IMG/VR virus record: IMGVR_UViG_3300045988_162656
DNA: 64,000 bases
Reading direction: 5' to 3' (one strand)
DNA from: a virus
Lineage: Duplodnaviria; Heunggongvirae; Uroviricota; Caudoviricetes
The notes under the pieces: generated by a model
Database searches by the model: none
Seen by the model: the letters and a program-made list of their open reading frames with translations, nothing else
Told to the model about the DNA's origin: nothing
Shown: one piece after another, positions 1 through 64,000 of the stretch
Position numbering within the stretch: position 1 is the stretch's first letter
Layout of the letters: each line of letters begins with the position of its first letter
Translations under genes and position numbers: made by a program

Positions 1-94
1 CCTGGATGTGCTCCAGCATATGGCCGAGGTGGATTGAGCCGTTAGCGTACGGCAGCGCGCACGTCACCAGAATTTTCTTCGCGACTTGGGTCAT
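1..94 (-). CDS. metG: methionyl-tRNA synthetase, N-terminal fragment (gene continues beyond window start)
   Basis: Reverse complement of 1-94 translates [31 protein letters not shown], the MetG N-terminus with HIGH-type motif; start codon at 92-94; divergent from mrp as in E. coli. Confidence 0.85.
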
Positions 95-251
95 AGTAGG
101 CATTACTTCTTTGTAGTGAAAAGGGGCTTGATAGTAACAAAATGGCCTTATGTCTGCCATGTGATAACAGCATTTCTCATAAATGATTAAATGTCGTAGC
201 TGGAGTACACTACAAGGCGACAATTGCGCAAATTAAAATAAAGGAGACGGG

Positions 252-1352
252 ATGAGCGAGTCCAAATCGCCGGATGCCCTGAGAGCAATGGTAGCCGGTA
301 CGCTGGCTAATTTTCAGCACCCAACCCTGAAACACAACCTGACTACGCTTAAAGCGTTACACCATGTTGCGTTGATGGATGACACACTGCATGTCGAACT
401 AATCATGCCTTTCGTGTGGAATAAGCCTTTTGAAGACCTGAAAGAGCAATGTAGTGGTGATCTGCTCCGTATCACTGGCGCAAAGGCTATTGACTGGAAG
501 CTGTCGTACAACATTGCCACGCTTAAGCGCGTCAAAAACCAACCAGGCATTAATGGCGTTAAGAACATTATCGCCGTCAGCTCAGGCAAGGGCGGCGTGG
601 GTAAATCCTCCACGGCGGTAAACCTGGCACTGGCGTTGGCTGCTGAAGGTGCGAAAGTTGGTATTTTGGATGCCGATATCTATGGTCCATCAATTCCAAC
701 CATGCTGGGCGCGGAAAACCAACGTCCAACCTCACCTGACGGTACTCACATGGCACCTATCATGTCTCATGGCCTGGCAACCAACTCTATTGGTTATCTG
801 GTCACCGACGACAATGCAATGGTGTGGCGTGGACCGATGGCCAGCAAGGCGCTGATGCAGATGTTGCAGGAAACTCTATGGCCTGATCTGGACTATCTCG
901 TTCTCGATATGCCGCCGGGCACTGGTGATATTCAGTTGACGCTGGCGCAGAACATTCCTGTAACTGGTGCGGTTGTGGTAACTACGCCGCAAGACATCGC
1001 GCTGATCGATGCGAAGAAAGGCATTGTGATGTTCGAAAAAGTCGAAGTGCCGGTACTGGGTATCGTCGAAAACATGAGTGTGCATATTTGCAGTAACTGC
1101 GGTCATCACGAGCCAATTTTTGGCACCGGTGGCGCACAGAAACTGGCCGAGAAATACAACACGCAGTTGTTAGGCCAAATGCCACTTCATATCTCTCTTC
1201 GTGAAGATCTGGATAACGGAACACCAACCGTTATTAGTCGTCCAGATAGCGAATTTACGGCTATTTATCGTGACCTCGCAGATCGCGTTGCTGCCCAAAT
1301 GTATTGGCAAGGTGAAGTAATACCTGGCGAAATCGCATTCCGCGCAGTGTGA
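252..1352 (+). CDS. apbC: Fe-S cluster carrier ATPase Mrp/ApbC
   Basis: 366-aa ORF with Walker A GKGGVGKSS and CxxC motif; near-identical to enterobacterial Mrp as recalled; SD aaggag upstream. Confidence 0.95.
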   Translation: MSESKSPDALRAMVAGTLANFQHPTLKHNLTTLKALHHVALMDDTLHVELIMPFVWNKPFEDLKEQCSGDLLRITGAKAIDWKLSYNIATLKRVKNQPGINGVKNIIAVSSGKGGVGKSSTAVNLALALAAEGAKVGILDADIYGPSIPTMLGAENQRPTSPDGTHMAPIMSHGLATNSIGYLVTDDNAMVWRGPMASKALMQMLQETLWPDLDYLVLDMPPGTGDIQLTLAQNIPVTGAVVVTTPQDIALIDAKKGIVMFEKVEVPVLGIVENMSVHICSNCGHHEPIFGTGGAQKLAEKYNTQLLGQMPLHISLREDLDNGTPTVISRPDSEFTAIYRDLADRVAAQMYWQGEVIPGEIAFRAV

Positions 1353-1357
1353 TAAAA

Positions 1358-1379
1358 AGGCGGTGCATTGCACCGCCTA
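1358..1379 (+). terminator. GC-rich hairpin directly after mrp stop (aggcggtgca / tgcaccgcct); no clear T-tract
   Basis: inverted repeat read directly from sequence. Confidence 0.4.
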
Positions 1380-1389
1380 ATCAGTTCTC

Positions 1390-1779
1390 CTACATCACAG
1401 GACAATCATCAAACTCGCCACTTCTTGCGTCGTTGATAATGTGAGTGATCACACCAAACACGGCATTGCTGCCCGTGCATCCATCGTCATCCTTTGGCAA
1501 TGCTTCCTTCTTACCGGTTCTTAAATCCTCCAGATGCTGACGTGGAGACTTCCGGTATCTTTTTACGCGATATTCCCCATCCAGAGCGCATACAAGCAGA
1601 GAACCATCAACCGGGGTAAGTGAGGAATCAACCACCAGCAATGCACCCTGTAATATTCCCTCACGATGATGACTATCAGCTGCTCTCATGAAGTAGGTCG
1701 CTGAAGGATGTCTAATTATCTGCTGATCAAGAGAAATACGGCTCTCAGCATAATCCGCCGCAGGAGAAGGGAAGCCCAT
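1390..1779 (-). CDS. UmuD-like S24 peptidase-domain protein (orphan, no umuC partner in window)
   Basis: 129 aa; GFPSPAADYAESRISLDQQIIRHPSATYF closely parallels UmuD; Ser and Lys of the catalytic dyad region retained (DSH ... VKRYRK). Confidence 0.6.
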   Translation of the reverse strand: MGFPSPAADYAESRISLDQQIIRHPSATYFMRAADSHHREGILQGALLVVDSSLTPVDGSLLVCALDGEYRVKRYRKSPRQHLEDLRTGKKEALPKDDDGCTGSNAVFGVITHIINDARSGEFDDCPVM

Positions 1780-1794
1780 AGCGTTTTGCCCTCA

Positions 1795-1814
1795 ATACTG
1801 TTCATTTACACAGT
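1795..1814 (-). promoter_or_regulatory. LexA (SOS) box upstream of the UmuD-like gene
   Basis: tactgttcatttacacagta fits CTGT-N8-ACAG with flanking TA; lies 16-35 nt upstream of the ORF start. Confidence 0.55.
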
Positions 1815-1951
1815 ATACATGAAAGAAGCTCACTCAGTGCAACTGATCGGTACATAGCACCAGACAAAGGAACGTTATTTTCTCGAACAAGAAAAGGTAG
1901 AAAACAAATTGTTTAAGGCCACAACTAGTGGCCTTAATGGAGAAGGGATGC

Positions 1952-2515
1952 TTATTGGCTATGGCTAAAAATCAAATGAGACACTTCATTTGGTTGTAGC
2001 TCGTCAAGATCCGGGGCCACAAAACCTTTTCCGAAAGACTTCACAAGTGATTCACCAGCCGCATCATTGTCACCTATTACGCGAAAGTCATACGGCAGCA
2101 TTGCCAGTTGACGACGTAATCCTGCTGAGAAAGTCGAACCTAACAGCGCCCACGAATTTCCGCCCGCGTTGTGCACTGCTGCACTTTTAAAAATCGACTC
2201 AGTTATCCATATCGGTCCATCTTTTAAAGGAAGATAGGTTCCCCATAGTAGCTGTCTGCCGTGCGCTCGTGTGAAATACCGGGCCATCTTCGGATTGCTA
2301 TGCTGCTTAGGAGCGCCTGGTCTGTATGTCTGATACCCGGCCAACATCCCATCAAACCTGTATAGAGGGAATGTAACAACTCCTTCGCTTTCATCGATCC
2401 ACTGTCTATATGGATGCACATCATAGCGGTAGTTACGAGTTAGCAAATGAGCTTCCAGCTTTCCAAATTTAGTCATAACTTCGCATCCCTCATAACACTT
2501 CCCATTTATCACCAT
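1952..2515 (-). CDS. hypothetical protein, possible TOPRIM-like acidic motif (VIGDNDAAGE)
   Basis: 187-aa ORF in the co-directional operon; motif call is by eye only. Confidence 0.4.
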   Translation of the reverse strand: MVINGKCYEGCEVMTKFGKLEAHLLTRNYRYDVHPYRQWIDESEGVVTFPLYRFDGMLAGYQTYRPGAPKQHSNPKMARYFTRAHGRQLLWGTYLPLKDGPIWITESIFKSAAVHNAGGNSWALLGSTFSAGLRRQLAMLPYDFRVIGDNDAAGESLVKSFGKGFVAPDLDELQPNEVSHLIFSHSQ

Positions 2516-3344
2516 ATTTCTCCATAGCTCTTAGCCAATAAACATGGCCACTAGGCATAGTGATGTGAGGCTCGCCAAACTCTTCTCCATGTACATCAAA
2601 GATGTCCCCAACAGAAAATTGGGGGATTTCTGTTCCGTTTTCACCTATATGTGTAATTCGTATACGTTTCGGTTGGGATTGTCCACCTTTGAGCGAGTTG
2701 TTCACTGCTCTGGCAATTTTCTCCCGCAATTGCTGCGTTCCGTGATACGTAACCGCAATATCCCGCAACTCATTCACTAGTTCTCGAATTTGGTGATCTT
2801 TAAGCTCATTATTTGGGTGATTGGTAACAACTCTGGTTAATTCCCCATTGTCTTTTGCTCTTACGTATGCAGCTCTTGTGCATTCGCCCCATGTATTACC
2901 GCCTACATTAACTTCGTAGATTAGGCTGGACTTATCTGTCAATTCGGAACAAATACGGGCCGTGGTCTGGCAACTAGAGCATTCGCAGTTATCGCGGAAA
3001 CCGTGGTCTACTGGCTTCGGTTTAACATCATCAACTTTTTCTACCCTATTGGAATTTAAATACTTCGAAGCCTTGCTATGCCAATCGCTGGTTTTAGGAT
3101 CTTGTCCATCCATCAAACGCCAGGCTTCAGCTATTAACTCATAACTAGTGACTGTAGCTTCCTGCGCATCACCAATAAGTCGTGTAATCTCTCTTTCAAG
3201 CCGACCGCCTAACTCCGTTTTAGTGCAATGTTCTGACCAATCGCCAGTCTCAAGAAGCGCGAGAATGCTTAAAATATCGTCCAATAGAACGGTAGTATTA
3301 TCGACTTCCTTCTGAAACTCACCGGCTACTGATTTATGCATCAT
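2490..3344 (-). CDS. hypothetical protein
   Basis: 284-aa ORF, co-directional with neighbours. Confidence 0.45.
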   Translation of the reverse strand: MMHKSVAGEFQKEVDNTTVLLDDILSILALLETGDWSEHCTKTELGGRLEREITRLIGDAQEATVTSYELIAEAWRLMDGQDPKTSDWHSKASKYLNSNRVEKVDDVKPKPVDHGFRDNCECSSCQTTARICSELTDKSSLIYEVNVGGNTWGECTRAAYVRAKDNGELTRVVTNHPNNELKDHQIRELVNELRDIAVTYHGTQQLREKIARAVNNSLKGGQSQPKRIRITHIGENGTEIPQFSVGDIFDVHGEEFGEPHITMPSGHVYWLRAMEKYGDKWEVL

Positions 3345-3568
3345 TCGTCATCCTCATCCGAGTCATCCTCATCACAGGATGAGAGTAGTGGGTTAGTCAT
3401 TCGCCCTACTTGAGTGGCGTAGCCACGCCGACAGAGATTGCGCAGCACACTGTATATTTCGAACATCTCGGTTCGTTCATCGCCAACATCAAGCTCAGAT
3501 GCTATAGCGTGGCATTCAGTCGCGAGAGCCGATATTTTCTGAAATAACTCTGCTTTATTCACTCTTCG
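3341..3568 (-). CDS. small hypothetical protein with acidic C-terminal tail (DEDDSDEDDE), probable GTG start
   Basis: ORF 3341-3622 overlaps upstream gene; in-frame GTG at 3566-3568 preceded by aggag overlaps the upstream stop. Confidence 0.3.
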   Translation of the reverse strand, partial: RRVNKAELFQKISALATECHAIASELDVGDERTEMFEIYSVLRNLCRRGYATQVGRMTNPLLSSCDEDDSDEDDE

Positions 3569-4130
3569 ACTCCTGCGGAGGTTCTGGTAGCGGCATCCAG
3601 TGAGTTGCTTGCTCAATACCATTACCCGGCTTAATCGTTACATCTCCGCGCCGAAAGGTGATTCCGGTATAGCGTGCGGAGCATATTAGCGGTTCAACCA
3701 GAGAGCTATCGAAATTCACCGAAATAAGCACGTTCTGGCCCTTTTCAGGCATTCGCTCACTACAGCTTATCCAACCATCCGGAGTTACCGGATGGGGTCC
3801 AGCGAACTCGGGAATGTCAGGACCTTTTCTGATAGCTTTAGCCAGATCCAGCGGGTCATCGTAAAGCCAGTCGCCAGTTTGTGGGTGATTTGCTTCTGCA
3901 AGCTGCGCAGCCCATTCAAGACCATCTTTTTGACCTTGGAGATAATCAAGCGGCAACTCTTCATGATTACTTGCAGGTTCTGCACTATCAGCTTCGCGCC
4001 GCTTCTGTAGCTCTGCTGCCATCGCTCTCACGACTTCAACTGGTGCCCTTGCAGCAAACTCTATGTTGGTGATCAGCTCATTAAGATATTGCTCGCCTGG
4101 ATACTGTTTCTTATCGGTTATAGTGGTCAT
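3555..4130 (-). CDS. hypothetical protein, C-terminal DUF551-like region (GWISCSERMPE...VLIS)
   Basis: ORF trimmed to internal start MTTITDKK directly after upstream stop; domain call by recollection. Confidence 0.4.
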   Translation of the reverse strand: MTTITDKKQYPGEQYLNELITNIEFAARAPVEVVRAMAAELQKRREADSAEPASNHEELPLDYLQGQKDGLEWAAQLAEANHPQTGDWLYDDPLDLAKAIRKGPDIPEFAGPHPVTPDGWISCSERMPEKGQNVLISVNFDSSLVEPLICSARYTGITFRRGDVTIKPGNGIEQATHWMPLPEPPQESKSE

Positions 4131-4131
4131 A

Positions 4132-4518
4132 TCACTCTCCTTTTCCCTGAAGCATAGCAGCGCGGCAGGCATTCCAGCCTCTCACCTCTGCAATAGCGGC
4201 AACAGCATCAACCGCGTACATGCTAAGAGGATTAGGCATTGGTTTTTCTTCCGGTACTACTGGAACGGGTGGAGCGGCGTAGACCTCAATAATTCCATTA
4301 TCAATAGGCCATTCTCCATCCTTGAGGTAGTCACTTGTGCCGTCAACTTGCTGTTCTGCAATGTGGAATGCACCTATTGGTTTTGCTTCCAGCGATGCCA
4401 GAGCAATTCGTGCCAGTTCTTCCGCTTCTTCTGCTGGCAGTACAACGTTGCTACCAGGTCCGTATGTTTCGCGCCACTGTTTGATTGTCAGTAGTCGCTC
4501 TTTGGTAATAGTGGTCAT
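4132..4518 (-). CDS. hypothetical protein
   Basis: 128 aa, begins MTTITKE, ends GKGE with stop abutting next start. Confidence 0.45.
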   Translation of the reverse strand: MTTITKERLLTIKQWRETYGPGSNVVLPAEEAEELARIALASLEAKPIGAFHIAEQQVDGTSDYLKDGEWPIDNGIIEVYAAPPVPVVPEEKPMPNPLSMYAVDAVAAIAEVRGWNACRAAMLQGKGE

Positions 4519-4528
4519 GTGTTACTCC

Positions 4529-4792
4529 TTAACCCGCAGTGCTTTCAACTGATGAGGGGAACAAAATCTTTTCATCAAACCCTGCATTCATATCATGAAC
4601 AGCAACACACCAATCCATCGACGAACGATTATCAAGAGCCTCCATGATTTCATCCATGCAGCGCAGGTCATACAGGTAAATGCTTTTATCGCCAATGGTG
4701 TAAAAACCAATTTTTTTCGGTGATGGGCAGCGATCAAGAACGTCCTGTAATTCGTTCAACCATGCCCGTTCTTTTTTTGTTAAAGTTGCCAT
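4529..4792 (-). CDS. hypothetical protein
   Basis: start MATLTKKE at 4790-4792 preceded by aaaggagag RBS. Confidence 0.45.
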   Translation of the reverse strand: MATLTKKERAWLNELQDVLDRCPSPKKIGFYTIGDKSIYLYDLRCMDEIMEALDNRSSMDWCVAVHDMNAGFDEKILFPSSVESTAG

Positions 4793-4793
4793 A

Positions 4794-5315
4794 TCACTCT
4801 CCTTTGATGCGAATGCCTGTTGCAATGCTGTTTATGATGCTGTCAGTGCATGGAGTAGAAAGCTGGGCATCTCCAGCAATTTTCATGACCTCAACATCCG
4901 CATATCGAATACCGAGGTGTATCAGACCGGCTATACCTGACTTAAGTCGAACATTTTCCATAAACAGATCTTTTTCCCGCTGTTTAGCGGCTTCCAACTC
5001 CATCGACAATTTTTCCAACTGCTCTTTATGCTTCTTGTATTCCTGATACGCGTGCCAAGACTGACCTTTGCGCACACTATCAGTGATATCAGCAACCTGC
5101 TCCGGTGTTAGCGTGGTCAGTGGCTGTGCTGGAAAAATCATCACTTTCCCGGCATCCCAATCAAAACCCGCCTGAATTGACTGAACCTCAACTGATGGTG
5201 TTGAACCGATGCGACCAGGCGAATGAACAACGATCGTTACATCCATATCGCGACGATGGCTGTGGTTGTTGGACAAAATACGATTCACCAACTCAGAAAA
5301 TTTGGAAAATTTCAT
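4794..5315 (-). CDS. hypothetical protein
   Basis: ORF trimmed to MKFSKF start overlapping upstream stop (ATGA); ends GIRIKGE. Confidence 0.45.
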
Positions 5316-5635
5316 GCTGATCCCTCTTTCTCTCCCCGGATAATTCTGTTGCACACATCCACACACTCGTCGCAGATGAAAACGGCGTCCCCAGCAATTA
5401 ACTTTTTGACGGCGTACTGGGATTTGTTGCAGAAGCTGCAACAAAGTGTTCGCCTGACTGATAAGGATGGAGCGCCAGATGTCAGCCGCTCCATATCGTT
5501 CTTGCGACGCAATATCACACGGCTGAACTCAACCAGTTTCTCCGGGGATATCTCCTCCTCCGTAGCAAGCGCCTCTAATCGTTCGAGTATGTGGAAGGCT
5601 TTTTTCTGGGTAATTGCAGAATGCGATGTGGTCAT
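5312..5635 (-). CDS. small protein with C-terminal ClpX-type C4 zinc-binding domain (no AAA+ module)
   Basis: C-terminus [40 protein letters not shown] closely parallels the ClpX N-domain ([39 protein letters not shown]); start MTTSHS coupled to upstream gene. Confidence 0.6.
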
Positions 5636-5636
5636 C

Positions 5637-6167
5637 TCACTCTCCTTTGATGCGAATGCCAGCGGCGCGGGAATCATTCCATCGCTTTACTTCTTCACGA
5701 ATTACGTCAATGCATTCTTTCGAATCCATTAGGTAATCTTCATCAAAAAGACGTTCCTGTTCGTTTTCTATCGCAACAATGATTGCTTCAACTAACTTTT
5801 GTGCCTGAGAATCACTTTCTAACTCTGCTATGCGCTTACTTCCATCCGAGATAACGCCCTCGTAATACTCACGCTGCTCGTTGAGTTTTGATTTTGCCAA
5901 CTCCAGTTGTTTTGTTAGTTCCGCAATACGGCAAACATCGTTGATACGCGTTTCCTCTAATGCGTTGATCTCATCCAGTAGTGCCAGCACGGTTTCTGGT
6001 CCGGCCAGAAATTTGAAGGCGTTGAGGGCATCAATATCAACACCGCTATCTTTAAGTTCCTGTTCACTTAACAAGTCATCATCAGCTGGCAACATTAACA
6101 GGCGTTCCATTGCTGGAATTGCACGTTCCGCCACCTCACGCAGTGCCTGGTAATTAATTTCGCTCAC
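5637..6167 (-). CDS. hypothetical coiled-coil protein
   Basis: 176 aa, ends GIRIKGE; ATGA overlap with upstream gene. Confidence 0.45.
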
Positions 6168-6706
6168 TGGTTGCCTCCTTTGCGAAGCTGGGCAGCAAAG
6201 TCAACTAACCACTCAGTCATTTCAACCTTCCCTACCAGGTCTGAACCAGGGTGCATACAGCAATCACTCTGCGCCGCTTTGAAATCCTTATACTCATATT
6301 CTTGGGCCACCAGATTTTTTGCAGCTTCTATAGCAGCATCCACCCCCTGCGCACGTACTTCAGCCAGAAAAGCATCGGTGGCTGGAGTCTCCGTTAATTC
6401 GCTAACCCAATTATCTCCGTGTTCCTCGGCACACATCGCATCGAATGCTCGCTCAGATTCTTTCAGGGCTGCATTCTCCGCCGCTAATGCGTCTCTCTGC
6501 GCCCGCAACTTCTCAATTTCGGCAGCCATGTAGTAACCAACCATAGCGAAGACGGCAAAAGAGTTGTCTGCCTCATCAGGCGACACTGAGGCCATTAGCA
6601 GACCATCGTAATAATCGTGACTCCCATTGGTGATCGCCACCGCATAGGAGTCGTGGTTCTCACGCTTGTGAATGAGAACTACGGGGTTTTCGATTTTGTT
6701 ACTCAT
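6164..6706 (-). CDS. hypothetical protein
   Basis: 180-aa ORF with the conserved aaaaacacatg initiation region. Confidence 0.45.
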   Translation of the reverse strand: MSNKIENPVVLIHKRENHDSYAVAITNGSHDYYDGLLMASVSPDEADNSFAVFAMVGYYMAAEIEKLRAQRDALAAENAALKESERAFDAMCAEEHGDNWVSELTETPATDAFLAEVRAQGVDAAIEAAKNLVAQEYEYKDFKAAQSDCCMHPGSDLVGKVEMTEWLVDFAAQLRKGGNQ

Positions 6707-6844
6707 GTGTTTTTCTCTTCTTTGCTGTTACATAAGCACTACCAAGTGCTGGTTTATTTTCACAAATAAGAAAATGTAGAAAACAATTTATTTAAGGCCA
6801 CAACTTATGGCCTTTATTTATTCATGCCGAAGGATTTGTAGCGT

Positions 6845-7225
6845 CTAATTGCCGTATAAAATGGGGTGAGGTGCTTGCCAGTAGGCTCCACCGGTCCATG
6901 TGAACCCCATGCGAATAAGAGTGTTTATTGCGGCTTTGGTAGACTCCGATTCGACACTGGCTTTACGAAACTCTTGAACCTCTTTCGCCAACCTGTATGT
7001 AATTGTGCAGGGGACGATTGCAGCCCAGCCTTTCTCATGACTGTTAATGACCATCTGGATGTGACCATCCAGAATAGGTTGATTAGACATGTTATTGAAA
7101 ATGTCTGCCTGTTTTTGAATGTGAAGAAAAAGCCTTGCCAGCTCCATTTGCTCACTACGAGACAAGGGATTATCAAGAGGGCTTTTTGCAAAAGCGGCTA
7201 TACGCTGTGCGTCAATGCCAAACAT
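6845..7225 (-). CDS. hypothetical protein
   Basis: 126-aa ORF; stop overlaps start of upstream gene region. Confidence 0.4.
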   Translation of the reverse strand: MFGIDAQRIAAFAKSPLDNPLSRSEQMELARLFLHIQKQADIFNNMSNQPILDGHIQMVINSHEKGWAAIVPCTITYRLAKEVQEFRKASVESESTKAAINTLIRMGFTWTGGAYWQAPHPILYGN

Positions 7226-7929
7226 CAGCGCACCTCACCATCTTTATGGCTGGAGTTAACTTCCGCCATTAAATGTCTGACGTAATCGACAAGAGAGCCA
7301 CCTGGTGGAATCTGGCATTCCTCAACTAACTGGAAGTAGATATCCGCAGCATTACGTGTATTGCTACCCGCGCATATTCTTTCTTCCCGAAGTGCATGAA
7401 GCTCGTTGATCAAACGGTCACACTCTCCGTTACGCTGATCCACAACAGCCTCAAGTTCTGCGACGCGTTCACCTGGCGTCTTACCTTCTTCGCGTTGGAT
7501 GGTAACGACGAAATCGCCAATTGCAGGGACGTTGTAATCCAGCTCAAGGTAGTTTTTGGCACCGCTGCGGACGAACTCACCCGCGAACATGGTGGCGAAC
7601 ATCTCAGAGGCCATTGTGCTGTTGAAAAGTGACTCCAGATCTAACGGAGTCCCGGCAGCCAGAGCCTCTTTTGCTGTATCCATTGTATCCATGAACCGAT
7701 CAAACTCATTAGCGCGCTTTTCCAGGTCTTTCCATTGCTCGCTCCAACGTTTGGCAATGAAGTCTATGAATGTTTTCGCGGATTCATCAAAATCCCCCTC
7801 AAACTTAACGATGCCTTTATCAATAATGATCTGGCCTACCGCATCCTCTGCATAACCTTTCAATGTAAACTTGAAAGGAAAATCAGAATGGCCTGTGACG
7901 TTAAAATGCTCTAACTGGAGGTTGTTCAT
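7225..7929 (-). CDS. hypothetical protein
   Basis: 234-aa ORF, first gene after a promoter-like palindrome at 7964-7984. Confidence 0.45.
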   Translation of the reverse strand: MNNLQLEHFNVTGHSDFPFKFTLKGYAEDAVGQIIIDKGIVKFEGDFDESAKTFIDFIAKRWSEQWKDLEKRANEFDRFMDTMDTAKEALAAGTPLDLESLFNSTMASEMFATMFAGEFVRSGAKNYLELDYNVPAIGDFVVTIQREEGKTPGERVAELEAVVDQRNGECDRLINELHALREERICAGSNTRNAADIYFQLVEECQIPPGGSLVDYVRHLMAEVNSSHKDGEVR

Positions 7930-7990
7930 ATGTTTTTCTCTTATCGTTTAGTTATTACATTCTTACACAAATTAAGTAAGTATTTACCTA

Positions 7991-9676
7991 TCATTTAACG
8001 CGTTTGAAAACGTATACGCTGACTGTGATCCCTGTGTCTTCAAACTCGTTGGTAAACGACTTCCCTCTGGCATAAACGTAATTATCCATCGTCATCCAGT
8101 CCAGTATTGGCGCAGTGCCCGGCAATACTGCTACAAGACGCCCGCCGACTTTCAGATGCCCCAGCGCAGCCAGCGTGTGCTCTCTATGACGACCAAGCGA
8201 GTACGGCGGGTTCATAACGATTTTGTCGAACTGATAACCTGCGTTGTCCTCAGACCACTTTATGAAGTCGCAGCAAATCGTGTTCGTATACCCTTTTCCA
8301 CGCAGGATATCAGCGAAGAGAGGTGCGATTTCTATGCAGGTAACATCTTCCAGATCGGCGTTAATATAGGCCAGAAGATCCCCACGTCCGGCTTGAGGCT
8401 CCAACAGCTTCTCACCAGGCTTCAATTCAGTGGCTCTGGCAACGTACTCAGCAATCAAGCGTGGGGTAGGGTAGAACTGGTGTGATTTTGTATCCGGTAT
8501 TAAACCGGTAGCCACAATCGTATTTAGCGTATGGCCGATCTCATACGGGAACTGCCAGTGCTTTTTCTCCTGCACGCCGCCAATGAAGCTCAGTGTGCGC
8601 TCAAGCTCTTCCACCTGCGACTTCTGGAGAGCTGAATCAGAGAAGTACCATACGCCTTTGTCTTTGCTCAATCGCCCGTCACGAAGCGCAGTGCGAACCG
8701 GCACGGAGATCGTCTTCTGGATTAACCCGAACTGCTTTGGTGCCCGTGTTTTTGGCGCAGTTCGGCATGGCGCGGGGATTGCAGCAGGCATACTGTAAGC
8801 CAGCACCTCATTCAACTTCCAGGCCACGTCAGGATGTATTTCAAAGTGAACGTTGCCGTTCTTGAACATCTTCACGCGCATCAGATTTCCATCGACGTTC
8901 ATCCAGTCACCGGTCTGGCAGTCGTTTGCCCGATACGCAGCTGATAGCACCTCAGCAGTGCGGTTGATGGTAATAAATTCTTTGTGCGCGAAGAAATGAA
9001 GCAAGACACGCAGATCGTCGATGTAGTCCTCTTTGCGATAGTTCACGCTAACGCTGTCACGCCAGAAATCAGAAATGCAGTCAGCGATTATCAGACGCTC
9101 GCTGAAACCGTTTGTCTTATTTGTCTTGTGCGCAGGACTCAGCGCCTTAAACAAGCCATACACGCGCTCAGAGAGATATTTGTGCCTGTCATTCAGCAAA
9201 TTAAGCATCGTTGGTATGACCGTTTCTGCTTTGAACTCCGGTACACCAACGAACTCTTTAACCTTCATCTGATAGCCGGTTCTGTCAGTTTTGATGACTT
9301 CCTGCTTGCCCTCGATAAATAGCTCACGCCACTCGTCGCGACGGGAAGCTGGCATGATCAGCAGAACGTTAGTCATATCCGTAACCTTCCTCCAGTACTC
9401 GGCCCAAATATTCTGTTTCACCCATTCCAGATCGACGTTATCCAGCCAGACTCGATTCAAACGTGAGCGATCTTCATCTGGTCGGTGGTTTAGTCGAAGC
9501 AGGCGATTAATCATGTTGTGGCGTTCATCGCCATAAACGAAGTCGTGTACCTGATACATGAAGGAGATCTCTTTCTCGCACTCGGCCACAATTTCGTGGA
9601 TGACGTTCATTTCCTGTCGATAGTCGATAGCAGTGTTTGAGCTGGCATCGCCCATGATGGAAAGGGCTGTATTCAT
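7991..9676 (-). CDS. DNA methyltransferase (amino-MTase, NPPY motif) with ~380-aa N-terminal domain of unknown function
   Basis: C-terminal FYPTP ... EPQAGRGDL ... NPPY motifs typical of N6-adenine/N4-cytosine MTases. Confidence 0.65.
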   Translation of the reverse strand: MNTALSIMGDASSNTAIDYRQEMNVIHEIVAECEKEISFMYQVHDFVYGDERHNMINRLLRLNHRPDEDRSRLNRVWLDNVDLEWVKQNIWAEYWRKVTDMTNVLLIMPASRRDEWRELFIEGKQEVIKTDRTGYQMKVKEFVGVPEFKAETVIPTMLNLLNDRHKYLSERVYGLFKALSPAHKTNKTNGFSERLIIADCISDFWRDSVSVNYRKEDYIDDLRVLLHFFAHKEFITINRTAEVLSAAYRANDCQTGDWMNVDGNLMRVKMFKNGNVHFEIHPDVAWKLNEVLAYSMPAAIPAPCRTAPKTRAPKQFGLIQKTISVPVRTALRDGRLSKDKGVWYFSDSALQKSQVEELERTLSFIGGVQEKKHWQFPYEIGHTLNTIVATGLIPDTKSHQFYPTPRLIAEYVARATELKPGEKLLEPQAGRGDLLAYINADLEDVTCIEIAPLFADILRGKGYTNTICCDFIKWSEDNAGYQFDKIVMNPPYSLGRHREHTLAALGHLKVGGRLVAVLPGTAPILDWMTMDNYVYARGKSFTNEFEDTGITVSVYVFKRVK

Positions 9677-9779
9677 AATTGCACCATTAAGAAATGATTT
9701 GTTTAATGATGCAATTATTTCAAAAATAAAAAGGTGCTAAATAGAAATTAACAGGCAATACTTAAAATAAAGGCATTGA

Positions 9780-10454
9780 CTAATCATACTTGGATGTATT
9801 TATAACCAGGACTTTATTTGTATATAGTTTTTTTACATTCCATGTAACATTACTTGAATACCATTCACCATTATATATTTGGTTTCCCGTTGCGCCTGTC
9901 ATTGTTACGTATACAGGTCTGTCGTAAGGTGTTCGTCTATAGTTATATACTCCAACCATTGCAGGCATTATCGCACACGGGTATCCCATATTTATGGTAA
10001 ATTGAGGATTTGTAATAGTGATAATCTCTGCATCAAGGGGCATCATCTCACCGTGATATACCATTTTACCTGCGCTATTATACATGGCAATACCATATCC
10101 TGAATGTGGTAACACCATATCAGAAAAAGCATAAACTGTTATCGTTCCGGGGTTTCCTCCAACCTGATTCAGTCTGAGAACATTATACCCATCTCTAAAT
10201 TCATGAACGAACATCATATTCGCCTTATTACTGCTTTTTATAAAGAAAAAACATGATTTGTTCGACGGTATTGAAGTCTTAAAAACAGAACCTTTAGACG
10301 TGGACATTGTCCCCCTATTAATCAAATTTTGCGGTGTAAATTCTGGACTCATCCACACATTACCATTTGACTGAGTAATTGACATCCCGAACATTATTGT
10401 TATCCCCAATATGTATATATATAAGATCCAAGTCCCTTGTATAAATTTGACCAA
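9780..10454 (-). CDS. hypothetical N/Y/T-rich protein with hydrophobic N-terminus, in an AT-rich island
   Basis: ORF in strongly AT-rich segment 9677-10700; atypical composition versus neighbours; start uncertain. Confidence 0.3.
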   Translation of the reverse strand: MVKFIQGTWILYIYILGITIMFGMSITQSNGNVWMSPEFTPQNLINRGTMSTSKGSVFKTSIPSNKSCFFFIKSSNKANMMFVHEFRDGYNVLRLNQVGGNPGTITVYAFSDMVLPHSGYGIAMYNSAGKMVYHGEMMPLDAEIITITNPQFTINMGYPCAIMPAMVGVYNYRRTPYDRPVYVTMTGATGNQIYNGEWYSSNVTWNVKKLYTNKVLVINTSKYD

Positions 10455-10735
10455 CTTACTGTATTGCCGTTAATAGTGATAGTTGGTGTAGGTATATTTA
10501 CATGGTTATCGTTATTTAAAGGCATCAATGAGCACACAGCATGTAATGATTTGCCAGGTGGTGGATTTGGGTAAGTCTTAGAGCCTGACGTGGTTGTAAA
10601 TCGATCAAGAAAAAAAATAGGAGTAAGGAAGCCGGTAACGTTAACTCCCTTATTATTGTAGATCCCTGTACCGTATGCCATTTTTCATCCTTGTTTTTAT
10701 CAACATAATATGGCCGATCATGCGGCCATATCAGA

Positions 10736-11305
10736 TCAATTAGAGCTTTGAAAGGCTTTGTGTGGCTGTGTTGCGAGGTTATGTCGATGGCTTAACTCAC
10801 GCATCATGTCTTCAAGGCGACTCTTTGTGTCGTCGAGTTGGTCAGCCATTGCTCCTAAAAGCTGACGAACTACCATCGGATCGTCGCTGTTTAGTGATGG
10901 CATTTTATAACCCGCCTGAGAAGACATCAGATTGAATGCTGACATCAACATCGTTAGAGAGGATTTAAGCCCGGCAATTTCACGATCTTTGCTGGCAATA
11001 ATCGTCTCACTTTTGTTACTGTCATGAGTTCCTTGAGTCTCGATCACCATATCCAAAGTCTCTTGCAACTTATCAGCTCTCTGTTTTTCAGCAAGATAAT
11101 GAACACCGAAATGATGTGCTAAAGCTACAACCTGAGTTGGCTCTTCAAAGGTGGACTCAAAATTAAGTGCTGTAACCACTCTCTCAAAAATGGAAACGTC
11201 TTCTATTCCTCGAAGAATGGCTAACATTTTGACAAGTTCATTAGCATCCATTTCTTCGAATAGGGCGTTTTGTTCATCAGCTATTGCTTTGCATTTCTCG
11301 CACAT
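10736..11305 (-). CDS. hypothetical protein
   Basis: 189-aa ORF with palindromic motif aaacaagttgttt 17 nt upstream. Confidence 0.4.
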   Translation of the reverse strand: MCEKCKAIADEQNALFEEMDANELVKMLAILRGIEDVSIFERVVTALNFESTFEEPTQVVALAHHFGVHYLAEKQRADKLQETLDMVIETQGTHDSNKSETIIASKDREIAGLKSSLTMLMSAFNLMSSQAGYKMPSLNSDDPMVVRQLLGAMADQLDDTKSRLEDMMRELSHRHNLATQPHKAFQSSN

Positions 11306-11602
11306 ATGTTTTCCTTAATGCTTAAACAAGTTGTTTTCTTATTGGCTTTATTGTGATGTGGCATAAAAGGGGAGCAAGCTAAACGTAAAGGTGCAAACTC
11401 TCTATTTCGGTCAACGAAACACAATGGCCATTTGACCCTTGTCATTAACACGTTGCTTTACGGACTAGCGGATAAGCGAAGTAGATCGCCAGACCAATGA
11501 GGACGCCATCAGAAATGACAGACATCATCTTTCCCGTAAAATCCACCAACACCGCCATCACCAGAAGAGCAATGACGGTCACAAGCCGGAATCTCTCAAG
11601 CA

Positions 11603-12028
11603 TTAGAGATAAACATCCAGTGACAACTGAAGCGCCTGGGCGATCTTTTTCAGCGCCTGCTCTTCTGGTTCATCAATGCCGTCTTGGTCGGCAATATCAA
11701 GGCACAGACAAAGTACATCTACTGCATCATCAGTCCCGGCCACATCCGCCAGCTCACGTAAAGCCTGGGCATTAGCACGGCGCGGTGAGGCTTCGTATTG
11801 AGCGCGGATATTGGCGCTCATCTGGGCAATCTCACCAGCAAAAGGAGAAAATGCAGGCAGAGCTGCAATTGTTTTCTCAAGAATGGAAATTTCTTTTGCA
11901 TCGCATGTACCGTTGGCATAGGAGATCATGTACCCACCCCACACGGTGGCTTCAACCGCATCACGGTTCTCCATTTTTTTGACTTCGATAACTGCTTTAC
12001 GAGTTTTCTTTTTGAAGAAACCTAACAT
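11603..12028 (-). CDS. hypothetical protein, possibly TerB-like
   Basis: 141-aa ORF; weak resemblance to TerB/DjlA-N type helical domain by eye; palindromic motif upstream. Confidence 0.3.
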   Translation of the reverse strand: MLGFFKKKTRKAVIEVKKMENRDAVEATVWGGYMISYANGTCDAKEISILEKTIAALPAFSPFAGEIAQMSANIRAQYEASPRRANAQALRELADVAGTDDAVDVLCLCLDIADQDGIDEPEEQALKKIAQALQLSLDVYL

Positions 12029-12121
12029 GTGTTTTCCTTTTGTTATTGGTCAAAACAAGTTGTTTTCTAGTTAAATAAATTGCTTACGCAAAGACGGTCA
12101 ATGCATATGCACTAACAACCG

Positions 12122-12310
12122 TCAGAAATAACCAAGTACCGAACCGACTGGAAAAATAAAAATCCCAACTACACGAGCCAAGGTCATGCCAGCCTGAAAC
12201 TGGAGATCGCCAGAGCAAACAAGTTTTATAATGTTCGATACCCAACCGGCGGCCATGAGGGCAAGAATTGCCAGCCAAATTTTTCCAAAGTGATTTGAAA
12301 ACCAGTTCAT
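12122..12310 (-). CDS. small membrane protein
   Basis: 62-aa ORF with two hydrophobic segments. Confidence 0.3.
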   Translation of the reverse strand: MNWFSNHFGKIWLAILALMAAGWVSNIIKLVCSGDLQFQAGMTLARVVGIFIFPVGSVLGYF

Positions 12311-12319
12311 ACAACCGCC

Positions 12320-12835
12320 TTAGTCACAGCATGATCCTGAGTAACTGGATGAACTTGAGGTATCGCATCCACCGTCATCCCATCCAGAGTGACAGGTCGC
12401 TCTACTGGAGTGGTGGTAATTGTCGTCGACGGAGGTGTGGTGATGGATGAATCCGGCATCAAAAGGCTCTGACCGGCTGGAACGGCTACCGTCGCCAGTG
12501 AAACTATAATGAGAACGTAGGCCATTGGTTTCAGCCTCTTTCTTTGAAAATTTTCCATTCGAACTGTCCTTGTTGTTTTTCTCCTTCACTAAAGGCCGTG
12601 CATTTTTCGCTTCGCGTGAAGAACCAGAGGCAACAATCGCCCACACGTTCGCAACAACTGACGCTTGATTATCTAAACGTTCATTCAGCAACCGAACGGT
12701 AGTCTCTAGTTCATCAAGGCGTGACATAACACGACCGCTAAATAATTCGGCCAAAATTTGACGTAAAGAACGAGGACGTTTAGTTACAGAAGTGAAATAG
12801 GTTTGACGTGCCATGTGGACTCCATCCAGTGTCAT
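12320..12835 (-). CDS. hypothetical protein with coiled-coil N-terminal region and Ser/Cys-rich C-terminus
   Basis: 171-aa ORF; overlaps alternative-frame ORF 12307-12558 encoding a hydrophobic-N-terminus Pro/Thr-rich peptide. Confidence 0.3.
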   Translation of the reverse strand: MTLDGVHMARQTYFTSVTKRPRSLRQILAELFSGRVMSRLDELETTVRLLNERLDNQASVVANVWAIVASGSSREAKNARPLVKEKNNKDSSNGKFSKKEAETNGLRSHYSFTGDGSRSSRSEPFDAGFIHHHTSVDDNYHHSSRATCHSGWDDGGCDTSSSSSYSGSCCD

Positions 12836-12959
12836 AAAGAGTTGCGGCTGGCAATCGCCAGCCGCCTTTCTCGTTCCATCCTGGAACTGTGTCTTACCGA
12901 CACATTGTCATCCTGACGCCGATAAGATACATGATTTATAATGATAGGTAAACACTTAC

Positions 12960-13553
12960 TTACTGTTTGTTATAAACAAAACCAATATCTTTCTTGTGAG
13001 GCATATCTGCTGCTGAAAAAGCTGCGATCTTCGCGAGTCGATCACATATTTCATTTTCACGATGCCCGGCGTGACCTTTAACCCACTTCCAGCGAACATT
13101 ATGTCGACTTGCGGCCTCATCCAGACGCTTCCACAGATCAACATTCTTTACCGGTTTTTTGTCAGAAGTCATCCATCCATTGCGTTTCCACCATTTCATC
13201 CACTGTGTCATGCCGTTTTTCAGATACTGGCTATCAGAGTGCAAAATAACGTTGCATGGATATTTCAAACGCTCCAGCCCGATAAGTGCCCCCATCATCT
13301 CCATGCGGTTATTGGTGGTGCTATGAAAACCATCTGAGAACTCGCGTTCCTCGCCACGATACTGGAGAACGATACCGTAACCGCCCGGGCCACCCGGATT
13401 TTTAAGGCAAGAGCCATCACTAAAGATTTTCACGGTTTTAAGCTGGGGATTGAACTCTACGACAGGCGTTGTGGGATTGGTGCGGGGAGAATTTTTGTTT
13501 TTGTCTTTTTTGCGAGTTTTTGCTTGCGGTCGGGCTGGTGTCTTCGTTGTCAT
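12960..13553 (-). CDS. rnhA: ribonuclease HI with basic N-terminal extension
   Basis: [42 protein letters not shown] motifs; start trimmed to MTTKTPARP with aggag RBS. Confidence 0.8.
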
Positions 13554-13649
13554 ATAAACTCCTGAATCAAGCGCCGCGCCGATTTTTCCTCGCGCGTGCG
13601 CACACGCGTGCGTGTTAATAATTATTAAAATAAACAAATTACTTCCCAG

Positions 13650-14030
13650 AACAGGTTTTTATAAACCTGAACTGAACGAACGAAGTGAGTGAAGTTCACC
13701 TCGAACGAAGTGAGAGGTTGTCTTTTCAGGTAATACTCTCCCAGGGAGGTGAGTATAAAATTCCTCACCAACCTGGTCGTTTCATAACCTGAAAAGCTAT
13801 GGTCTAAGTCTACTGCCAGCTTAGACTTGGGAAGTTATGGATGACAGCACCCCAGAACCGAGATCTTCCCACACTTTATGAAGGGGAGTACTGGATTCAA
13901 CCTCTCGAAACACCCCAGACTCGACAATCATAAAGTGACCCTTGTCTCCGCTCACTTTGGTTCCCCCTTCCCCGACACCTAAACGGCACCGGTTCTACGC
14001 TGGTAGTGAGCTTTTTTAAACCTGACGCCA
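13650..14030 (+). ncRNA. candidate structured non-coding RNA or cis element (orientation uncertain)
   Basis: 580 bp without ORFs >60 aa; nested inverted repeats (cttttcaggt/acctgaaaag enclosing two hairpins), direct repeat gaacgaagtgag x2, stem followed by tttttt at about 14030. Confidence 0.25.
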
Positions 14031-14134
14031 GTGACGCTTACCCCCACCCATCAGGTCGAGTCTCCAGTCTACGACTGGAAACTATCAGATCTTAGCACTT
14101 ACAATTCATCTTATGAATAGTTTGTACTTATCTA

Positions 14135-14389
14135 TCATTTCGATTGATTATTTTCTCGACCATGTAGTTGAACATTCAAGGCAAACACCTCGTTGATCAA
14201 CTCACCTAAAAGCTGTTCAACAAGTTCGCGATGCTCCCCAAGATGCAAGCACTTAATTGCCCACTCGTACAAGTTGAAAGCCTGCTCACGATCTTTCATC
14301 ATTTCACGAGCCTGGGCCAGAAAATCGCTGTCTACGAGCGCAACGACATTAGTCGGGTATGACATGTTGGTTTCCTTAAAGTGGTTCAT
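14135..14389 (-). CDS. hypothetical protein
   Basis: 84-aa ORF downstream of Dam-like gene. Confidence 0.35.
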   Translation of the reverse strand: MNHFKETNMSYPTNVVALVDSDFLAQAREMMKDREQAFNLYEWAIKCLHLGEHRELVEQLLGELINEVFALNVQLHGRENNQSK

Positions 14390-14552
14390 AAAATCGATTT
14401 TAAAGCGTCTGGGAAGGGGGTCTAGTGGATTCTGTAGTGATGTTCAGGTCTGGAGTCTCTGATACAAAACAGCCTGCTTCCGTATATTAATAATTAATAT
14501 GTAGTTATTTATATATATACAGAAGCAGGCTAATTACAGACGCCAGAACAAA

Positions 14553-15146
14553 CTAAGCAGCCTTCTTTGATGGTCTTTTTTTCCTGATCACATTCGCAGG
14601 ATCATACCCTCCCAGACTTTTCATGACGTCCAAAGGGATCTTGCTTATAGAGTGCCCAGCGTCCTGACAGAATCCTCGAAAAACAACGAGCATACTGCCA
14701 CCGGGGTTGATGTTTACTTCTACCTGACCCAAATTGACGTCAGGCTCGACAAACGCTACGCGGCCACCAGACAGAATAATCGTCTCATTCGCATACTCTG
14801 TTGCACGCTCATACCACTTTGTATCGAGGGATTGAGGAATTAGCATCACTGTAGTAACTCCGCGAGCCTGCTCACGTATAGCAGCATCAATCCAGGGGGA
14901 GATTTTGGAGTAGGGTGGATTGAGGAAGGCAATTGTACCTGGCTGTCCCCATTCAGATTTCAAAGCATCACGCTCAATGCCTATGAAATTAGGCAGCTTT
15001 GCGTTGTCCTTGTTGCAGGCAACGTCAACATCAAATGTCACTCCAAGATAACGTTGAATGGCAGAAAACAGCCAATCAGGTGTTCTCCAGAGGTCACGAA
15101 GAGAGTTGTCGCGCTTTCGCTGTTTGATTTTTTCGGCTGCAATCAT
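14553..15146 (-). CDS. phage-type Dam-like DNA N6-adenine methyltransferase
   Basis: DLWRTPDWLF and FLNPPYS motifs characteristic of small phage N6-adenine MTases. Confidence 0.75.
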   Translation of the reverse strand: MIAAEKIKQRKRDNSLRDLWRTPDWLFSAIQRYLGVTFDVDVACNKDNAKLPNFIGIERDALKSEWGQPGTIAFLNPPYSKISPWIDAAIREQARGVTTVMLIPQSLDTKWYERATEYANETIILSGGRVAFVEPDVNLGQVEVNINPGGSMLVVFRGFCQDAGHSISKIPLDVMKSLGGYDPANVIRKKRPSKKAA

Positions 15147-15328
15147 CTTCTTTCTCGATAGGTAAGCAAATACCTATTTTTGCATTTGATTTTATGTATG
15201 GCAATCAAATAAAACGCGCCAGAAATGCGAACAAGAAGCTCTCTGGCGCGTTTTTTTGGTGCTGGGTATGGGTTATCTTACCCAGCACTATAAAGCTCTC
15301 TATGGGCTTTATTTTCAGTAGGGGAACG

Positions 15329-16138
15329 TCATCCAATAGTGTACTCCGCGACAAACTTCTTAACGATCGGTGATTCTTCGTTCAATGTTAGATTTCCACC
15401 GTCTCTAACGGCAATTCCTGTAGCTGGAAATACAGCCATCATTTGCCCAGCCTGAGTTGACGCAGTGTTAAGCGGATACGGTTTTTCTGGATTGCTCATT
15501 AAAGCAATCTTAATACTATTACTTGTAGCCTTCTTTTCTGTAAGAAGGTGTCTCATGGAAATTACCGTGTAAACACTAATATCTGGACCTCCGCTAAACC
15601 AATTAAGAAGGTTTAATATCTTATCCTTCGCTTTGACAGGCGCGTTTTCGTAAGCGTCTAAGAAAATATCTTTTTCTAAGCCTGCTTTATTGAAAAACGA
15701 ATCATCTTTATCACTTAAAGTAAAACTAGGACCTCTTGCAGCACGAGTTTTTTTATTTGTATTGCTATCATTTGACTGTTGAACTTTTAATTCATCATTA
15801 ACCTCAACACAATCTTCAACCTCAATGATCCCCAACTGTTCTGGCTCATTTTCGGCAGCTTCACCACTTTCAGCGTTAATTACGTTTATAGGCTCATGCG
15901 CTAACTCCAACTCATTTAAAGCAGAGCTGAAATCACCTGCTTTTTCTTCATTGAACAGTTCTTCGGCAACATCATCAGAACTCATGGCTACGCCAGCATC
16001 GAGGCCGAGAAGCAGATCGTCAATATCATCAGTATTTTCAACCTGTGCAGCTTTTTTTACTGGTTCATCAAGTGATTGCAACATGGCTGTCAGCTCATCC
16101 AGATCATCATTTGTCATTACATTTTCAACCGAACTCAT
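15329..16138 (-). CDS. hypothetical acidic protein
   Basis: 269-aa ORF, highly acidic N-terminal half. Confidence 0.4.
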   Translation of the reverse strand: MSSVENVMTNDDLDELTAMLQSLDEPVKKAAQVENTDDIDDLLLGLDAGVAMSSDDVAEELFNEEKAGDFSSALNELELAHEPINVINAESGEAAENEPEQLGIIEVEDCVEVNDELKVQQSNDSNTNKKTRAARGPSFTLSDKDDSFFNKAGLEKDIFLDAYENAPVKAKDKILNLLNWFSGGPDISVYTVISMRHLLTEKKATSNSIKIALMSNPEKPYPLNTASTQAGQMMAVFPATGIAVRDGGNLTLNEESPIVKKFVAEYTIG

Positions 16139-16298
16139 GTAAGTCTCCTTCTGTTTAGTTGCATTTGCGTTTCGATGGCTACATTTTGACTAAACCTATC
16201 AGGCGGAAAAGTATTAAATACAGGCAGGAAATGATTGAAAGGCGACTGTTCTTTAAAAGAAAGCCTGCTTCAAACTCTCTTTAAAGCAGGCTTTTGTT

Positions 16299-16856
16299 TT
16301 ACACAGTTTCAGAGGGTAATTTAAAAAATCCGTATTTATTACGTGCCTTAAAGAAGCATTGCATCATTAAGTTTGTGTCATATAAGGCACTATGTGCTTT
16401 GGCATGATCGTATATAAAGCCAAGAGAGAAGGCCAATTCTTCAAGGCGAGGACGTTTACCGTCTTCTGTGGCCCACAATCCCGATAACATAGTATCTATA
16501 ACGGGAACGTCTGGCAGTCTTACTCCATACCCTGAAAACTCGTGTCTAATAAATGGTATATCAAACGCTTCGCCGTTATGAGCAACCCACGCACTACATG
16601 CCTCCATATAAGCGCCAATTTCGCTAGCATGATTTGACAACAAAGGTTCAGCTGCGAGCTGTTCTAATGAAATGCCATGAACGGCTTGAGCTTTCGGATC
16701 TATGTTTCTGCGAGGGTTAAAACGCATCTCCAGACTATCAATATGTCTCTGTGTCTCCAGTTCATAGCGGGTAATTGCGATTTCAATAATTTTATGACCA
16801 GCAAGGAAATCCAGTCCCGTAGACTCGATATCGATGCCTGCAACAATCGTTGTCAT
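16299..16856 (-). CDS. DnaQ-like 3'-5' exonuclease (DEDD family)
   Basis: GIDIESTG, HNGEAFDIPF, HSALYDT motifs. Confidence 0.65.
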   Translation of the reverse strand: MTTIVAGIDIESTGLDFLAGHKIIEIAITRYELETQRHIDSLEMRFNPRRNIDPKAQAVHGISLEQLAAEPLLSNHASEIGAYMEACSAWVAHNGEAFDIPFIRHEFSGYGVRLPDVPVIDTMLSGLWATEDGKRPRLEELAFSLGFIYDHAKAHSALYDTNLMMQCFFKARNKYGFFKLPSETV

Positions 16857-16865
16857 CAGAACTCC

Positions 16866-17285
16866 TTACAACTTCTTAGCGCCCTTAAGTAGTGCGCTAC
16901 GTACAAATTGAGCCGCTTTTTTCAAAGTTTCTTCACTGGTTTCACAGACAATCGGATCTTTCCACTTACCTGACGCAGTGTTGAGAATATTGATTTGGTT
17001 GCTATCCAGACAAACAGAGATATAAAGCACCGTGCCACCAGCCAGCATCAAATGCATAGGAAACAGAGGCTTTTTACTGTCCTCACTGAACTGAGACATG
17101 GCGATGTTAATGGCTTCACCTACTTGTGCGCCAACAAGCCCCTGCGCAGTTTCGAATATGGCACGAATAGCCAGACGAGCCTCTCGATCGCTCATAAGCG
17201 ACCGGGAATGTTCGTCCGCTACACGAATCAAAGCCTCTGTTGTTTTCCGATCCAGTTCATCTTCAAGCAACATTTCACTAAACAT
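16866..17285 (-). CDS. hypothetical protein
   Basis: 139-aa ORF between exonuclease and kinase. Confidence 0.4.
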   Translation of the reverse strand: MFSEMLLEDELDRKTTEALIRVADEHSRSLMSDREARLAIRAIFETAQGLVGAQVGEAINIAMSQFSEDSKKPLFPMHLMLAGGTVLYISVCLDSNQINILNTASGKWKDPIVCETSEETLKKAAQFVRSALLKGAKKL

Positions 17286-17346
17286 TTTTTATCCTTAACC
17301 CATTTTGAGAGTTTTATTGTCGCAATGTCGAAGAGGCGAACAATTT

Positions 17347-17991
17347 CTAATGAACGGTCACTCGACCACAGAACCGGTTTTCTATCTTTTCTACAGCGTT
17401 ATCTAGCATTCTCATCACTGATCTGGCTCTTGCTTCAACCGTGCGATATCGGTTGGAAACGACGAAGGTTTGCAGATCCCCCCTTTGCGGATGCAGGTGA
17501 ATTTTTGTCAGTTCCCCGCACATCAACGCATCAATACGAGCGACATACAGACGGTCTAATGATGCTCGTTGTGATCGCAAGTAATCTCGCTCTGAGAGAG
17601 CGACTCCCGGGCGTAGGCCAGCAATGGCGTTAAAGTTTGAAATAGCAGTTTTGTGGCAAAACTTTTCGATATCGAGGGCTAACTCAATACATCGATCTTC
17701 ATTGGTATGGCCGACCAAATCCAACGTGTAGGCCATAACATCAGCAGGTGTGCGATCGATAACAAAGCCTTCAACACCACGCGTAAGTAGCTCTATATGC
17801 TTTGCGATTTCCATTTGAATCTGAAGCCGCTCATATAGAGGCATAGACTCACCTACTCGAACACCGAGTCGGCTCATCAAACTTCCGACACCAGCATCCA
17901 CGTAAGGGATTCCGTAATGTTTGTCGATATATTTTGCCAGGGTTGTTTTCCCACTGCCCTGAGCACCAGTGATCCCAATCCGGTAATCCAT
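17347..17991 (-). CDS. P-loop nucleotide kinase (dNMP/deoxynucleoside kinase-like)
   Basis: Walker A GAQGSGKTT at N-terminus; position within dNTP-metabolism cluster. Confidence 0.5.
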   Translation of the reverse strand: MDYRIGITGAQGSGKTTLAKYIDKHYGIPYVDAGVGSLMSRLGVRVGESMPLYERLQIQMEIAKHIELLTRGVEGFVIDRTPADVMAYTLDLVGHTNEDRCIELALDIEKFCHKTAISNFNAIAGLRPGVALSERDYLRSQRASLDRLYVARIDALMCGELTKIHLHPQRGDLQTFVVSNRYRTVEARARSVMRMLDNAVEKIENRFCGRVTVH

Positions 17992-18467
17992 TACGACCTT
18001 CTGTATACGATCTGCGAAAAGCCAGGCTCTTCCTCGCTGGCTCGTTGGGTAAAAACTGTTTCAACAGGCACAAAGCCTAAATTACGCATCATGCTTGCCG
18101 GGAAGAATGCATCGGCGTTTGGCACATCAACGCCGATGTGGGAGAGCCAAATCTCTTCAACATGCGGCATGAATAGCGAGTAAATTTGTTCCCCGCCAAT
18201 CACCCACACAAGCTCTGGTAATCGCAACACATCATCCACACCAGCAGGGTAGAATCCATTTGGTACAAAGCCATGAGAGCGCGTCAAAACGAGGTTATGA
18301 CGCTCTGGAAGAGGGCGTTTGAGACTTTCCATCGTTTTACGCCCCATAACGACAGTGGCGTTTTTGGTGAGTCTCTTAAATAGCTTCAGATCGGTAGAAC
18401 AACGCCAGGGCAGTTCGTTCGCTATGCCGATCTCATAGTTACGGCCAACAGCAGCTATCATCTTCAT
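17991..18467 (-). CDS. folA: dihydrofolate reductase
   Basis: 158 aa; MIAAVGRNYEIG ... LPW ... VVMGRKTMESL ... VIGG pattern of DHFR. Confidence 0.8.
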   Translation of the reverse strand: MKMIAAVGRNYEIGIANELPWRCSTDLKLFKRLTKNATVVMGRKTMESLKRPLPERHNLVLTRSHGFVPNGFYPAGVDDVLRLPELVWVIGGEQIYSLFMPHVEEIWLSHIGVDVPNADAFFPASMMRNLGFVPVETVFTQRASEEEPGFSQIVYRRS

Positions 18468-18865
18468 TTGCTCACCTCATAGATGACCGGTCTATGATGA
18501 GAGTCAGCTAAAGCGGCACGGAGTCGAGGATCGTGCACCAGCGCAGCGATAAGCAGATCGCCTTTATGCTCCGCTAATGTGCGCTTAATATGCTTCTCAT
18601 AACTGGTGCCATTCGGTACGAGATGAAGCCAGTCGTAATCAACGCCAAAATCTTTCAGCCATCGTTTAGTGGGCGCTTCAAGAGTTTCAGAGCGGCTACT
18701 GATAAGCACCACTTCAGCCCCTGAGCGAGCAAAACCACGCAACATACGGCTGGTGGGGAAAATGAGTTCATCACCGGCAATGAGCTGGCCTGCATCCGTG
18801 TCAGGTACAGATTTACGATGGCTGGTATTTGCCAGCACACCTTCAATTTCGCATAAGACATACAT
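18464..18865 (-). CDS. hypothetical protein, possible HAD-like hydrolase with degenerate motif I
   Basis: ORF trimmed to internal start to avoid overlap with thyA; motif assignment weak. Confidence 0.3.
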   Translation of the reverse strand: MYVLCEIEGVLANTSHRKSVPDTDAGQLIAGDELIFPTSRMLRGFARSGAEVVLISSRSETLEAPTKRWLKDFGVDYDWLHLVPNGTSYEKHIKRTLAEHKGDLLIAALVHDPRLRAALADSHHRPVIYEVSK

Positions 18866-18878
18866 ACCTCTTGCCATA

Positions 18879-19982
18879 TCACACCGCCACTGGAACCTTG
18901 ATCCACGGTAGAGGGTCATAGCCAAGAATCAGAATATCGTCCCATTTGAAATCATCCAGCTCAGACCATTCATGAGGGAAAATAACGACCGGATCTGAAT
19001 GCTCTGGAGCCTGTCGTTTCATTAGCTCACACACACCTTCCATGTGGTTGTTGTACAAATGCACGTCAAAGCCAAAATGCACAAATGCACCGGCCATGTG
19101 ACCCGTAATCTTCGCGAGAAAATGAGTGAGAATGCCATAGCCAGCAATATTGAATGGCATACCAACAAAAGTGTCTACGCTACGCTGTACGAGGCAGGAG
19201 TTGAGGATGCGTTTGGGGATTCCAAGTTCATCCAGTTCAGTTTCAGTAACACTGCCGTCCATCTCCAGATCGTATAGCATCTTGGTGTAGATAGACTCAT
19301 AACCGAAGCGACTGTGTTGAAGACCAATGTCAGTTGCCATCGTTAAACGGGTTTCAAAATCAAGCTCACGACTCCACAAAGAGAAGACAAAGTGGCAAGG
19401 TGGCAGTTTCATATCCTCAAGCTCGCCTACGTTCCATGCGTTAAGCATGATGCGACGATCGGTAGGGTTCGTGCGCAGTGTGTCGACAATACGCTGTAGC
19501 TGATCGATTTCACGGGACAGCACTACGCGATCTTCACTGATACCCAGGTATCCCTCGACTTTGTACCCGCGTTCACGGAAAGTAGCGATCTTGCTCAGAT
19601 ATTCACTATGGCTCACGATGCGGGTATCTTCCCATCGACGCCACTGCTTACCGTAAACCGGCCCCAAATCGCCATTCTCATCGGCCCATGCATCCCAAAT
19701 CTTAACGCCGTTATCCTTAAGAAATTGGATGTTGCCCGTGCCTTTCAGATACCACTCAAGTTCGACAAGCAGTGGCTTAAGATTTACCGCCTTTCCAGAA
19801 ATAAGCGGCACAGTCCCACCAGTAAGCATGTAGTAAGAGGGAACGTAGCAGGTGCTTAAAGTACCAGTGCCTGTGCGATCATCAGTCTGCACGCCGCTTT
19901 TAAGCACCGTCTCAATAACTTTTGCATACGATGCGTTTGTTACCTGACCGTTCGTATGCTCACGATTCAAAAGGAGTGACAT
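18879..19982 (-). CDS. thyA: thymidylate synthase (with two insertions relative to E. coli ThyA)
   Basis: DRTGTGT, GPVYGKQWR, LPPCH, PFNIA, HLY motifs; 367 aa. Confidence 0.8.
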   Translation of the reverse strand: MSLLLNREHTNGQVTNASYAKVIETVLKSGVQTDDRTGTGTLSTCYVPSYYMLTGGTVPLISGKAVNLKPLLVELEWYLKGTGNIQFLKDNGVKIWDAWADENGDLGPVYGKQWRRWEDTRIVSHSEYLSKIATFRERGYKVEGYLGISEDRVVLSREIDQLQRIVDTLRTNPTDRRIMLNAWNVGELEDMKLPPCHFVFSLWSRELDFETRLTMATDIGLQHSRFGYESIYTKMLYDLEMDGSVTETELDELGIPKRILNSCLVQRSVDTFVGMPFNIAGYGILTHFLAKITGHMAGAFVHFGFDVHLYNNHMEGVCELMKRQAPEHSDPVVIFPHEWSELDDFKWDDILILGYDPLPWIKVPVAV

Positions 19983-20149
19983 AAAACCTCACGAAGATAA
20001 GTAATCAATTATTTATCACGTGAGTTTACATTCATTGATAAAACAAGACCAGATAGATAAAAAATGGTGGCCATAGGCCACCAAAAAGAATAGTCGTTCC
20101 AGAGTTTTATACGCAAATCAAATATACATTAGTAGATAATCACCTACAA

Positions 20150-21019
20150 TTATTTTTTGATCATTCCGTACATTGCTGAGGCTTTAGCTTGCTCAACAAA
20201 GGAGGATAAATCGACATCACTATAGGTTGGAGACTTCAGAATCTTTCCATCGGAAATTCGAAAACCGATCATCTTATCGGTGCCATCAGCATGGCGAAAT
20301 CCCAGGTCTGAAGAGTCGTATTTGCAGTTGGCCACAGCCTGGCGACGTTCCTCTACATCAGCAGGCCATAATTTTGTCATGTTAGACCGATGAATTTCGC
20401 CAACCAGCTCGACTACATTGATACCGAGGAAATCAGCCAGTCGATAGGTCATCATGCACGCCACATAGATTTTGTTCATGACACGGCGCAGTTCCTGAAT
20501 CAGCTCAGAATCCTTAACAGTCTTGTTCTCAAGTTTATCTGCCAGCTCTTCGAGCATACATGACGCCTCACGAGCTTCCTGAAATGGCATTGCCATATCA
20601 TCGAAAACAGTGTTACCGGGCACAAAAATTGTCTGCATAAAGCGATCAATGCTCTGTTCCTGCGTGTAATAGGTCATGCCGGTAGAAATACCACCTTTGA
20701 TGGCGACCATCGTACCAACACCAACGTATAAAAAGTCGGCCATTGCATCCAGCAGTTGCTCAATATCCCCATTCATTGCAGCTGGAATACCTTCCACTAC
20801 AGCTTCTTCATGAATCAGGCTTGCACGGAGACGAAGCAGCTCTGGTGTCGGCATAACGCGTCTCGGATGCTGGAAGAGTTCATGAAACTGATCGACCATC
20901 TTGTAAATACTTTCAGTAGCTACACCATGACCTTCATGCAACTCATATGGTTCTGGCTTAAATCCAATGAGACGATCGGTGGCAAGTTTCAGGTGGTCAG
21001 TCAGTTTGGTAAAGTTCAT
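20150..21019 (-). CDS. hypothetical protein, possibly MazG-like NTP pyrophosphohydrolase
   Basis: ORF trimmed to MNFTKL start; EE..E acidic motifs; assignment weak. Confidence 0.3.
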   Translation of the reverse strand: MNFTKLTDHLKLATDRLIGFKPEPYELHEGHGVATESIYKMVDQFHELFQHPRRVMPTPELLRLRASLIHEEAVVEGIPAAMNGDIEQLLDAMADFLYVGVGTMVAIKGGISTGMTYYTQEQSIDRFMQTIFVPGNTVFDDMAMPFQEAREASCMLEELADKLENKTVKDSELIQELRRVMNKIYVACMMTYRLADFLGINVVELVGEIHRSNMTKLWPADVEERRQAVANCKYDSSDLGFRHADGTDKMIGFRISDGKILKSPTYSDVDLSSFVEQAKASAMYGMIKK

Positions 21020-21096
21020 GCTAGTTTTGTTCCTTCTTAATTCTTGTGATCCATTGTGGCCCAGCGTTGCCAGGTCACATAATGCTTTGTATCGGT

Positions 21097-22239
21097 TCAC
21101 AGGTCTGCAAACTGGCTTAGAGAAGCCTTGTCCACGGTAGAATCGATCTGACCTACCAGATATGTGCTTTGCTCTGCCTCTTGTGGTGCAATTTGCAGTG
21201 TGTCGGTTAACAACCACTTGTTCATCCAGACCAGCGGATCGGTGGTAACCTCTGGAAATAAAGCCTTCAGGCCAAGACGATTCATAGCCAGATTGGTGCG
21301 GTATTTTACATAGGTCTTCAAAATATCCGCGTTTAAACCAATCATCGAACCGTCTTTGAAGAGATACTCGGCCCAGTTCATTTCTTGTTCGGCGACTGAT
21401 TTCATGGTGTCGTAAATGACGTTTTCTTCATCAGCAGCAATCTCTTTCCACAATAAACCTTCGCGACCGGTACGCATGAAGCGGATCATGCGTTCAGTTC
21501 CTTCGCAATGCAGAGCTTCATCACGGGCAATAAAGCGCATAATTTTGGTGTTACCCTCAAGCAACTTCCGTTCGCCAAAGGCAAACGTACATGCAAAACT
21601 TACATAGAAACGGATCGCCTCAAGCGCATTAATGGACACCAACGTGCGGAAAAGCTGACGGTGCAAAGGATATGGCTCCCAGCCATATTCATTTACGTAC
21701 AGACGCTCAAATTCCTTCTCGCCTAACGACTGGCGCTCGCAGGTCATCCCATAAAGCCTGTCATATTCAGCAGAGATACTGATCGCTCGGTTGATGATTT
21801 CTTCATCCGTAACAATACCGTCAAAAACAATGCTCGGATCGTCCACCATGCCACGAATAATGTGGGTGTAGCTGCGGCTATGGATAGTCTCAGAGAAAGA
21901 CCATGTTTCAACCCACGTTTCCAGTTCAGGAATAGAGATAAGCGGCAGCAGCGTTGCATTTGGGCTACGTCCCTGAACTGAATCGAGTAACGTTTGATAA
22001 CGGAGATTGCTCAGAAAAATGTGACGTTCGTGGTCCCGCAGCTTCGTGTTGAAGTCGATACGATCGCTCGAAATATCAACTTCTTCCGGCCGCCAGAAGA
22101 AAGACAATTGACGTTCAATCAACTTTTCAAAATCACGGTATTTTTGCTGATCGTAACGTGCCACGTTGACAGATTGTCCGAGGAACATAGGCTCTTTGGT
22201 TGCATCATTAGCACCCAAACGGAACGTTGAATATGACAT
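21097..22239 (-). CDS. nrdB: ribonucleotide reductase class Ia beta subunit
   Basis: diiron ligand pattern typical of NrdB; start trimmed to MSYSTF with conserved aaaaacacatg initiation region. Confidence 0.85.
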
Positions 22240-22344
22240 GTGTTTTTCCTTTTGCTTTTTGATGTGTTTAAACAAGTTGTTATCCTATTTGTTTAAACAA
22301 GGCTTACAAATCAAAGAGAAGGTGGGGATACACCCCACCATATG

Positions 22345-24660
22345 TCAGATTTTGCAGGCTCCGTCGCACTCATCTTCTGGCTCGACGGCTACAGCTTGCG
22401 TCAGTGGATTCTGCGGTTCGTCGTCATCACGCTTTCCTGCCCCATCTCTGGTGTTGTGGTAGTAAAGCGTTTTAACTCCCATCTTGTAGGCGAGAAGCAA
22501 ATCTGACAGTAGCGTCATCATTGGGACTTTATCGCCTTCAAAGCGAGAAGGGTCATAGTTGGTATTGGCCGAAATAGCCTGGTCAAAGAACTTCTGGATG
22601 ATCGCCACCTTTGTCAGATAGCCGCGGTTGTCCGGCATATCCCACAGGTATTCATACTGTTCCTTCAGTTTTTCAATCTCAGGCACGACCATCTTAACGA
22701 TGCCGTCCTTAGAAGATTTCACCGACACCGGTCCACGAGGCGGTTCGATGCCGTTTGTGGAATTAGTGATCTGGCTGGAAGTCTCGCATGGCATTTGTGC
22801 CGTCAGTGTGGAGTTGCGAAGACCGTATTTTGCAATACGTTCACGCAGTTCTTCCCACGGCATCTTTAACTCAAAGTTGGTTTCGCCACTTTCGTCTAAT
22901 GAAGAACGGTAATGGTCGATCGGCAACTGACCAATTGCGTACTTGGTCTGCTCAAACCAGTCACACTCACCTTTTGCTTCAGCAAGTTGGCAGCTGGCAT
23001 CAAGAAGGTAATACTGGATAGCTTCGAACGTTTCATGCACCAGTTTATTACCAGCGGTATCAGAATAACGAATGCCATTCTTTGCCAGGTAATAAGCAAA
23101 GTTGGTTACACCGATCCCCAGGCTACGACGAGCTTTGGCAGGCACTTCGGCTGCCTCCATCGGATAGTCTTGATAATCCAGTAACGAATCCAGTGCAGCA
23201 ACGGCATAGAACGCCACCTCTTTAAGAGACTCCAGTGAACGGATGGCTCCGAGGTTAAAAGCGGATAAAGTGCATAGCGCGATCTCACCGTTCGGGTCGT
23301 CGGTAAATGCCAGTGGACGGGTAGGTAGGGTGATCTCCATACACAGGTTTGACTGGCGGACAGGTGCAAGAGCAGGAATGAAAGCGCCATGCTCATTAAT
23401 ATGATCGACGTTCGCAATATAAATTCGGCCCGTGGACGCTCGTTCCTGCATCAGAGATGAGAACAGCTCAATGGCAGGTACTGACTTCTTGCGAATTGAA
23501 TCATCGGCTTCGTATTTATGGTACAGCTTTTCAAACAGCTCCTGGTCTGTGAAGAAGGCTTCGTACATATCAGGCACATCATGCGGGCTGAACAGAGTGA
23601 TGTTCTCGCTTCTGACGAGTCGACGGTACATTAGACGGTTACTCATGACGCCGTAATCAAGATGGCGAACGCGGTTTTCATCAATACCACGGTTATTTTT
23701 CACCACCAGCAGACTTTCAACTTCAAGATGCCAGATCGGGTAAAACGCTGTTGCTGCGCCACCACGAACACCACCTTGCGAACAAGATTTAACAGCCGTC
23801 TGGAAATGCTTCAGGAATGGAATAACTCCGGTATGGGTGGCTTCACCATTGCGGATCTCGCTGCCCAGCGCACGGATACGGCCAAAACCAATACCAATTC
23901 CAGCACGACGTGAAACGTAGTCGATAATTGCGGCTGAAGCTGCACTAATCCCTTTCAGACTATCGCCAGACTCAATCAGCACACAACTGGAGAACTGACG
24001 GGTTGGAGTACGGACGCCGGCCATGATTGGTGTGGGCAGAGACAGTTTGAACGTACTTGTAACGTCATAGAAACCTTTGACCATCTCCATACGTGTTTTG
24101 CCAGCGCAGTCGTCTTCCCAATTCTGGAACAGACACATGCCTACCAGCATATAGATATGTTGCGGCCCCTCATGAATCTCACCAGTAACACGGTTTTGAA
24201 CGAGGTATTTGCTTTGCAACTGCACCGTAGCTGCATAGCCAAAAAGATCGTCACGTTTCGGCTTAATGTAATTACCGAGTTCTTCGATCTCTTCAAACGA
24301 ATAATGTGTCAGCAAATCCTTGTCATAAACGCCCTTGTTAACGTTCTTGACAATGTGTTGGTAGAAGTTCGGATAGTCGTAACGACCGAAGGCATCTTTG
24401 CGGATTTTAAAAATGTTCAGGCGGGCAGCCACCTGTGAGTAATTTGGTGCTTCTGGTGAGATCAAATCAGCGGCAGATTTAACCAAAGCCTCATGCAACT
24501 GGCTGGTGGTCATCCCATCAAAAATGCTGGCCGCAGCTCCCATTGCTACAGCGGATGCGCTTACACCACGAATGCCTTCTACGCCATACATTACGACGCG
24601 GTTGTATTTTTCTTCGGATAACGGCTCTGTTTGGCCGTTACGTTTTACGATGCTTATCAT
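22345..24660 (-). CDS. nrdA: ribonucleotide reductase class Ia alpha subunit
   Basis: 771 aa, long stretches matching E. coli NrdA (FKLSLPTPIMAGVRTPTRQFSSCVLIESGDSL, C-terminal CxxC). Confidence 0.9.
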   Translation of the reverse strand: MISIVKRNGQTEPLSEEKYNRVVMYGVEGIRGVSASAVAMGAAASIFDGMTTSQLHEALVKSAADLISPEAPNYSQVAARLNIFKIRKDAFGRYDYPNFYQHIVKNVNKGVYDKDLLTHYSFEEIEELGNYIKPKRDDLFGYAATVQLQSKYLVQNRVTGEIHEGPQHIYMLVGMCLFQNWEDDCAGKTRMEMVKGFYDVTSTFKLSLPTPIMAGVRTPTRQFSSCVLIESGDSLKGISAASAAIIDYVSRRAGIGIGFGRIRALGSEIRNGEATHTGVIPFLKHFQTAVKSCSQGGVRGGAATAFYPIWHLEVESLLVVKNNRGIDENRVRHLDYGVMSNRLMYRRLVRSENITLFSPHDVPDMYEAFFTDQELFEKLYHKYEADDSIRKKSVPAIELFSSLMQERASTGRIYIANVDHINEHGAFIPALAPVRQSNLCMEITLPTRPLAFTDDPNGEIALCTLSAFNLGAIRSLESLKEVAFYAVAALDSLLDYQDYPMEAAEVPAKARRSLGIGVTNFAYYLAKNGIRYSDTAGNKLVHETFEAIQYYLLDASCQLAEAKGECDWFEQTKYAIGQLPIDHYRSSLDESGETNFELKMPWEELRERIAKYGLRNSTLTAQMPCETSSQITNSTNGIEPPRGPVSVKSSKDGIVKMVVPEIEKLKEQYEYLWDMPDNRGYLTKVAIIQKFFDQAISANTNYDPSRFEGDKVPMMTLLSDLLLAYKMGVKTLYYHNTRDGAGKRDDDEPQNPLTQAVAVEPEDECDGACKI

Positions 24661-24733
24661 GTATCACCAAATAAAGAGGGCCACTAAATATAGTGGCCCA
24701 TGTTAATAGATAAGCACTTACCTATCAATGAAA

Positions 24734-25303
24734 TCAAATGAGAGACTTAAGAACATCGCGCACCTGGCGGAACTGATCTGTTTGCATACCGGTATGGATG
24801 GCAGCCACCGCATCAGCCAAATGTTCGTTTTTGTTCACGAGAACATCCTGTCCAGATTGCTTACGACGCAGCCACGGTGCTTTAGAGTGTTTTTTCGTAG
24901 CCCACTGGATAATCTCTTCTTTCGATGTAGTAAGTTTATTGCCGACAAAATGCTTGATTTCGTTTGGAGTAACCTGGATCAATGGCTTATCCACACACGC
25001 AAGTACACCGATACAAATACCGTAAGACGTCTGCGAACGAGAGTTTTGGCTCCCAACCGGTAGCTCACAAAAAACCATATTTGCCTTATCAATGATTGGC
25101 TTCGCAACACGCCATATTTCACTGGCTCGGCGCAGATCGTCACTGTTCACACGAACGGTCTTTTTGTTACTCCCCGCTTTAGTCTCAACAAGAGTAAGGT
25201 CGTGAATCTCAAGTTCGTCCGTTTCAAGGTCTAAAGTGCCCACAGCAAGCCCAAAGTTGCTCATTGAGGGATCAACACCAACTACGCTGATTTTTTTACT
25301 CAT
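24734..25303 (-). CDS. RuvC-like Holliday junction resolvase
   Basis: N-terminal VVGVDPSMSNFGLAV typical of the RuvC/YqgF fold. Confidence 0.5.
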   Translation of the reverse strand: MSKKISVVGVDPSMSNFGLAVGTLDLETDELEIHDLTLVETKAGSNKKTVRVNSDDLRRASEIWRVAKPIIDKANMVFCELPVGSQNSRSQTSYGICIGVLACVDKPLIQVTPNEIKHFVGNKLTTSKEEIIQWATKKHSKAPWLRRKQSGQDVLVNKNEHLADAVAAIHTGMQTDQFRQVRDVLKSLI

Positions 25304-25312
25304 ATAGTCTCC

Positions 25313-26056
25313 TTACCATGTTCCCCATATAGGGTTTTCCAATAATCTCGCCTCCAACGAATTGGTTACTATTGCCGTTTGCAACGTTGGTTGGGGAGAG
25401 TTTGCAAAGTCTGAATACTCATTTTCCTGCGTGACACGTTTATCTACGGCATGTTTAACGCCACTTGCTATGAAATGACGCATGATGCCCAACAGCCTCC
25501 GACTGTCTGCACTATCGTTTGCTAAAACATGCGGGAGCTGAAGTTCGATTTCTACCATTTCTCCATACTTACCAACAAACTGTAGTTTGTCCGCACTGTA
25601 CTTTTTATCCCTCCTTTGGATAAGGAAACCAGTAAAAGCATCACCTGGCGATGCCAAACTATCCACCCGCTTATTGGCAAGTCGAATAAGGTTGGTGAAA
25701 GCCATACAGTGATGCGCACCCATTCCCCCAAAGAACCCTTCGCTATTAATGTTAAGATCTTCATTTTCATGGGATGCAATAAACCCAGGCCCGACGTTGG
25801 GAAGATATCCCCCCTCAACAAAAGGATTAATCAGGATCGGCGCAATACATCCAGGTGGTAGTGATTTCAAACTTTGCATCAATGGCGTCTCGGATATTAG
25901 ACCAAGCAACGCGGCAAATTGTACTCCGTCAATATTGTTGCTGCCCCACAGAATACGTGGAGCCGCACCATTGGAAGTATGCCCATTGATCAGTTTTATC
26001 GACTGCATCACTGCAAATACCTGCAAAAACTGCGAGCGGCTTAATTTAAACGACAT
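25313..26056 (-). CDS. hypothetical protein
   Basis: 247-aa ORF between resolvase and SbcC-like genes. Confidence 0.4.
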   Translation of the reverse strand: MSFKLSRSQFLQVFAVMQSIKLINGHTSNGAAPRILWGSNNIDGVQFAALLGLISETPLMQSLKSLPPGCIAPILINPFVEGGYLPNVGPGFIASHENEDLNINSEGFFGGMGAHHCMAFTNLIRLANKRVDSLASPGDAFTGFLIQRRDKKYSADKLQFVGKYGEMVEIELQLPHVLANDSADSRRLLGIMRHFIASGVKHAVDKRVTQENEYSDFANSPQPTLQTAIVTNSLEARLLENPIWGTW

Positions 26057-27962
26057 AGCTGCGCCCCTCTTTAACTTCCAGCGTAATAGTTTCCCGGAAC
26101 CATGACTTCATCTCTTTATGGGAGATAATCAGCACAGTACCTCGCTCGCGAGCTTTGGACTCCAGAATACCCATGAGGCGTTCAAGACCGGCTGTATCGA
26201 GTGCATCGTCAATTTCGTCGCCGATAAACAAATCGATGTTTTTACTCGCCCGGTTACTAACCAGATCCTGCAATGCCAAAGAACACGCAATGCGAACCTT
26301 CCGCTTCTCACCACCAGAGAGGGTCTGGAACGACTTACTTGAACCTTTCTTCTGCACACTAATGTTGAATTTGTCGCGATACTCACCTTTTTTGGTGACA
26401 TCCATCGTCGACCACTCAGCAGTAATATTCCCGTCAGACAACGTATTGAGATACTCGGCAGTGCGTGTATTCAGGAAAGGCGTAACAGACGTCAAAATAT
26501 GAGAACGCACCCCGGCAGGAGAGTAGACCTGACGAGCTTTTTCCAATAGCAACGTTTGTTCCTGAATAGCCTTCAACTCATCTTTTAAGGACTTGAAGGT
26601 AGACTTACTGGATACCAGGTTATCTTCGTGTCTGGCGATAAGAGCAATAAACGGATTAATCTCTTTTGATATACGATCGACCTCAGTACGAGCACGAGTC
26701 ACAAGAGACTCAATAGCAACAATCTCCTTCTCACGATGACGCAAAGATGAGAGTTGTTTCGTAAGCTCTTCAATCCGGGCAATGATAGCCGTTACATCAG
26801 GTGTCGTTTTAACAAGGGCAGACTCAATGCTTAACGCTTTCTCAAGATTCGTTTTGTGTTTAGCCATTGCCTCTGCAAGTGTCTTCGCCTGACCAATTTC
26901 CTGACGTGCTTGTTCAATGAAATTCTCCTTCACCGTTGATAGATCTTCTTCGCAGTAGGCTTTGCCACAAGTAGGGCATGGTGATCCCACTTTAGTACCA
27001 ACCTCTTCTGCTTTGGTCTTAAAATTACGCGCGCGGTTCATTGCATCAGCCTGACTATTTTCTGTAGCTTTGATGCTTGCCCGAATATCAGTTATCGCAC
27101 CACGAACTTTGAGCAACTTGGCGTCATGTTCTTCTTTTGAGGCTAACTTTTTGCGCTCACTTTCGATTGCCTTCTCGGTATCACGGATCTGTTCGGGAAG
27201 AGTGCGGATCTCAAGTTCAACTTCCGTTAACTCAACTTCGGCACTTGCCAGCCCAGCCAGGGCATCGTCATAACGTTTAGAACGCTCTTGTTCCCATGAT
27301 TCAGAGGAGGCTTTCGCGGACTCAATTTCTGACTGTGTTGCCTCAATGGTCGAGATTGTCGACTCCAATTTGGTTTTAACCACATCCATACGTGCGGCAG
27401 CTGCATTAGCTCGCTCACGAGCAATAGCGTAGGCGCGTGTCAGTCTGTCAACGCCAGCGGCTTCTTCTACGATGGTTTTGAGGTTTTTGTCGGACATTCC
27501 AGGTAAATCTGGCATAGCTTCTTGGCTCGCATAGATGGAAGCCATGAAAACCTCTTTAGATGCACCGATCAGACGCTCGACGAACTCTTGCGTCAGCGCA
27601 TCTTTGCCTTTCGTCATATCGCCGTCTTCACCACGAACGATAAGCCGATTTTTGAACTCTTTGTGTTTACGGTGACGAATGATCGCATATCTCTTGCCTT
27701 CATCCTCGATGGTTACTGCAACACGACAGTTCTTTTCATGGTCGGTAGACAACACATCGTCACCCTTCACACCATGAGCTGTTTCGCCATAAAGACACCA
27801 CATCAGGCTATTCATTAGCGTTGACTTTCCAGAGCCATTACTTGATGCGGAACTATCATCACTATTAACACCCTGAATGAGCACTAAACCACGCTGATCT
27901 AACTCGACCTCCGCGCTGGCGATAGCCATAAAATTCTCAACCTGGAGCTTTAAAAACTTCAT
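26046..27962 (-). CDS. SbcC/Rad50-like ATPase (gp46-like recombination nuclease subunit)
   Basis: Walker A GSGKST, central coiled coil with CPTC zinc hook, LSGGE signature, Walker B GDEID. Confidence 0.8.
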   Translation of the reverse strand: MKFLKLQVENFMAIASAEVELDQRGLVLIQGVNSDDSSASSNGSGKSTLMNSLMWCLYGETAHGVKGDDVLSTDHEKNCRVAVTIEDEGKRYAIIRHRKHKEFKNRLIVRGEDGDMTKGKDALTQEFVERLIGASKEVFMASIYASQEAMPDLPGMSDKNLKTIVEEAAGVDRLTRAYAIARERANAAAARMDVVKTKLESTISTIEATQSEIESAKASSESWEQERSKRYDDALAGLASAEVELTEVELEIRTLPEQIRDTEKAIESERKKLASKEEHDAKLLKVRGAITDIRASIKATENSQADAMNRARNFKTKAEEVGTKVGSPCPTCGKAYCEEDLSTVKENFIEQARQEIGQAKTLAEAMAKHKTNLEKALSIESALVKTTPDVTAIIARIEELTKQLSSLRHREKEIVAIESLVTRARTEVDRISKEINPFIALIARHEDNLVSSKSTFKSLKDELKAIQEQTLLLEKARQVYSPAGVRSHILTSVTPFLNTRTAEYLNTLSDGNITAEWSTMDVTKKGEYRDKFNISVQKKGSSKSFQTLSGGEKRKVRIACSLALQDLVSNRASKNIDLFIGDEIDDALDTAGLERLMGILESKARERGTVLIISHKEMKSWFRETITLEVKEGRSYVV

Positions 27963-28191
27963 ATAACACCTTTGATACCGTGTGTTAGCTTTTGACCTTC
28001 TTTCAATCAGAACTCCGTATGCGCCGGGAAGGATCTGCGCCTCAATACGCCTTTTCTGGTTAACCTTCCAAGATAAAACGCTACGGGATTTCCTTGTGGC
28101 GGGTAGGGCTTGTGAAACATCACCGTCTGGCCTCGTTCAAGTCTTTTCATCGTGATGGCAAAGTCTCGAAAGCTCCCATAACGACTTTGTC

Positions 28192-29277
28192 TCACACAGC
28201 CTCCGAACTCTCCGCTTCGGTGAGGATTTCCTGACACAAAATATCCAACTTGCTCAGATCAAATCCGCCGTCAGTATCGTGGACAATCTTGCAATAAGCA
28301 GATACCGACTCTCCCAGGCTATCGATTTTGCTGGTTTCAGTTGTGCTGGCTGTCCCTTCCATCATTGATGACTTACGGATGAAGTTGCACACGACACCTT
28401 TTGCGCCCATTGTTTTGAGGATGTTCTGGTACTTAATGCCTTCTTCATCGTTCTCAATTACGGCGCGGAAACGCACGTAGTTGCCGCGAATTTGGTCATC
28501 AGCAACATCATCTTCCAGGTTAATGAATTTAGGCGCACTGGTTTCGTAGTGACTGAAACTGCCGTCCGGGTTTACGATCATGTAACCAGCCAGAGATCCA
28601 ACATCTCCCCAATTTTGATGGGTCAGTGCACCGACACTGATAACTCCAGGAATGACCTCTTTGTGGTTGTGGTAATGCCCACTAAGCACGAGACGAAAGC
28701 CGATATCCTTTAACTCCTGCGCATCGATACCGACGTCAGGCATTGTTGGAATGGCTTTGTTAATGGATGTATGGATAACAACGTCATGATTATCACCTTC
28801 TACGCTCTTACGTAATGCTTTCAGATCGCTGATAAGCTCCGCATGATTGTTACGCCAGCTAATCAGGTGGACAGTCACATCACCAATTTTTATTGAGTGT
28901 GGGCGTTTGCCACATACGATTACCACGCCGATAGAACTCAGCGATGCTGCTGCGTTGGCGCTATATACTGAATCGTTGGTTTCAAGATCGTGATTACCGG
29001 CCAGCATTACTACTGTCAGATCAAGCTCGTTGATAATCCACTTGTACGTTTCAGTTACGTAATGCAAAACAGAAGGGGACACAGTTCCTCGGACGTGAAA
29101 TGTATCACCGGCAACCAACATGTACTTACAACCGGCCTTCTTCATGGCGATGGCTGCTTCTTTCGTTGCTTCCAACTGTATTTCAAGTCTGGAGTTAAGC
29201 CCCTCTGCGTTCGTCGTGGAGAACGCATCCCATTTGTGGTAGTGGCAGTCAGAAATGACGCCGTATGGCAAAGTCAT
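28192..29277 (-). CDS. SbcD/Mre11-like nuclease (gp47-like)
   Basis: calcineurin-like phosphoesterase motifs (DCHYH, GDTFH, GNHD). Confidence 0.8.
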   Translation of the reverse strand: MTLPYGVISDCHYHKWDAFSTTNAEGLNSRLEIQLEATKEAAIAMKKAGCKYMLVAGDTFHVRGTVSPSVLHYVTETYKWIINELDLTVVMLAGNHDLETNDSVYSANAAASLSSIGVVIVCGKRPHSIKIGDVTVHLISWRNNHAELISDLKALRKSVEGDNHDVVIHTSINKAIPTMPDVGIDAQELKDIGFRLVLSGHYHNHKEVIPGVISVGALTHQNWGDVGSLAGYMIVNPDGSFSHYETSAPKFINLEDDVADDQIRGNYVRFRAVIENDEEGIKYQNILKTMGAKGVVCNFIRKSSMMEGTASTTETSKIDSLGESVSAYCKIVHDTDGGFDLSKLDILCQEILTEAESSEAV

Positions 29278-29531
29278 GTGTTTTTCCTTTGTGGTTATTT
29301 TGATACAAATTTTAAGAGCAATGAGAAGGTAAACAACTATGCATAACGGTATGTTAGGAATGAAACGAGCGTCTTAATATACAAAATTTATAAGTAAGTA
29401 TATACCTATTTATTGTGGCGCAACTTTGCTTGTCTGTATGACTAAAAATAAGACAGGATCACTGTAGAACGCTATGAGAGCTATTTTGAGGAGGCGTAGA
29501 TTCTATCTACGCCAATATACGATCTGGAGGG

Positions 29532-30176
29532 TTACAGCGCGTCAGTGGGCTTTTTACGCGCTGCGTTTATGCTTATGACGCCAGCTTTTGGACGTGGGTC
29601 AACAAGGTTAAGCTCTTCTTCGCTGTGGTATTCGAGGTCGAACTCACGTTTTACATGTCTGATGTAGATTGCGGTGAGCAGGCTATCTTTGGTCAGAAAG
29701 TGTCCGTAGGATTTGCGGATCACTTCTTCTACCTTCTCGATTTTCTCACCACCCATACAGAGATGATTAAACCGGCTGTGTTTCCGCAACATTTCGTCTA
29801 CTGGGCCTGAGTAAACCTTGTCTACTTTCCCAAAACGGATGATTTTTCCTGTGTCTGCGGATACGAGGCAAATCAGCTTGTCTGGTGATAAACGATCTCG
29901 CCACGTCACACCTGAACGGAGTGTGTTGAAGTAGGGGGCATCCAATCCGATGATCGGTTTACGAAATGCGAGTAATGGAACGTACCTGATGCAACTGTTT
30001 AAATGAAAATTCACACCAGCCTTATCAAGTTTAATTCTGGTTTCGTAGATCTGGCACTTCGCCGCTATACCGCAGATGTCACAAAGCAACTTCTGCTTAT
30101 TCAGGTTGGAATTTGATTCGATAGTGTAGGAGCCGTCTTCAAGACGACGAACCCAGCGCGTGCGTTTTAGATCCAT
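29532..30176 (-). CDS. hypothetical protein
   Basis: 214-aa ORF next to the replication origin. Confidence 0.4.
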   Translation of the reverse strand: MDLKRTRWVRRLEDGSYTIESNSNLNKQKLLCDICGIAAKCQIYETRIKLDKAGVNFHLNSCIRYVPLLAFRKPIIGLDAPYFNTLRSGVTWRDRLSPDKLICLVSADTGKIIRFGKVDKVYSGPVDEMLRKHSRFNHLCMGGEKIEKVEEVIRKSYGHFLTKDSLLTAIYIRHVKREFDLEYHSEEELNLVDPRPKAGVISINAARKKPTDAL

Positions 30177-30259
30177 ATGTCATTTTTCTGTGATTGTTAG
30201 CCGAGGCAACGATAACCCACCAGGTGCGCCGAAGGTAGTAAATGCCTGTTTTAATTATT

Positions 30260-30497
30260 CACATATCCACAGGATAGATCCTAATAAAGAGATCCATAGA
30301 TAGATCCTTATATAGATCAAATAAGATCCCCGATCGCTGTAAGCCGCGCCACGACTGGTCTGAAGTCATGTTCATGTATGCTGTCAGCGGTAATTGATAG
30401 TCTGTCAGCGGTTCACCGTATGCTGCCAACTGTTTTTGGTATTCTGTCAGCGGCAAATCAAGTATGCTGTCAGCGGTTGAATGACAAAGGTGTCCAC
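30260..30497 (+). promoter_or_regulatory. plasmid-type replication origin region: DnaA-box-like atatccaca (30273-30281), six GATC sites (30287-30345), five 16-bp iterons (30376-30477)
   Basis: motifs read directly; arrangement parallels P1 oriR/incC upstream of repA. Confidence 0.65.
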
Positions 30498-31592
30498 ATG
30501 TCCACAAAAAATAAAAAAGGTAAAAATAACAAAGAAGTAGAAGATAACATCGACAACTTTGAAGAAGGTTCCCTTGAATTGTACACAGGGGAACTTGTCC
30601 CTAATAGCAACAATACAGTCCAACCAATTGCGTTGATGCGACTGGGGTTGTTCGTCCCCACGCTTAAGGGAACAAAATACAGTAAACGTAACAAGCCAAA
30701 TGAGATCGATGCTTCAAAGGAGCTTGTCCAGCTCGAAGTAGCCCGTTCTGAAGGCTATTCCGATATCAAGATAACCGGTCCTCGTCTCGACATGGATCAT
30801 GATTTCAAAACGTGGGTGGGCGTTGTGCGTTCGCTGGCAGAATACGGCGAACCTAACGGTCGTGTCGAGTTAAGCATCACGAAATTTGCTAAGTTTTGTG
30901 GCTATCCATCGTCACAGATCCGCAAAACACTCCGCGACCGGCTTACAAACAGTCTTTTGAAGATCATGCGTACAACTCTGTCTTTCCAGAGAACGTATGA
31001 AGAAAAGAACGTCGACGGCTCTAACAAGATCTCGCTTCTGATGGTGCACCTCATCAATAGCGTGGACTACAACGAGCAGAAAGATACGGTGGTGTTCTAT
31101 GCAGAACCGAAGCTGGCCGAACTATATCGCTTTGACCATAAGGTTCTTTTGCAGTTAAAGGTTATCAATAAGCTACCACGCAAAGAAACAGCACAGGCTC
31201 TGTACACCTTCATCGAAAGTCTTCCAACCAAGCCTGCGCCGGTATCGCTTGCTCGATTGCGTGCGCGACTCAATTTGAGTAGCAGGAATGTCAGCTCGCA
31301 GAATCAGACTATACGTAACGGCTTAAAAGCTCTCCAAGATTTGGGCTATCTCGAATACAGCGAGATTAAGCGTGGGCGGTCGATCTATATCCAGATTCAC
31401 AGCCGCAATCCAAAACTCAAAGTCGCACCGCCAAAACCTGAAGACATCGAACCCAAAAAACCAGATGAGAAAGCTGGGGAAATTGATGCCAAACAGAACA
31501 TTATCAACAAGATAACCGAACTTTCGCAGAATTTGACGCCTGAAAATATCAAGATGATTGAGATCCTTTCCAATAGTCTCAAACTGCTTTGA
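30498..31592 (+). CDS. repA: iteron-binding replication initiator RepA-like
   Basis: 365-aa ORF (in-frame start after iterons, RBS aaagg) flanked on both sides by iteron arrays; lone plus-strand gene. Confidence 0.7.
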   Translation: MSTKNKKGKNNKEVEDNIDNFEEGSLELYTGELVPNSNNTVQPIALMRLGLFVPTLKGTKYSKRNKPNEIDASKELVQLEVARSEGYSDIKITGPRLDMDHDFKTWVGVVRSLAEYGEPNGRVELSITKFAKFCGYPSSQIRKTLRDRLTNSLLKIMRTTLSFQRTYEEKNVDGSNKISLLMVHLINSVDYNEQKDTVVFYAEPKLAELYRFDHKVLLQLKVINKLPRKETAQALYTFIESLPTKPAPVSLARLRARLNLSSRNVSSQNQTIRNGLKALQDLGYLEYSEIKRGRSIYIQIHSRNPKLKVAPPKPEDIEPKKPDEKAGEIDAKQNIINKITELSQNLTPENIKMIEILSNSLKLL

Positions 31593-32124
31593 TATGCTGT
31601 CAGCGGTGAAATGTATGCTATCAGCGGCTATTTTTCTGAAAAGTATGCTGTGAACGGTTAAAGATATGCTACCAGCGGTATAGTGAGATGAACGTATGCT
31701 GTGAGCGGTAAATCATCTATCACCACTCAATGCTCTGTCATACCTCCCCAGTGGTTACTAACCTCGAAGAGTGCATTCCATATAGGTTTGCGCTCACTAA
31801 CATTCTATTGCTATTGCGCTGATTGCTTGTAGTGAAAGGCATTTATTGCCTGCTACTCCCTGATAGAACGTATGCTGTCAGCGGTGTTTTATTGAGGAAT
31901 TTTTGTTTGGATATGCTATCAGCGGTAATTAATGGCATATGTCAGACATTCGTATGCTGCCAGCGGTAATTTTGTTCTGGTTATACCCATACCGGTACAC
32001 ATTATTCATGCAATGTCTTAAGTATGCTGTCAGCGGTAAAAAATCGAGTAAAGTATGCTGTGAGCGGTGAGATAGACTCTCGATATGCTATCAGCGGTAG
32101 TTGATTGTGTATGCTGTCAGCGGT
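31593..32124 (+). repeat. incA-like array of 12 iterons, consensus GTATGCTGTCAGCGGT
   Basis: 12 near-identical 16-bp direct repeats with irregular spacing immediately downstream of repA. Confidence 0.8.
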
Positions 32125-32171
32125 GACGACTATGAAATATGACTGCGGAACGTGCCGCAGTCAGTTTGCAT

Positions 32172-32384
32172 TTAGTGTATTTTCTTTAACAGACCCCAAA
32201 GTGTTCCGGCTTTTGTAGTCAGTTTTCCTGTTTCTGGATCGTACATACGCCATTCACGCCGCTGGTGGACGATATACCCATCTTCACGTTCCAGACGCTC
32301 AAGAATGCCAGGCTGCTTGAAACCCTTAGCACGCCAGTAGCCGCTTGTTTTCTCGATTTCCAGACCTGCCAGTGTTAATGCCAT
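32172..32384 (-). CDS. hypothetical protein
   Basis: 70 aa; ATGA-coupled to upstream gene. Confidence 0.35.
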   Translation of the reverse strand: MALTLAGLEIEKTSGYWRAKGFKQPGILERLEREDGYIVHQRREWRMYDPETGKLTTKAGTLWGLLKKIH

Positions 32385-32719
32385 TACCCAACCTCCTTGC
32401 AGTCATCGAAAAGGTAGCTTTGCTGAGAAGCGTGAACGCCATAGAAGCCCTTGTATTTGTTGTATACGAAGTGGTCTTCTCCGACGCCGGTTAATTTGCC
32501 ATTACGATTTGTGAGATATGGGGATGACAACACTCGATCGTCACGCACAACATAGAACTGGTCGCCGCTGTCTACGACCATCGCTCCATATGGTGCTTTT
32601 ATGACGTCGGTAAGAGCGCCATTCTTAACGTCGGCTACAGACATTTCACACTGATAAACAGTGGTGTCGGCCACAACGATCGAAGAAAGAAACAACAGCG
32701 CGAATGGGATGGTCTTCAT
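32384..32719 (-). CDS. hypothetical secreted protein (signal peptide)
   Basis: N-terminus MKTIPFALLFLSSIVVA; ATGA coupling to upstream small membrane gene. Confidence 0.4.
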   Translation of the reverse strand: MKTIPFALLFLSSIVVADTTVYQCEMSVADVKNGALTDVIKAPYGAMVVDSGDQFYVVRDDRVLSSPYLTNRNGKLTGVGEDHFVYNKYKGFYGVHASQQSYLFDDCKEVG

Positions 32720-32895
32720 GCTGCCACCTCTTTGATTACATCAAATGCTGAATTAAATACGAGCACGATAGCCAAAGCGTTTATGACTACGTCGTGCACC
32801 GGGGAAAAGACTTTACGAATGACACCAGTGAAAATGCAGTCGATGACAAAAGCTATTGAAACGATGAGTAACAAGTATTCAATAAAAATCTTCAT
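32716..32895 (-). CDS. small two-TM membrane protein (58 aa; below the ORF-track size cut-off)
   Basis: translated by hand: MKIFIEYLLLIVSIAFVIDCIFTGVIRKVFSPVHDVVINALAIVLVFNSAFDVIKEVAA; stop overlaps next start. Confidence 0.35.
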   Translation of the reverse strand: MKIFIEYLLLIVSIAFVIDCIFTGVIRKVFSPVHDVVINALAIVLVFNSAFDVIKEVAA

Positions 32896-32934
32896 GATAG
32901 GTAGATACTAACTTATATAAACTTTACTGTAAAC

Positions 32935-33210
32935 TCACTCAAAAGTGCTGATGCTTAAAATACGCTCAAGATGTTCAGCATCTTCATTACTGATTTGTTG
33001 AGTCTCTTCTACGTACCAACAGTTGCCGTTATGCCAACAAACACCATCATCATCAACCATCACTGAATCAGCGTCATGACCTGTATATTCAACAAGAGTA
33101 CGCTGGATCAGCGCGTCAGTTTCTTCATCGTTAAGGCCATCGACTTTGACCATAAAAAGCGGAAACACGTCATAGACAGTGCTGGTAACGATTCGAACTA
33201 AAACTCTCAT
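32935..33210 (-). CDS. hypothetical protein
   Basis: 91-aa ORF with conserved initiation region. Confidence 0.35.
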   Translation of the reverse strand: MRVLVRIVTSTVYDVFPLFMVKVDGLNDEETDALIQRTLVEYTGHDADSVMVDDDGVCWHNGNCWYVEETQQISNEDAEHLERILSISTFE

Positions 33211-33265
33211 GTGTTTTTCCTTTTGTGGTTAGTGTTTACTTATTTTGTTAGTTATGAATAGGCGA

Positions 33266-33691
33266 TCAATCTTCTTGGTTAGGGAAAAACTGTTCAATAA
33301 CTCTGTCAACGGCTGTGTCTATATGGAGTAGATGCCACACAACCATATCTTTGCTTCCCATGCCTTGTGTGAATATCACGTCATACTTACGCCATGCGCA
33401 GTGGAACCAATATGCTGAGTCATCAATTGGTAAATCCTCTCCCGCCTCTTTGAAGTATTTCAGCAGCATTGCCTGCTCTGCCGTTGGCGTTGGACCTATT
33501 TCCTGAGCGTACATACGGATGAATCGCTGCCAGTCTGTCTCGTCGGGGGTTGGATCTGGTGGGGTCATTTCTGCGATAGCGTTTCGTAGCTGATGCGCCC
33601 AATCAGGTTCAGGAAAGCCTTTTGCTACTTCATCATCAATAACATCCAGAGCCACGTTTGCGGCATCGTAGAGTTTCTTAATTGCTGCCAT
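33266..33691 (-). CDS. hypothetical protein
   Basis: 141-aa ORF. Confidence 0.4.
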   Translation of the reverse strand: MAAIKKLYDAANVALDVIDDEVAKGFPEPDWAHQLRNAIAEMTPPDPTPDETDWQRFIRMYAQEIGPTPTAEQAMLLKYFKEAGEDLPIDDSAYWFHCAWRKYDVIFTQGMGSKDMVVWHLLHIDTAVDRVIEQFFPNQED

Positions 33692-33752
33692 GTTTACTTC
33701 TCCTTATAAATAGGAAAATAATCACCTTTGAAAAAATAAAGCAAAGATATAT

Positions 33753-34142
33753 TCACTCCGATACAAGACGTTTATATGCTTCGATGTCTCGACGTGCTTC
33801 ACCGAGTTTTCTTCTTAGGTCCATATTTTCTGATTCAAGTTTTTCAATGTTTTTTTGGTATCGGCCACGATGTTCTTCCCAGGCATCCTGATATGCCTTC
33901 ATATATGTCGTATTAGCCTTTCTTTTTGCCTGACGAACCGCGTGGTGATTTTCTACAAACCAGTCAGGGTCGTTAAATGCTGCTCTTGCGCATTTATACC
34001 AATAATCGGTTGACTCTCTGTTTAACCAATGAATGGTGATAAATGGTAATCGAATAGACAGAATTTTTCGTTTGGAATCTCGCTCACCAAACATATGCCC
34101 TTTTTTTATCTTTAAACCGAACCCAGGTTGAATTAAAAGCAT
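33753..34142 (-). CDS. hypothetical protein
   Basis: 129-aa ORF, C-terminal coiled coil. Confidence 0.35.
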   Translation of the reverse strand: MLLIQPGFGLKIKKGHMFGERDSKRKILSIRLPFITIHWLNRESTDYWYKCARAAFNDPDWFVENHHAVRQAKRKANTTYMKAYQDAWEEHRGRYQKNIEKLESENMDLRRKLGEARRDIEAYKRLVSE

Positions 34143-34162
34143 TGTCAGTACCTCAGATGCAT

Positions 34163-34903
34163 TTATGGCAGTAATTCTTTACCGCTTTCCATTTTGGTGA
34201 TAGAGACAGTAGGATCATCGTTAATGCATGATTCTGTGCCTAATGCTGCTAACCCTTTACGCATAACCGTGCCCGCAACATACGCCTCAATCTCCGCCTT
34301 TCCAGATGAGACAATTTCATCCATTTGTTCCTGCATTAATTCGGTAGCAAAGCACAGATTTTCAGGAAGGTTAGCTACAGCAGATGCTAGTTTTCTATAT
34401 AGTTCTTCAAGGTCACGTTTTCCAGCTCTTCCTTTTTTCACAAGTTCACCTAGCTCTGAAACTTGCTGATTAAGTCGATCAATCTCACTATTCGTAGCGG
34501 CCTTTATTTGATCGTTGAATTTTTGCCGAATACTTTTTTGCTCGGCAATATCATGAACTCTAATTGAGTCTCCAATGGTTTTATATGAAATAGTGCATGG
34601 CACACCTTCGCCCACTCCAAAACTGCTAACCATAGCAGCCCATTGTGCCTGGCTAAGTCTAATTTCAACTAAAGGCCGTCTATTGCAACTTCTTTGTGGG
34701 CGGGTTCGTTCATTGTCTAAGGACAGTTCCGCCTCGTAAACGCCTATTTCAATATAGTCTCTATGTTCCAGTTCTGAATCAAATAGGCGAATGCCAGTTG
34801 TGCTAACACGGCTTGTTTTCACAAGACCGAACGCTGGATGTGTTTGAATTTTTTCCCCATGTTTATTAAGGGTCGTTTTTGGTTCTTCAATTTTTCTTTT
34901 CAT
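34163..34903 (-). CDS. hypothetical protein
   Basis: 246-aa ORF. Confidence 0.4.
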   Translation of the reverse strand: MKRKIEEPKTTLNKHGEKIQTHPAFGLVKTSRVSTTGIRLFDSELEHRDYIEIGVYEAELSLDNERTRPQRSCNRRPLVEIRLSQAQWAAMVSSFGVGEGVPCTISYKTIGDSIRVHDIAEQKSIRQKFNDQIKAATNSEIDRLNQQVSELGELVKKGRAGKRDLEELYRKLASAVANLPENLCFATELMQEQMDEIVSSGKAEIEAYVAGTVMRKGLAALGTESCINDDPTVSITKMESGKELLP

Positions 34904-34950
34904 CTTATTAACCTCTATGCTTCATGCGTAAAGCTAAATGACAATTTTTT

Positions 34951-35775
34951 TTAATATCCGGCGTATTCGTATTCTTCATTTAGACCGTATTCTTGTGGAG
35001 TGATACCAGGACAACATAACTCAAAGGCGAACTTGCGCCATTTGATTTTTTCTTCTGACGATTGTTTGTTATTCGCCGGTGCAATGTAGTCATATTCCCA
35101 TTTGCCGTTGCGAAGTAAAATGAATCCGCAGTTATTGCCGAAGTCTTCGTCTGCATAACGTATTACAAACTCAAGGTGCGGGAACTTTCTAGCCATCGCT
35201 TGATAAATTGGTTTTGGCATAGACCAGGCTGTTTCAAAGCGAATCACCAACTCACCACCAGTTGCGGCATGTCTTGCAAGACGTTTTTTATAGATTCGTT
35301 TTGCATATGCTCGAACGTGTGTATGGCGGAAATTATGGCCGTACTTAATACGTGTAGGGATACGTTTTACGGGCATTTCGATGTTGTAGGCATTCCATTT
35401 TGTTCCCCAATTAGCTCGCGACCAGTCAAACCATGAGTAATAGCCATAGCGACGATAATTCTCAAGCCGCATAAGAGCCTGCTCTTTGATTTTGCGAATT
35501 TCCTTGCGTGTCATTCCTGATTCACGCATAGCTAATTCGACCTGTTCTGGAGTCTTTAATTCACCGAACATGTGGTCGTAAACTGTTTCGCCCGCCATTG
35601 CAGAGGCCATGCGCCTGATATGATTGTTTTCTTCCATTTCTATACTTTTCGGACGTCTGCAAATGGTATTAAAGTCAATTAGACCTTTTTTGTTAGTTAT
35701 GGCACGTATGAAATCTAAGCGTTGTTTATTTGTACCACCTATGACTCGGATTTCGTTTGTAATGTGGTTGGGCAT
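34951..35775 (-). CDS. hypothetical protein
   Basis: 274-aa ORF; palindromic motif 16 nt upstream. Confidence 0.4.
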   Translation of the reverse strand: MPNHITNEIRVIGGTNKQRLDFIRAITNKKGLIDFNTICRRPKSIEMEENNHIRRMASAMAGETVYDHMFGELKTPEQVELAMRESGMTRKEIRKIKEQALMRLENYRRYGYYSWFDWSRANWGTKWNAYNIEMPVKRIPTRIKYGHNFRHTHVRAYAKRIYKKRLARHAATGGELVIRFETAWSMPKPIYQAMARKFPHLEFVIRYADEDFGNNCGFILLRNGKWEYDYIAPANNKQSSEEKIKWRKFAFELCCPGITPQEYGLNEEYEYAGY

Positions 35776-35870
35776 AATTAACTTAACCTTTTAACAAATT
35801 GTTTTCTTGTGTGTGATAATAACGAGAATAAAACGGCGTCCAACTGGACGCCTGATCTTCTTAATGAGAG

Positions 35871-36701
35871 TTATTTCACTGTAATGAAAGGAGTGTTAGC
35901 CCCTTGAGTCATGTACTGCGGTAACTGGCCATTCCATTTATTGATGGCTTCCAGTTCCATAACGTTCGGGTTTTGACGCAGAGCTTCACCGCGCAGACGA
36001 ATGGCGTCTGCTTCTGCTTGCGCACGAGCACGGATAGCATCAGCTTCACCATTAGCCTGTTCACGTAGCATATTCGCCTCAGCTTTACGTTGTTCAACTT
36101 CCTGCTGACGTTGCAGAGTACGCTGGTTAGCCGTTACTTTGGCGTTGATAGATTCAATGACGGTTTTTGGGTAATCAGGCTTTCCAACCCATGACAGGCT
36201 CAGTACCTCAATACCAACCGGAGACATCTCTTTCTGAATATCTTTCAGTGCGTTGTCCAGCAATTGCGCCTTACCACCGTCGATAAATGAGTCAGTGGTC
36301 ATACGGCTGGCCAAACGGTTTAGAGAGTCGGCAATTTTCTGACGCAGATCTGATTCGGTGATATCGTCTACGCCTTTGCGATAGGTCTGGAACACCGTCG
36401 TTACCTTGTCACGATTAACCAGATACGCAACGCCAATTTTGTGACCAATAGCAGTACCGTCACTCATCTGGAATGTGAACGGTTCGTCGTAGGTCTTCAT
36501 TTGTTTGAAGGTCGGGAATACGTAAAGTTCGGTGTTAAGACCTGTCCATTGGCGACCAACGCCAACCACTTCACCGATCCCTTTGTCTTCACCTAATTTG
36601 TTTACTTTGATGCCAACGTATCCAGGCTCCACGCGATCACAGCCAGTAAGACCCATTGTGCAAATAGCCGCCAGAGCAACTGCAAGTAAACCTTTCTTCA
36701 T
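35871..36701 (-). CDS. SPFH/band-7 domain lipoprotein
   Basis: lipobox LTGC after signal peptide; prohibitin-like core followed by Ala/Glu-rich coiled coil. Confidence 0.65.
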   Translation of the reverse strand: MKKGLLAVALAAICTMGLTGCDRVEPGYVGIKVNKLGEDKGIGEVVGVGRQWTGLNTELYVFPTFKQMKTYDEPFTFQMSDGTAIGHKIGVAYLVNRDKVTTVFQTYRKGVDDITESDLRQKIADSLNRLASRMTTDSFIDGGKAQLLDNALKDIQKEMSPVGIEVLSLSWVGKPDYPKTVIESINAKVTANQRTLQRQQEVEQRKAEANMLREQANGEADAIRARAQAEADAIRLRGEALRQNPNVMELEAINKWNGQLPQYMTQGANTPFITVK

Positions 36702-36704
36702 TAC

Positions 36705-36905
36705 TTATTTCCCCTTTGCTTTGATTAATGAGTTGATAAACTTACGACCAGCAATAAGACCGATTACAGGAGCACCAAAACCAACGATAACTCCAAACAT
36801 GACGGCTAAATCACTCTTGGTAGAAATCAGCGACGGAACCAGTAAACTGTAGATGAGAGCCACTGAAACGCCTGTGGCTACTGCCAATAGATAGATTTTG
36901 ATCAT
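36705..36905 (-). CDS. small membrane protein upstream of and coupled to the SPFH gene (NfeD-like partner candidate)
   Basis: 66 aa, two hydrophobic helices; 3-nt gap to SPFH gene. Confidence 0.4.
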   Translation of the reverse strand: MIKIYLLAVATGVSVALIYSLLVPSLISTKSDLAVMFGVIVGFGAPVIGLIAGRKFINSLIKAKGK

Positions 36906-36967
36906 GTGTTTTCCTATGTGGTTGTTATGCGAAAATAATAAGTAAGTACTTATATATTTTCAAGAGA

Positions 36968-36995
36968 TAAAAAAGGCGTCCTGTGGACGCCTTGT
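36968..36995 (-). terminator. rho-independent terminator after the RecA-like gene
   Basis: minus-strand hairpin aaggcgtcc-aca-ggacgcctt followed by tttttt. Confidence 0.7.
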
Positions 36996-36997
36996 GT

Positions 36998-38071
36998 TTA
37001 CTCTTCTACTGACTCGGTGGGGTTGTCTTTTGCTCTTCGGTCGTCGATTGCCTGCAAAGCCGCAATGATTTCAGCCAGTGGCTTCTCCCGATACATCTCG
37101 ACGATCTGCGATTTGGTGTATTTCTTGTCACCAATTTCAACTCGCCCGCTGGCGTTCTTTGGCAGGTATCCTTCTTCCAGCATGTACTCGACGAGCGATT
37201 CGATAACGTCGAGGCCACGAGTAGGATCGAAGTAGAATTTCCAGGTGCATTTGCCATACGGTGGTGCAACTTTGTTTTTGATGCATTCTGCGCCTACGTC
37301 CTGGCCGATCTTCTCTTTACCATCCTTCATCACCGATGCACCAAGACGGATACGTACAGAAGCGTAGAACTTCGGTGAATCTCCACCTGGAGACGTAGTA
37401 GGGTCGCCAAACATTACACCGATTTTTGTGCGAACCTGATTCAAGAAGATGATGCAGGCGTTGTATTTGCGTGCCCACAAAGCCAGAGTAGGGAAGTTCG
37501 CACTTGTCGCACGAGCCAGTGCCGTATTGTCGTTCATGTTTAGCTGATCTTTGTCTTTGGCAGTGCCTTCAGCCATCTTTTCGAACTTCTCGGCTTTGGA
37601 GTTCGGAACCATAGACGCAAGTGAGTCAGCCACGATACAGATAGGTGCTGATTCAGGAATAAGCTCTTCATCACGTACCAATTTAAGAATTGTGCCGATC
37701 AACTCTACAGAGTCTTCGAAGGTATCAGGCTGCTTGTATACCCACTGACCGTCATCCTCATCTGCATTCAAACCATTGGCTACAGCCAGGCCAACGTCAA
37801 AACTGTTCTCATGATCGAGGAATACCGCCAGACCATCTTGTTTCTGTGCGGAGATCATTGCTGCCGTTGCCAAAAAGGTTTTCCCCGCGCTTGGTGGCCC
37901 GAATACTTCTACGATACGACCACATGGGAAACCGCCATCGTAACGACCGGAAATCGCTTTGTTTAACGGAGGAAAGCCTGTGTCAATCCAATGAGTTACT
38001 TTCTGAATTTCGTCGTTGCTACCGATTTTCTTTTTCAGAGCAAGTGCCAGTGCGGATTTTCCTTTTGCCAT
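36998..38071 (-). CDS. RecA/UvsX-like recombinase
   Basis: Walker A GPPSAGKT and RecA-fold core; 357 aa. Confidence 0.8.
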   Translation of the reverse strand: MAKGKSALALALKKKIGSNDEIQKVTHWIDTGFPPLNKAISGRYDGGFPCGRIVEVFGPPSAGKTFLATAAMISAQKQDGLAVFLDHENSFDVGLAVANGLNADEDDGQWVYKQPDTFEDSVELIGTILKLVRDEELIPESAPICIVADSLASMVPNSKAEKFEKMAEGTAKDKDQLNMNDNTALARATSANFPTLALWARKYNACIIFLNQVRTKIGVMFGDPTTSPGGDSPKFYASVRIRLGASVMKDGKEKIGQDVGAECIKNKVAPPYGKCTWKFYFDPTRGLDVIESLVEYMLEEGYLPKNASGRVEIGDKKYTKSQIVEMYREKPLAEIIAALQAIDDRRAKDNPTESVEE

Positions 38072-38073
38072 GA

Positions 38074-38346
38074 TCAGGCTCCTTTTGTTTCGTTGATTCG
38101 TTTTAAAGCGGCGGATTCGTCGAATACAATCGCATCGTGGTTAAGGAGTCTGGATACACGAGCGAGGATTTTTACGACCTGCTCGCTGACTAATCCAAAC
38201 TCGCGATCTGTCGCTTTCATTCCGGCAGCGCCTAGAATTGACGGCAGTGCGATGACAGCGTACTCACCGTGATAAAAGACAATCTCTTTTGCCAGTTGGG
38301 TAGGGGTGGTTGTAGCGCCATTAATAATCGATTTAAGCATTAGCAA
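38074..38346 (-). CDS. hypothetical protein
   Basis: 90-aa ORF between FEN and recombinase. Confidence 0.35.
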   Translation of the reverse strand: MLMLKSIINGATTTPTQLAKEIVFYHGEYAVIALPSILGAAGMKATDREFGLVSEQVVKILARVSRLLNHDAIVFDESAALKRINETKGA

Positions 38347-39335
38347 TACCTTTCGAATGGAAGAACAAACACTTCAAGGTCTTCAAGGAACGAACGGAAA
38401 TTCAGCTCGTAGCACAGTTGCTCGAATGCTTTCACGTCACGATTGCCTTTGATTGTTTCGATTTCGGTAGGCGGAAACTTCGTCTCAATCAGGTTCATTA
38501 GCGTGATGTTTCTCTTGAACGCTTCGAGCATTCGACAGCCTGTTTTCTCGTTGAAGGCATTCTTCGCTAGTTTGTTGAAGGCGGTCTTATGGCGTCCTTT
38601 GTCAACCACGATTGAGCCGTCGTTGATGCCGCGTACCATCGTTGCGACACTTCCCCATTCATGCAGCAGCTCTTTCGCACCGCCAGCACCAATGCCACCA
38701 ACACCGCTAATGTTGTCCGATTTATCGCCTTGTAATGCTTTTGCTTCCAAAAATGCGCGAGGAGTAGCGAATCCTGTCAGCTCCGCAAATTGCTCAAAAT
38801 TAACCTGCTTGTTTTTGGCGTCTTCGCGCAGGCTTACCCAGCTTACGTTTTCGCGAACTAACTGAAGCCAGTCGCTATCGCCTGTTAACAGATAGATGTG
38901 TTCAACAATTGGCTGCGGTGCAATGCTGGCTACCAGCAGCCCGGCCAGATCATCCGCTTCTGCATCTTTTGCAATGAGTTGGGTAACTCCAAGCGCGGTC
39001 ATCATTTTGAGGATGTATGGCTTCTGGATAGCAAAGCCTTCCTTCATCTTTTTCATATCAGGATCGTCGTCGCGATTTGCTTTGTAGTCCGGGTAAAAGT
39101 CGCGACGCTTGTCACTAAATCCATCCCAAAGAATCATAGGTCGGGCATGGAGGATGGAGGCATAACGACGGACGTTCTTAACAAAGCCGAAAGCAGCCTG
39201 TACTTCCATTTCGCCGTTGTGCAATTTGTCAGATTGTTGGTGGTAATAACCCAGGCTATTGCCATCTACGAAGAGATAATTCACCGGTACATTCCTTCCA
39301 AAAAGTAAGGCGTCCGTAGACGCCTTACTGGTCAC
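38340..39335 (-). CDS. 5'-3' exonuclease / flap endonuclease (T4 RNase H / T5 D15-like)
   Basis: N-terminal acidic clusters and helix-hairpin-helix region typical of FEN family. Confidence 0.7.
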   Translation of the reverse strand: MTSKASTDALLFGRNVPVNYLFVDGNSLGYYHQQSDKLHNGEMEVQAAFGFVKNVRRYASILHARPMILWDGFSDKRRDFYPDYKANRDDDPDMKKMKEGFAIQKPYILKMMTALGVTQLIAKDAEADDLAGLLVASIAPQPIVEHIYLLTGDSDWLQLVRENVSWVSLREDAKNKQVNFEQFAELTGFATPRAFLEAKALQGDKSDNISGVGGIGAGGAKELLHEWGSVATMVRGINDGSIVVDKGRHKTAFNKLAKNAFNEKTGCRMLEAFKRNITLMNLIETKFPPTEIETIKGNRDVKAFEQLCYELNFRSFLEDLEVFVLPFERYC

Positions 39336-39344
39336 GTAATGGGA

Positions 39345-40373
39345 TTACAGAGAGTCCAGCTCTCTCAGTAGGTCATCCAGACCTTCATCTTCCGTCGCAG
39401 ATGCGGCTGCTACAGATGTCGCTGCGACTGCTTCAGACTCTTTGACTGATACTGCAACGGCAGCGGAACTTGCTTCTGGTTTAAATTCAGTTTCAACGGC
39501 ACGGAGGATTTCTTCATCAACCAGACTGGTTGGTTCAGAAGCTGGGGTGTGAGCGGTAGCTACAGCAGTCGCACCCTCCGTATGACCAGTGACAGAGCCA
39601 AATCCAGGCAGTGCCGCGGCCGATGTTTTCGCGGTAGAGGAAATTGCTGGTGCCGATGCAGAGGCAGTTGGTGCTGCGATGCCAATCAGACGACCCATAG
39701 TGCGAACTGTCGAGAGAAGACGAGTTTCATCAGCCTGATTTGCGTATGCGATCAGATCATGCTGGGTATTCCAGAATTTATCTTCGATATCGCCTTTGTA
39801 GACTTTACGCTTAGGCGAGACGTCATATTTGGTATCGCGACCAGAGCCAGTACGTTTAATCAGGAATGCGTAGCCTTCCTCTTTGCTCAGTGGATTGCCG
39901 ATATCATCAGCGATGTCTTCGGTGATTGCTTTGCAGATATCATCGAATACAGTAGACGGCAGCTCGATTAACTGGCATTTCTCAGCATCTGCGAAATCCT
40001 CACGAGCAGAAAGAATGCCGTTGACCAGATAGCGAGGAGTGGCACGCATTTGACCGATGCGTTCTTCCATTGCTTTGTTACCCTTGTGACGAGCGCGACC
40101 TTCCATCACCATTTCGCATAGCTGACAAGCGCGACCGTGAGTATGTTGCTCACAAATATAAGCGTTGGTTGCTTCTTTACCTTCCTCGTTCTGATACTTA
40201 ACGTAGTGCATACCGAAAGTCTGGAAGAACTTACCGTTTGGGTCGTCTTTATTCGGGAAGATGCGGATATAGTTGACGCCGTCTTTTAAGCGAGTCAGAT
40301 CAACGTTGTTACCACGTTTGGCGGCAATGTCTTCACGAGTTTTGTTAAGCAAATCAAGTAATGTCTTAGACAT
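39345..40373 (-). CDS. gp32-like single-stranded DNA-binding protein
   Basis: Cys/His cluster CEQHTHGRACQLC, Ala/Ser-rich linker and acidic C-terminal tail. Confidence 0.5.
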   Translation of the reverse strand: MSKTLLDLLNKTREDIAAKRGNNVDLTRLKDGVNYIRIFPNKDDPNGKFFQTFGMHYVKYQNEEGKEATNAYICEQHTHGRACQLCEMVMEGRARHKGNKAMEERIGQMRATPRYLVNGILSAREDFADAEKCQLIELPSTVFDDICKAITEDIADDIGNPLSKEEGYAFLIKRTGSGRDTKYDVSPKRKVYKGDIEDKFWNTQHDLIAYANQADETRLLSTVRTMGRLIGIAAPTASASAPAISSTAKTSAAALPGFGSVTGHTEGATAVATAHTPASEPTSLVDEEILRAVETEFKPEASSAAVAVSVKESEAVAATSVAAASATEDEGLDDLLRELDSL

Positions 40374-40490
40374 GTGTTTCTCCTTGTTGTGATTTGGCCG
40401 ATGGCGCTATGCGCGTTGGGCTTTCGTTCATTCGTGGCTCTTTCGAGCTGTTAAATGATAGATCAGTACTTACTTATTATCTATCAAAAA

Positions 40491-40922
40491 TCAACGGGGA
40501 GTAATAAAGCGTTCAGAGCCTAATCGCTCTAATTCAACGATGGCCATCTTTGACGCCTGAACGATCATGTCTCGGCGATGCGAAAAGGCGGCGACAGCAT
40601 GTTTGTATATGTCTGCGATGTGCCGTGCTTCATCCAACTTCTGCCGTTTAGACAGATACTGTGGGTTTGTTTTAACCTTAGCGTCCAGTACAGACTCGTT
40701 GAACTTAATGCCGTTCATACTCAAGTTCTTACGCTCTGTGTCGTATAGCTTTGCTTCAACAGCTTCAAGGTTAAGTTTTGCCTCTGCGACACTTCTTTCT
40801 GCATGAGCGAGTTTTGAGCCATACTCCATTAAAAGGCGGGGTTGTCTACGCCAGACTTCCTCCAGATTGTCTCGGTCAAACTCGAGATCAGACATTATTT
40901 TCTCGTAAATATCGGTGATCAT
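40491..40922 (-). CDS. hypothetical protein, possibly UvsY-like recombination mediator
   Basis: 143 aa, pattern resemblance to T4 UvsY; sits between SSB and polymerase. Confidence 0.35.
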   Translation of the reverse strand: MITDIYEKIMSDLEFDRDNLEEVWRRQPRLLMEYGSKLAHAERSVAEAKLNLEAVEAKLYDTERKNLSMNGIKFNESVLDAKVKTNPQYLSKRQKLDEARHIADIYKHAVAAFSHRRDMIVQASKMAIVELERLGSERFITPR

Positions 40923-41047
40923 GTGCTTTCCTTTTTACTTATCATTTTATATTGATTATATCATTGTGATGATAAGGCAAGGAGTTCGAGGATAGGGGAT
41001 ATGAGGGGATAAGGGAAAACATGGCCATAGAGGCCATGTTTATGGGA

Positions 41048-44000
41048 TCACGTCTTAATGGTTTCTGCTACGTCGGCTAATATCGCTTCTAGTCGTTCTC
41101 CCTCTTCAGGTCTGAAGTAAAGAATGTTGGGGTTAAACCCGTAAAAGACAGTAACGTCAAGGTCTGGAAGGTACTCCTTCCTGCCGACCAAATCGGATGG
41201 CTTGTTTTTGTTGTTAAACAATGCCGTTGCCCGGCTGCCACACGTCAGCACATAGGTCGGACGCACCAGATTGATCTCTTCACGTATAAAGTCGGTGAAC
41301 TGGCCGATCTCGTCTTTGGTGTAGTCTTTTTCTTTGTCTTTAACCTTCTTGCAAACGCCTGTGACATAGAGATCGCCCATGCGTAAATCTCCAGCCGTCA
41401 ATAGCTTGGCCTTAAAGTCGTCGTATCCGTTCTCCATAAAGTAACCGGTTCGAGCATCATTGCCGTTCGCATTGTCCAGAATGATCATGATTTTCGGCTT
41501 AATGCCAATGCTAGGGCGGATTAGTTCATCACCTAATCCCATTTCAGCCGCCATCCGTGTCATGAGCACGTTAATCTCAGCCGAACGTTTGGGGTTCATC
41601 TCAAACGGACGTGAGGCTTTAACTGCGTCTATGACAAGGTTTCCCATCAATTCAGCCTGGTCGCGGAGACGCTCTGGATCAGTTGCTGGCAGACTACCTG
41701 GCTCGATGGATGCAAACGCACCTACTTTTTGCAGTGATTCGCGCACTCGACTATTACAGGCACGTTTCTCGACAGCTTCTTCGAATTGCGCCAGTGACTC
41801 GAATTTGCCGCCAACTTTTTCTCGCGCTCTCATGATGGCTTGGCAGCCATTCTCAGAACACCCTTTCACAGCAGAGAAGGGCGCATACAGCACCTGGCTG
41901 CCATCTTCAAGCGTGCGGATCTCGATTCGGTTAGATGACACGTTAACGTCTGGTGGCAATACGCGAATACCATAGGTCAGCGCATCTTTAACCAGCCCCT
42001 GGTGTTTATCTTCGCCAAGAATAGTGAGAGCAGCAGCGAAGAACTCCGCGGGATAATGAGTTTTCAACCACATAGATTGATAACTGATTAAGGAGTAAGC
42101 AACAGAGTGTGATTTGTTGAACTGGTAGGCACCATTCTTTTCGAATGCGGTCCAGATCTCCTTCGCTTTCATCTCTGATAGCCCTGGATGTGACGCTGTA
42201 ACGCGTACTGCGTTTATAGGTAGTTTTGCGCCGTACTCAAGTGCCTCTTCGACAGTTTTCAGAGTTCCGTCTTCGCATTTAAAATGTTCCGCACGGTGAA
42301 TGCGCTGTGTAGTGCCATCTTCCAGCTCAACGTCTATCCAGCCAGCTTGAGCCTGAACGATGAACTTCTCGCCCATGCTCTTCATTTTTTCCATGTCTTT
42401 TTTGCCGATCGCTTTACGAACGCCGTCAGCTTCAGCCATTGTGAAGCCAGCAAGCAATCGAGTCGCGTTCATCGTCTGTTCCTGATAGAGAATCACGCCA
42501 TTTGTTTCTGCGGTAAGTTCATCAAGAACGGGGTGTAATGATTCCGGCGTCATAAAGCCTTTGGCTACAGAAACATAGTCATCCAACATGCCTGACTGAA
42601 TTGGCCCCGGCCGGAAGAGCGCAGTCGTAGCAACAACCGTTTTAAAGCTCATTGGCTCAATTCCACCACCTAAATCTTTAAGCAGCTTGCGCATTGGGCC
42701 TGATTCAAGCTGGAAAACACCTTGAGTGTACCCAGCAGCAAAACCATCCAGCACCTTGCGATCTTCAAGAGAAATGGCATCAAGATTGATATCTTCACCT
42801 GTGTTCTCTTTTATGTAGCGTTTTGCACTATCGAGCAAATCGAGAGTTGCCAGACCAAGTACGTCCAGCTTAATTAGGCCCATAGCCTCGCAGTAACGCT
42901 TGTCAAATGCGATACAACGCGCGTCACCACGGCGTTCAACCGGTGTACGTTCTGTCAGAGGAACACCTGCTACGATCATCCCTGCCGCATGTCTACCAAA
43001 GCCACGCATAAGACTTTGTAACTTGCAGGCAGCATTGAATGCATCAGGGTATTTTGTCGCGTATTTGTCGAGACTTGCCAGTTGTTCGCGCAGCTCCTCC
43101 AATGGAAGGCTATCATCCTCGACGTTCTTCAGCTCTTTTGATACCGCCATATCTGCGGACTCCACACCATAAATACGAGCGGTATCACGTAGTGCTGAGG
43201 CTGCGCCCAGGTAGGTGAAGTTCGGAATGCCTGCAACGTAATCTTCGCCGTAGCGTTCATTCAGATACTCGATCACCTCATGGCGACGTGCCTGGCTGAA
43301 GTCCAAGTCCGCATCCGGCAAGTCGAGACGCTCAGGGTTGATGAAACGCTCAAACAGAAGACCGTGACGGATTGGGTCGACGTTGGTTATGCCTATGCAC
43401 CACGCCACCAGAGAACCGGCAGAGGAACCACGACCAGGCCCGACAGGAATGCCAGTTTCACGGCTGTGATTCATCAGATCGCGTACCATCAGGAAGTAAC
43501 CACAAAATCCCAGGCGAGTCAGCGTGTCCATTTCGTACTTTAGCCGCTCAACATAAACCCTGTTCTCAGAAGCAGGTGGTGTGTAGCCAAACTCTTTTGT
43601 GGTAAGACGTTTACGCAGCCCTGCAACAGCCAGTTTCATAAGCGTTGCAGGCTCGTCGTCTGCCATCTTTGGCAGTGCTGGTGGCAATTCATGCCAGCGC
43701 CATGTGCAGGCATCGATAATGGTATCCTGCGTTGTTGAGGCCATTGCAGCTGTTACCGGCACATCCATGCGAACGGAGAAGGTTTTCAGCGCCTCAAGGA
43801 GATGGCGGCGACCATTGACGGCGTTATCTCGCTGGTGGGGGATACGCAGACGATGCGGCTGGTCGATTTTGATGTTGTTCGTAACCATGTGCGCAATGTC
43901 TTTAATGTCTGCATCGTCGATCGATTCGTAATAAGCGGGATAGAACGCCACTGGCTCTATTTTCAATGCGCTGGCGACTTTCATCGCCCGGACGTTAATC

Positions 44001-44566
44001 TGGTCGTAGAATGGGGTAGGGTGCGGATAAACCACACTATAGAAGTTGTCTTTTCCACCCGCTGTAATCAGTGTGCTTATGATTTTTGCAAAATCGTTGC
44101 GTTGGAACACGCTACCGATGTCGGAAGTGAGCAGGATGATGTTGCCTTTGGCATATGTAGAAACCAACTGTTCGAGCGAGAGACGCGGTACAAAGTAGAA
44201 CTGTTCTCGTGTGTTGGCCACCGTCATTAGTTCGCAGATGTCGCGATATCCTTGCTCATTTTTAATTAGAGCGGTAAACGAGTAGTTACGTCCTCGCTCT
44301 AATGATTCCATACATCCCTTAGACTCTTTAGCAATTTTAGCCCGGTACTCGTATGTGGGATCATCAACAATGTTTAGTTTCACACCACAAATAACCGCCA
44401 TGTCGTCACCAGCGGCACGTTGTAGTGGAATAACACTCGCAATATTCATGCTATCTGCCGAAATTACAGCGGTGTAGCCAGCTTCTCTGGCAATCTTCAC
44501 CGCGTTTTCTGCTTTTAGAGCCGACTCCCCAAGAGAGAAGTCAGTTCGAACCATCAGAGCCTTCAT
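41048..44566 (-). CDS. dnaE: DNA polymerase III alpha-type (DnaE-like, PHP domain) replicative polymerase
   Basis: 1172 aa; N-terminal PHP domain, polymerase core motifs, length typical of DnaE. Confidence 0.8.
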   Translation of the reverse strand: MKALMVRTDFSLGESALKAENAVKIAREAGYTAVISADSMNIASVIPLQRAAGDDMAVICGVKLNIVDDPTYEYRAKIAKESKGCMESLERGRNYSFTALIKNEQGYRDICELMTVANTREQFYFVPRLSLEQLVSTYAKGNIILLTSDIGSVFQRNDFAKIISTLITAGGKDNFYSVVYPHPTPFYDQINVRAMKVASALKIEPVAFYPAYYESIDDADIKDIAHMVTNNIKIDQPHRLRIPHQRDNAVNGRRHLLEALKTFSVRMDVPVTAAMASTTQDTIIDACTWRWHELPPALPKMADDEPATLMKLAVAGLRKRLTTKEFGYTPPASENRVYVERLKYEMDTLTRLGFCGYFLMVRDLMNHSRETGIPVGPGRGSSAGSLVAWCIGITNVDPIRHGLLFERFINPERLDLPDADLDFSQARRHEVIEYLNERYGEDYVAGIPNFTYLGAASALRDTARIYGVESADMAVSKELKNVEDDSLPLEELREQLASLDKYATKYPDAFNAACKLQSLMRGFGRHAAGMIVAGVPLTERTPVERRGDARCIAFDKRYCEAMGLIKLDVLGLATLDLLDSAKRYIKENTGEDINLDAISLEDRKVLDGFAAGYTQGVFQLESGPMRKLLKDLGGGIEPMSFKTVVATTALFRPGPIQSGMLDDYVSVAKGFMTPESLHPVLDELTAETNGVILYQEQTMNATRLLAGFTMAEADGVRKAIGKKDMEKMKSMGEKFIVQAQAGWIDVELEDGTTQRIHRAEHFKCEDGTLKTVEEALEYGAKLPINAVRVTASHPGLSEMKAKEIWTAFEKNGAYQFNKSHSVAYSLISYQSMWLKTHYPAEFFAAALTILGEDKHQGLVKDALTYGIRVLPPDVNVSSNRIEIRTLEDGSQVLYAPFSAVKGCSENGCQAIMRAREKVGGKFESLAQFEEAVEKRACNSRVRESLQKVGAFASIEPGSLPATDPERLRDQAELMGNLVIDAVKASRPFEMNPKRSAEINVLMTRMAAEMGLGDELIRPSIGIKPKIMIILDNANGNDARTGYFMENGYDDFKAKLLTAGDLRMGDLYVTGVCKKVKDKEKDYTKDEIGQFTDFIREEINLVRPTYVLTCGSRATALFNNKNKPSDLVGRKEYLPDLDVTVFYGFNPNILYFRPEEGERLEAILADVAETIKT

Positions 44567-44744
44567 GTGTTTTTACCTTTCTGGTTTTTTTGATTTTGTC
44601 ATTGGGGAAGCCTACGAACTTCCCATACATCGAAATCGCAACTTCTTTTGCTGATTGGTGACAATCGGGCTTGTCTGGACACACCAGGCAAGCCTTGCCA
44701 GTTTCAGAAGCAGCGATAAGAGAGCCGAAACATCCTTTACGCAC
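44541..44744 (-). CDS. small Cys-rich protein (possible zinc ribbon)
   Basis: 67 aa with CxxC ... C ... C spacing; between AAA+ gene and dnaE. Confidence 0.3.
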   Translation of the reverse strand: MRKGCFGSLIAASETGKACLVCPDKPDCHQSAKEVAISMYGKFVGFPNDKIKKTRKVKTHEGSDGSN

Positions 44745-44746
44745 GA

Positions 44747-45982
44747 TTAACCAAATATTTTTTGAACAACTTCACGTGCCGCTTGCGCAGAAGCTGAAGG
44801 GAGTTTGTTAATGAAAGAACGCTCAATACCTGTCACAAAGTCGCCTCGCATCATTCCAATCTTGGCCGACAACAAAAGTTCACGAGGGCCAATCGGCTGA
44901 CTGATCAGGTGTTCTTCGTATCCATCGCGAACGATACCGGCAAACTTAACCATCTTTTCAGCGTATTCATCCACGATGCCAGCATTTATCAACATGCTGA
45001 TCTCTGCCTCTTTGCTCATGTATTTCACATTCGAAACGATGCCAAAACGCGAAAAGTTAGCGGCGTTCTGGATGTTTGTACCCTGGTACAAGCCGGTTTC
45101 ATCACCAGATCCGTTCGTGTTGCCAGTGCCAATGAAAGCAAACCGTTCATGCGGAGTAATGCGACGCCATTCTGGAGTCGCCTCTTTGATGACCAACGCT
45201 TCACCTTCCAGCACTGGCTGATACACGCCAAGAATCTGTGGAAACGCAAAGTCGTATTCATCCGCGAGGTAAACCCAGCCATGCTTCATTGCGAGCGCAA
45301 GCAAGCCAGGCTCGAAATACGTAGAGCCATCACGCGCCAGAATTTGTCCCGTAACATGAGCCTCTTCCATTGATGCTGTATGTTGGGCACGGATTAACGG
45401 ACGATTGAGCAAAGCACATAGTTGTGTAGGCAATGAAGATTTGCCTGTTCCTGCATGACCCCACAAATAGCCTGGTATGCCAAGTTCAAGCATCATGAAA
45501 ATGTCTTTGATCAGTTCGAAGTCGCCATATACGTATCCCTTCTTCACTTCTGGAACGAACTCTGGAAACGGCGTATTGACGTTGACGCTAACCATGAGCG
45601 GCGTCCCACGTTTTGTTCCGAGTTCTTCCACCGTTACGTTTAGCAGTTCGTGAGCTGCGACCAGATCTGTCTTGTACTCAACTGTGCCTGTGTAGCCAGG
45701 GCTACTGGTCAAGCCAGAAGATTTGGCCATTTCGCTTTTTTGCTCGGCACGTTTAGCTTGAATTGCATCAAGTGCCTTTTTCGATAGCGTTGGTTCATCT
45801 GGAAACTGCGTTGTGTACATTTTCAGTACGGTGTCAGGATCGGCATCTTTTACTGACTCAGGAATGCCCTCGCAATTACCATTGGCTACATGGGACTTAA
45901 AATAGTGAAATGATTTGCCGCACCACTTGCAAACAAGGTAATCAGAAGGATTTTTTTCATTTTGCAGTGCAGTAGTCGTCAT
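44747..45982 (-). CDS. MoxR/CobS-like AAA+ ATPase
   Basis: Walker A GHAGTGKSS, Walker B VYLADEYDFA; N-terminal Cys cluster. Confidence 0.7.
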   Translation of the reverse strand: MTTTALQNEKNPSDYLVCKWCGKSFHYFKSHVANGNCEGIPESVKDADPDTVLKMYTTQFPDEPTLSKKALDAIQAKRAEQKSEMAKSSGLTSSPGYTGTVEYKTDLVAAHELLNVTVEELGTKRGTPLMVSVNVNTPFPEFVPEVKKGYVYGDFELIKDIFMMLELGIPGYLWGHAGTGKSSLPTQLCALLNRPLIRAQHTASMEEAHVTGQILARDGSTYFEPGLLALAMKHGWVYLADEYDFAFPQILGVYQPVLEGEALVIKEATPEWRRITPHERFAFIGTGNTNGSGDETGLYQGTNIQNAANFSRFGIVSNVKYMSKEAEISMLINAGIVDEYAEKMVKFAGIVRDGYEEHLISQPIGPRELLLSAKIGMMRGDFVTGIERSFINKLPSASAQAAREVVQKIFG

Positions 45983-46077
45983 GCGTTTTTCCTTTGTTCT
46001 CTAATGAGCGTTCAACTTCTTATATAAATATACCATTAACTATCGTAAGTGGTTACTTATCATTAAGGCTGTTTTAT

Positions 46078-48186
46078 TCACTTCAAAATGATACGAGATA
46101 GTTCAGTAACTACAGATGAACCAAGACTATCAACGCTCGTTACCAGGGCATGATTTGAGTAAAATCTCTCCGGTGCGTCAGTCATGATGCCAATTGCCAT
46201 CAAATCAATGTCAGTCTGCGTTTCAATTTGCTTCGCAACCGAACGCAAATGAGCGTCAAAATCTCTCCCAACAGCCCACGGCGCGCCATCGCTCAGAACA
46301 AGCATGATCTTCCTGTCCTCCAAGCGACCGGAAAATAACGATGCAAGGCTGGCTATGCTTTCACCATCCACGTTATTAAGAAGTGGGAATGTGTAGCCTA
46401 CGCACCCCATACGTGAGCGAACTTCGCGAGAATTTACCTTTTCATTCCAATTTTTGATGATAGGTAGCATTAAAGATTCAAAGCGAGAGAACTCATACTT
46501 GACAGCCTTAAGTTCTCCTGCCGCCATATGACTACCAAATGTAGTGAAGCCGGTGATAATGTTGGGAACATTTATTCGATCAAGAGCATCGGCGATGGTA
46601 TATGCACTTGCAAGAGCCAATTGTATCGTTATACCACTCATTGAACCTGATAAATCAATAACTTGTTGAACACAGGCGTTAACGGCTTTAGATTCTTCTT
46701 TTTTACGAAACACGCGATCATCATTCATTGCTAATCTGTAGATACTAGAACCATGAATGCGCCCCCGACGCTGGCCCGGTATAAACTGAACTCTGTTTCT
46801 GCTTGCTATTGCTCGCTCCAGGTCTTTTGCCAGCGTCGACGAAACACCTGACGAAAGATGCTTTTCAATATATTTGTCGAAGAGCTGGTTGCCTTCAGGA
46901 ACGATGCGATAGCGGCTGATTGGATATCCTCCTAAATCAATATCGGAGAATGTTTTAATAAGCCGTTTGATATGGGCTTCTGCCTGATCAATCGAGCCGA
47001 TGAAGTCGTATGAGCGATTGTATGGCCTGTATTCGCTTTTCGAGCTTTCTGTTAACTCGCTTTTAATCGTTTCGGATAGAGCATCTTCTGTCATGCCTCC
47101 GACTTCATCTTCTATGCTATCCAGCTCCTCTAAAGCCTCTTCCAGACTTATTTTTGACGGAGTTGGAATATCTGAAGAGCCGTCTTCTGTCGTTTTTCTT
47201 TTTTCGTGGTCAGCGGTTAATGATTCTGACGCCGCGTTATCAGAAGCATCAGAATCTGATACCTCTTTATCATTTTCTGTATCATCGAATATTGTTTCTG
47301 ATGATTCAGAATTATCTGAATCATCACTGTCGTTAATATCATGTTTGTGCTTACTGTGTGATTCAGATTTGATAGATTTGTGGCTATCTAACGCTTCGGG
47401 TGTCTCATGATCTCCGTTGTCTTCATTGTTTTCTCCAGAGGCATCCGTCTGGTCAGCGTCTGAAGGATCGGGTGTTTTTCCCGGAGCTGACTCCTTACCT
47501 TTGCTTTCACTTTCAGTGTCTTTGAGGATCTTAGCTATGGTCGCAGCCACCTTTACACAATCCTCGGTGCAGGACATGTTACGCACGGCCACATCGATAC
47601 CATGTTCTTTTAATAATGAAATTGGTTTCTCAATGACAGGCCAGTATTCATCCATGAAATCTACGAACGGTGCTTGGCCATCCCAGGCTCTTACAACCGG
47701 ACAGAGAAAGAAGTTTAGAAAAAGCGCGCGCTGATCTTTGCCACAATAAGCAATAGCCTCTGAAGCCTTTGGTTTAAAGACTTTTTCGATTATAAGGCGC
47801 TGAGTTGCCATCAGATTACGTCTCGTTCCGTTAAAGACCTGCCCCATTTTTCGCTCGATGAACACGTCTTCTAATGCATTCCATAGTGACCGGGAAGGAA
47901 CGCGTCCTTTTTCTCTCATTTTGTTGGACACACGAATATCGGTAAACAAAATGTGAGCAACCTCATGATCGAGAAATCCGCGCACAGCATTCATCAATGC
48001 CGGTGTTGCGTTATCCGGAATTGATGGGATGTTTACGAGAATTGGCTCTCCATCATCGTTATAGCGTACATAAGCGTCGTCTCCTCGTTCTGCAACAGGG
48101 ATGTTTTTACCTGAAAGGAGAGCGACTACTCGTTTTACACTGTCACGGAAGTCCTGAACCTCTTTGATGGAACGTTTTTTAGACAT
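46078..48186 (-). CDS. CobT-like protein with C-terminal von Willebrand A domain and acidic Ser/Asp-rich repeat linker
   Basis: MIDAS motif DLSGSMSG; central low-complexity acidic region. Confidence 0.7.
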   Translation of the reverse strand: MSKKRSIKEVQDFRDSVKRVVALLSGKNIPVAERGDDAYVRYNDDGEPILVNIPSIPDNATPALMNAVRGFLDHEVAHILFTDIRVSNKMREKGRVPSRSLWNALEDVFIERKMGQVFNGTRRNLMATQRLIIEKVFKPKASEAIAYCGKDQRALFLNFFLCPVVRAWDGQAPFVDFMDEYWPVIEKPISLLKEHGIDVAVRNMSCTEDCVKVAATIAKILKDTESESKGKESAPGKTPDPSDADQTDASGENNEDNGDHETPEALDSHKSIKSESHSKHKHDINDSDDSDNSESSETIFDDTENDKEVSDSDASDNAASESLTADHEKRKTTEDGSSDIPTPSKISLEEALEELDSIEDEVGGMTEDALSETIKSELTESSKSEYRPYNRSYDFIGSIDQAEAHIKRLIKTFSDIDLGGYPISRYRIVPEGNQLFDKYIEKHLSSGVSSTLAKDLERAIASRNRVQFIPGQRRGRIHGSSIYRLAMNDDRVFRKKEESKAVNACVQQVIDLSGSMSGITIQLALASAYTIADALDRINVPNIITGFTTFGSHMAAGELKAVKYEFSRFESLMLPIIKNWNEKVNSREVRSRMGCVGYTFPLLNNVDGESIASLASLFSGRLEDRKIMLVLSDGAPWAVGRDFDAHLRSVAKQIETQTDIDLMAIGIMTDAPERFYSNHALVTSVDSLGSSVVTELSRIILK

Positions 48187-48286
48187 GGCTAATCCTTTGT
48201 TATGAAAACAAATTATTTACTAGTGTGTTTAATGTAGCACTGCGCGAACAGGGAACTAAGCCATTCGCGCAGGTAGCAGAGAGGGG

Positions 48287-48499
48287 TTAACAGGTTCTGA
48301 CGGCTAAAGAGCCAGAGCCGGTATTGATAAGCGTGAAGCGTTTGTTATTAAGTAGGAATATAAAGGCTGTTGCGTCATGCATACCAACCTGAATCTGCTC
48401 ATTTGGTAATTCGGTGAGAATGTCAGCTACACATTCATCAGCTAATTTTTCAACGTGTCCGATCTCAAGAGTGATTAGGCTGGAAATAGTTGTTTTCAT
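48287..48499 (-). CDS. hypothetical protein
   Basis: 70-aa ORF. Confidence 0.3.
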   Translation of the reverse strand: MKTTISSLITLEIGHVEKLADECVADILTELPNEQIQVGMHDATAFIFLLNNKRFTLINTGSGSLAVRTC

Positions 48500-48746
48500 T
48501 CAATCAATCCATTCTAACTTAAAGTATGGTAGGGAGTACTATTAAATCTTATATCATAATTGAACTTATCTATATCATATCTGAGTTAGTTTTGTTACAT
48601 GTTATTAGTCGTTTTTCTCCATTAATGAATGCTGATTGGTTAATATTTGTGCCTGTAGAAAAAATGATTATATCTTTACAACCCTAACCTTTGATGTAAT
48701 ATCGGTAAGCACTTACCAGAGAGTTTAACGCGCAAAGGTCGCAATA

Positions 48747-49133
48747 ATGTCTGACAAAAACATTGAATTTATAGAAAGTCGCTATGCTGCTTTTATCGCA
48801 GGGCTGATTGAATCCTCACCTATGAGTCAGGCCCAAATAGCCAGACTTATTGGTTATAAAAATGCCAACAACCTTTCTTTAATTAAAAGTGGTAAAATTC
48901 CTTTGCCTATCGATAAGGTTCGTCCGCTGGCGTTGGCGCTGGGTATTGAGCCAAGTCGTCTTATGATGATGGTGCTGGAAGAACGCCAACCTGAACTCGC
49001 AGCATTTTTATACAAAGAAGGCACCGCTCCTCTTAACGAGGACGAAAAACAGGTTCTTGCTGCATATAACGAGCGATTCGGTAAAGAGAAAGGCGCATCA
49101 CAAAAGGTTGTTGAGGCCATAAAGTCTCTATGA
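48747..49133 (+). CDS. XRE-family helix-turn-helix transcriptional regulator
   Basis: HTH segment SQAQIARLIGYKNANNLSLIKSG; convergent with integrase; AT-rich promoter region upstream. Confidence 0.55.
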   Translation: MSDKNIEFIESRYAAFIAGLIESSPMSQAQIARLIGYKNANNLSLIKSGKIPLPIDKVRPLALALGIEPSRLMMMVLEERQPELAAFLYKEGTAPLNEDEKQVLAAYNERFGKEKGASQKVVEAIKSL

Positions 49134-50231
49134 AAAATTTAGACGAATAAGCTCTGTTGATAGACGATCTCCCTTGAATTTGTGGTCAATTTCGTCTAAA
49201 TCCGGTTGCTCTACGATTGATGCGATGTACGTTGAGAAACTTTCTAAGGCGTCTCGCATCTCGTCCATATAATCGTGCCGGTCGTAGACCCGATCTATCC
49301 CCTCAAGACTGTGGTTCATTATTTTGCGTGATACCTCCTGGCTTATACCTAATGCTGGGAAGTAACTACGCGCAGTACGACGCAAATCTCGAGGTGTAAA
49401 TGGCGCAAGCTCCATCAGTTCTGGTCGTTCCAGAATACGACGTAATGCCTGGGCTATTGCCACTTTAGACATAGGAAGGTCTTTCCCGATTTTTTTATTC
49501 GAAGGCACGAGCCACTGGCTGTCTTTACCGTATTCGAACAACTCTTCAATGCATGTGCGCATTAATGTGCTTAAAGGCAGCGAATGCTCACGTGCTGACT
49601 TGTTTCTCTTGCCTTGATTCCAAACTCCACGCTTAAGATTGAACTCACTTTTTTTAGCCCTCAGTACTTCGTCAGGTCGTCTTGCTGATACAAGACACAG
49701 CCTGGCCGCCCATTTTGTACCAGCGCACACATTGAAGTAGTCCCATATATTCCAGAACACCCATACCTCTGCGTCGGTCAGCTTCCGCTCGCGAGGTGTG
49801 GGCTTTGCGCCACCGGCAACTTTGTTTAGTGACATATCGTTTAACGGTGACACGTCTATCATCCCCTGGAAGGCGCACCAGCTAAGGAACTGCTTCATCA
49901 GAGAGAAAACGCGGCGGCCCATAACAATTTTGCCATCCAATATTAGAGGGTTGACCAGTTGGTTAACCATGAACCTATTAATGTCACTTACTTTTACATC
50001 AGCAATGTGCGGCAAAACATGTATCAAAATACAATGAACAGCGATCTCTGGCCGACGTCTGGTTATCAGCAGAGATAAGCGAGTGAATAACATGAATGCG
50101 TCCGAGAATATCATGTTATTGTTGATCTGTGAGATCATAATGGCCTGCATTTGAGATGCTCTTTCGAGATACTCAATTGCCTCTTTTGAGGTGTTTTCTG
50201 CTGCGCGTGCTCTGTCAAAGCTATTTTTCAT
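49128..50231 (-). CDS. tyrosine site-specific recombinase / integrase
   Basis: C-terminal catalytic region with TPRDLRRT and HSLEGIDRVYDRHDY motifs. Confidence 0.8.
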   Translation of the reverse strand: MKNSFDRARAAENTSKEAIEYLERASQMQAIMISQINNNMIFSDAFMLFTRLSLLITRRRPEIAVHCILIHVLPHIADVKVSDINRFMVNQLVNPLILDGKIVMGRRVFSLMKQFLSWCAFQGMIDVSPLNDMSLNKVAGGAKPTPRERKLTDAEVWVFWNIWDYFNVCAGTKWAARLCLVSARRPDEVLRAKKSEFNLKRGVWNQGKRNKSAREHSLPLSTLMRTCIEELFEYGKDSQWLVPSNKKIGKDLPMSKVAIAQALRRILERPELMELAPFTPRDLRRTARSYFPALGISQEVSRKIMNHSLEGIDRVYDRHDYMDEMRDALESFSTYIASIVEQPDLDEIDHKFKGDRLSTELIRLNFS

Positions 50232-50438
50232 TTATTGGCATTCACCTAGTTACGCTGATCACCTGTATAAGTAACCAGTATATTAGGCATTGATTCTTTT
50301 GGAATCAAGCTAAAATCTTTCATGCGGAAAATGATTCCATACCTAAAGAGTATGGAATCATTTTTTTCTGTAGAGCTAGTTTTAAATATTTGATTCGATA
50401 TGAAGCCAGGCAATTTCATGCCTGGCTGTTACTTTGTG

Positions 50439-52352
50439 TTAGGTTGGGTTGTTGATGCTAATGGTAAGTGTTTCGATAGCAAGATCATGAGTTTGGTTGT
50501 TTGTTATATCTGTTAAAACAAAAGCCTCATCACCAAGAGCAATATTGTCTTTAACCAGCTTGAATTTACTCCCCGCCTTGCCATCGAGAACGGGAATTAC
50601 AGTTCCTGTGCCTTTCTCATATTGCAACTCAAGAGTGTGCCAATTGTTGTCGTAGTCACCATATGAGTCTATCTGAACATTTCGATTATTGCCTGTCCTG
50701 TGCATCATAATGTTCAACTTGCCTCCAATTGTTTGAAGGAAGAAGTTAGCCAGAAACAGGCTCCCAGTACCGTCGAATGATATATCGTCAGCAACAGGTT
50801 TACTGGTTTTGTAATATATACCAAAGCCAAACTTAGCTTTTTTTGGATCAGGGTTTCCAGATAATTTAAACTTACAAAGTAATTTACCTCCATTCTCAAG
50901 AAGAGTCTGTGCTATGTCAGTAGCTTTACTGATCGTCCAAGTTTCGTTGGAAACCGCTTTAGTTAAAGCAATTGCTTTTCCGTTTTCAACTGACTGAATA
51001 TTTGCACCAGTTACAGTCCATCCTTGTTCAGTAGCGACATCACCACCAGCTCCAGTTAAGGAAATAACCGTTCGCGGGGTTGGAGTTGTGACAATGTTGT
51101 CATTTTTAGGTTGAGTAGGTTGTTCTTGTTTAATAATCTCACCTGTAACGCCATTCACAAAAGCAGATGATTTCGCTGAATGTGCAAGCAGCGCAGTTGC
51201 GAGACGATCAGATATTATTCCGCGTCGCTGCCATGAACCAAAATGACTCTCTCTACTCTCGGAAGTCCATGTTTTATTATCCTTGCGATGACCGGAACCA
51301 TAATAGCCAATAGATGTGATGTCTGGATCATCTGTAGGGCTATTGGTTAATACGTTATTATCATTCTCATCTTTCATGAATGGAACGAAATAAATTGCTT
51401 GTGAGGTTTTTCCCTTATAACCACCATAAACAATTTCGTACTGTTTTGGATATTTGTTTTTCCACCAGTGGGTCGTATCGCCACAAATCCAGGGTACATT
51501 TGCAGCACTTCCGAAAACACATTGTGCGTCGTATTGAGATAGCTCTTTTCTGAAACCTTCGACCATCTTGAGGAACAGTTCGTTATGCTGCGAGTACTTG
51601 CCAGTTGCCAAATCAGCTTCGCCTTGCATCCAGACAACACCAAGAAATACATTCTTTTTGTTTTTACTTAAGGCCGCTTTTGTTCTGGCTACAATATCCT
51701 TATACAAAGGAGTATTTAATCCCCATTTTAAAGATGATTCGATTGCACCTGACTCTTCATAATATTGGCCTTCAGAGCCTGTAACAGTGAAACCAGAACC
51801 ACCTCTTCCGCAAGGAACGAGCAAAATACCTGCGTTTGCTGGAATGAATGGTAATAGTTTTTTGCCAATGTGTAGTCCCTGACCAACACATCCATATTCA
51901 GAGTCGTTTGCTTTTGGATGCTTGAATTTAGTCATGTCTTGTACATCATGAAGACAGTGATCAGCGGGAATTATTTCATTGTACTTACAGGCAAAACCAC
52001 CAGGTTTAATATTGCTGCGTCGAGCTAACTGTTTTACGCGAGGATGTGGCCGATCAAAAGTTTTTGGCATAGGCAGTCCTTCGCCGTATGACATTGAGTT
52101 GGATTGACCTGCGATAGTAACTACATAATAATAGTCAGGCTCTTCATCTTCATTTGATACCGGTGTGGGCAATTGTGATAAATCACCAGATCGCACAATT
52201 GCTTGATTGTACGCATTTGGTCCGCCCTTACTTGGTTCAACAATGTTTGGTGACTCGAAAGGTTGCCAACCCTCTGCGATTTTCTTCGCAAGTTTTTCTC
52301 TAAGCTCTTTGCTTGATGATGCTGACAAAATATCATAGTCAATGAATGACAT
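50439..52352 (-). CDS. SGNH/SASA-family (sialate O-acetylesterase-like) esterase domain protein with C-terminal beta-rich domain
   Basis: GQSN motif (IAGQSNSMSYG) near N-terminus; 637 aa. Confidence 0.55.
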   Translation of the reverse strand: MSFIDYDILSASSSKELREKLAKKIAEGWQPFESPNIVEPSKGGPNAYNQAIVRSGDLSQLPTPVSNEDEEPDYYYVVTIAGQSNSMSYGEGLPMPKTFDRPHPRVKQLARRSNIKPGGFACKYNEIIPADHCLHDVQDMTKFKHPKANDSEYGCVGQGLHIGKKLLPFIPANAGILLVPCGRGGSGFTVTGSEGQYYEESGAIESSLKWGLNTPLYKDIVARTKAALSKNKKNVFLGVVWMQGEADLATGKYSQHNELFLKMVEGFRKELSQYDAQCVFGSAANVPWICGDTTHWWKNKYPKQYEIVYGGYKGKTSQAIYFVPFMKDENDNNVLTNSPTDDPDITSIGYYGSGHRKDNKTWTSESRESHFGSWQRRGIISDRLATALLAHSAKSSAFVNGVTGEIIKQEQPTQPKNDNIVTTPTPRTVISLTGAGGDVATEQGWTVTGANIQSVENGKAIALTKAVSNETWTISKATDIAQTLLENGGKLLCKFKLSGNPDPKKAKFGFGIYYKTSKPVADDISFDGTGSLFLANFFLQTIGGKLNIMMHRTGNNRNVQIDSYGDYDNNWHTLELQYEKGTGTVIPVLDGKAGSKFKLVKDNIALGDEAFVLTDITNNQTHDLAIETLTISINNPT

Positions 52353-52577
52353 AATCGTTACTCCTTTAACGATAAACTTTAGCTAAAATCGATACGATTT
52401 TAGCAGTTAAAAAACGACAATAAAATATAAGAGTAATGTATGAAAGAACAATAAAAATTGCGTAAATGGATATGTGTAAAATATGTGGAATTTCACACAC
52501 AGCGTTGAGCGGTCTGGTTTATGTTAGCGGAGTCTTAATCGAGTTGATTAAAAGGCCAAACCGCTCAACGCTGTGTC

Positions 52578-52664
52578 TGGCGGAGAGTAATGGAATCGAA
52601 CCATCATCGCTTGCGCAATGGGACGGTTTTCAAGACCGCTTGAGCACCATGCTCCCTACTCTCC
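52578..52664 (-). tRNA. tRNA-Ser (anticodon TGA), type II with long variable arm
   Basis: hand-folded: acceptor GGAGAGT/ACTCTCC, anticodon loop CTTGAAA, T-loop TTCGATT, 3' CCA encoded. Confidence 0.8.
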
Positions 52665-52888
52665 GGCCGTTGTGGTGGCCGGTACTGAATCTCCGGCATA
52701 CGGTGCAGCCAATTAGGACTACGGACGATCACCGCTCGCGAAAGGGAAGATTTGCGGCCGCATTTCCCTAACATCCAAGAAAGCTATCGCATTAGTCTGC
52801 GAATCCACCACAACGGTAAGATCACTACCTTTCGACCAGTCATTGTGCACATGAACGACGATTAACCGTAATGATCTTATCGTTGTAT

Positions 52889-52964
52889 TGGTGCCGGTTA
52901 GCGGACTCGAACCGCTGACATCCTGCTTACAAGGCAGGCGCTCTACCAACTGAGCTAAACCGGC
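52889..52964 (-). tRNA. tRNA-Thr (anticodon TGT)
   Basis: acceptor GCCGGTT/AACCGGC, D-arm AGCTCAGTTGGTAGAGC, anticodon loop CTTGTAA, T-loop TTCGAGT, CCA encoded. Confidence 0.85.
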
Positions 52965-52968
52965 AATT

Positions 52969-53055
52969 TGGTGGGGAGTGATGGAGTCGAACCACCCGAG
53001 TTGCAATGACAGTAGATTTACAGTCTACCCAGCTGCCCCTACGGACTAACTCCCC
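52969..53055 (-). tRNA. tRNA-Tyr (anticodon GTA), type II
   Basis: acceptor GGGGAGT/ACTCCCC, anticodon loop ACTGTAAATCT, long variable arm, CCA encoded. Confidence 0.8.
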
Positions 53056-53060
53056 TAAAT

Positions 53061-53135
53061 TGGCGATGGTGGGTGGATTCGAACCACCGACCAGTTGGTT
53101 AACAGCCAACTGCTCTACCGCTGAGCTACACCATC
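53061..53135 (-). tRNA. tRNA-Asn (anticodon GTT)
   Basis: acceptor GATGGTG/CACCATC, anticodon loop CTGTTAA, T-loop TTCGAAT, CCA encoded. Confidence 0.85.
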
Positions 53136-53895
53136 AATTCAGCACTGCCAGTATTTATTACTCAACAGTGCCAATCGCGGCGGTGTTAGTTTCTGCCAGG
53201 AAACGCACCGCTACTTGCACTTTTTCGTTAGTGTCAGACGCTTTCGACTTCTCTCAATAGAAGGCAAAATCTTTAAGTAGATGATGTTTCTGAGGACAGC
53301 ACCTACTTTGTAATTTATACAATGTGATGTATGGAATCATTTGTTGTGGAAAAGTGGTTAAACCTACACAACAATCCTGTCTTCACAACGTTGAGGCCAC
53401 TACTCCGATTGAATGTTTGCCCAACATGTTACATATCAACGCTCGCCGGTATCTCTGTGAATAGAACCTTAGAATTGATAAAAATGTAATGGCCTCAACG
53501 TTGTGTGCTGGCTAACCATACCAGCCGGGCTACGTCGCCGCTTTTTAACCCAGTATAAACGACATAATTGAACAAAATGACGTAACAGAATGGGCGGTCA
53601 GTGGCTAAGAATCCGGGAGTCATATGGAGTTGAAAATATACCGACCGCCCATTCTGTTACTTCATCGGAGGGAACATGAGTGTTCCCTCCTGCGTTCTGC
53701 AATCACACTCGCTCAGTGTGTCCCATTTCGGTAACGAGGCTGGAAACTGACCTCGCTGGTGTTTGGCTTATTAGGCTACTGCCAGATAGACTTCTTCGTT
53801 TGCACTTGTATTTAAGTTCAAACAGTCGCATCTCAACGAAAACAAAGTCATCTTATACACAAAGGATAAGTAAGTAAATACTTATCGATATGTTT

Positions 53896-54186
53896 TTATT
53901 CGGTTGTGACTTTTTTGATCAAGGCCACTCTACGACTAGGTGTTCTTGTGATGGTGGCAGTGAATCGTTTCGCTTGGATAGTAATGGTTTCGTTCTCCTT
54001 AAGTTGCCCGTAGCGAGTTTCCACCAGGGTGCCAAGACGCCACAGACCATCATCGATACGTTTATGACTAGCAAATTTAATCAGCAACAGTTTTACGACT
54101 AACTGACCTACGTAAAAGGCGAATGCGACTCCGACCGCTAAGAAATAGGTGGCCAACCACCAGTCCCAAGAAGTTAAATTGCTCAT
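53896..54186 (-). CDS. small membrane protein
   Basis: 96 aa, one N-terminal TM helix; ATGA-coupled. Confidence 0.35.
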   Translation of the reverse strand: MSNLTSWDWWLATYFLAVGVAFAFYVGQLVVKLLLIKFASHKRIDDGLWRLGTLVETRYGQLKENETITIQAKRFTATITRTPSRRVALIKKVTTE

Positions 54187-54335
54187 TTTCTAACCTTTGT
54201 TTCATGAACTACCCGATACACACGCTTTCCGATGCACAGTGTTTTGGTTTTAAGTTCCTGCTTAATTAAATCACGACAGATGCCGAAGCCGATAAGGAAG
54301 CCACCAATAAAAGCTAATGAGATGTATGGAATCAT
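54183..54335 (-). CDS. small membrane protein (50 aa; below ORF-track cut-off)
   Basis: hand translation MIPYISLAFIGGFLIGFGICRDLIKQELKTKTLCIGKRVYRVVHETKVRK; stop/start overlaps on both sides. Confidence 0.3.
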   Translation of the reverse strand: MIPYISLAFIGGFLIGFGICRDLIKQELKTKTLCIGKRVYRVVHETKVRK

Positions 54336-54547
54336 TTTAACACTCCTGATTCTACTAATTGCTGTAGCAATACTTTCCCTTTATCAGTTAACTGGTAGTT
54401 GGCTGAGCACCACGTTTCCGAAATGTTTGCAACCAACCCTAAACGCTCTAAATTAGCTCGCGTTTTAGGCTTCCAGTACTGAGGGAACTCCGGCCACTTA
54501 CTTATTTCATGAAGCGTTTCTTTCTCCCGTTTACTTAATACGATCAT
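54332..54547 (-). CDS. hypothetical protein
   Basis: 71 aa, coupled downstream of ligase gene. Confidence 0.35.
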   Translation of the reverse strand: MIVLSKREKETLHEISKWPEFPQYWKPKTRANLERLGLVANISETWCSANYQLTDKGKVLLQQLVESGVLK

Positions 54548-55866
54548 TCTTTATCTCCGATTCGATCTTCGGTATCGCGTAAGCAACGCGGCCATTTCAG
54601 TCGTGGGTGGCGTAAGCTGCCATCAGGTGTTTTCTCGTGACAATGAACCTCGACAATACGACCACGGTACTTCTCTTTGTTGTTCCAGATCTCGTCCAGA
54701 TATTTATGCTTAATGCCGCTCGCACGAACGATGACGCCGTTTTCAAGACGAATAACTATTTTTCCAAGCGTGTTGGCAAAACCAGAGTCCGGGTCGCCCG
54801 GCTCAAAATCGATAATTTCACCATCTTCTGAATCTTCGTCTTTTAACTTCCACCAGCTGCGGGTACGTTTAAACTCGTAAACAGAGTTCGGATCTTTGCC
54901 CATCTCCCCTTCTTCGTTATCGTCCAGGCGTTTCATGAAGCGTTCGATGAAGTCTTCGTGGCTATGGATGATATAGAACGGATGCAGGTGAATGTCTTGT
55001 GTGTAGCCTTCACTGCGATCGTTTTTAAACAACGCCACCAGCATAGCCAGGCGCTCTTTCAGCTTCATACCTGTCTTTGCATACTCTTTGGATTTAGCCT
55101 GTGCTCGCCATTCCGGTAGGAAGAAGTCGAAAACATGATAAATAGCGCCAATTGCCTGCACGTTCTTTTTGCGCAATGCAGATACGGACTGGTTAAATGA
55201 ACCGGCAGTTCCTTCACCATCGAAGAAGATGTGTTTGTGGCCTGAAAGTTTGCCTAATTCTAGCATTGCTGGCTTTAGGTGATCGAGAGACGTGATTGGA
55301 TTACCAGTACGAGAAAGGAAGTTAACCTCTTCCTCGTCAACAATAACCTCGCAAATTACTCGCAAACCATCGAGCTTAAGACTGCCAATCATCGGCCATT
55401 TTGCTTTAGGATTTGGCTTGAAGGGGTATTTGTCGCCTTTTTCTTTATACGGTGACGCCAGCTGCACCTCGAATTTCGGAATGGGATTTTCAAAAACCTT
55501 GTTGCATAGGCTAATCCCAACACCTGCTTTCGGGTCTTTTAAGAGGAAACGACGGAACACGTCCTGCCCATCGGCGCACATTGACGCCACGATAGACTCA
55601 ACAGCTGCTATTGCTGCGTTCCCCGTTAGCTCGCGAGAGGCCAGCTTATTCAGTACATCAATGGCTTTTTCGTCACTTGGGATGGACTCACTAAGCGGCT
55701 CTGCCACTTTGTATTTCTTTACCCCAAAACGGATGAAAGGGTTGAGCATCAATGAAACCATGCTTTGCTCGAAGTCATCCATGTTGGCCAATGCCTCTTT
55801 TTTTGCATTGGTTCCCATAGCTTTCATTTCGTCCAGCTTATGCTTAAGTGCGATCAACTTTTTCAT
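54544..55866 (-). CDS. ATP-dependent DNA ligase
   Basis: adenylation motif KLDGLR and OB-fold region; 440 aa. Confidence 0.8.
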   Translation of the reverse strand: MKKLIALKHKLDEMKAMGTNAKKEALANMDDFEQSMVSLMLNPFIRFGVKKYKVAEPLSESIPSDEKAIDVLNKLASRELTGNAAIAAVESIVASMCADGQDVFRRFLLKDPKAGVGISLCNKVFENPIPKFEVQLASPYKEKGDKYPFKPNPKAKWPMIGSLKLDGLRVICEVIVDEEEVNFLSRTGNPITSLDHLKPAMLELGKLSGHKHIFFDGEGTAGSFNQSVSALRKKNVQAIGAIYHVFDFFLPEWRAQAKSKEYAKTGMKLKERLAMLVALFKNDRSEGYTQDIHLHPFYIIHSHEDFIERFMKRLDDNEEGEMGKDPNSVYEFKRTRSWWKLKDEDSEDGEIIDFEPGDPDSGFANTLGKIVIRLENGVIVRASGIKHKYLDEIWNNKEKYRGRIVEVHCHEKTPDGSLRHPRLKWPRCLRDTEDRIGDKE

Positions 55867-56345
55867 TGTTGTTTTACCTCCATATGTTGATCGATTTGCT
55901 CATGTGTTTCTTTTGTTGTTTCTTCAAGCAACGCCGCATACACGTCAGTGATCGCTGTTTGTGATGTGGTGCTCTTCTTAACCATGCTATTAATCGTTAC
56001 ACTGTCACGTTTTCGTTTTAAAGTTCTGGCTTGTTTATTCCGTTCTTCAACCTCCTTAATGAGCGCGGTCATATCTTCGAAATACAGAGATTCTCCTTTA
56101 CGAATCTCTTCAACCATCATTTTTAACGCCTTGCATTTGCCTGCTTTGATAGCGGTTGCGCACGACTGGAATGAAGTTCGAGGAAGACGGTTTTCTTTGA
56201 AGGCAAGAATGGTGTGCTGGCAAACGGAGTAGCTGCAATATGCCGACTCACCGTTTATCTTTACTTCCTCACAACGAAGTGAATAACCATTATTTCCTGA
56301 AATAGAGGGGATTTTTGACAAATCAGCTTTCACAACTACCGCCAT
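55863..56345 (-). CDS. hypothetical protein
   Basis: 160-aa ORF overlapping ligase start by 4 nt. Confidence 0.4.
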   Translation of the reverse strand: MAVVVKADLSKIPSISGNNGYSLRCEEVKINGESAYCSYSVCQHTILAFKENRLPRTSFQSCATAIKAGKCKALKMMVEEIRKGESLYFEDMTALIKEVEERNKQARTLKRKRDSVTINSMVKKSTTSQTAITDVYAALLEETTKETHEQIDQHMEVKQQ

Positions 56346-56400
56346 AAATAATCTTGTACTTACCTATCGTTATTTGCGTAAAAAACGACGCGCGGAGAGA

Positions 56401-57177
56401 TTACCAACTTCCCCAGCTAATCATCTTGCGCTGATTGCTTTCTAAGCGATAGGGGGCAAGAAGCTCTGTGACATGATTGGTGGCGTATGATTTAGCCTCT
56501 TGCTCTATCATCGGTAATTCGTTAGCAATCCTGACCACCTTCCAAGCAAATTCCGCCATTACGCCATCACATGCCTTCCCAGCATCAATAACGATATGCA
56601 CCAGATCCAACTGGCTTTTGCACATGTCGCAAAGAGACGCATACTCACTCTCTCTGATTACATTTACGGCATCATTAGCCCCTTTATTAAGCAAGACTTC
56701 CAACAGATTTTTCGGGGTAACGAAATCTGCTTTCAGAGATAATGTCTTTTCACCACTTATCGAACGCAAGTACTCTTCGTAGTTATTCTTCATCAAACCG
56801 CTGCTGCGCATTGCTAGAACTGCTTCTTGAATGGCCGCTTCAATAGTTTCGTCGTTTGAAAGACAAAAAACGGTATTTGTGTAGATCACTCTGCCATCAA
56901 GCCATGCTCCAACCTGCACTTTAAGACTGAGCGGGTTTTCTTTGCTAATAAAAACAACTAATGCAGAACGTCGTGCACAAGAAGGTTCACCCCATACGTG
57001 TAACTTAACCTTCAGATAAGGTAGCCCCGGTAGCGGGATCTCGACCAAACGAGTGGCGATATGATCCATTGCTGTTTTTACCGCTTTTTCAATGATGTCT
57101 AGTCGATTGCTCTCGCTGATTTCTAAACCAGTTTTATCAATGATGTCGCAGGCTAATTTCTGAATTTCGTCTTTCAT
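56401..57177 (-). CDS. hypothetical protein
   Basis: 258-aa ORF with promoter-like palindrome upstream (57218-57238). Confidence 0.4.
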   Translation of the reverse strand: MKDEIQKLACDIIDKTGLEISESNRLDIIEKAVKTAMDHIATRLVEIPLPGLPYLKVKLHVWGEPSCARRSALVVFISKENPLSLKVQVGAWLDGRVIYTNTVFCLSNDETIEAAIQEAVLAMRSSGLMKNNYEEYLRSISGEKTLSLKADFVTPKNLLEVLLNKGANDAVNVIRESEYASLCDMCKSQLDLVHIVIDAGKACDGVMAEFAWKVVRIANELPMIEQEAKSYATNHVTELLAPYRLESNQRKMISWGSW

Positions 57178-57252
57178 ACCAACTCCTAGCTAACAGATGA
57201 AAGTATTCTCACAGAAAGATAAGTAATCATCTACTTATTTTAAAGGTGATTG

Positions 57253-58506
57253 TTATGATAGAGCCTTAATGCCCAAAACCTTGCTTTGCAACTCCAACTG
57301 TTTGGTATACGGTTTTGCCCGATAATAGGCTTTGATAATTTGTTCTGGCGTTGCACCGCCCGGGTCGAGTCCTTCCTCACCCAAACACGCAACTTTGACA
57401 TTAAGACCGATACTGGTCAGTCGCCTGGCTGCGGCCATCGTGTTGCGTATAGCTTGCTTTTCACTATCCCACATCATGATCACATTACGTAATCCACGCG
57501 CCTTGAGCGTCAGGAACGCGCCCAACTGATCTTCTGCATCCTGAGTGGTGTTGCCAGATAGATGCATCCCGAACGTTCCTATTGGCTCCACGTAATCACG
57601 TAATGTTTCTTCGTCGAAAATAGCTCGTTTGACCCCCATAACATCGAACGCACCCTCACAGACAACTACAGTCTGTTTGCCGACTGCATTATGGCCGTTG
57701 TAGAGAAATTTACCTGAAGCTGGAAGCTGCATAGGAAAGAGGTAGCGGCGTTCTGCTGTACCGGTAATGTCTCGTCCCTGAAATGTCTTCATTACCCCAT
57801 CCAGATCGTAAACCGGTATCAGTATTCGCATATCGAATATCTGCCCTTTTACCTGATCTGTATACGGATCTACATAAGCGTGCTTGCCTTCGACGCAGTA
57901 TCGTAGGTCAAAATACTTTGCCATTTCAGGTGATATGTTTCGTTCAACCAGATAATCTGGAAGACGGCCATCTATAGGAAGCTCGTAATGACGAGGGAGT
58001 GCAACTGGCCCCTCTAACTCGACTGTGCTTGCAAGCACTAGCTCTTCTTTCTTTGGTGCCCACCCCTGGGAAAGAAGAGCGTTCTGCACATATTCCTCGA
58101 ACTGTCGTCGTGATTTACCGCTGTAGTGCTTGAGGAAGACCAGCTTATTGAACTGAATCTCTTCGGGATGATCACCAGCGAAGCATTTGCCGACGCCACT
58201 GGTCAGATTGAAATATACCTTCCAGTTGGAGCTGCCGCATACCGGACACTCCTTGATATTCACTTCACGACCGCGAGTACTCACGCCTCCACGTCGATAA
58301 ACGATACCTTCAGTATCCAACCATTGTTCAAAATCTAATTCGGCAATTAGCTCTTTCAGCTCGCTCACGATAATTCCACTTTTAACAGGCAATATTGTGA
58401 CCAATCTAAATGTTGATATAACATAAAGGCTCATGTGTTTTTCTTTTGTGGTTTGGCAAAAGAAAAGTTGTTTCACCAATGAATCAAGCGTGGAGGTGTT
58501 CTCCAC
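57253..58506 (-). CDS. DNA primase (zinc-ribbon + TOPRIM)
   Basis: CPVCGSSNW...CFAGDHP zinc-binding region and VVVCEGAFDVMG TOPRIM motif. Confidence 0.7.
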   Translation of the reverse strand: MENTSTLDSLVKQLFFCQTTKEKHMSLYVISTFRLVTILPVKSGIIVSELKELIAELDFEQWLDTEGIVYRRGGVSTRGREVNIKECPVCGSSNWKVYFNLTSGVGKCFAGDHPEEIQFNKLVFLKHYSGKSRRQFEEYVQNALLSQGWAPKKEELVLASTVELEGPVALPRHYELPIDGRLPDYLVERNISPEMAKYFDLRYCVEGKHAYVDPYTDQVKGQIFDMRILIPVYDLDGVMKTFQGRDITGTAERRYLFPMQLPASGKFLYNGHNAVGKQTVVVCEGAFDVMGVKRAIFDEETLRDYVEPIGTFGMHLSGNTTQDAEDQLGAFLTLKARGLRNVIMMWDSEKQAIRNTMAAARRLTSIGLNVKVACLGEEGLDPGGATPEQIIKAYYRAKPYTKQLELQSKVLGIKALS

Positions 58507-58515
58507 GCTTATTTT

Positions 58516-59856
58516 TTAGGTAACGTCTAAGATTCGCTCAATGAAGCGCATTTGTTCGAGGTTTTGTTTAACGCGAATGCTGATCCCTCCCTGCTGGTTA
58601 CGTGAACCAGCAAAGTAGAGACGAGCCTCTCCTTTCGCTTCTTCTTCTTCGGTTTTGTTGATCGTTATTACCAGGTCAGCAATACGTACTTTTTCGATGT
58701 TGTCGGCAGCGTGCATCATTGTGGCAACTTCTGACGCGCCACCTTCACGGTTTGTCTGCGATGCCGTGATCCCAGCAACGTTATGCTTGTCATAAAGAGC
58801 ACGTAAATCGGTGTAGATACTACGAATGTTGGCGCGATCATCACGAAGGTCATAACTGGCACGCATCAAATCTGCGTAGTCGACAACAACCATGTCAGGC
58901 ACCATGCCGTTGGCTTTCATGCTGTTAAGCATACGGTCCAGATCTGCCGGTGACATACTTCCTGACGGACGCTCAACCACCCACAAACTACCAATCCCCT
59001 TCGTGGCTCCCAACTCTGCCAACTTACGATGAACCTCATCGCGCCGTTCCACCAGCTTGGACATTTCTGTCTCCGACAATCTTGCATCAAAACGGTCGGA
59101 TAAAATGGTGGTGTGAACCTCCAGCGAGAGATACAGAACATTGTAGCCAGCAAGCGTTGCGTTTATGGAAAACTCACCCATTGCGGTCGATTTACCGGAT
59201 TTAGCGAACCCCATGAAGAGCACCATTTCACGCTTCGCCCAGCCTTTTTGGTACAGCAACCTATCGAGCAGAGGGAGTCCAGTTGTAATGCTGTTTGGCA
59301 CATACTCCTCTGAAGCCTCATATTCACGCGCTTTCAATCGCTCACTTGCGGAGGTGTAGTAGTCATAGATTCCGGTCGCTTCGTTCGATCCAATCTGCTG
59401 AACCTTAGCCATGATTGCCATCGCTCCCTGAAAGTCGCCTTTCTCTTTCAGTTCAGCAGCCTTAATCAGAGCATCATCAAACGCTACACTTTTTGCGAAG
59501 GTTGATACCTGGTCAACCATGTACGAGGTATCGGACAATTTTTCTGCAAGAATGCGCTTAAACGCAGCAACAACATCGGCGAATAGTTCCTCACGGATAG
59601 TCTTATCGCGTTTCGCACGCTTAAGCATATCCAGAATTGCAGATGAAGAGGGCGCGCTCTTGTACATACGGTAATAGCCCGAAACCATATTAACCAATAT
59701 GGCATTGGCCGCATTGGCAAATTGGCTAGGCACAACCAGATCTCCCGCACGAGTAAGAAACTCGTGATCACGACAAAAATATGCCGTCAGTCTGTTCTGG
59801 AAATCTTCATCAAACTCTTCGGACAGCCCGCGTCCTGTATGGCAAAGTTCTGTCAT
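58516..59856 (-). CDS. DnaB-like replicative DNA helicase
   Basis: Walker A GFAKSGKST, Walker B VVVDYADL, RecA-like C-terminal domain. Confidence 0.8.
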   Translation of the reverse strand: MTELCHTGRGLSEEFDEDFQNRLTAYFCRDHEFLTRAGDLVVPSQFANAANAILVNMVSGYYRMYKSAPSSSAILDMLKRAKRDKTIREELFADVVAAFKRILAEKLSDTSYMVDQVSTFAKSVAFDDALIKAAELKEKGDFQGAMAIMAKVQQIGSNEATGIYDYYTSASERLKAREYEASEEYVPNSITTGLPLLDRLLYQKGWAKREMVLFMGFAKSGKSTAMGEFSINATLAGYNVLYLSLEVHTTILSDRFDARLSETEMSKLVERRDEVHRKLAELGATKGIGSLWVVERPSGSMSPADLDRMLNSMKANGMVPDMVVVDYADLMRASYDLRDDRANIRSIYTDLRALYDKHNVAGITASQTNREGGASEVATMMHAADNIEKVRIADLVITINKTEEEEAKGEARLYFAGSRNQQGGISIRVKQNLEQMRFIERILDVT

Positions 59857-59899
59857 GTGCTTTCCTTTGTTTTTTAAACAAATTGTTTTCTAGTATTAG

Positions 59900-60649
59900 T
59901 TAATTAGATAGGGGATCAATAAACCGCCGTGCTTCTTCCAGTTCTTCTGGAAAGTGGGCGGAAATAAGGCGCTCTGGAACGATTTCCATTAGCCAGATAG
60001 CGGAGAAAATTGCGCGTATGCGCTTGCTGCGAGGGATGGTGCGCAAACACTCCAGAATCCACTCAAAATAGCTTTCCTGAATCGGGTTGAACTGCATGTC
60101 TCCCATATGCTTAAAGCTAACAAGAGAGTCATCCAGACGGGTTGTTGCGCGTCTGGCTAATTTCTCTTCGAATATCTCAACCAGCTCTGGCTGCCACAAA
60201 TGCTGTGGGCGCGGCAGCTTGTCCCACAGCCGTCGTGCAGCTGCGGAAAGAACGGTGGAGATAAAGTAGTCGTATGAGCAGCAATAGCGGTCAGCAAACT
60301 GGCGTGCTTTCCATAGAGACGTTTTATTGGCAGTCGACAACTCCTGATAAGGCAGGCGTTTTAACCCGGTGGTGAACGGAGCTGTTTCAAAGTGTTCGCG
60401 ACCGTGCGTCAGCATGATATTTGAGTACTGACGTTTGTATGCCTCCGTAAACAGACAGGTGGCCATAAGAGGATGCATGTCTCGGTAATCAAACCACTTC
60501 GTCTCGAAGAGTTCAGCCTCGTCTTTACAGCGCGACAAACCAATGTTTTCAGCGACCCACTTGTCCATAACAGCGGTATTCCACTCTGTCATGAAGTCGT
60601 ACTGGTCGTTGTCGATGGTATCGAAAAAGATTTGGCTCATGTGGCTCAC
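59900..60649 (-). CDS. hypothetical protein
   Basis: 249-aa ORF. Confidence 0.4.
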   Translation of the reverse strand: MSHMSQIFFDTIDNDQYDFMTEWNTAVMDKWVAENIGLSRCKDEAELFETKWFDYRDMHPLMATCLFTEAYKRQYSNIMLTHGREHFETAPFTTGLKRLPYQELSTANKTSLWKARQFADRYCCSYDYFISTVLSAAARRLWDKLPRPQHLWQPELVEIFEEKLARRATTRLDDSLVSFKHMGDMQFNPIQESYFEWILECLRTIPRSKRIRAIFSAIWLMEIVPERLISAHFPEELEEARRFIDPLSN

Positions 60650-60914
60650 CTGGTAGGTAGTTACTTACTTATCACAATGGACGGATGATAGCGACTGGTG
60701 TCAGTTTTTGGAAGTGAAAACGGAAGGGAGTTGTTCTGGTGGTGTCTTTTAAAAGACCTGCTTCCGTATATATTTAATAAGTTACTTATTATTTATATAC
60801 AGAAACAGGCTCCTAATGGATACCAAGAACAACATAATTTGACTCCAACTCCAGATGCTATGTCATTGACAGATTTATCAAGGGAGATCATGTTAGAATT
60901 AGTGTTTTAGCCTC

Positions 60915-61988
60915 GTGGATATTGTCACCATGCGCATGAATAGACTTCCAGGATATGGCCTTCCCGAACTGGCTTTTTGGCCTCAGCCTAAATATGAACG
61001 GAATAAATGGTCGATGTTCTGTCTGAAACTCCGTAATGATGGAACCCTTGCTTGGTATCGGCGATATGTTGATCGTGGTATGCCAAACCACGCTGTTGAT
61101 GACGACTACGATAACTATCCTGAAGCAAGAAAAGCGGCATTAGAGCTGAATAAAAACGTGAGCTTTGACATTGAAAAACTTCCTCTATCTATGTTTCAAA
61201 AGAAGTCATTGCGTTTGAAAGTTGACAAAGCACTCAAAGCCAAATCACGTCTCATGGATGAAGAGTATATAATGCTCAACGAAGCAATTAAGGCACACGC
61301 CAACGATCCGCGAGTGACATTAAATGAGTTAATAATTAACCCAGATTACGAAACTTTGCGTCAACCCCTTTTTGACGTGCTAAGCGAGATGCCTTACTTA
61401 CATTTTGTTTTTCTTCCCAAATTCCAAGTTTCACTTCAACTCGTTGCTCCTAACACTTGGGAATGTTCATATAACAACAAAGCTAAGACAGCGAAGATCT
61501 GCTACCAAGAACGCATAGCCAGAGGTTTTGGTTTATCAGGTGCTGCACATTGGGGAAAAACAAAAGCGACTATTCGCTCAATGCTTCTGCCGCGTGCTAA
61601 CCGGTTACTGCAACTCGCCAGCGTAAAAAGAATGCTGGATGAAGCTCTCAGGAATGGGCAAAAGGTACTGGTTGTTGGCAACTTTGTTTTCTGGTTTGAG
61701 GACAAAAATCAGGTAGGTTGGAGTGTTAAAGTTGCTAGCGAAAGCGAAACCACCTCAAGAGGCAATACGCTCTGGAAAGAAGGAACTATCATTTCAAAAA
61801 ATCACGGTCGAATTGTCGTGCTGCCGTATACAAAAGAAAACGGTAAACATGTAAAAGGTTATACCAAGAATGCCCCTAACGACGGCAATGCAATTCCGAG
61901 ACATAAGGATGAGTATGTTGAGTTGCCCTTTGAAATTTTGGATGGTGACTTGATGTTCAGTCTGTTCGGTGAGCTTAACTACGAATAG
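60915..61988 (+). CDS. hypothetical protein (isolated plus-strand gene)
   Basis: 357-aa ORF on the opposite strand from neighbours, downstream of inverted-repeat element at 60755-60812. Confidence 0.4.
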   Translation: MDIVTMRMNRLPGYGLPELAFWPQPKYERNKWSMFCLKLRNDGTLAWYRRYVDRGMPNHAVDDDYDNYPEARKAALELNKNVSFDIEKLPLSMFQKKSLRLKVDKALKAKSRLMDEEYIMLNEAIKAHANDPRVTLNELIINPDYETLRQPLFDVLSEMPYLHFVFLPKFQVSLQLVAPNTWECSYNNKAKTAKICYQERIARGFGLSGAAHWGKTKATIRSMLLPRANRLLQLASVKRMLDEALRNGQKVLVVGNFVFWFEDKNQVGWSVKVASESETTSRGNTLWKEGTIISKNHGRIVVLPYTKENGKHVKGYTKNAPNDGNAIPRHKDEYVELPFEILDGDLMFSLFGELNYE

Positions 61989-62048
61989 CTTTCATAGAAC
62001 GAAATATTTCTAAGGCTGTCCAATGCAGACCAGCCTTAGAGATTTATA

Positions 62049-62408
62049 TCAACCTTTCTTCATTAACTCGCGTTTAATTTCATCGGTACGCATCGTGACA
62101 TCGGCAGCAGTGATCGCCTCGTTAAGCTTCACGATGTCCTCGATTTCCTGCGGTGACTTCTCTGCCAGATGGAAAATAGCAGCACGAATCACATCAGAGC
62201 GGGTGAATTTCTCGAAGCGAGGGATGAACTTCATCATCTCCAGCAGTTCGAAGTATTCGTCCTCCAGTGACATTGTGCGGCTTTTAATTTTCTCTTTGCC
62301 ACGAGTCGGGCGTCCCTGTGGTCTGACTGGTTGGCGCAAAGGAGTTGTGTTCTTAGCCGGTGCATCAGACTCTTTGCGCTTTGCTAGGTCACCCATTTTC
62401 ATGGACAT
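62049..62408 (-). CDS. small basic DNA-binding partition protein candidate (ParG/ParB-like)
   Basis: 119 aa, basic N-terminus; stop overlaps nothing, start abuts parA stop; classic parA-small-gene operon layout. Confidence 0.4.
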   Translation of the reverse strand: MSMKMGDLAKRKESDAPAKNTTPLRQPVRPQGRPTRGKEKIKSRTMSLEDEYFELLEMMKFIPRFEKFTRSDVIRAAIFHLAEKSPQEIEDIVKLNEAITAADVTMRTDEIKRELMKKG

Positions 62409-63076
62409 TATTCTTCTTCCTCCAGACTCAACAGATAATCTACAAATTCTTCAAACTCGGCTTCCGCCTTTTTGTCGCGCTCGCTACCGGTCATTTCAAA
62501 GATAGAACGACCAGACTCTTCCGCATCATCATAGACGTTGCGGTTATATAGATTGACTGGCGCAGACTCGATGCCAAACGTCTCAACAATCTCTTTAGCC
62601 GCCAGAATGCGAGACACTTGTGATGGCAAAGCCGGGCACTGGTTCATGACCGCGCGGACCTTCACTTTATCGTTTACATTGCGAACATTGTCGATAATAG
62701 GATCGATGTCACGTAAAGATTTCAAATCACGACGCTTAGGACGCAGCGGGATAATGATAACGTCAGCCATCAGCATCGCTTGTCGCTGAATTTCGGAGTC
62801 GAAGCCACCAGCATCTACCACTACAAACTCAGCTCTACCCTGAAGCGATTTTAGGTGCTTAATGATGTCATCCTGAACGTATGCAAAAGGAATCAGCTCA
62901 AGGTCTTCGTTCTGTCGACGGTCTTCACACCAGCTCGTTGTCGTGCGCTGAATATCTATATCGGTAATATAAACCTTCTTCTTCTTTTTGACTTTCAGGC
63001 AAACGGCAATTTGCTGGGCAACGGTGGATTTGCCAGGCCCGCCCTTTGTGCCGCCAACCACAAAGATCTTGGTCAT
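62408..63076 (-). CDS. parA: ParA-family partition ATPase
   Basis: deviant Walker A GGTKGGPGKST; 222 aa. Confidence 0.8.
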   Translation of the reverse strand: MTKIFVVGGTKGGPGKSTVAQQIAVCLKVKKKKKVYITDIDIQRTTTSWCEDRRQNEDLELIPFAYVQDDIIKHLKSLQGRAEFVVVDAGGFDSEIQRQAMLMADVIIIPLRPKRRDLKSLRDIDPIIDNVRNVNDKVKVRAVMNQCPALPSQVSRILAAKEIVETFGIESAPVNLYNRNVYDDAEESGRSIFEMTGSERDKKAEAEFEEFVDYLLSLEEEE

Positions 63077-63238
63077 TGGAGAGTTTCCTTTGCGTCTATT
63101 ATTATTGTCTGAAACAACTTGTTTTCTTATATGTGATATAGCCTAAATGCCTACGGCTGCTGTGTAAAGGTTTAATGATAGGTACATAGATTTGGTAAGG
63201 ACTTAATAACAAAAAACCCGCCGTAGCGGGTTTAGGAA

Positions 63239-63928
63239 TTAGTGGTTGGTAGACCTGGCATCAAATGTTGTAACGCCCACTTCAATGTGGCGGTCTTCTT
63301 TGGAGATGATGGTGAGAATCTGACTAGATGGGTCTATGCTGACAGCCATAGGGTTCCAGTGACGTAACTGAGCCTCGCTGTTCAATAGCAGCGCATCCCA
63401 CGGTTTGACGCCATTCTGCCCAATACCACCTTCAACAAGGACATCTATAAATTCTTTATTTAAATTGTCATAGATTTGGACACGACCGACCAAAAGCATA
63501 CCTACAGCCCAAATTCTGGCACCGTAAACCGTCTGATGGTCATCACATACTACATGGTCATGCCAATTGAGAAGAAAATTGTAAACTCTTCTAGCAAGTC
63601 CCTTTTGTTCCTTTGAAGGGGTTACAAATGCCCCTTTAATCTGGACCCCAAGGTGAGAGCCTTTTTGTGAGCGAAACTGGAATCGTTTGTAGACGAACCT
63701 GGCGATCTGAATGCCGTCATCATCTTCTTGCTCATCACCAACTAATTCACGAACACTATGAACTATCTCTTCTTCTGAATGCCCCTGCTCGTCAAGATCC
63801 ATTGCATGTTCTTGAAGCCAATCTGCATCAGGGTCGCCTACAAATGACACTGTCAAACAGTAATCATAATTAGACCCGATCAAGGACCACTCTGTGAGCC
63901 GTAAAACAGAAAAATCAGAGTTAACCAT
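63239..63928 (-). CDS. hypothetical protein
   Basis: 229-aa ORF after a GC-rich terminator-like hairpin at 63213-63232. Confidence 0.4.
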   Translation of the reverse strand: MVNSDFSVLRLTEWSLIGSNYDYCLTVSFVGDPDADWLQEHAMDLDEQGHSEEEIVHSVRELVGDEQEDDDGIQIARFVYKRFQFRSQKGSHLGVQIKGAFVTPSKEQKGLARRVYNFLLNWHDHVVCDDHQTVYGARIWAVGMLLVGRVQIYDNLNKEFIDVLVEGGIGQNGVKPWDALLLNSEAQLRHWNPMAVSIDPSSQILTIISKEDRHIEVGVTTFDARSTNH

Positions 63929-64000
63929 GTAGCCAACTCTGATTTTCTCTCTTGCTTCACATTCAGGGAAATCAGACAGTACTTTTGAATACTCTGCTAT

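Follow-up and report, generated by a model that had tools for sequence, protein, structure and literature searches.

The stretch of DNA analyzed here, referred to below as the window, is 64,000 nucleotides long. At 1390-1779 on its minus strand lies an open reading frame with an ATG start that encodes a 129-amino-acid, UmuD'-sized protein of the S24 fold, identified as humD from the open reading frame list, the NCBIfam model NF051876, and a match to the UmuD' structure 1UMU. Pfam Peptidase_S24 covered residues 1-79 with an E value of 1.4e-9, PHROG 811, "UmuD-like protein," matched with an E value of 6e-54, and the equivalog NF051876, "HumD family translesion DNA polymerase," scored 218.7 bits against a cutoff of 120, with residues 1-129 aligned to profile positions 1-129. 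The model for UmuD of the UmuD/MucA type (PRK10276, NF007621) gave 87.8 bits where 110 are required, and the score with the LexA model was 27.9 against a cutoff of 110.95, with only the C-terminal part of that model covered. The S24 domain stands alone in the product, which lacks the N-terminal DNA-binding domain of the LexA- and CI-type S24 repressors. An earlier note on this DNA had described a UmuD-like S24 protein, and the Peptidase_S24, NF051876, and PHROG 811 matches bear that description out.

The closest relatives found by tblastn, at 100 to 97.7% identity, were in the SSU5-like phages CMS-2020a, Cyrano, and PhiR41_1. The annotated humD genes of P1, P7, D6, RCS47, and SJ46 followed at 90.7 to 92% amino acid identity (91% for P1), and N15 gp26 and phiKO2 gp23 at 69 to 71%. 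In the NCBI annotation pipeline, close copies already go by the name "HumD family translesion DNA polymerase." A comparison of humD with the P1-type copies gave a dN/dS of ∼0.05 at a dS of ∼0.68, pointing to strong purifying selection and thus to a gene that is no fragment. The pseudogene fragment that the earlier note had allowed for is not what was found, because this ratio is joined by a full-length match to the family model.

The 2.1 kb around humD are 100% identical to two circular E. coli O104:H4 plasmids of ∼109 kb, p09EL50 and the FDAARGOS_348 plasmid, and 98 to 99% identical to phage genomes such as that of Cyrano, which is an SSU5-like phage-plasmid (PMC9928086). The p09EL50 annotation lists phage head, tail, and terminase genes together with RepB, ParB, dnaE, a RecA-like gene, a DnaB-like helicase, and a ligase, and also nrdAB, thyA, dfrA51, tRNAs, metG, and apbC. 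Compared with p09EL50 (NC_018651.1, position 93900), ∼1.2 kb is missing between the window start and 62743, and the window therefore comes from a closely related but nonidentical phage-plasmid. In the window, positions 1-1352 hold a divergent metG-apbC pair that is arranged as on the E. coli chromosome. The apbC of the element is ∼83% identical to the chromosomal apbC, which is found in essentially every E. coli, and apbC at 95% identity or more occurs in 215 records, about equal to the 220 plasmid matches. Thus, humD lies inside a circular replicon, and metG and apbC belong to the phage-plasmid. A chromosomal prophage integrated next to mrp/apbC was rejected in view of the plasmid matches, the p09EL50 annotation, and the ∼83% apbC identity. 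The location at an element boundary that had first been proposed was an artifact, since housekeeping paralogs, metG and apbC, were taken for chromosome. In Cyrano, apbC (CYRAN_99, annotated as MinD) is expressed 9-fold above the prophage background.

A large replication and repair toolkit accompanies humD on the element, comprising nrdAB, thyA, dfrA51, a ligase, a DnaB-like helicase, a RecA-like gene, and dnaE. By size and position, a 1,172-amino-acid open reading frame at 41048-44566 on the minus strand corresponds to the p09EL50 dnaE (Pol III alpha). A diverged RecA-like protein is encoded at 36998-38071, also on the minus strand, and scored 153.7 bits with TIGR02012, below the cutoff of 325. 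Between 3340 and 6170, again on the minus strand, successive small open reading frames overlap via near-identical junction sequences; they start with motifs such as ...(A/R)(S/E)KES(D/E)M(T/A)T..., and the C-terminal motif ...IRIKGE is shared by two of them. Such a pattern points to a module for recombination or translational coupling that is repeated among Ea22/DUF551-type genes.

The humD product differs from a full-length UmuD at its N terminus. In the structure-database alignment to the UmuD' structure 1UMU (E value, 5e-23), Gly2 of the query falls on UmuD' residue 1, which is UmuD Gly25, and the reading frame is not extendable upstream because an in-frame TGA lies four codons 5' of the humD ATG. 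Starting at the equivalent of Gly25, the product therefore lacks the arm and the Cys-Gly cleavage site and would be made in an already "cleaved" form; the open reading frame list and the alignments to the structure and to relatives agree that no N-terminal arm and no Cys(Ala)-Gly site is present. The protein is thus predicted to be a pre-activated UmuD' analog and not, as had been proposed, a self-cleaving one. The N-terminal sequence MGFPSPAA was found in all 79 viral copies, and all located viral and genomic copies begin with Met-(G/A)FPSP, in a set for which the search pattern MGFPSPAA was part of the selection. All relatives from the viral-contig scan were at least 91% identical; the more divergent ones come from a scan of species-representative genomes that was seeded with the peptide MGFPSPAA and so cannot prove that every relative is N-terminally truncated. 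Extensions from GTG or TTG codons, which a "first start after stop" rule assigned to some relatives, were judged spurious, and starts were taken at the conserved ATG.

Ser36 and Lys73 of the humD product align with the catalytic dyad of UmuD, Ser60 and Lys97. Among relatives of 50 to 72% identity, the first of these columns holds Ser in 9, Thr in 15, Met in 3, and Pro in 2, and the second holds Lys in 17, Arg in 12, and Met in 2. The dyad thus appears to be free of family-wide constraint, as would be expected of a family in which autoproteolysis has become dispensable. Within the humD clade itself the dyad is kept with no obvious substrate, and a model of HumD as a simple UmuD' surrogate leaves this unexplained.

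Upstream of humD, an unstranded LexA operator (SOS box) occupies 1796-1815 and reads TACTGTTCATTTACACAGTA, or TACTGTGTAAATGAACAGTA on the gene strand; it was recognized from its arms, its position weight matrix (PWM) score, and its conservation. The interval between box and ATG is exactly 16 nt (1780-1795). The earlier note had placed a consensus-grade SOS box 16 nt upstream, at 1795-1814; the site and its distance were confirmed, but the coordinates were one base off, and the description as consensus grade holds for the arms and not for the spacer. Indeed, the 12-base arms of TACTGT-N8-ACAGTA are matched exactly, with the remaining matches in the window having 2 mismatches each, and the idealized 20-mer TACTG(TA)5CAGTA has no match in the window at up to 3 mismatches, the humD box differing from it at 4 positions that all lie in the spacer. 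In a PWM built from known E. coli SOS boxes, the training sites of which score 13.0 to 25.9 bits, the box scored 20.3 bits, within the training range and higher than any other site in the reconstructed plasmid of ∼108 kb. This "whole plasmid," which was also used in the polymerase searches described below, is a composite of the window and p09EL50 flanks.

The loose pattern CTGT-N8-ACAG matches once in the 64-kb window, at the humD box, with 0.9 matches expected by chance, and by itself this match is not significant. A chance palindrome next to a decaying, 5'-truncated umuDC remnant would fit that expectation, the missing first 24 umuD codons, and the missing umuC. Against such a remnant stand the full-length match to the HumD model, the low dN/dS, the Met-(G/A)FPSP start common to all located copies (within the pattern-selected set described above), and a PWM score above the maximum in all 200 of 200 shuffles. 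The evidence that speaks most strongly for a box beyond chance is comparative. Of 80 viral-contig loci fetched, the open reading frame was located in 79, and all 79 carry a CTG-N10-CAG box 16 to 19 nt 5' of the ATG; 15 variants of the box sequence occur, and nearly all of the differences among them fall in the spacer, with the arms kept. A pseudogene and a chance palindrome are excluded by these conservation data, and a remnant of this kind is extremely improbable.

The sequences around the box suggest how it might act. A Shine-Dalgarno-like GAGGG lies at 1789-1793 on the minus strand, 9 nt before the ATG, and its GAGG is conserved in P1 and in related loci. On the same strand, a candidate -10 hexamer, TATACT, at 1812-1817 overlaps the left arm of the LexA box, and a candidate -35 hexamer, TTGCAC, lies at 1837-1842 with a spacer of 19 nt. 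Both hexamers were proposed from conservation: TATACT is conserved across five otherwise unrelated upstream contexts, and TTGCAC or TTTCAC occurs at a matching distance in four of them, with the similarity between contexts beginning at about 1837-1842. A sigma-70 consensus scan 5' of humD reported no promoter; TATACT escaped it owing to the 19-nt distance from the -35-like hexamer. We infer a weak humD promoter with a -10 hexamer that would be occluded by LexA. An intrinsic terminator (1358-1378, minus strand) with a 9-bp stem, 7 G-C pairs, and a T run follows directly after the humD stop codon and falls in the gap that humD shares with the convergent apbC. A terminator-like hairpin at 1913-1937, minus strand, between the upstream toprim-domain gene and the LexA box, would shield humD from read-through. 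With terminator-like hairpins on both sides, humD looks like a one-gene unit.

The system most like this one is that of phage P1. The P1 HumD likewise has 129 amino acids, starts at the UmuD' N terminus, ends in an equal C-terminal tail, and has no umuC partner, and P1 humD has the same TACTGT-N8-ACAGTA arms upstream, at 19 nt from the ATG in P1 and 16 nt here. Relative to P1, the window has a 3-bp deletion between box and ribosome-binding site and one base change in the box spacer. Both phages are maintained as plasmids, but P1 is a myovirus and the element of the window an SSU5-like siphovirus phage-plasmid. The flanks also differ, being a toprim gene and apbC in the window and lxr and phd-doc in P1. 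The P1 operator is shared with the divergent lxr, whereas the operator in the window has no such lxr; the P1 genome record annotates the homologous site as "LexA binding site in the regulatory region of lxr and humD." Homology to P1 at the DNA level extends from ∼60 nt 5' of the ATG to the stop codon and takes in only promoter and box, ribosome-binding site, and coding sequence. Because the similarity is confined to it, the operator-gene unit behaves as a mobile cassette that has been transferred between phage-plasmid lineages of unrelated descent. By its exact arms and PWM score, the humD box classes as an E. coli-type SOS box, and by analogy with the P1 HumD locus it would be expected to bind LexA.

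Published accounts of P1 (PMC7092418, PMC9603915) define humD by this combination of orphan status and a LexA box. Substitution for UmuD' in vivo and binding to UmuC and to RecA filaments are known for P1 HumD from PMC7092418, and the UmuD' substitution also from the P1 record, which states that HumD "functionally complements E. coli UmuD'"; these biochemical properties are taken from secondary citations and notes in the P1 record. The 91% identity of P1 HumD leads us to expect LexA binding at the operator and, for the humD product, dimerization, interaction with UmuC and RecA, and complementation of UmuD'.

More distant relatives have a similar design. N15 gp26, phiKO2 gp23, and HumD-like proteins of prophages (HK140, HK639, BTP1, and others) are UmuD'-sized orphan S24 proteins that start with MGFPSP. 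Many of the genes stand alone as cassettes, each with its own terminator and with one LexA box or a tandem pair 13 to 19 nt upstream, and N15 gene 26 is such a boxed, terminated, one-gene unit. The proteins of this group are 50 to 72% identical to the HumD of the window, and many lack residues equivalent to Ser60, Lys97, or both; some of the genes lack a box, their translation being coupled to that of the gene upstream. Among enterobacterial HumD-like loci in the species-representative genomes, many have one or two LexA boxes, and no umuC was found within 3 kb. The absence of a partner gene, on which the first description of humD as an orphan was based, is therefore real but not unusual, since it recurs in P1, N15, and many enterobacterial prophages. 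In loci of Citrobacter, Klebsiella, Kluyvera, and others with 57 to 72% identity (L089-L093, L101, L102, and L113), tandem LexA boxes lie ∼43 and 19 nt 5' of the ATG, with the proximal box degenerated to CTG...CCGG in L089, L090, and L113.

E. coli UmuD/UmuD', with which the plasmid proteins MucA, ImpA, and RumA are grouped as Pol V accessory subunits, shares with the humD product the S24 fold, 42% identity over UmuD residues 25 to 139, the dyad positions, and, as predicted for humD, LexA regulation. However, UmuD has a 24-residue arm that must be cut at Cys24-Gly25 on RecA* for activity, and its gene is cotranscribed with umuC, whereas the humD product has neither the arm nor a partner gene. 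A UmuD'-sized protein with a polymerase partner was seen in a Chitinophagaceae metagenome-assembled genome (locus L116, 3001-4595), in which a 117-amino-acid open reading frame starts with MGFPSPAADY, has no upstream extension, and lies directly 5' of a umuC homolog with 42% identity to E. coli UmuC. Unlike HumD, this pre-truncated UmuD' is in an operon with its polymerase. The protein and locus in the window show all the HumD-family features that could be checked, and the features of an autoproteolytic UmuD (arm, cleavage site, umuC operon, and a score above the model cutoff) are absent.

The absence of a umuC-type partner from the window, reported at the outset, was confirmed and extended. 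No UmuC homolog was detected by tblastn at an E value of ≤10, noise aside, in the 64-kb window or the rest of the composite plasmid, no DinB homolog was detected by tblastn in the same sequences, and the RefSeq annotation of p09EL50 contains no Y-family polymerase. An adjacent umuC just outside the window, which had been held possible, was likewise not found on the composite plasmid. A chromosomal umuC is present in 5,423 of 5,426 complete E. coli genomes, and the umuC of the host is the likely partner. Modulation of a polymerase encoded elsewhere, one of the two roles first suggested for the gene, is what P1 HumD, 91% identical, is documented to do and would by analogy apply here.

On this basis, the following sequence of events can be proposed. 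In an undamaged cell, host LexA bound to the box that overlaps the likely -10 hexamer would keep humD off. DNA damage would lead to RecA-stimulated cleavage of LexA and thereby to humD transcription. The product would already have the UmuD' form, and RecA-mediated self-cleavage would not be needed. A HumD dimer would then join the UmuC encoded by the host chromosome and, with RecA and ATP, form a Pol V-type translesion polymerase. The slow UmuD-to-UmuD' step would be bypassed, with damage tolerance and mutagenesis as the outcome for the lysogen and for the DNA of the element.

Host UmuC need not be the sole partner, since DnaE and a diverged RecA-like protein are encoded on the element itself. 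HumD might act mainly with these, modulating the replisome of the element after damage in the way that UmuD and UmuD' bind Pol III subunits. The gene content of the element is compatible with such a role, as it encodes dnaE, the RecA-like protein, the DnaB-like helicase, a ligase, and a ribonucleotide reductase; P1 humD adjoins hot, a homolog of Pol III theta, and the umuD products bind Pol III alpha, beta, and epsilon, as cited in PMC4713147. However, a 91% identical cassette is present in P1, which has no DnaE or RecA, and related cassettes are found in N15 and in small lambdoid and P22-like prophages. Because the cassette occurs in phages without DnaE or RecA, the partner that has been conserved must come from the host. 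In addition, the annotation of P1 HumD states that it complements UmuD', and no covariation or linkage of humD with dnaE or recA was seen. We consider it unlikely that HumD acts mainly with the proteins of the element, and a pre-cleaved subunit for host UmuC remains the preferred reading.

A second LexA-type box, ACCTGTATAAGTAACCAGTA, lies at 50261-50280, 29 nt 5' of a tyrosine-recombinase gene (49128-50231, minus strand), and scores 18.7 bits. It is the second-best PWM match and the sole other strong LexA-type site in the composite element. The recombinase gene is convergent, with a 6-nt overlap, to a helix-turn-helix gene at 48747-49133 on the plus strand that is a "putative repressor" by the Cyrano annotation. 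A CTG-N10-CAG box is present 24 to 29 nt from the recombinase gene in 68 of 71 related viral loci, usually with better arms than here and with a varying spacer, and in these loci it abuts a promoter-like pair, TTGAT(C/T)-17-TAATAT. The sigma-70 consensus scan found no promoter 5' of the recombinase gene, and the promoter proposed there comes from conservation only. Judged from sequence, the box at 50261-50280 is a candidate SOS input for induction of the SSU5-like phage-plasmid and a more plausible SOS-sensor site than humD.

This second site bears on the other role first suggested for humD, a link between DNA damage and induction. HumD could take part in the lysis-lysogeny decision as an anti-repressor-like or decoy S24 protein, or by titrating RecA* or host UmuD. 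The gene would be under SOS control, and the related phage-plasmid Cyrano was induced 39-fold by ciprofloxacin (PMC9928086). Yet HumD has neither a DNA-binding domain nor a cleavage site, phages whose immunity systems are unrelated carry the cassette (C1/Coi in P1 and CB/AntC in N15), and the conserved LexA box at the tyrosine recombinase promoter is the better-placed SOS input. The induction link is thereby disfavored, and we rate a role of HumD in lysis-lysogeny as very unlikely. The two operators could also be taken together, humD being one arm of an element-wide mini SOS regulon of which the operator at the recombinase promoter is the other, with HumD perhaps also working with the DnaE or RecA-like protein of the element, or its dyad acting in trans on host UmuD. 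This extended reading seems improbable to us; if HumD did work with those proteins, or its dyad in trans, HumD would do more than stand in for UmuD' alongside host UmuC.

The feature is very probably an ordinary copy of humD, that is, a gene for a P1-type pre-cleaved UmuD' subunit that is induced by damage and uses host UmuC, carried as a one-gene SOS cassette in an SSU5-like phage-plasmid. For P1, humD has already been described as an orphan gene that is controlled by LexA and encodes a truncated, pre-activated product. The main value of the analysis lies in correcting the first reading: the protein is predicted not to be self-cleaving, and instead of marking an element boundary, humD lies within an SSU5-like phage-plasmid that has its own metG and apbC. 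Matches to the 2.1-kb humD region at 80% identity or more are present in 819 of 5,426 complete E. coli genomes (∼15%), mostly on plasmids. Given this frequency, SOS-inducible, cleavage-independent activation of Pol V would be a common mobile trait, of possible relevance for stress-induced mutagenesis and the evolution of resistance.

Follow-up and report, generated by a model that had tools for sequence, protein, structure and literature searches.

In the phage-plasmid P1, the C1 repressor acts on many operators throughout the genome, one of which serves the replicative-helicase gene, and these operators are asymmetric 17-mers bound by the monomer. Repeated promoter cassettes are known from IncN plasmids (CUP elements) and from T4-type phages (PeSL cassettes). 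In IncP-1 plasmids, KorB is also a partition protein (PMC11790492, PMC2665229). We found no paper describing the regulatory circuitry of SSU5-like phage-plasmids, which occur frequently in clinical Escherichia, Klebsiella, Salmonella, and Enterobacter; one 301-bp probe matches 722 plasmid records, and some SSU5-like phage-plasmids carry resistance genes. The window (the whole stretch of DNA analyzed, 64,000 nt) is an SSU5-like phage-plasmid, and the scheme that we propose for its dispersed palindrome, M1, is by analogy a familiar type of regulation (compare omega of pSM19035, KorA/KorB, and P1 C1). Unlike the P1 C1 operators, M1 is not located at the immunity region, which carries a GGTAAGTGCTTACC-type site of the second motif described below; M1 therefore probably marks a second regulon.

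M1 reads (T)AGAAAACAA-N-TTGTTT(A/T)A, with AGAAAACAA-N-TTGTTTAA as the strong-copy form in the window, where nine such copies occur against 0.43 expected by chance. A search for AGAAAACAANTTGTTTAA with at most three mismatches returned 10 matches (0.43 expected), a number reached by none of the shuffles, so the motif is more frequent than in a shuffled background. Nine of these are the palindromes listed in the preliminary description, all of which we located, and the tenth (12214-12231) is weak. The exact form AGAAAACAA-N(0-6)-TTGTTT was found five times in the window and 0.00 times in shuffles. AACAA-N-TTGTT is the commonest exact palindrome in the window, and all seven copies fall in the ∼15% of it that is non-coding. 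All nine strong sites are intergenic in substance, as the 56-aa ORF placed over the 11322 site by a crude ORF caller was taken as spurious. In this lineage M1 is asymmetric, its uninformative centre lying between a 9-bp arm (AGAAAACAA) and a 6–7-bp arm (TTGTTT(A/T)). A second dispersed palindrome, ATARGTA-N6-TACYTAT, marks other promoters.

The sites had been described as lying 15–25 nt upstream of start codons, which did not hold as stated: the M1 18-mer is separated from the start codon by 14, 16, 16, 17, 22, 28, or 33 nt at seven sites, 71 nt at the 6778 site, and 119 nt at the 1899 site. The latter two copies (1899..1916 and 6778..6795, both plus strand) are reversed in orientation, precede a −10 element instead of adjoining the ribosome-binding site (upstream-operator orientation, O1), and have a ∼90-nt repeated element in common. 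The 1899 copy (minus-strand reading TTAAACAATTTGTTTTCT) is centred at about −38 of a promoter whose putative −10 hexamer, GAAAAT (1877..1882, minus strand), lies 16 nt downstream of the operator and is preceded by CGA, not TGn; a terminator-like hairpin, AAGGCCACTAGTTGTGGCCTT (1915..1935, minus), closes the upstream gene and adjoins the operator. The 6778 copy (AGAAAACAATTTATTTAA) likewise adjoins a terminator-like hairpin, AAGGCCATAAGTTGTGGCCTT (6794..6814, minus), and is followed after 16 nt by a putative extended −10, TGTGAAAAT (6752..6760, minus), for the 180-aa gene 6164-6706. A decayed cassette (9690..9722, minus), with the extended −10 TGAAATAAT, 10 nt, and a degenerate M1, AAACAAATCATTT (9692-9704), stands upstream of the 561-aa gene 7991-9676, where a relative keeps a perfect M1.

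The copy at 11322..11339 (minus) is of the downstream-operator (O2) type; it precedes the ATG of the 189-aa gene 10736-11305 by 16 nt, and a −10-like CACAAT ends 10 nt upstream of it. At 22268..22285 (minus) a variant, GGATAACAACTTGTTTAA, covers the −10 and +1 of a putative nrdB promoter read from the sequence (TTGTAA-16-TAGGAT, 22282..22309, minus), 28 nt before the nrdB ATG (22237-22239) and downstream of the nrdA terminator-like hairpin (22321-22339). What had been taken for a second half-site there (22288..22302, minus) is an everted palindrome, TTGTTTAAACAA, in the spacer of this promoter. The site at 35790..35807 (minus) is 14 nt before the ATG of 34951-35775 (DUF1281_C/Api92-like), with TATTAT ending 8 nt upstream and a terminator hairpin at 35835-35852; the three-gene block downstream of it is absent from PhiR41_1 and Cyrano. 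The site at 48203..48220 (plus, TGAAAACAAATTATTTAC) lies 16 nt before the cobT ATG and is flipped relative to the orthologous SSU5 site. The copy at 63110..63127 (minus), the most widely conserved in the family, occupies about +6 to +23 of the predicted parA promoter (TTTACA-17-TAGGCT, 63140..63168, minus), 33 nt before the parA ATG; an alignment showed that the position of this promoter is kept in six lineages while its spacer sequence diverges.

The preliminary description also had each site heading a minus-strand unit. This fails for two sites that lie between co-directional genes, namely a perfect M1 at 59874..59891 (minus), in a 43-nt gap 17 nt before the helicase ATG, and the copy at 12051..12068 (minus), which lies within a gap of 55 nt, 22 nt upstream of the ATG of the TerB-like gene 11603-12028. 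Neither has a convincing promoter of its own: the helicase site has a possible weak promoter (TTGATC-16-AATACT, 59892-59919) partly inside the upstream gene, and the 12051 site only a weak one (TTGACC, 12096-12101).

Pooling of 124 non-redundant M1 contexts revealed a repeated ∼85-bp cassette with the order O1 (centre about −38), 16 nt, TGnGATAAT, 10 nt, O2 (about +5 to +22), ribosome-binding site, ATG. In 51 of the 124 contexts a −10 hexamer ends 8–11 nt (mode 10) before M1 (GATAAT 22 times, TATTAT 11 times; TG upstream in 28). The −10 is on the other side of M1 in a further 28, with a spacing of exactly 16 nt in 26 and TG in 25 of them. The start-to-start offset of twin operators was equal (50 bp) in 13 of 13 cassettes; the fixed spacings may stem from common descent of duplicated cassettes and not from functional constraint. 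M1 thus adjoins or overlaps the core promoter or predicted start, with centres spanning about −38 to +14 with respect to predicted sigma-70-like −10 elements; its position on the promoter varies between copies, and either orientation occurs. At parA and nrdB, M1 overlaps the gene's own host-type (sigma-70) promoter as recognised by consensus match.

A generic promoter scan of bases 1–20000, at a threshold of 9/12, returned 25 sigma-70-like sites, fewer than the 30.8 in shuffles, and flagged no gene-strand promoter at M1 sites; at least some M1-linked promoters fall below this threshold, and the TTGATC-16-AATACT sequence scores 8/12. Predicted 5'UTR RNA was no more stable than shuffles (z −0.5 to +0.5), and an Rfam search matched no family.

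M1 is retained across the family. A complete 109-kb close relative has ∼20 sites of at least 20 bits, compared with 0–5 matches of at least 12 bits in shuffles, and none in its virion-structure module (33.6 to 61.6 kb). The motif is constant in elements from Escherichia, Salmonella, Klebsiella, Enterobacter, Cronobacter, Kluyvera, and Buttiauxella, and the cobT, helicase, and parA positions are kept in Salmonella, Klebsiella, Enterobacter, and Cronobacter relatives. At orthologous loci with 77–80% nucleotide identity, the M1 columns are invariant while the flanks vary. The orientation of the cobT site flips between lineages and the palindromic core stays; in three distant lineages (L133, L134, and L142) M1 is a perfect 17-bp palindrome, GAAAACAA-N-TTGTTTTC. 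Family-wide, most M1-linked genes are small accessory genes of no assigned function behind the repeated cassette, and a close relative has two copies ahead of its terminase small-subunit gene. A cassette fragment is common to P1-like phage-plasmids and the SSU5-like family.

Taken together, the arrangement of sites and promoters makes it probable that a dimeric, sequence-specific repressor, which the phage-plasmid itself encodes, has M1 as its operator and controls ∼20 host-type (sigma-70) promoters. The variable promoter position, the use of either orientation, and the lack of RNA structure fit an operator at which a dimeric repressor would block host RNA polymerase, and do not fit a phage-specific promoter or RNA element. 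Of the two readings offered earlier, a site for a dimeric regulator agrees with the dyad symmetry, the cobT flip, the 17-bp palindromes, and the variable position. A phage-specific promoter element does not, as the promoters that the sites adjoin or overlap are of the ordinary host type (TGnGATAAT at a fixed distance; TTTACA-17-TAGGCT at parA); moreover, some copies end 10–16 nt from a start codon and therefore cannot be upstream promoter elements of that gene.

Regulation by M1 and its direction are inferred from the sequence, and the proposed mechanism is as follows. Extended −10 promoters need no activator, and a protein occupying −38, +5 to +22, or both would keep RNA polymerase off the promoter or prevent it from escaping; with the operators 51 bp (∼5 helical turns) apart, binding could be cooperative. 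At the helicase and 12051 sites, M1 would serve as a roadblock or affect a weak internal promoter. Besides parA, nrdB, and cobT, the regulon would take in the helicase-primase unit and numerous accessory genes, as well as the terminase operon in a relative. The earlier suggestion of one regulon across replication, dNTP synthesis, and partition is supported insofar as the shared motif links parA, the helicase/primase unit, cobT, and nrdB; as a gene list it was incomplete, given the predominance of accessory genes and the terminase small subunit.

We next consider the M1-binding protein, for which our best, still tentative, candidate is a 119-aa ParA partner (62049..62408, minus), RHH-like by sequence pattern and encoded directly after parA. 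Its pattern (basic tail, KSRTMSLEDE, helices at 48–60 and 70–84) fits an RHH protein. Residues 25–119 are invariant in four phage-plasmids from four genera, and the KSRT-x-S-x-E strand and FTRSDVIRAA helix are kept down to 48% identity. With 18 clusters among 1.8 billion proteins, its family is very small. A match to the RHH family aCcr1 was weak (E=2e-4, below cut-off), the AlphaFold model has a pLDDT of 63, and neither a Foldseek search nor Pfam gave a match; hhalign against ParG and omega sequences found nothing. A lineage with a 40%-identical homologue, which keeps the same strand residues, has a parA promoter without M1 at +6, where the sole M1 is an 18-bit copy near −87, and no M1 was found in two lineages more distant again. 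In an LF82 lysogen the candidate's transcript (CYRAN_29) exceeds the prophage background ∼9-fold (PMC9928086). The 222-aa ParA (62408..63076, minus) is a small Walker-type partition ATPase without an N-terminal DNA-binding domain, as expected of the ParA of a type Ib system; it matches NCBIfam ParA_partition (E=1.9e-33, below the curated cut-off), and its homologues match Pfam CbiA/MipZ/AAA_31. The candidate's own operon carries the best-conserved M1; as the binder, it would combine partition with global repression in the manner of omega or KorB. That it binds M1 to repress the strong extended −10 promoter cassettes and the helicase-primase, cobT, nrdB, and terminase units, with the ∼20 operators doubling as partition sites, is possible but more doubtful.

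It is unlikely that M1 instead consists primarily of dispersed centromere (parS-like) sites for ParA/RHH partition, with secondary effects on transcription. Such a role would agree with the best-conserved M1 lying in the parA promoter and with the known RHH-type ParB sites that overlap promoters and are scattered on pSM19035 (PMC9499535). It would also be in keeping with the lack of a tandem-repeat centromere next to parA or elsewhere, RepA iterons aside; near parA we found a single M1 and no array of short repeats of the type Ib kind. However, the ParA of pSM19035 is poorly served by two inverted subsites and needs at least four contiguous repeats (PMC9499535), and this genome has no array of M1 half-sites. 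The RHH fold and DNA binding of the 119-aa protein are putative, and the rigid −38 and +5 to +22 placement, found in ∼80 independent contexts, indicates that selection has acted on transcription. Unlikely, too, is binding by an activator, or a part in a phage-specific promoter, that turns genes on after infection or induction as a middle-gene switch. Many M1 sites do follow a terminator hairpin inside units headed by ATARGTA-N6-TACYTAT, resembling a second temporal class, and the upstream copy at about −38 is near a class II activator position. Yet the downstream copy reaches the ribosome-binding site, where activators normally do not act, GATAAT extended −10 promoters are expected to work unaided, M1 keeps no fixed distance to the start, and the relatives' annotations include no phage RNA polymerase or sigma factor.

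The constancy of M1 across elements of seven genera, and its fading in the most distant lineages, could also reflect a transcription factor of the enterobacterial host, which we regard as improbable: a 109-kb element with ∼20 sites, its own partition operon among them, shows the pattern of a self-encoded global regulator. To our knowledge no Escherichia coli regulator has the M1 consensus, and the KdgR, PurR, CusR, KorA-like, and PhoP boxes differ from it in spacing or arrangement. A translational operator or processing site in the mRNA leader is likewise improbable, even though M1 can stand 10–33 nt before start codons (14–33 nt at seven of nine window sites), sometimes over the ribosome-binding site, and its commonest gap in the family is 9–12 nt with GGAG directly after M1. 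Orientation relative to transcription is not fixed, the O1 copies and the cobT site being inverted; O1 copies are upstream of the −10 and so outside the regulated mRNA; no stable structure is predicted; and a dyad centred on one base cannot fold into an RNA hairpin. Scarcely credible is the notion that no protein binds the repeats and that they are just scars left at module junctions by a promoter cassette that has been duplicated and recombines readily. The rigid spacings, the change in gene content right downstream of the 35790 copy, and the fragment shared with P1-like phage-plasmids would suit it, but M1 also occurs outside the cassette, on the unrelated parA, nrdB, cobT, and helicase promoters, where it is invariant while the flanks diverge, and its core persists even where the flanking asymmetry flips.

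A repressor operator defined together with its cassette would map, in testable form, a second regulon in addition to the immunity repressor and predict co-regulated accessory genes, and titration of the repressor may be a handle for forced induction or plasmid loss. If the ParA partner were the binder, this would be a phage-plasmid case of a partition protein as global regulator, coupling segregation and copy number directly to the silencing of lytic and accessory genes in a widespread, resistance-carrying family of Enterobacteriaceae phage-plasmids.

Among known systems, the CUP and PeSL elements resemble the M1 cassette as ∼85-bp promoter cassettes before many small accessory genes, at junctions of changing gene content, whereas their sequences and regulators differ. 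KorA and KorB of RK2/RP4 likewise act at short palindromic operators dispersed over the replicon, placing replication, partition, and other core functions under one or two repressors, as proposed for M1. However, their operators differ (OA TGTTTAGCTAAACA, OB TTTAGCGGCTAAA), M1 has fixed promoter-proximal positions, KorA is a helix-turn-helix protein, and KorB is a helix-turn-helix ParB CTPase clamp that can act at a distance. Omega, the RHH ParB of pSM19035, binds arrays of 7–10 heptads (WATCACW), in contrast to the two ∼9-bp subsites and one-base centre of M1, and has no detectable sequence similarity to the 119-aa protein, whose RHH fold and binding are putative. The M1 host also differs, being a gamma-proteobacterial phage-plasmid with phage replication genes in the regulon. 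The likenesses are that omega sites are scattered over several promoters of the replicon and contain inverted subsites (PMC9499535), with direct-repeat half-sites seen by eye in one M1 relative (L014); that ParA, of the small Walker type, has a small partner bearing a basic N-terminal tail; and that one protein serves partition and global repression, as would the protein proposed here.

The dispersed palindrome M1 (AACAA-N-TTGTT type) is a real feature of the window, as had been claimed: its exact pattern gave 5 matches against 0 expected, and allowing up to 3 mismatches to the 18-mer AGAAAACAANTTGTTTAA gave 10 against 0.43 expected. AACAA-N-TTGTT is the commonest exact palindrome of the window, with 7/7 copies non-coding, and the nine strong M1 copies are all intergenic in substance. 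In the position matrix the centre is uninformative; one arm, the 9-bp AGAAAACAA, is strongly conserved, and the other has 6–7 bp, TTGTTT(A/T). A 17-bp form of M1 reads GAAAACAAGTTGTTTTC. The preliminary description had put the motif about 15–25 nt upstream of start codons. This holds in broad terms at seven sites (14–33 nt) and fails at 6778 (71 nt) and 1899 (119 nt), where the copies have the opposite orientation. No centromere-type array of M1 half-sites was found in the genome.

The sequence identifies the window as an SSU5-like phage-plasmid from Enterobacteriaceae. Over 7.3 kb it matches Escherichia phage CMS-2020a (CP054387.1) at 100% identity, PhiR41_1 at 97%, Cyrano (pLF82) at 94% and Salmonella phage SSU5 at ∼80%, and a 301-bp probe matched 722 plasmid records (Klebsiella, Escherichia, Enterobacter, Salmonella, Citrobacter and Cronobacter). 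The minus strand carries most window genes, and the annotations of relatives include nrdA/nrdB, SbcCD, RepA with iterons, RecA, SSB, DnaE and CobS/CobT, together with an HTH repressor accompanied by an integrase, and ligase, primase, helicase and ParA. About 13 iterons (ACCGCTGACAGCATA) lie at 31593–32171 and 30372–30477, on either side of a RepA/RepB-family initiator gene (30378–31592, plus strand), and 30265–30318 is rich in GATC/GGATC with 12-bp repeats; this region is presumed to be the plasmid origin. Host-like housekeeping genes are also aboard, with apbC/mrp at 252–1352 (plus strand), adjoined in relatives by metG (NZ_CP025868.1, 12037–15328); the apbC homologue is annotated MinD in Cyrano and is transcribed in the lysogen.

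Across the family, a complete 109-kb relative has ∼20 M1 sites of at least 20 bits and 0 in its 28-kb virion-structure module. At 61640–61700 of CP054387.1 (11640–11700 of locus L003), two M1 copies 25 bp apart and then a GC hairpin lie upstream of the terminase small-subunit gene, so that the motif also reaches the head of the packaging/structural operon, outside the window. M1 is retained in front of cobT, the helicase gene and parA in SSU5, two Klebsiella lineages and Enterobacter, Cronobacter, Kluyvera and Buttiauxella elements. Alignments with 67–89% mean column identity show divergent flanks around invariant M1 columns; distant lineages have perfect 17-bp palindromes, GAAAACAA-N-TTGTTTTC, at parA and cobT, and the asymmetric flanks at cobT are inverted between lineages. 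Taken together, these features point to M1 being read as double-stranded DNA by a symmetric dimer. In one IMG/VR contig (L014), the ∼110 nt beside an upstream-type copy (O1) contain additional, irregularly spaced direct repeats of the half-site AGAAAACAA, which suggests that the 9-mer may be the binding unit. Similar direct-repeat arrays are apparently present in other contigs, judged by eye; none is present in the window or CP054387.1.

Matrix matches from all retrieved loci, 385 in total, were pooled and reduced to 124 contexts with flanks more than 30% different. The recurrent unit reads cc(g/t)TAAACAAnTTGTTTTCT, 16 nt, TGnGATAAT, AACACCAACA, AGAAAACAAnTTGTTTAA, GGAG, 5–8 nt, ATG. A −10 hexamer ends 8–11 nt (mode 10) before M1 in 51 contexts (GATAAT in 22, TATTAT in 11, an upstream TG in 28), and one lies on the other side of M1 in 28 contexts, at exactly 16 nt in 26/28 and with TG in 25/28. 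All 13 twin-site cassettes have a 50-bp start-to-start offset, or 51 bp centre to centre. Assuming that transcription starts ∼7 nt past the hexamer, O1 would have its centre near −38, and O2, the downstream copy, would cover about +5 to +22 of the predicted start.

Individual sites vary on this plan. Those at 1899 and 6778 are O1-only cassettes, 11322 has O2 with a decayed O1, and at 9692 O2 has decayed, whereas a relative retains it intact. At parA, M1 begins 12 nt after a putative promoter, TTTACA-17-TAGGCT, whose position is kept in six lineages despite spacer divergence; the putative nrdB promoter, TTGTAA-16-TAGGAT, has one M1 copy over −10/+1 and an everted copy in its spacer. The helicase and 12051 copies occupy short gaps where the only candidate promoters are weak. 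At its threshold, a generic sigma-70 scan of window positions 1–20000 found no gene-strand promoter-like site at M1 sites; the promoters at M1 were visible only after cross-family pooling. The initiation context ACAAAGGAAAAACACATG is unusually uniform over many genes regardless of the upstream motif (for example 29278–29295, 33211–33228, 36998–37015 and 46078–46095).

Several cassettes have further neighbours. A LexA box, TACTGTGTAAATGAACAGTA, lies at 1796–1815 (minus strand), just upstream of a UmuD-like S24 peptidase gene (1390–1779), so that the peptidase start codon and the 1899 cassette have an SOS-type site between them; LexA boxes also occur in several relatives, ∼35 nt before the M1-cassette −10. 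Some P1-like phage-plasmids carry a fragment with hairpin, O1 and extended −10 that is near-identical to the 1899 element (L144 2985–3045, Punavirus P1 MH422554.1; also MH445380.1, MH445381.1 and Salmonella phage SJ46), near lxr/humD/phd-doc and directed at a convergent gene. The two phage-plasmid families thus seem to have exchanged DNA. Directly downstream of the M1 at 35790, the window has three extra genes (33753–35775, including a DUF1281_C/Api92-like protein) that are absent in PhiR41_1 and Cyrano. Comparison of window 35776–35870 with L001 5640–5740 and L005 11590–11690 shows that the cassette marks the junction of an accessory-gene insertion.

Host sigma-70 polymerase is expected to initiate at extended −10 promoters without an activator. 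A protein bound at −38 and/or +5 to +22 would sit within the polymerase footprint, and relative to the predicted promoters the operator positions vary (about −38, −21, −2, +3 and +14), a variety typical for repressors, not for activators or promoter elements. On these grounds, M1 is probably a repressor operator; we infer promoter activity, the direction of regulation and O1-O2 cooperation. Action of M1 at the RNA level is unlikely, since both orientations occur, O1 lies outside the regulated transcript and the seven leaders folded no better than shuffled sequence (z near 0). A plus-strand small RNA at 1899 and 6778, where M1 is followed by a hairpin, was rejected, with no plus-strand promoter and no T-run. 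An Rfam search returned two tRNAs and nothing else; these genes (52892–52964 and 53064–53135, minus strand, 76 bits each) lie in a region with spurious calls from the crude ORF caller.

A second dispersed palindrome, the 20-bp ATARGTA-N6-TACYTAT, occurs 17 times in the window against 0.43 expected, and is conserved in SSU5, with 12 copies against 0.17. Window sites include those at 7972–7991, 12944–12963, 15158–15177, 19997–20016, 24706–24725, 29390–29409, 32897–32916, 36938–36957, 40458–40477, 46024–46043, 53866–53885, 56344–56363, 57219–57238 and 60653–60672. It precedes nrdA, sbcD, ssb, cobS, dam, thyX and other genes, its final bases often overlap a −10-like TATnAT, and several M1 sites fall within units that it heads. 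Because a related copy (48706–48722) adjoins the HTH repressor in the immunity region, the second motif may be the operator and promoter motif of that repressor. The immunity-region stretch that separates the HTH repressor from the divergent early gene contains this palindrome, not M1, which argues that M1 probably defines a second regulon. Large palindromes of ∼55–90 bp, GCCTGCTTC(C/T)GTATATAT...ATATATAC(G/A)GAAGCAGGC, with an AT-rich centre resembling the second motif, are present at three genomic places (window 14463–14552 and 60750–60815; L003 11720–11790). Possible roles are bidirectional termination or a lytic origin.

The HTH immunity repressor (48747–49133) was rejected as the M1 binder, its own control region having the second motif and no M1; SSU5 lacks its gene yet has both motifs, so that this comparison does not discriminate. 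The best candidate is a 119-aa protein (62049–62408, minus strand) whose translation directly follows that of the small Walker ParA (62408–63076, minus strand). The most conserved M1 sits on its own operon, its residues 25–119 are invariant across elements of four genera, and its basic tail, KSRT-x-S-x-E strand and two helices form a ribbon-helix-helix (RHH) pattern held down to 48% identity; the gene is transcribed in the LF82 lysogen (PMC9928086). Against this candidate, a PDB sequence search gave no significant match that would support the fold, Foldseek with a poor AlphaFold model gave none, and hhalign gave none to ParG or omega sequences. Also against it, in a lineage whose homologue is 40% identical the parA promoter has no M1 at +6 and only an 18-bit copy near −87. 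The motif-protein covariation data appear slightly against it, in a small uniform family (18 clusters, only 6 loci in the genome collection) whose distant-lineage contigs stop short of the helicase region. Other candidates are a 71-aa winged-helix-like protein (54332–54547) and any unannotated small protein. The Cyrano "transcriptional regulator" CYRAN_114 (L145 30560–31081) belongs to the FljA family of phase-1 flagellin repressors (E=1e-80); it was set aside as an accessory gene unrelated to M1 and may act on host flagella. To our knowledge, KdgR, PurR, CusR, PhoP, LexA and NrdR boxes are unlike M1 in spacing or arrangement. The system would be of greater interest if the partition protein proved to be the global repressor.

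In the literature searched on SSU5 or pHCM2 promoters, operators and centromeres, we found no description of the M1 motif or cassette; the proposed regulation is of a known kind, and the motif and cassette in SSU5-like elements are apparently undescribed. The phage-plasmid P1 has many C1 operators, and the logic of the M1 regulon is like theirs. A centromere-type array is absent. The logic of the regulon is also like that of plasmid global regulons, namely those of omega of pSM19035, an RHH ParB whose sites overlap the copS, delta and omega promoters (PMC9499535), and of KorA and KorB of RK2 (PMC11790492, PMC2665229). By analogy, the M1 regulon would stand with omega, KorA/KorB and C1 through its logic alone, not as a demonstrated family member.

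What the first reader, a model, noticed from the sequence alone, without database searches (positions are those of the whole stretch)
1952..7929. Operon of more than 12 translationally coupled small unknown genes with recycled gene ends
Genes overlap by ATGA or 1-4 nt throughout. Two gene ends share an identical 24-nt tail (encoding GIRIKGE, whose codons double as the next gene's Shine-Dalgarno), a third ends GKGE, and three genes begin MTTIT or MTTS. This suggests cassette shuffling at conserved junctions, typical of hypervariable host-takeover or anti-defence regions.
Basis: seen in the sequence. Interest (0 to 1): 0.5.

Follow-up and report, generated by a model that had tools for sequence, protein, structure and literature searches.

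The report
Shuffled phage accessory genes with shared linkers
This is a block of small early accessory genes of the kind found in lambda-like phages, sitting in an E. coli phage-plasmid; its genes are joined by short standard connector sequences that hold the ribosome-binding site and are reused between unrelated genes in hundreds of phages, so it is a clear example of a known mode of phage gene shuffling rather than a new kind of system.

Summary
Twelve tightly packed minus-strand genes lie at 1952-7929. Two of them end in the same 24 nt, GGCATTCGCATCAAAGGAGAGTGA (encoding GIRIKGE plus the stop codon). A third ends in GKGE, and three begin MTTIT or MTTS.

The window is an SSU5-like E. coli phage-plasmid, 99.8% identical to p09EL50. 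Genes g3-g12 form a lambda exo-xis/"ea"-type accessory array containing Ea22-like, ClpX zinc-finger and DUF551 genes.

The 24-mer is a widespread intercistronic linker (Shine-Dalgarno AAGGAG, then TGA, one base, then ATG):
- It occurs in at least 330 deposited phages and at least 120 IMG/VR contigs, and in lambda ea22 itself.
- It joins 14 unrelated upstream classes to 19 downstream classes, in 53 combinations.

Among eight near-identical relatives the flanks are collinear, but g3-g12 vary from 7 to 14 genes. Homology breakpoints are enriched about 3-fold at gene junctions. The closest relative differs by one cassette flanked by 17-nt linker repeats.

Cassette shuffling at conserved junctions is therefore supported. 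The anti-defence or host-takeover role is untested, and g1-g2 are conserved and separated from the rest by a hairpin-containing gap.

The concept is known ("boundary sequences", Clark 2001). The modest new points are that the unexplained "+GE" ending of Ea22 proteins is linker-encoded, and that the same linkers occur in lambdoid phages, SSU5-like elements and a P1-like phage.

The parts
7225..7929 (-). g1, 234 aa. A conserved phage-plasmid gene (PHROG 8364, unknown function). It lies outside the variable block.
   Evidence: Present in 8 of 8 E. coli relatives at 95-100% nt identity. 75% aa identity in Salmonella phage SSU5.
6845..7225 (-). g2, 126 aa. Conserved; overlaps g1 by 1 nt (TGATG).
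6754..6817 (.). Upstream copy of the 64-nt repeat D2. It contains the hairpin AAGGCCAC..GTGGCCTT and a copy of the 17-nt motif GAAAACAAnTTGTTTAA, and marks the right edge of the variable block.
   Evidence: (D2, 86% identical to 1875-1938). Relatives' collinear homology resumes at 6754.
6164..6706 (-). g3, 180 aa, 'Eae-like'. A mosaic protein that ends in RKGGNQ.
   Evidence: several partial PHROG matches. Intact in only 1 of 8 relatives.
6163..6179 (-). Linker 2, AGGAGGCAACCAGTGAG. It combines a Shine-Dalgarno sequence with an overlapping GTG start and TGA stop.
   Evidence: 73 instances in 45 contexts among the fetched loci. It flanks the extra DUF7446 cassette in p09EL50 as a 16/17 direct repeat. 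It is also present in the P1-like phage JL22.
5637..6167 (-). g4, 176 aa, an Ead/Ea22-family protein ending in AAGIRIKGE.
   Evidence: Pfam PF13935, E = 7.6e-24.
5633..5669 (-). Linker 1, copy a: CGCGCCGCT-GGCATTCGCATCAAAGGAGAGTGA-G-ATG.
5312..5635 (-). g5, 107 aa, begins MTTS. A stand-alone ClpX-type C4 zinc-finger protein.
   Evidence: Pfam PF06689. Matches the E. coli ClpX zinc-binding domain 2DS5, E = 1e-14.
4794..5315 (-). g6, 173 aa, unknown function, ends in ATGIRIKGE. It is not an Ea22-family protein.
4790..4817 (-). Linker 1, copy b: GGCATTCGCATCAAAGGAGAGTGA-T-ATG.
   Evidence: In 330 phage records, most BLAST matches start exactly at the first base of the 24-mer. Six of eight relatives have a homology breakpoint at 4802-4812.
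4529..4792 (-). g7, 87 aa (PHROG 1714). A highly conserved cassette.
   Evidence: 285 IMG/VR contigs encode a relative; the 80 best are 98-99% identical at the aa level, with at least 10 upstream and 6 downstream flank classes.
4514..4531 (-). Linker 3, TAAGGAGTAACACATGAC. The stop codon overlaps the Shine-Dalgarno sequence.
   Evidence: Conserved in front of several different downstream genes.
4132..4518 (-). g8, 128 aa, begins MTTIT and ends in AAMLQGKGE. Its N-terminal 45-aa module is shared with other proteins.
   Evidence: Its first 45 aa are identical to those of JL22 EaA. There is an intragenic breakpoint at about 4381-4418.
4128..4164 (-). Linker 1, variant c: ...GCTGCTATGCTTCAGGGAAAAGGAGAGTGA-T-ATG.
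   Evidence: The same AAMLxGKGE-type junction precedes g7 in 26 of 80 unbiased loci.
3555..4130 (-). g9, 191 aa, begins MTTIT, with a C-terminal DUF551 domain.
   Evidence: Pfam PF04448, E = 6.8e-22. Breakpoints at 3792 (the domain boundary) and at 3555-3570.
3341..3562 (-). g10, 73 aa, GTG start, overlaps g9 by 8 nt.
2490..3344 (-). g11, 284 aa, unknown function. Annotated 'EaA' in a relative.
   Evidence: No PDB relative by sequence.
1952..2476 (-). g12, 174 aa. A toprim/primase-like fragment.
   Evidence: RefSeq 'toprim domain-containing protein'. PHROG 849, DNA primase, E = 1.3e-52.
1875..1938 (.). Downstream copy of repeat D2, with a terminator-like hairpin. It marks the left edge of the variable block.
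   Evidence: Relatives' homology breaks at 1780-1868.

Best explanation
What it is. The region is the early accessory-gene array of an SSU5-like E. coli phage-plasmid. Its variable core, g3-g12, is built from the same cassette pool as the exo-xis/'ea' region of lambdoid phages.

The linkers. Cassettes are joined by a few standard intercistronic linkers. In the main one, the last codons of the upstream gene (AAA GGA GAG = K-G-E) are themselves the Shine-Dalgarno sequence AAGGAG. They are followed by TGA, one base, and the next ATG.

Two proposed effects:
- Expression (inferred). Any gene placed behind a linker gets a strong ribosome-binding site at about 6-nt spacing and is translationally coupled to its neighbour.
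- Exchange (supported by comparative data, not shown experimentally). The 24-45 nt of near-perfect identity shared by otherwise unrelated genes gives host or phage homologous-recombination enzymes a substrate. Co-resident prophages and phage-plasmids could then swap, gain or lose whole cassettes in register. Exchanges also occur at conserved segments inside genes, so many of the proteins are themselves mosaics.

The tails. On this reading the C-terminal tails (GIRIKGE, GKGE, GGNQ) are by-products of the linker DNA rather than family-specific protein motifs.

What the cassettes do. By analogy with the lambda exo-xis genes, they most likely fine-tune host physiology and the lysis-lysogeny decision early after infection or induction. 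This is inference only.
For: Identity of the element:
- The window is 99.8% identical to p09EL50. It is collinear with eight E. coli SSU5-like phage-plasmids, and its methyltransferase and g1 are conserved in Salmonella phage SSU5.
- Only 3550-6390 (g3 to g9) matches the 120 lambdoid IMG/VR loci in a local BLAST. Deposited Stx, lambda-like and P22-like phages match parts of it at about 89-97% nt identity.
- g4 is an Ead_Ea22 protein and g9 carries DUF551.

The linker is shared and modular:
- A 71-nt query centred on it hits 330 phage records, and most matches begin exactly at base 1 of the 24-mer and end at ATG +0 to +3.
- Among 119 instances there are 14 unrelated upstream classes, 19 downstream classes and 53 combinations.
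- About 21 unrelated C-terminal domain classes carry a +GE tail.
- An unbiased sample anchored on g7 shows at least 10 upstream and 6 downstream flank classes joined through three or four linker variants, plus 'empty' linker-to-linker scars.
- Lambda Ea22 itself ends in GIRIKGE with the exact 24-mer, although no ATG follows it there.

Recombination at linkers:
- Among eight relatives the flanks are collinear at 96-99% identity. g3, g7 and g8 are present in 1 of 8, g9 in 2 of 8 and g4 in 4 of 8, and the arrays hold 7-14 genes.
- 44% of homology end-points lie within 30 nt of an intercistronic junction, against 14.5% expected. For distinct breakpoint clusters the figure is 20 of 50, p = 9e-6.
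- p09EL50 differs from the window by one 241-nt DUF7446 cassette bracketed by the 17-nt linker AGGAGGCA(A/G)CCAGTGAG, with flanks 99.8-100% identical.

Reach beyond lambdoid phages: the same linkers and cassettes are in the P1-like punavirus JL22, but are absent from Salmonella SSU5 and a Klebsiella relative.

Literature:
- Short conserved boundary sequences have been proposed as recombination foci (Clark 2001, as cited in PMC3029335 and PMC2327257).
- Ea22 proteins are mosaic and 'all end with +GE, significance unknown' (PMC7093339; PMC10834534).
Against: - No experiment here shows recombination at the linkers or translational coupling.
- Many breakpoints (about 55-60%) are intragenic (3792, 4381, 5000, 5836-5969, 6388). 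The linkers are therefore not the only exchange points, and illegitimate or homeologous recombination also contributes.
- The 120 IMG/VR loci used for the breakpoint statistic were selected for containing the 24-mer, which inflates counts at two of the seven junctions.
- Breakpoints shared by descent are not independent events.
- The most conserved core of the linker (AAAGGAGAGTGA) is exactly the part that selection for a ribosome-binding site would conserve anyway.
- The functions of all cassettes remain unknown.
- No sigma-70-like promoter was found on the coding strand, so the transcription pattern is unresolved.
Confidence: 0.78

Rival explanations
1. The shared ends reflect only convergent or purifying selection for a strong ribosome-binding site and translational coupling. 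The linkers play no role in recombination, and cassette diversity arises by illegitimate recombination followed by selection for intact genes.
For: - The invariant core across all linker variants is AAAGGAGAGTGA(N)ATG, that is, Shine-Dalgarno plus stop plus start.
- Most breakpoints are not at linkers.
- The prevailing view in the field is that most mosaic joints lack boundary sequences (PMC3029335).
Against: - Identity extends 12-21 nt upstream of the Shine-Dalgarno sequence, at synonymous positions of G-I-R-I, and is nucleotide-exact in hundreds of genomes on unrelated genes.
- Lambda keeps the exact 24-mer although no start codon follows it.
- The p09EL50/window indel is bounded precisely by linker repeats.
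- Breakpoints are enriched 3-fold at junctions.
Confidence: 0.1
2. The GIRIKGE/+GE tail is a functional C-terminal peptide kept by protein-level selection. It could be, for example, a tag recognised by the ClpX zinc-binding domain or by the stand-alone ClpX zinc-finger protein g5, or a stability signal.
For: - The tail is attached to about 21 unrelated domains.
- By my recollection, I-R-I-K loosely resembles the SspB XB motif (LRVVK) that binds the ClpX zinc-binding domain. This was not checked here.
- The array encodes a ClpX zinc-binding-domain look-alike.
- The Ea22 literature flags +GE as unexplained.
Against: - Conservation is at the DNA level, with identical codons rather than varied synonymous ones.
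- The tail varies (GIRIKGE, NIGIKGE, MLQGKGE, SNKGE, RTKGE) wherever the DNA upstream of the Shine-Dalgarno sequence varies. Only the Shine-Dalgarno-encoded K-G-E is constant.
- g5-type genes follow the linker in only 4 of 119 instances.
- Other linkers encode quite different tails, such as GGNQ.
Confidence: 0.06
3. Local paralogy. g4, g6 and g8 share ends, and g5, g8 and g9 share starts, because of tandem duplication and divergence within this one element.
For: The last 70 nt of g4 and g8 are 70% identical (repeat D3).
Against: - The bodies of g4 and g6 are unrelated, with different Pfam and PHROG matches.
- The same ends and starts occur on many other gene families in hundreds of other phages.
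Confidence: 0.03
4. An integron-like, site-specific cassette system in which the linker is a recombination site for a dedicated recombinase.
For: The architecture is cassette-like, with a reused junction, a precise one-cassette indel and empty-site scars.
Against: - No integrase or recombinase is annotated within 12 kb in any of the relatives.
- The junctions have no significant secondary structure or inverted repeats.
- The extent of shared sequence varies from pair to pair (24, 27-30, 33 or about 45 nt), as expected for homology-driven rather than site-specific exchange.
Confidence: 0.03

Closest known systems
Lambda exo-xis region and P22 'ea' region (ea22, ea8.5, orf60a/61/63, eaA-eaI): the early-left accessory genes of lambdoid phages
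   Same: - The same gene families are present: Ead/Ea22, DUF551, and EaA- and EaE-like genes.
- Cassettes are shared at about 89-97% nt identity.
- The same linkers are used; lambda Ea22 ends with the identical 24-mer.
- Both are tightly packed, co-oriented small genes that are non-essential and mosaic.
   Different: - Here the array is not between exo/bet and xis/int in a pL operon. It lies between a DUF4942 methyltransferase and an S24 UmuD-like gene in a 109-kb SSU5-like phage-plasmid.
- It is bracketed by a 64-nt hairpin-containing repeat.
- Its gene content differs: it includes a toprim fragment and a ClpX zinc-finger protein, and no homologue of the small lambda exo-xis genes (orf60a/61/63, ea8.5) was noted, although this was not specifically searched for.
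'Boundary sequences' between functional modules (Susskind and Botstein modular theory; Clark et al. 2001, phage HK620)
   Same: Short conserved sequences lie exactly at gene boundaries, are shared by a subset of related phages, and are joined to non-homologous genes on either side. They were proposed as foci of homologous recombination.
   Different: - I could not read Clark 2001, so I cannot say whether these particular linkers were among those described.
- Here the linker is shown to be the Shine-Dalgarno/stop/start module itself, to encode the '+GE' protein tails, and to occur outside lambdoid phages (SSU5-like elements and a P1-like phage).
Integron gene-cassette arrays
   Same: Both are arrays of promoterless, co-oriented cassettes with a reused junction element. 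Single cassettes are gained and lost precisely.
   Different: There is no integrase and no structured attC site. Exchange appears to be homology-driven, and the junction doubles as coding sequence and ribosome-binding site.
Phage morons and accessory-region hotspots
   Same: These are non-essential, variable genes inserted between conserved genes. The block as a whole is flanked by terminator-like hairpins.
   Different: Individual cassettes lack their own promoter and terminator and depend on linker-mediated coupling.

Membership tests
Lambdoid exo-xis / 'ea' accessory region | Contains an Ead/Ea22-family gene and associated cassette families (DUF551 and others) | tested here: met
   PF13935 E = 7.6e-24 for g4; PF04448 E = 6.8e-22 for g9.
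Lambdoid exo-xis / 'ea' accessory region | DNA-level homology to the corresponding region of lambdoid phages | tested here: met
   Window 3550-6390 is shared with Stx, lambda-like and P22-like phages at about 89-97% identity. The exact 24-mer is at the end of lambda ea22.
Lambdoid exo-xis / 'ea' accessory region | Position between the recombination genes (exo/bet or erf) and xis/int in the pL operon of a lambdoid genome | tested here: not met
   The array lies between a DUF4942 DNA methyltransferase and an S24 UmuD-like gene plus apbC and metG, in an SSU5-like phage-plasmid.
Lambdoid exo-xis / 'ea' accessory region | Immediate-early transcription and an effect on the lysis-lysogeny decision | not testable with these tools
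   Known only from the literature on lambda and Phi24B (PMC7093339, PMC10834534).
Boundary-sequence (linker) mediated module exchange | A short conserved sequence located exactly at gene boundaries | tested here: met
Boundary-sequence (linker) mediated module exchange | The same boundary sequence is joined to non-homologous genes on both sides in different genomes | tested here: met
   14 upstream by 19 downstream classes, 53 combinations. 45 contexts for linker 2. g7-anchored sample.
Boundary-sequence (linker) mediated module exchange | Homology breakpoints concentrate at the boundaries | tested here: met
   44% observed against 14.5% expected; 20 of 50 distinct clusters, p = 9e-6. Caveat: the loci were selected for containing the 24-mer, and more than half of the breakpoints are intragenic.
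Boundary-sequence (linker) mediated module exchange | Recombination actually occurs at the boundary sequence | tested here: inconclusive
   One recent single-cassette indel is bracketed by 16/17-identical linker repeats, and there are empty-site scars. No experimental test was possible.
Integron cassette array | An adjacent IntI-type tyrosine recombinase | tested here: not met
   None is annotated within 12 kb in eight relatives.
Integron cassette array | Structured attC sites between cassettes | tested here: not met
   No significant folding at five junctions, z = -1.8 to +0.7.
Known anti-phage defence systems (PADLOC) | Significant match of any cassette to a defence-system protein model | tested here: not met
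   Only one weak match among 10 proteins: g8 to PglZ, E = 0.0016. Anti-defence function could not be tested.
SSU5-like phage-plasmid | Collinearity with SSU5-group elements around the region | tested here: met
   99.8% identity to p09EL50 and 96-99% collinear flanks in eight relatives. The methyltransferase is 92% and g1 75% identical at the aa level in SSU5.

The most novel reading that the evidence does not exclude
The linkers are not passive relics. They are a maintained, cross-lineage 'standard connector': a 24-45-nt Shine-Dalgarno/stop/start module kept nucleotide-identical because it does two things at once. It guarantees expression of whatever cassette follows, and it lets RecA or Red/RecT/Erf-type recombinases swap accessory genes in register among lambdoid prophages, P1-like phage-plasmids and SSU5-like phage-plasmids in the same E. 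coli cell. In effect this would be an integrase-free analogue of an integron. A more speculative add-on is that the encoded I-R-I-K tail also serves as a ClpX zinc-binding-domain ligand.
Probability: 0.25. Interest if true: 0.6.

Novelty: new member of a known kind. Interest (0 to 1): 0.35.

Why it matters
- It gives a concrete, quantified example of the long-debated 'boundary sequence' route to phage mosaicism: one linker, at least 14 by 19 gene classes, and a caught-in-the-act single-cassette indel.
- It explains a published puzzle. The '+GE' ending of all Ea22 proteins is simply the Shine-Dalgarno sequence and stop codon of the linker.
- It shows that the same connectors and cassettes circulate between three unrelated groups of E. 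coli temperate elements: lambdoid phages, P1-like phages and SSU5-like phage-plasmids, the last of which also carry CTX-M-15 in some relatives.
- Practically, the linkers could serve as PCR or search anchors to harvest the accessory-gene pool of enterobacterial prophages, and as ready-made homology arms for cassette engineering.
- It does not reveal a new biological mechanism.

Tried and rejected
- RNA folding of five junctions looked for RBS-sequestering or attC-like structure. Nothing was significant.
- The consensus promoter scan found no sigma-70-like site on the coding strand and only the two D2 hairpins as convincing terminators, so the transcription units stay unresolved.
- PADLOC gave one weak sub-threshold match. 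PHROGs gave only 'unknown function' families for g1-g11 and primase families for g12. Pfam gave nothing for g1-g3, g6-g8 and g10-g12. PDB sequence searches found nothing for g9, g11 and g12. No function can be assigned to most cassettes.
- Clark et al. 2001 could not be read, so the link to 'boundary sequences' rests on how other papers cite it, plus my recollection.
- The GTDB scan for the 24-mer was meant to give the taxonomic range. Instead it mostly returned phage-lambda DNA contaminating unrelated assemblies. That was useful only for showing that lambda carries the exact linker.
- Salmonella SSU5 and a Klebsiella relative were checked for the array. They have only the methyltransferase and g1 (SSU5 also part of g2), and no linkers.
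- Local tandem duplication and an integron-like mechanism were considered and rejected; see the rival explanations.
- I ran no further search on individual cassettes, because the finding concerns the junctions rather than any one gene.

Full report
**1. What is there**

The window is an SSU5/pHCM2-type E. coli phage-plasmid.
- Region 1952-7929 is 99.8-99.9% identical over its whole length to plasmid p09EL50 of E. coli O104:H4 and to 'Escherichia phage CMS-2020a'.
- The surrounding genes are typical of that group and all lie on the same strand. They include metG, apbC, an S24 UmuD-like peptidase, a DUF4942 DNA methyltransferase, RNase H, and thymidylate synthase and DHFR.
- Twelve minus-strand genes fill the finding's coordinates. 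Their starts agree with RefSeq's annotation of the twin plasmid.
- They are tightly packed: three ATGA/GTGA overlaps, one TGATG overlap, one 8-nt overlap, three 1-nt spacers, and two spacers of 10 and 13 nt.
- There is one real interruption, a 138-nt gap between g2 and g3 that holds a hairpin.

**2.

- GGCATTCGCATCAAAGGAGAGTGA occurs exactly twice, at the ends of g4 and g6, with zero expected by chance.
- AAAGGAGAGTGANATG occurs three times, at the ends of g4, g6 and g8, against 0.01 expected.
- g8 ends in QGKGE. g8 and g9 begin MTTIT (ATGACCACTAT), and g5 begins MTTS (ATGACCACA).
- In the frame of the upstream gene the last codons AAA GGA GAG TGA read K-G-E-stop. The same bases form AAGGAG about 6 nt upstream of the next ATG.

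**3. What the region is**

- g4 is an Ead/Ea22-family protein, g5 a stand-alone ClpX-type zinc finger, g9 a DUF551 protein and g12 a toprim/primase-like fragment.
- Every best PHROG family of g1-g11 is of unknown function. Many of the proteins match several PHROGs over different parts of their length, so they are mosaics at the protein level.
- At the DNA level, window 3550-6390 (g3 to g9) matches hundreds of Stx-converting, lambda-like, P22-like and Shigella phages at about 89-97% identity. Parts of the region occur in 3,423 of 5,426 complete E. coli genomes.
- This is therefore the cassette pool of the lambda exo-xis / P22 'ea' early accessory region. The region is known to be non-essential and mosaic, and to influence the lysis-lysogeny decision (PMC7093339, PMC10834534).

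**4. The shared gene end is a widely reused linker**

- A 71-nt query centred on the g6/g7 junction hits 330 deposited phages. Most matches begin exactly at the first base of the 24-mer and end 0-3 nt after the ATG, which delimits a discrete 27-30-nt module.
- I clustered the 150 nt on each side of 119 instances. This gave 14 unrelated upstream classes, 19 unrelated downstream classes and 53 different pairings (protein-level view).
- Six of the 19 downstream classes begin ATGACCAC.
- About 21 unrelated C-terminal domain classes end in [KR]GE: GIRIKGE on 15 classes, plus NIGIKGE, AAML(H/Q)GKGE, SNKGE, RTKGE and others.
- A sample not selected on the 24-mer gave the same picture. These were 80 loci anchored on the conserved cassette g7, taken from 285 hits. 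There are at least 10 upstream and 6 downstream flank classes joined through three or four linker variants that share (A)AAGGA(G/A)A(G/C)TGATATG. There are also 'empty' sites where a cassette start is fused directly to a cassette end.
- A second linker sits at the g3/g4 junction: AGGAGGCAACCAGTGAG, a Shine-Dalgarno sequence plus overlapping GTG and TGA, encoding the tail GGNQ. It occurs 73 times in 45 contexts.
- Phage lambda's own Ea22 ends in ...[10 protein letters not shown] with the exact 24-mer, yet no start codon follows it there. In lambda it is a relic.

**5. Variability among relatives**

- In eight E. coli SSU5-like elements, the flanks are collinear at 96-99% identity: 1-1800, and from 6754 onwards for as far as each fetched locus extends.
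- g3-g12 are patchy. g3, g7 and g8 are present in 1 of 8 relatives, g9 in 2 of 8 and g4 in 4 of 8. The arrays hold 7-14 genes, with other cassettes in their place, such as an HD-domain protein or DUF7446.
- g1 and g2 are conserved in all eight. g1 is also conserved in Salmonella SSU5 and in a Klebsiella relative, and part of g2 in SSU5. Both of those elements lack g3-g12 and the linkers entirely.
- The lambdoid-type cassettes therefore appear to be an acquisition of the E. coli lineage.
- The variable block is bracketed by two copies of a 64-nt repeat, at 1875-1938 and 6754-6817, that contains a terminator-like hairpin.

**6. Where exchanges happen**

- Breakpoints between the window and its relatives fall in or at the linkers: 4802-4812 in six of eight relatives, and also 4130, 5637-5669, 6166-6198 and 6706.
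- They also fall inside genes, at 3605, 3780-3793, 4418, 5824-5971, 6339 and 6472.
- Against the 120 lambdoid loci, 44% of 264 HSP ends lie within 30 nt of an intercistronic junction, against 14.5% expected. For distinct breakpoint clusters the figure is 20 of 50, binomial p = 9e-6.
- Two caveats apply. Those loci were chosen for containing the 24-mer, and shared breakpoints are not independent events.
- The clearest single case is the difference between the window and p09EL50. Their flanks are 99.8-100% identical, and they differ by one 241-nt DUF7446 cassette bounded on both sides by the 17-nt linker AGGAGGCA(A/G)CCAGTGAG. That is the footprint expected for gain or loss of a cassette by recombination between linker copies.

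**7. Mechanism**

Shown by these analyses:
- The linkers are discrete and nucleotide-identical on unrelated genes.
- They pair in many combinations, and they coincide with an excess of homology breakpoints and with a precise one-cassette indel.

Inferred:
- The embedded AAGGAG, with stop and start 1 nt apart, gives translational coupling and makes any downstream cassette expressible.
- The 24-45 nt of identity serve as substrates for RecA or for phage single-strand-annealing recombinases when several temperate elements share a cell.

The second inference matches the 'boundary sequence' idea attributed to Clark et al. 2001 (cited in PMC3029335 and PMC2327257). It also fits the demonstrated ability of lambda Red to recombine diverged sequences (PMC2327257).

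The junctions have no significant RNA or DNA structure, and no recombinase gene is nearby. An integron-like site-specific mechanism is therefore unlikely.

Because more than half of the breakpoints are intragenic, linker recombination is one route among several.

**8. Rival explanations**

- *RBS-only conservation.* This explains the invariant AAAGGAGAGTGA core. It does not explain the identical synonymous positions 12-21 nt further upstream, the relic copy in lambda, or the repeat-bounded indel.
- *A functional tail peptide.* One version is a ligand for the ClpX zinc-binding domain: I-R-I-K loosely resembles the SspB XB motif as I recall it, and g5 mimics that domain. This is not excluded but is weak, because only the Shine-Dalgarno-encoded K-G-E is constant across linker variants and other linkers encode unrelated tails.
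- *Local paralogy.* This is contradicted by the unrelated gene bodies and by the occurrence of the same ends across many phages.

**9. Comparison with what is known, and novelty**

- The array works like, and shares DNA with, the lambdoid exo-xis/ea region. It fails that region's positional definition, because it is not between exo and xis in a pL operon.
- It meets the descriptive criteria of boundary-sequence-mediated module exchange.
- The concept, the gene families and Ea22 mosaicism are all published.

Three modest points appear to be new:
- The published puzzle that 'all Ea22 proteins end with +GE; the significance is unknown' (PMC7093339) is explained by the linker. The tail is also not specific to Ea22.
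- The combinatorial use of one linker has been quantified.
- The same linkers and cassettes occur in SSU5-like phage-plasmids and in a P1-like punavirus. JL22 has the Ea22/gp104/EaA cassettes with the same three junction sequences, and its EaA shares its first 45 aa with g8.

I rate this a new member of a known kind, with moderate-to-low interest.

**10.

- 'Cassette shuffling at conserved junctions' and 'hypervariable' are supported for g3-g12.
- 'One operon of more than 12 genes' is slightly overstated.
- 'Host-takeover or anti-defence' is untested.

Noticed in passing
window 1900-1916, 6779-6795, 11322-11338, 22268-22284, 35790-35806, 48204-48220, 59874-59890, 63110-63126: A 17-nt near-palindromic motif, GAAAACAAnTTGTTTAA, occurs 8 times with up to 2 mismatches, against 0.08 expected. 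Two copies lie inside the D2 repeats that bracket the variable block. It is a candidate operator or promoter-associated site of the phage-plasmid.
   Followed up: partly
window 1875-1938 and 6754-6817: A 64-nt direct repeat, 86% identical, contains the hairpin AAGGCCAC..GTGGCCTT. It has only two full copies in the 64-kb window, and these sit exactly at the two edges of the variable g3-g12 block. It may be a terminator/promoter module or a recombination boundary for the block as a whole.
   Followed up: partly
window 5312-5635 (g5): A stand-alone protein whose C-terminal 40 aa closely match the zinc-binding domain of E. coli ClpX (PDB 2DS5, E = 1e-14). It could be a decoy for ClpX adaptors or substrates. 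An S24 UmuD-like gene lies just downstream of the array; by my recollection UmuD is a ClpX-tethered protein, which I did not check.
   Followed up: partly
window 252-1352 and upstream; locus L001 2110-5401: The phage-plasmid carries full-length host-like apbC (mrp) and metG genes next to the array. They are conserved in all E. coli relatives but absent from the corresponding region of Salmonella SSU5.
   Followed up: no
loci L212-L249 (genome-contig scan): At least 31 of the 38 species-representative genomes holding the 24-mer carry phage-lambda DNA, as 48.4-48.5-kb contigs or roughly 1-kb contigs, several of them at low coverage. The named species include Streptomyces, Shewanella, Bacillus and Prevotella. 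This looks like lambda control-DNA contamination of public assemblies.
   Followed up: partly
locus L126 17448-20938 (pIso00225_02) and similar plasmids H36-H38: In several relatives an ISEcp1-blaCTX-M-15 unit is inserted into g1, immediately upstream of the cassette array.
   Followed up: no
locus L250 6149-8330 (P1-like punavirus JL22): A P1-like phage carries the Ea22/gp104/EaA cassettes with the same linkers, again next to an adenine methyltransferase and close to humD (UmuD-like). This is the same neighbourhood as in the SSU5-like element.
   Followed up: partly
lambda contigs such as L213; IMG/VR loci such as L017, L023, L036: 'Empty' linker sites occur. In lambda the 24-mer is followed by GATCGG with no ATG. 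In other phages it is followed by ORFs of 4 or 7 codons, or by a cassette start fused directly to a cassette end (ATGACAACATGGGAAAGGAAAGTGATATG). These look like scars of cassette loss.
   Followed up: partly
window 4381-4518 (g8 N-terminus), 7090-7225 (g2 N-terminus): An N-terminal module of about 45 aa (..ITKERL...PLDN..R.EQMELARIALASLEA) recurs on different C-terminal domains: g8, g2, JL22 EaA and several IMG/VR cassettes. A hot intragenic breakpoint lies just after it, so it acts as an in-gene linker.
   Followed up: partly

Follow-up and report, generated by a model that had tools for sequence, protein, structure and literature searches.

The window, the whole 64,000-nucleotide stretch of DNA that was analysed, is part of an SSU5/pSLy3-type phage-plasmid of E. 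coli. The related elements p09EL50, Cyrano and SSU5 are about 80% identical. Dispersed over the window is a palindromic repeat, for which Gibbs alignment yields one ungapped 22-bp palindrome that fits every copy, with the consensus GATAAGTAAGT|ACTTACTTATC (RATARGTAAGT|RCTTACYTATY). The consensus shows perfect dyad symmetry, and symmetry is also seen in the flanks. At the dispersed sites the outer arms (positions 2-8 and 15-21) are best conserved, the centre least. The original prediction had described the repeat as ATAAGTA-N-TACTTAT with a variable gap; this form gives way to a fixed 22-bp palindrome, the apparent variable spacer being an artefact of an internal 4-bp (TAnn)5 periodicity within a single 22-bp frame. 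All ten palindromes listed at that stage hold an instance of the motif, nine of them scoring 22-28 bits and one, at 46044-46061, only 6.4 bits. Three strong copies (12943-12964, 15157-15178 and 32896-32917) were missing from the explicit list, although unspecified weaker copies had been mentioned.

The repeat is strongly enriched, a check that had been proposed with the prediction. The literal string ATAAGTA-N(0-12)-TACTTAT occurs three times in the window and not at all in 100 shuffles. Allowing up to three mismatches, GATAAGTA-N-TACTTATC is found at 15 loci, compared with 2.4 ± 1.5 (maximum 8) in 200 dinucleotide shuffles. In a mismatch-tolerant search, spacers of 2 and 6 hold nearly all the matches, 19 as against about 0.4 expected. 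A symmetrised matrix was built from the sites of phage SSU5 and used with a threshold of 12 bits, counting non-overlapping peaks. It gives 16 peaks in the window. Non-coding DNA, 13.2% of the sequence, holds every one of them (binomial p about 9e-15), against 0.12 matches when that DNA is shuffled. The full 109-kb plasmid carries 19 sites and all but one are intergenic. Complementarity between the arms (375 of 550 arm positions) is that expected after column shuffling (379 ± 7), so there is no covariation. Each arm matches the consensus independently and RNA hairpins are weak, which suggests symmetry of the type recognised by a protein.

In the first third of the window, the copy at 7971-7992 (27.5 bits) overlaps the stop codon of a DUF4942 gene, 41 nt upstream of an Ead/Ea22-like gene; next to it comes a conserved TGTAAGAAT that resembles an extended -10. 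That at 12943-12964 (26.1 bits) overlaps the RNase H stop codon, with the next gene 128 nt downstream. The site at 15157-15178 (24.9 bits) lies 10 nt upstream of the start codon of a Dam-type methyltransferase and would span position +1 of a predicted TTGCCA-17-AAAAAT promoter. The copy at 19996-20017 (22.8 bits) is 13 nt upstream of the thyX start codon and abuts the Shine-Dalgarno sequence. Weaker copies are present at 14115-14136 (14.2 bits), overlapping the stop codon of a small ORF, and as a matrix peak at 14496.

Further along, the site at 24705-24726 (27.6 bits), 44 nt upstream of nrdA, overlaps the -35 hexamer and the spacer of a conserved TTGATA-17-TAACAT promoter, and another at 29389-29410 (26.6 bits) is placed 111 nt upstream of an SbcD-like gene. 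The palindrome at 32896-32917 (22.4 bits) abuts the ATG of the ORF at 32716-32895 and contains the -10 hexamer of a conserved TTTACA-17-TAGTAT promoter. The copy at 36937-36958 (27.4 bits) occupies the whole spacer and extends into the -10 of a TTGAAA-17-TATTAT promoter (36963-36935, minus strand), which comes after a separate, G+C-rich terminator of a RecA-like gene (36973-36993). The placement of this palindrome between the two hexamers, as noted in the original prediction, is corroborated by an independent consensus scan, in which the promoter matches at 10 of 12 positions and is the best minus-strand match in 20 kb. Its TTGAAA hexamer is identical in all related sequences that keep the region; four of 34 carry a different insertion. 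Upstream of a gp32-like SSB gene is the site at 40457-40478 (26.6 bits), whose final 4 bp, together with two further nucleotides, make up the -10 of a conserved TAGATA-17-TATCAT/TATTAT promoter.

The weak copy at 46040-46061 (6.4 bits) precedes a MoxR-type ATPase gene; its core ATAAGTAAnnACTTAC persists in relatives, and a conserved TATATTTATATAAGA comes after the copy. The best copy, at 53865-53886 (28.2 bits), reads GATAAGTATTTACTTACTTATC on the minus strand, is followed by TGTATAAGAT and lies upstream of a tRNA cluster at 52578-53135. The copy at 57218-57239 (23.2 bits), 40 nt upstream of the ORF at 56401-57177, is followed by conserved TGTGAGAAT/TGTAAGAAT, again extended -10-like. That at 60652-60673 (25.6 bits) abuts the Shine-Dalgarno sequence 11 nt upstream of the start of the ORF at 59900-60640, with a weaker matrix peak nearby at 60776-60797. 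Another weaker copy (56347-56368, 13.4 bits) is 1 nt from the start of the ORF at 55863-56345.

The sites keep to gene junctions, with the upstream stop codon overlapped or no more than 17 nt before the site in nine of 15 cases, and a start codon 0-13 nt away at five window sites and also at the site in the TerL/portal junction of p09EL50. They have no fixed place with respect to likely sigma-70 elements: some lie on the -35, others in the spacer and on the -10, and others again straddle +1 or adjoin the ribosome-binding site. Promoter hexamers are overlapped at 24705, 32896, 36937 and 40457, and the approximate spans are -30 to -9 (36937 and 40457), -33 to -12 (nrdA), -20 to +2 (32896) and about +1 (15157). 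Such variable placement with respect to conserved hexamers fits a repressor better than an activator. By our own reading of the alignment, no -35 is recognisable at about 12 of the 19 sites in p09EL50. Early and late genes are covered alike, with nrdA, thyX, SSB, SbcD and tRNA on the one hand and portal and tail genes on the other.

Similar sites occur at corresponding gene junctions in p09EL50, Cyrano and SSU5, and in a Klebsiella plasmid encoding an HTH protein 45% identical to the one described below. Acinetobacter relatives carry the variant TATTAGTAAGYRCTTACTAATA, in which the inner 14 bp are unchanged. The lysogen transcriptome of LF82(Cyrano), as given in supplementary file 2 of PMC9928086, shows genes downstream of sites (14 covered) near a background of about 10, the exceptions being CYRAN_34 at 44 and CYRAN_12 at 22. 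In the same file CYRAN_56 stands at the detection floor of 4.99 despite a TTGAAA-17-TATCAT promoter.

A matching repressor was thought to be lacking from the window, yet there is a candidate. The gene at 48747-49133 (plus strand) encodes a 128-residue protein of the XRE/Cro-CI HTH type, adjoins the integrase gene and is transcribed in the direction opposite to the lytic genes. Its homologue CYRAN_45 is annotated as a putative repressor and expressed in Cyrano lysogens, the HTH gene reading 96 in the LF82(Cyrano) data of supplementary file 2 (PMC9928086). The promoter (48675-48702, plus strand) consists of TTTACA, a 16-nt spacer and TAATAT and is nearly invariant across relatives. One nucleotide past the -10, and covering the expected +1, is a near-perfect 14-bp palindrome, GGTAAGCACTTACC (48704-48717), with GGTAAG/CTTACC arms and a central CA; it too is nearly invariant, in 22 distinct relatives. 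When aligned by its centre, GGTAAGCACTTACC corresponds to the inner 14 bp (positions 5-18) of the 22-bp consensus and scores 6.2 bits with the matrix. Recognition by the same protein is plausible but unproven, because this site lacks the outer arms that are best conserved elsewhere. In the Klebsiella and Acinetobacter relatives, too, the promoter of the HTH gene has motif-like sites. The operator-like palindrome at the candidate's own promoter is a feature of the anatomy.

The recognition-helix region of the protein, YKNxNNLSLIKSGK, is nearly invariant. Comparison with Pfam gives weak matches to HTH_19 and HTH_37 below the curated cut-off; that with the phrog_8 transcriptional regulator gives E = 7e-12. 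An AlphaFold model has pLDDT values of 86-89 over residues 11-80, and Foldseek relates it to C.AhdI (RMSD 1.5 Å over 62 residues) and to 434 Cro/repressor with E-values of only 0.004-0.08. Superposition of the predicted HTH domain, of the five-helix XRE type, on 434 Cro, 434 repressor and C.AhdI gives TM-scores of 0.7-0.8, normalised to the target. The predicted fold also matches HigA-type HTH domains, and the classes matched bind palindromes as dimers. No S24 cleavage domain is recognisable in the protein, so the reported induction by ciprofloxacin needs a further step. Divergent from the HTH gene, in a cro-like position, is C46, a small conserved ORF of 70 residues (48287-48499, minus strand; phrog_2627), in which a search for a DNA-binding domain found none.

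We consider that the repeats are probably the operators of a single regulon, at which an element-encoded repressor, the HTH protein of 48747-49133 being the best candidate, keeps the lytic genes silent; we would put the probability of this explanation at roughly 0.55. We infer that a protein binds the sites, that it is this protein and that the effect is repressive. The notion of many dispersed operators for one repressor, already part of the original prediction, is favoured by the variable position of the sites on promoters, by strong sigma-70-type promoters that bear the palindrome and are silent in the lysogen according to the file cited, and by the related palindrome at +1 of a repressor-like gene. 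Operators would head most lytic transcription units. While the phage persists as a plasmid-prophage, they would be occupied by a dimeric, element-encoded repressor of the XRE type, which, depending on the site, would block the -35, the spacer together with the -10, or the transcription start of promoters read by the host sigma-70 polymerase. At sites with a stop codon on one side and the next ribosome-binding site on the other, elongating polymerase may be halted by the bound protein, in the manner of mycobacteriophage stoperators. By way of the 14-bp core palindrome at +1 of its promoter, the repressor would keep its own production in check, and loss of repressor following DNA damage would release early and late genes together.

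Could the palindrome instead bind an activator? An element-encoded activator might define a dedicated class of lytic promoters, the palindrome standing in for a missing -35, and silence in the lysogen, equally expected if promoters merely await such a protein, would then mean that the activator is not made. We judge this possible but unlikely. Precedents are known in P1 Lpa, which acts at a box at -22, and T4 MotA, which acts at -30. Most sites are indeed without a good -35; those at 7971, 57218 and 53865, which would lie at about -41 to -20, precede the extended -10-like TGTAAGAAT or TGTATAAGAT; and P1 late promoters have the related half-site AAGTnACTT, 4 nt before the -10. In a common frame, TATNAT results from the final 4 bp of the palindrome and two adjoining nucleotides. 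However, the A/T that completes TATNAT is about as frequent on one side as on the other (12/18 and 10/18, counted from the alignment) and is therefore part of the palindrome rather than a directional -10. Measured from conserved hexamers and start codons, the sites differ in position by over 30 bp, and the sites closest to start codons, five in the window and that of the TerL/portal junction, leave no room for a transcription start and leader. Several are inside complete sigma-70 promoters that would be expected to fire unaided, yet are silent in the lysogen as recorded in that file. The motif is common to early and late genes, and no homologue of Lpa was detected by tblastn (best E = 0.95). 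The resemblance of the HTH fold to the controller (C) proteins of restriction-modification systems, which can both activate and repress, also speaks for activation. By analogy with them the XRE protein, or a partner, may be bifunctional, activating where the palindrome replaces the -35 and repressing at the -10 or +1, although we hold this to be quite improbable. In that case a single protein, acting at a single palindrome, would set the timing of the entire lytic programme, both early and late genes, in a superfamily that extends from Acinetobacter to Yersinia pMT1 and Salmonella pHCM2, and no separate late regulator would be needed.

The sites might be genuine operators for a different protein, such as another regulator of the element (the Cro-like C46, for example) or a protein of the Enterobacterales or Acinetobacter host, which we regard as rather unlikely. 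SSU5 retains good sites in the absence of the HTH gene, a situation that a recent deletion can explain but that is no help to the repressor case. The HTH promoter site matches the consensus in its inner 14 bp only, and C46 is conserved and suitably placed. Against C46 are the lack of a DNA-binding domain and the scant similarity of its positional counterpart in Acinetobacter (E = 0.05). A host factor would need to exist in both Acinetobacter and Yersinia even though the outer arms differ from one lineage to the other; we know of no E. coli regulator with the 22-bp consensus, which the sites of Fur, NarL and H-NS resemble only partly. That the palindromes are dispersed parS-like partition sites for ParA/ParB-type proteins, any effect on transcription being secondary, seems very unlikely, though N15 has dispersed palindromic centromeres and the present element replicates as a plasmid, with genes for ParA (62408-63076) and, beyond the window, for two proteins with ParB domains. 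Across the whole genome some 20 sites keep to gene junctions and promoter hexamers, and the core copy is at the HTH gene promoter rather than the par operon. Type I par systems normally autoregulate upstream of parA; there (63077-63238) no peak of at least 12 bits is found. We find it hardly credible that the repeats act as RNA hairpins to terminate, process or stabilise intergenic transcripts. The nearness of upstream stop codons would suit this, and a few sites fold better than shuffled sequences (z = -5.8 at 36937 and -4.4 at 53865), but seven of 12 folds are within 1.6 standard deviations of the shuffle mean, with energies of -0.9 to -8.4 kcal/mol. The stems are A+U-rich, a regular U tract is missing from the flanks as read by eye, covariation between the arms is absent, and no Rfam family is matched. 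A terminator scan places G+C-rich hairpins apart from the palindromes, as with the one preceding 36937, and the palindromes are unlike intrinsic terminators, in which a U tract comes after a G+C-rich hairpin.

Returning to the dispersed-operator explanation, comparison with known systems is instructive. P1 C1, invoked in the original prediction, is likewise the single repressor of a plasmid-prophage with many individual operators scattered over the genome, which overlap the promoters of separate lytic operons and that of the repressor gene itself. The P1 record annotates C1 operators at 1962, 2628, 21015, 48140, 49810, 89904 and 94166-94740, and dispersed single sites at the promoters of separate operons are also what is found here. 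The annotated P1 operators are, however, asymmetric 17-mers, ATTGCTCTAATAAATTT, unrelated in sequence to the symmetric 22-mer. No C1 homologue was found when the first 261 residues were compared by tblastn with the window, p09EL50, Cyrano and SSU5 (best E = 4.2). Furthermore P1 late genes are run via Lpa and are not directly C1-operated, whereas here structural-gene junctions also carry the motif. The Lpa late promoters have a short AAGT/ACTT inverted repeat just upstream of the -10 and no -35; all six that we extracted read AA(G/A)T-N-A(C/T)T(T/A), four nucleotides, then TAnnnT. The centre of the 22-mer is similar, AAGT|ACTT, with the central base missing, but its outer arms are best conserved, its distance to the -10 is not fixed and it is not confined to the late genes of morphogenesis and lysis. 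Neither C1 nor Lpa is a relative; both are no more than analogues.

Mycobacteriophage stoperators, the sites of L5 gp71 and Bxb1 gp69, are 13-bp repressor sites that number in the tens, are asymmetric and depend on orientation. They are distributed genome-wide, almost exclusively in the short gaps between genes and often at a stop or a start codon, some in positions that cannot be promoters. Multiple asymmetric operators are mentioned in PMC1934351. The present sites share the short intergenic gaps across the genome and the inclusion of non-promoter positions, which suggests that read-through transcription is blocked. They differ in being 22-bp palindromes, several of them on promoter hexamers, and the repressor family and host phylum are different. 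There is also a likeness to 434/P22-type Cro/CI systems. The core RGTA-N6-TACY has the 4-6-4 geometry of 434 operators (ACAA-N6-TTGT), and the gene for an XRE-type domain is divergent from a small ORF. Lambdoid repressors, in contrast, use tandem OR/OL triplets, of which there are none beside the HTH gene; the sites here occur singly, extend to 22-26 bp and are scattered through about 100 kb.

The HTH-plus-integrase module is present in 961 PLSDB records, in the same plasmid populations as the backbone. Among the ten phage records that cover at least 48% of a 10-kb backbone query, the module is absent from two SSU5 records and from the 84-kb ST13-OXA48phi12.3. Phage P88, which is unrelated (two further records), has a backbone match of only 6%. 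Acinetobacter has the HTH gene but no match to the backbone query. For most genera the counts for the HTH module and the backbone agree closely, for example 348 and 314 in Klebsiella.

The dispersed palindrome was originally predicted as two heptamers, ATAAGTA-N-TACTTAT, with a variable spacer. Literal matches with N of 0-12 occur three times in the window and not at all in shuffles. If three or fewer mismatches to GATAAGTA-N-TACTTATC are tolerated, 15 loci emerge, compared to 2.4 ± 1.5 in dinucleotide shuffles, and the enrichment is sound. Gaps of 2 and 6 account for almost all of these matches, two apparent classes that result from an internal repeat of 4 bp. Gibbs sampling of 19 loci in the complete plasmid gave one ungapped 22-bp frame, RATARGTAAGT/RCTTACYTATY, which fits every copy, rules out paired heptamers with a variable gap and replaces the spacer by a fixed length. 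The consensus, GATAAGTAAGTACTTACTTATC, is a perfect palindrome with a TA step each 4 bp. When the window is scanned with a symmetrised matrix derived from sites of phage SSU5, 16 non-overlapping peaks score 12 bits or higher, and 12 of these reach at least 22 bits. All 16 lie in non-coding DNA, 13.2% of the window (p ~9e-15), as against 0.12 matrix matches in shuffled non-coding DNA. Nine of the ten copies listed in the original prediction are strong by this matrix; the other, 46044 (frame 46040-46061), is weak at 6.4 bits, though relatives retain its core. Three strong copies, 12943, 15157 and 32896, were absent from that list.

Window positions 36000-46000 (10 kb) share 100% identity with 'Escherichia phage CMS-2020a' (CP054387.1) and with p09EL50, the complete 109-kb plasmid of E. 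coli O104:H4. Over the same stretch phages PhiR41_1 and Cyrano (phage-plasmid pLF82) are 95-98% identical, and Salmonella phage SSU5 and Klebsiella phage-plasmids about 80%. On the basis of the identities to p09EL50, Cyrano, SSU5 and their kin the window is assigned as a section of an SSU5/pSLy3-type phage-plasmid. The (-) strand carries almost every gene of the window. Their products serve DNA replication, recombination and nucleotide metabolism and also include RepB, ParA, an integrase and an HTH regulator. Collinearity with p09EL50 is incomplete at about 1-6200 and at 50400-54600. Genes are shifted by 244 bp at the left end, by 3 bp from about 6160 to 22000 and, in the region of the DUF6645 gene, the tRNAs and the ligase, by several hundred bp, which points to indels in accessory regions.

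In the full 109-kb plasmid the 22-mer extends beyond the replication module, to the TerL/portal junction, within the portal gene, ahead of tail genes and to the divergent ParB/helicase region. Similar sites are present at matching gene junctions in Cyrano and SSU5, and likewise in IMG/VR, Kluyvera, Buttiauxella and Y. pestis pMT1 relatives. The same motif recurs in a less closely related Klebsiella plasmid, whose HTH protein is 45% identical to that of the window; in Acinetobacter baumannii relatives (HTH 38% identical) the site is TATTAGTAAGYRCTTACTAATA, with the inner 14 bp shared and the outer arms different. An exact-pattern scan of IMG/VR gave, among the matches listed, mostly single matches, which we take to be chance. 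Per-column conservation of the 22-mer relative to the rest of the intergenic region is drawn from a sample of mostly close relatives, with insertions at some loci and several leaders also conserved.

The stop codon of the upstream gene is overlapped by the site, or lies at most 17 nt before it, in nine of 15 cases. At site 36937 the order is the stop codon of a RecA-like gene, a G+C-rich terminator, TTGAAA, 17 nt and TATTAT/TATCAT, the palindrome spanning the spacer and overlapping the -10. The -35 hexamer is identical in each relative that retains the promoter region and the downstream leader is variable; the earlier description of this palindrome (there 36938) as lying between TTGAAA and TATTAT is borne out by both the layout and the relatives. 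The SSB gene site is laid out similarly, with a conserved TAGATA-17-TATCAT. At nrdA (TTGATA-17-TAACAT) the palindrome covers the -35 and spacer, whilst at site 32896 the -10 of a conserved TTTACA-17-TAGTAT falls within the palindrome and the ATG of an ORF immediately adjoins it. Elsewhere the palindrome ends 10-13 nt upstream of the start codon, against the Shine-Dalgarno sequence (sites 15157, 19996 and 60652), or is separated from the start codon by 1 nt (site 56347) or 13 nt (the TerL/portal junction, outside the window). At sites 7971, 57218 and 53865 the next element is TGTAAGAAT or TGTATAAGAT, conserved and similar to an extended -10, which places the palindrome roughly between -41 and -20. 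A fixed directional -10 (TATNAT) at the palindrome end was rejected as a general rule; the flanking A/T is symmetric, and five window sites, six with the TerL/portal junction, are too near start codons.

Several features adjoin the sites. The second conserved element, TGTAAGAAT / TGTGAGAAT / TGTATAAGAT, is found at 7954-7970, 57201-57217 and 53850-53864 (-), 3-5 nt downstream of palindromes, and is retained in Cyrano and SSU5. Its sequence resembles an extended -10, although a separate protein site is an alternative. The ORF at 32716-32895 (-), a homologue of Cyrano gene CYRAN_60, has its ATG abutting the palindrome (32896-32917) and is without a Shine-Dalgarno sequence; its mRNA is a candidate leaderless message, since TTTACA-17-TAGTAT would initiate at or near the ATG. 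Ahead of the gp32-like SSB gene is an 83-nt leader, 40374-40456 (-), that hardly varies among approximately 40 distinct relatives. This leader carries GCTCGAAAGAGC, a hairpin with a GNRA loop, and a second G+C-rich inverted repeat, matched no Rfam family and could act as a translational operator by analogy with T4 gene 32. A cluster of four tRNA genes, Ser-tga, Thr-tgt, Tyr-gta and Asn-gtt (52578-53135, (-) strand), lies downstream of 53865-53886, the palindrome with the highest score, which may be their promoter or operator. At the corresponding place three tRNAs are annotated in Cyrano (Asn, Thr, Ser) and one in SSU5 (Asn).

Does the palindrome function as DNA or as RNA? The arms are complementary at 375 of 550 positions, compared to 379 ± 7 when right-arm columns are shuffled among sites. 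They do not covary, so each half fits the consensus independently, as would be expected of a protein that binds DNA as a dimer. The hairpins predicted for the RNA are of low stability, -0.9 to -8.4 kcal/mol, with seven of 12 within 1.6 sd of the shuffle mean, and an Rfam search of the palindromes matched no family. On these three grounds an RNA hairpin or terminator was discarded; RNA elements are a poor fit to the data and exceedingly improbable. The 22-mer is, with high confidence, a protein-binding regulatory site marking lytic transcription units.

It had been stated that no matching repressor is identified in the window. There is, however, a candidate at 48747-49133 (+), a gene for a 128-aa XRE-type HTH protein (WP_014962299.1) that is oriented against the lytic genes and adjoins the integrase gene. 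Its promoter, TTTACA, 16 nt and TAATAT (48675-48702), is followed 1 nt past the -10 by the palindrome GGTAAGCACTTACC (48704-48717), which spans the expected +1 and is nearly invariant in 22 distinct relatives. When centre-aligned, GGTAAGCACTTACC equates to positions 5-18 of the 22-bp consensus (RGTAAGT/RCTTACY); lacking the outer arms, it scores only 6.2 bits in the full frame. Motif-like sites are likewise present in the HTH promoters of the Klebsiella and Acinetobacter relatives. In the core, RGTA-N6-TACY, the half-sites are one helical turn apart, as in 434 operators. Across the HTH family the recognition-helix region, YKNxNNLSLIKSGK, hardly varies. A sequence search detected no related solved structure. 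An AlphaFold model (pLDDT 86-89 over residues 11-80) matches, with weak Foldseek E-values, the HTH domains of C.AhdI, 434 Cro/repressor, HigA and Stl type, which are dimeric palindrome binders.

Backbone and HTH gene are present in some 800-960 PLSDB records, and the HTH-plus-integrase module in 961 plasmids. Counts for module and backbone agree closely in most genera (Klebsiella 348 and 314, Escherichia 230 and 231, Enterobacter 92 and 91, Yersinia 63 and 63, Salmonella 49 and 49); Acinetobacter adds 123 HTH records. Of ten phage records in which 48% or more of the 10-kb backbone query is represented, seven have the HTH gene, and it is absent from the 84-kb ST13-OXA48phi12.3 record and from both records of SSU5. 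One possibility is that SSU5 arose by loss of the immunity region. Divergent from the HTH gene, in a cro-like position, is a conserved 70-aa ORF at 48287-48499 (-) (phrog_2627, no Pfam domain). In the region upstream of it, 48550-48584, TATATCATAATTGA and TATATCATATCTGA are direct repeats spaced by 21 bp and distinct from the 22-mer.

For 14 genes just 3' of sites, counts were taken from the transcriptome of the LF82(Cyrano) lysogen (PMC9928086, supplementary file 2), with background at about 10 normalised counts. In that file most of these genes are near background: CYRAN_3 (9.8), _6 (6.8), _17 (6.9), _21 (9.6), _31 (6.2), _48 (6.7), _53 (9.1), _65 (7.5), _69 (7.6) and _72 (11.3). Two lie at the detection floor of 4.99, CYRAN_60 and, despite a near-consensus promoter, CYRAN_56; the exceptions are CYRAN_34 at 44 and CYRAN_12 at 22. 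CYRAN_45, the homologue of the HTH gene, is annotated 'putative repressor' and has 96 counts. Within the stretch scanned, no 22-mer (up to three mismatches) lies within 100 bp upstream of the genes in the paper's list of those expressed in the lysogen. Such silence is compatible with repression and equally with the absence of an activator.

We consider it somewhat more probable than not, at roughly 0.55, that the 22-mers are operators of the HTH repressor and control the lytic genes. Binding to the 22-mers, the identity of the protein and the sign of regulation are our inferences, set beside an observed motif, its placement, conservation and promoter overlaps, and an HTH gene with a promoter palindrome. 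In the plasmid state an HTH dimer would sit on the 22-mers, occluding sigma-70 promoters or stopping read-through at gene junctions, and the protein would restrain its own synthesis at the +1 of its promoter. DNA damage would then inactivate the HTH protein and release the entire lytic set; ciprofloxacin induces Cyrano 39-fold (PMC9928086). No S24 domain is present in the HTH protein, so induction would require an antirepressor or other step. A stand-alone UmuD-like S24 peptidase without an HTH domain is encoded at 1390-1779 (-) (phrog_811, E = 6e-54).

That the sites instead define an activator-dependent promoter class is unlikely. A -35 is frequently missing and extended -10-like elements are present, as that reading would have it, but complete promoters are silent, sites lie up against start codons and the geometry is variable. 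Measured from likely promoter elements, site positions range over more than 30 bp, which fits operators, placed anywhere in the RNA polymerase footprint or acting as roadblocks, and is at odds with the fixed geometry an activator needs. A phage sigma factor was also rejected. Syntenic Acinetobacter relatives encode a sigma-70 family factor between a MoxR-type ATPase gene and dnaE (15101-15766 in A. baumannii plasmid pCFSAN093707), and a tblastn search of the E. coli element, Cyrano and SSU5 genomes gave no counterpart. Binding of the 22-mers by a protein other than the HTH candidate is rather doubtful. To our knowledge, sites for the host regulators Fur, NarL (7-2-7), H-NS, CRP and LexA resemble the 22-mer only in part. 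The notion of parS-like centromeres fits poorly and is very improbable.

The closest systems in function to the proposed HTH operators are the dispersed C1 operators of P1 and mycobacteriophage stoperators. The P1 pattern invoked originally holds for the dispersed placement but not in sequence, as C1 operators are asymmetric 17-mers unrelated to the 22-mer and no homologue of P1 C1 or Lpa was found here. P1 late promoters have an AAGT/ACTT half-site in common with the 22-mer, yet spacing, gene class and protein differ. Placement resembles that of stoperators, which, unlike the 22-mer, are asymmetric. The HTH protein falls within the broad XRE/Cro-CI fold class. In view of these comparisons we file the system as a dispersed repressor-operator network outside the P1 and L5 families.

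SSU5/pSLy3/pHCM2/pMT1-type phage-plasmids are widespread. Their hosts include Y. pestis, S. Typhi-type Salmonella, K. pneumoniae, E. coli O104:H4 and A. baumannii; resistance genes are disseminated by a part of them. Literature searches on SSU5 or pHCM2 regulation and with the motif sequence found nothing on the sites or the repressor's targets, and searches by topic and motif sequence no account of lysis versus lysogeny control in such elements. If correct, the HTH repressor model provides an operator sequence, a regulon map and a named candidate master repressor, which would open the switch to direct testing. Regulons could then be predicted for hundreds of plasmids, immunity groups typed by outer-arm variants and the elements engineered (curing, induction, repressor-controlled promoters). 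Outside the window, p09EL50 20198-20722 is a close match to FljA, the phase-1 flagellin repressor (PF03614, E = 9e-80), which suggests that the phage-plasmid could change flagellin expression of its host.
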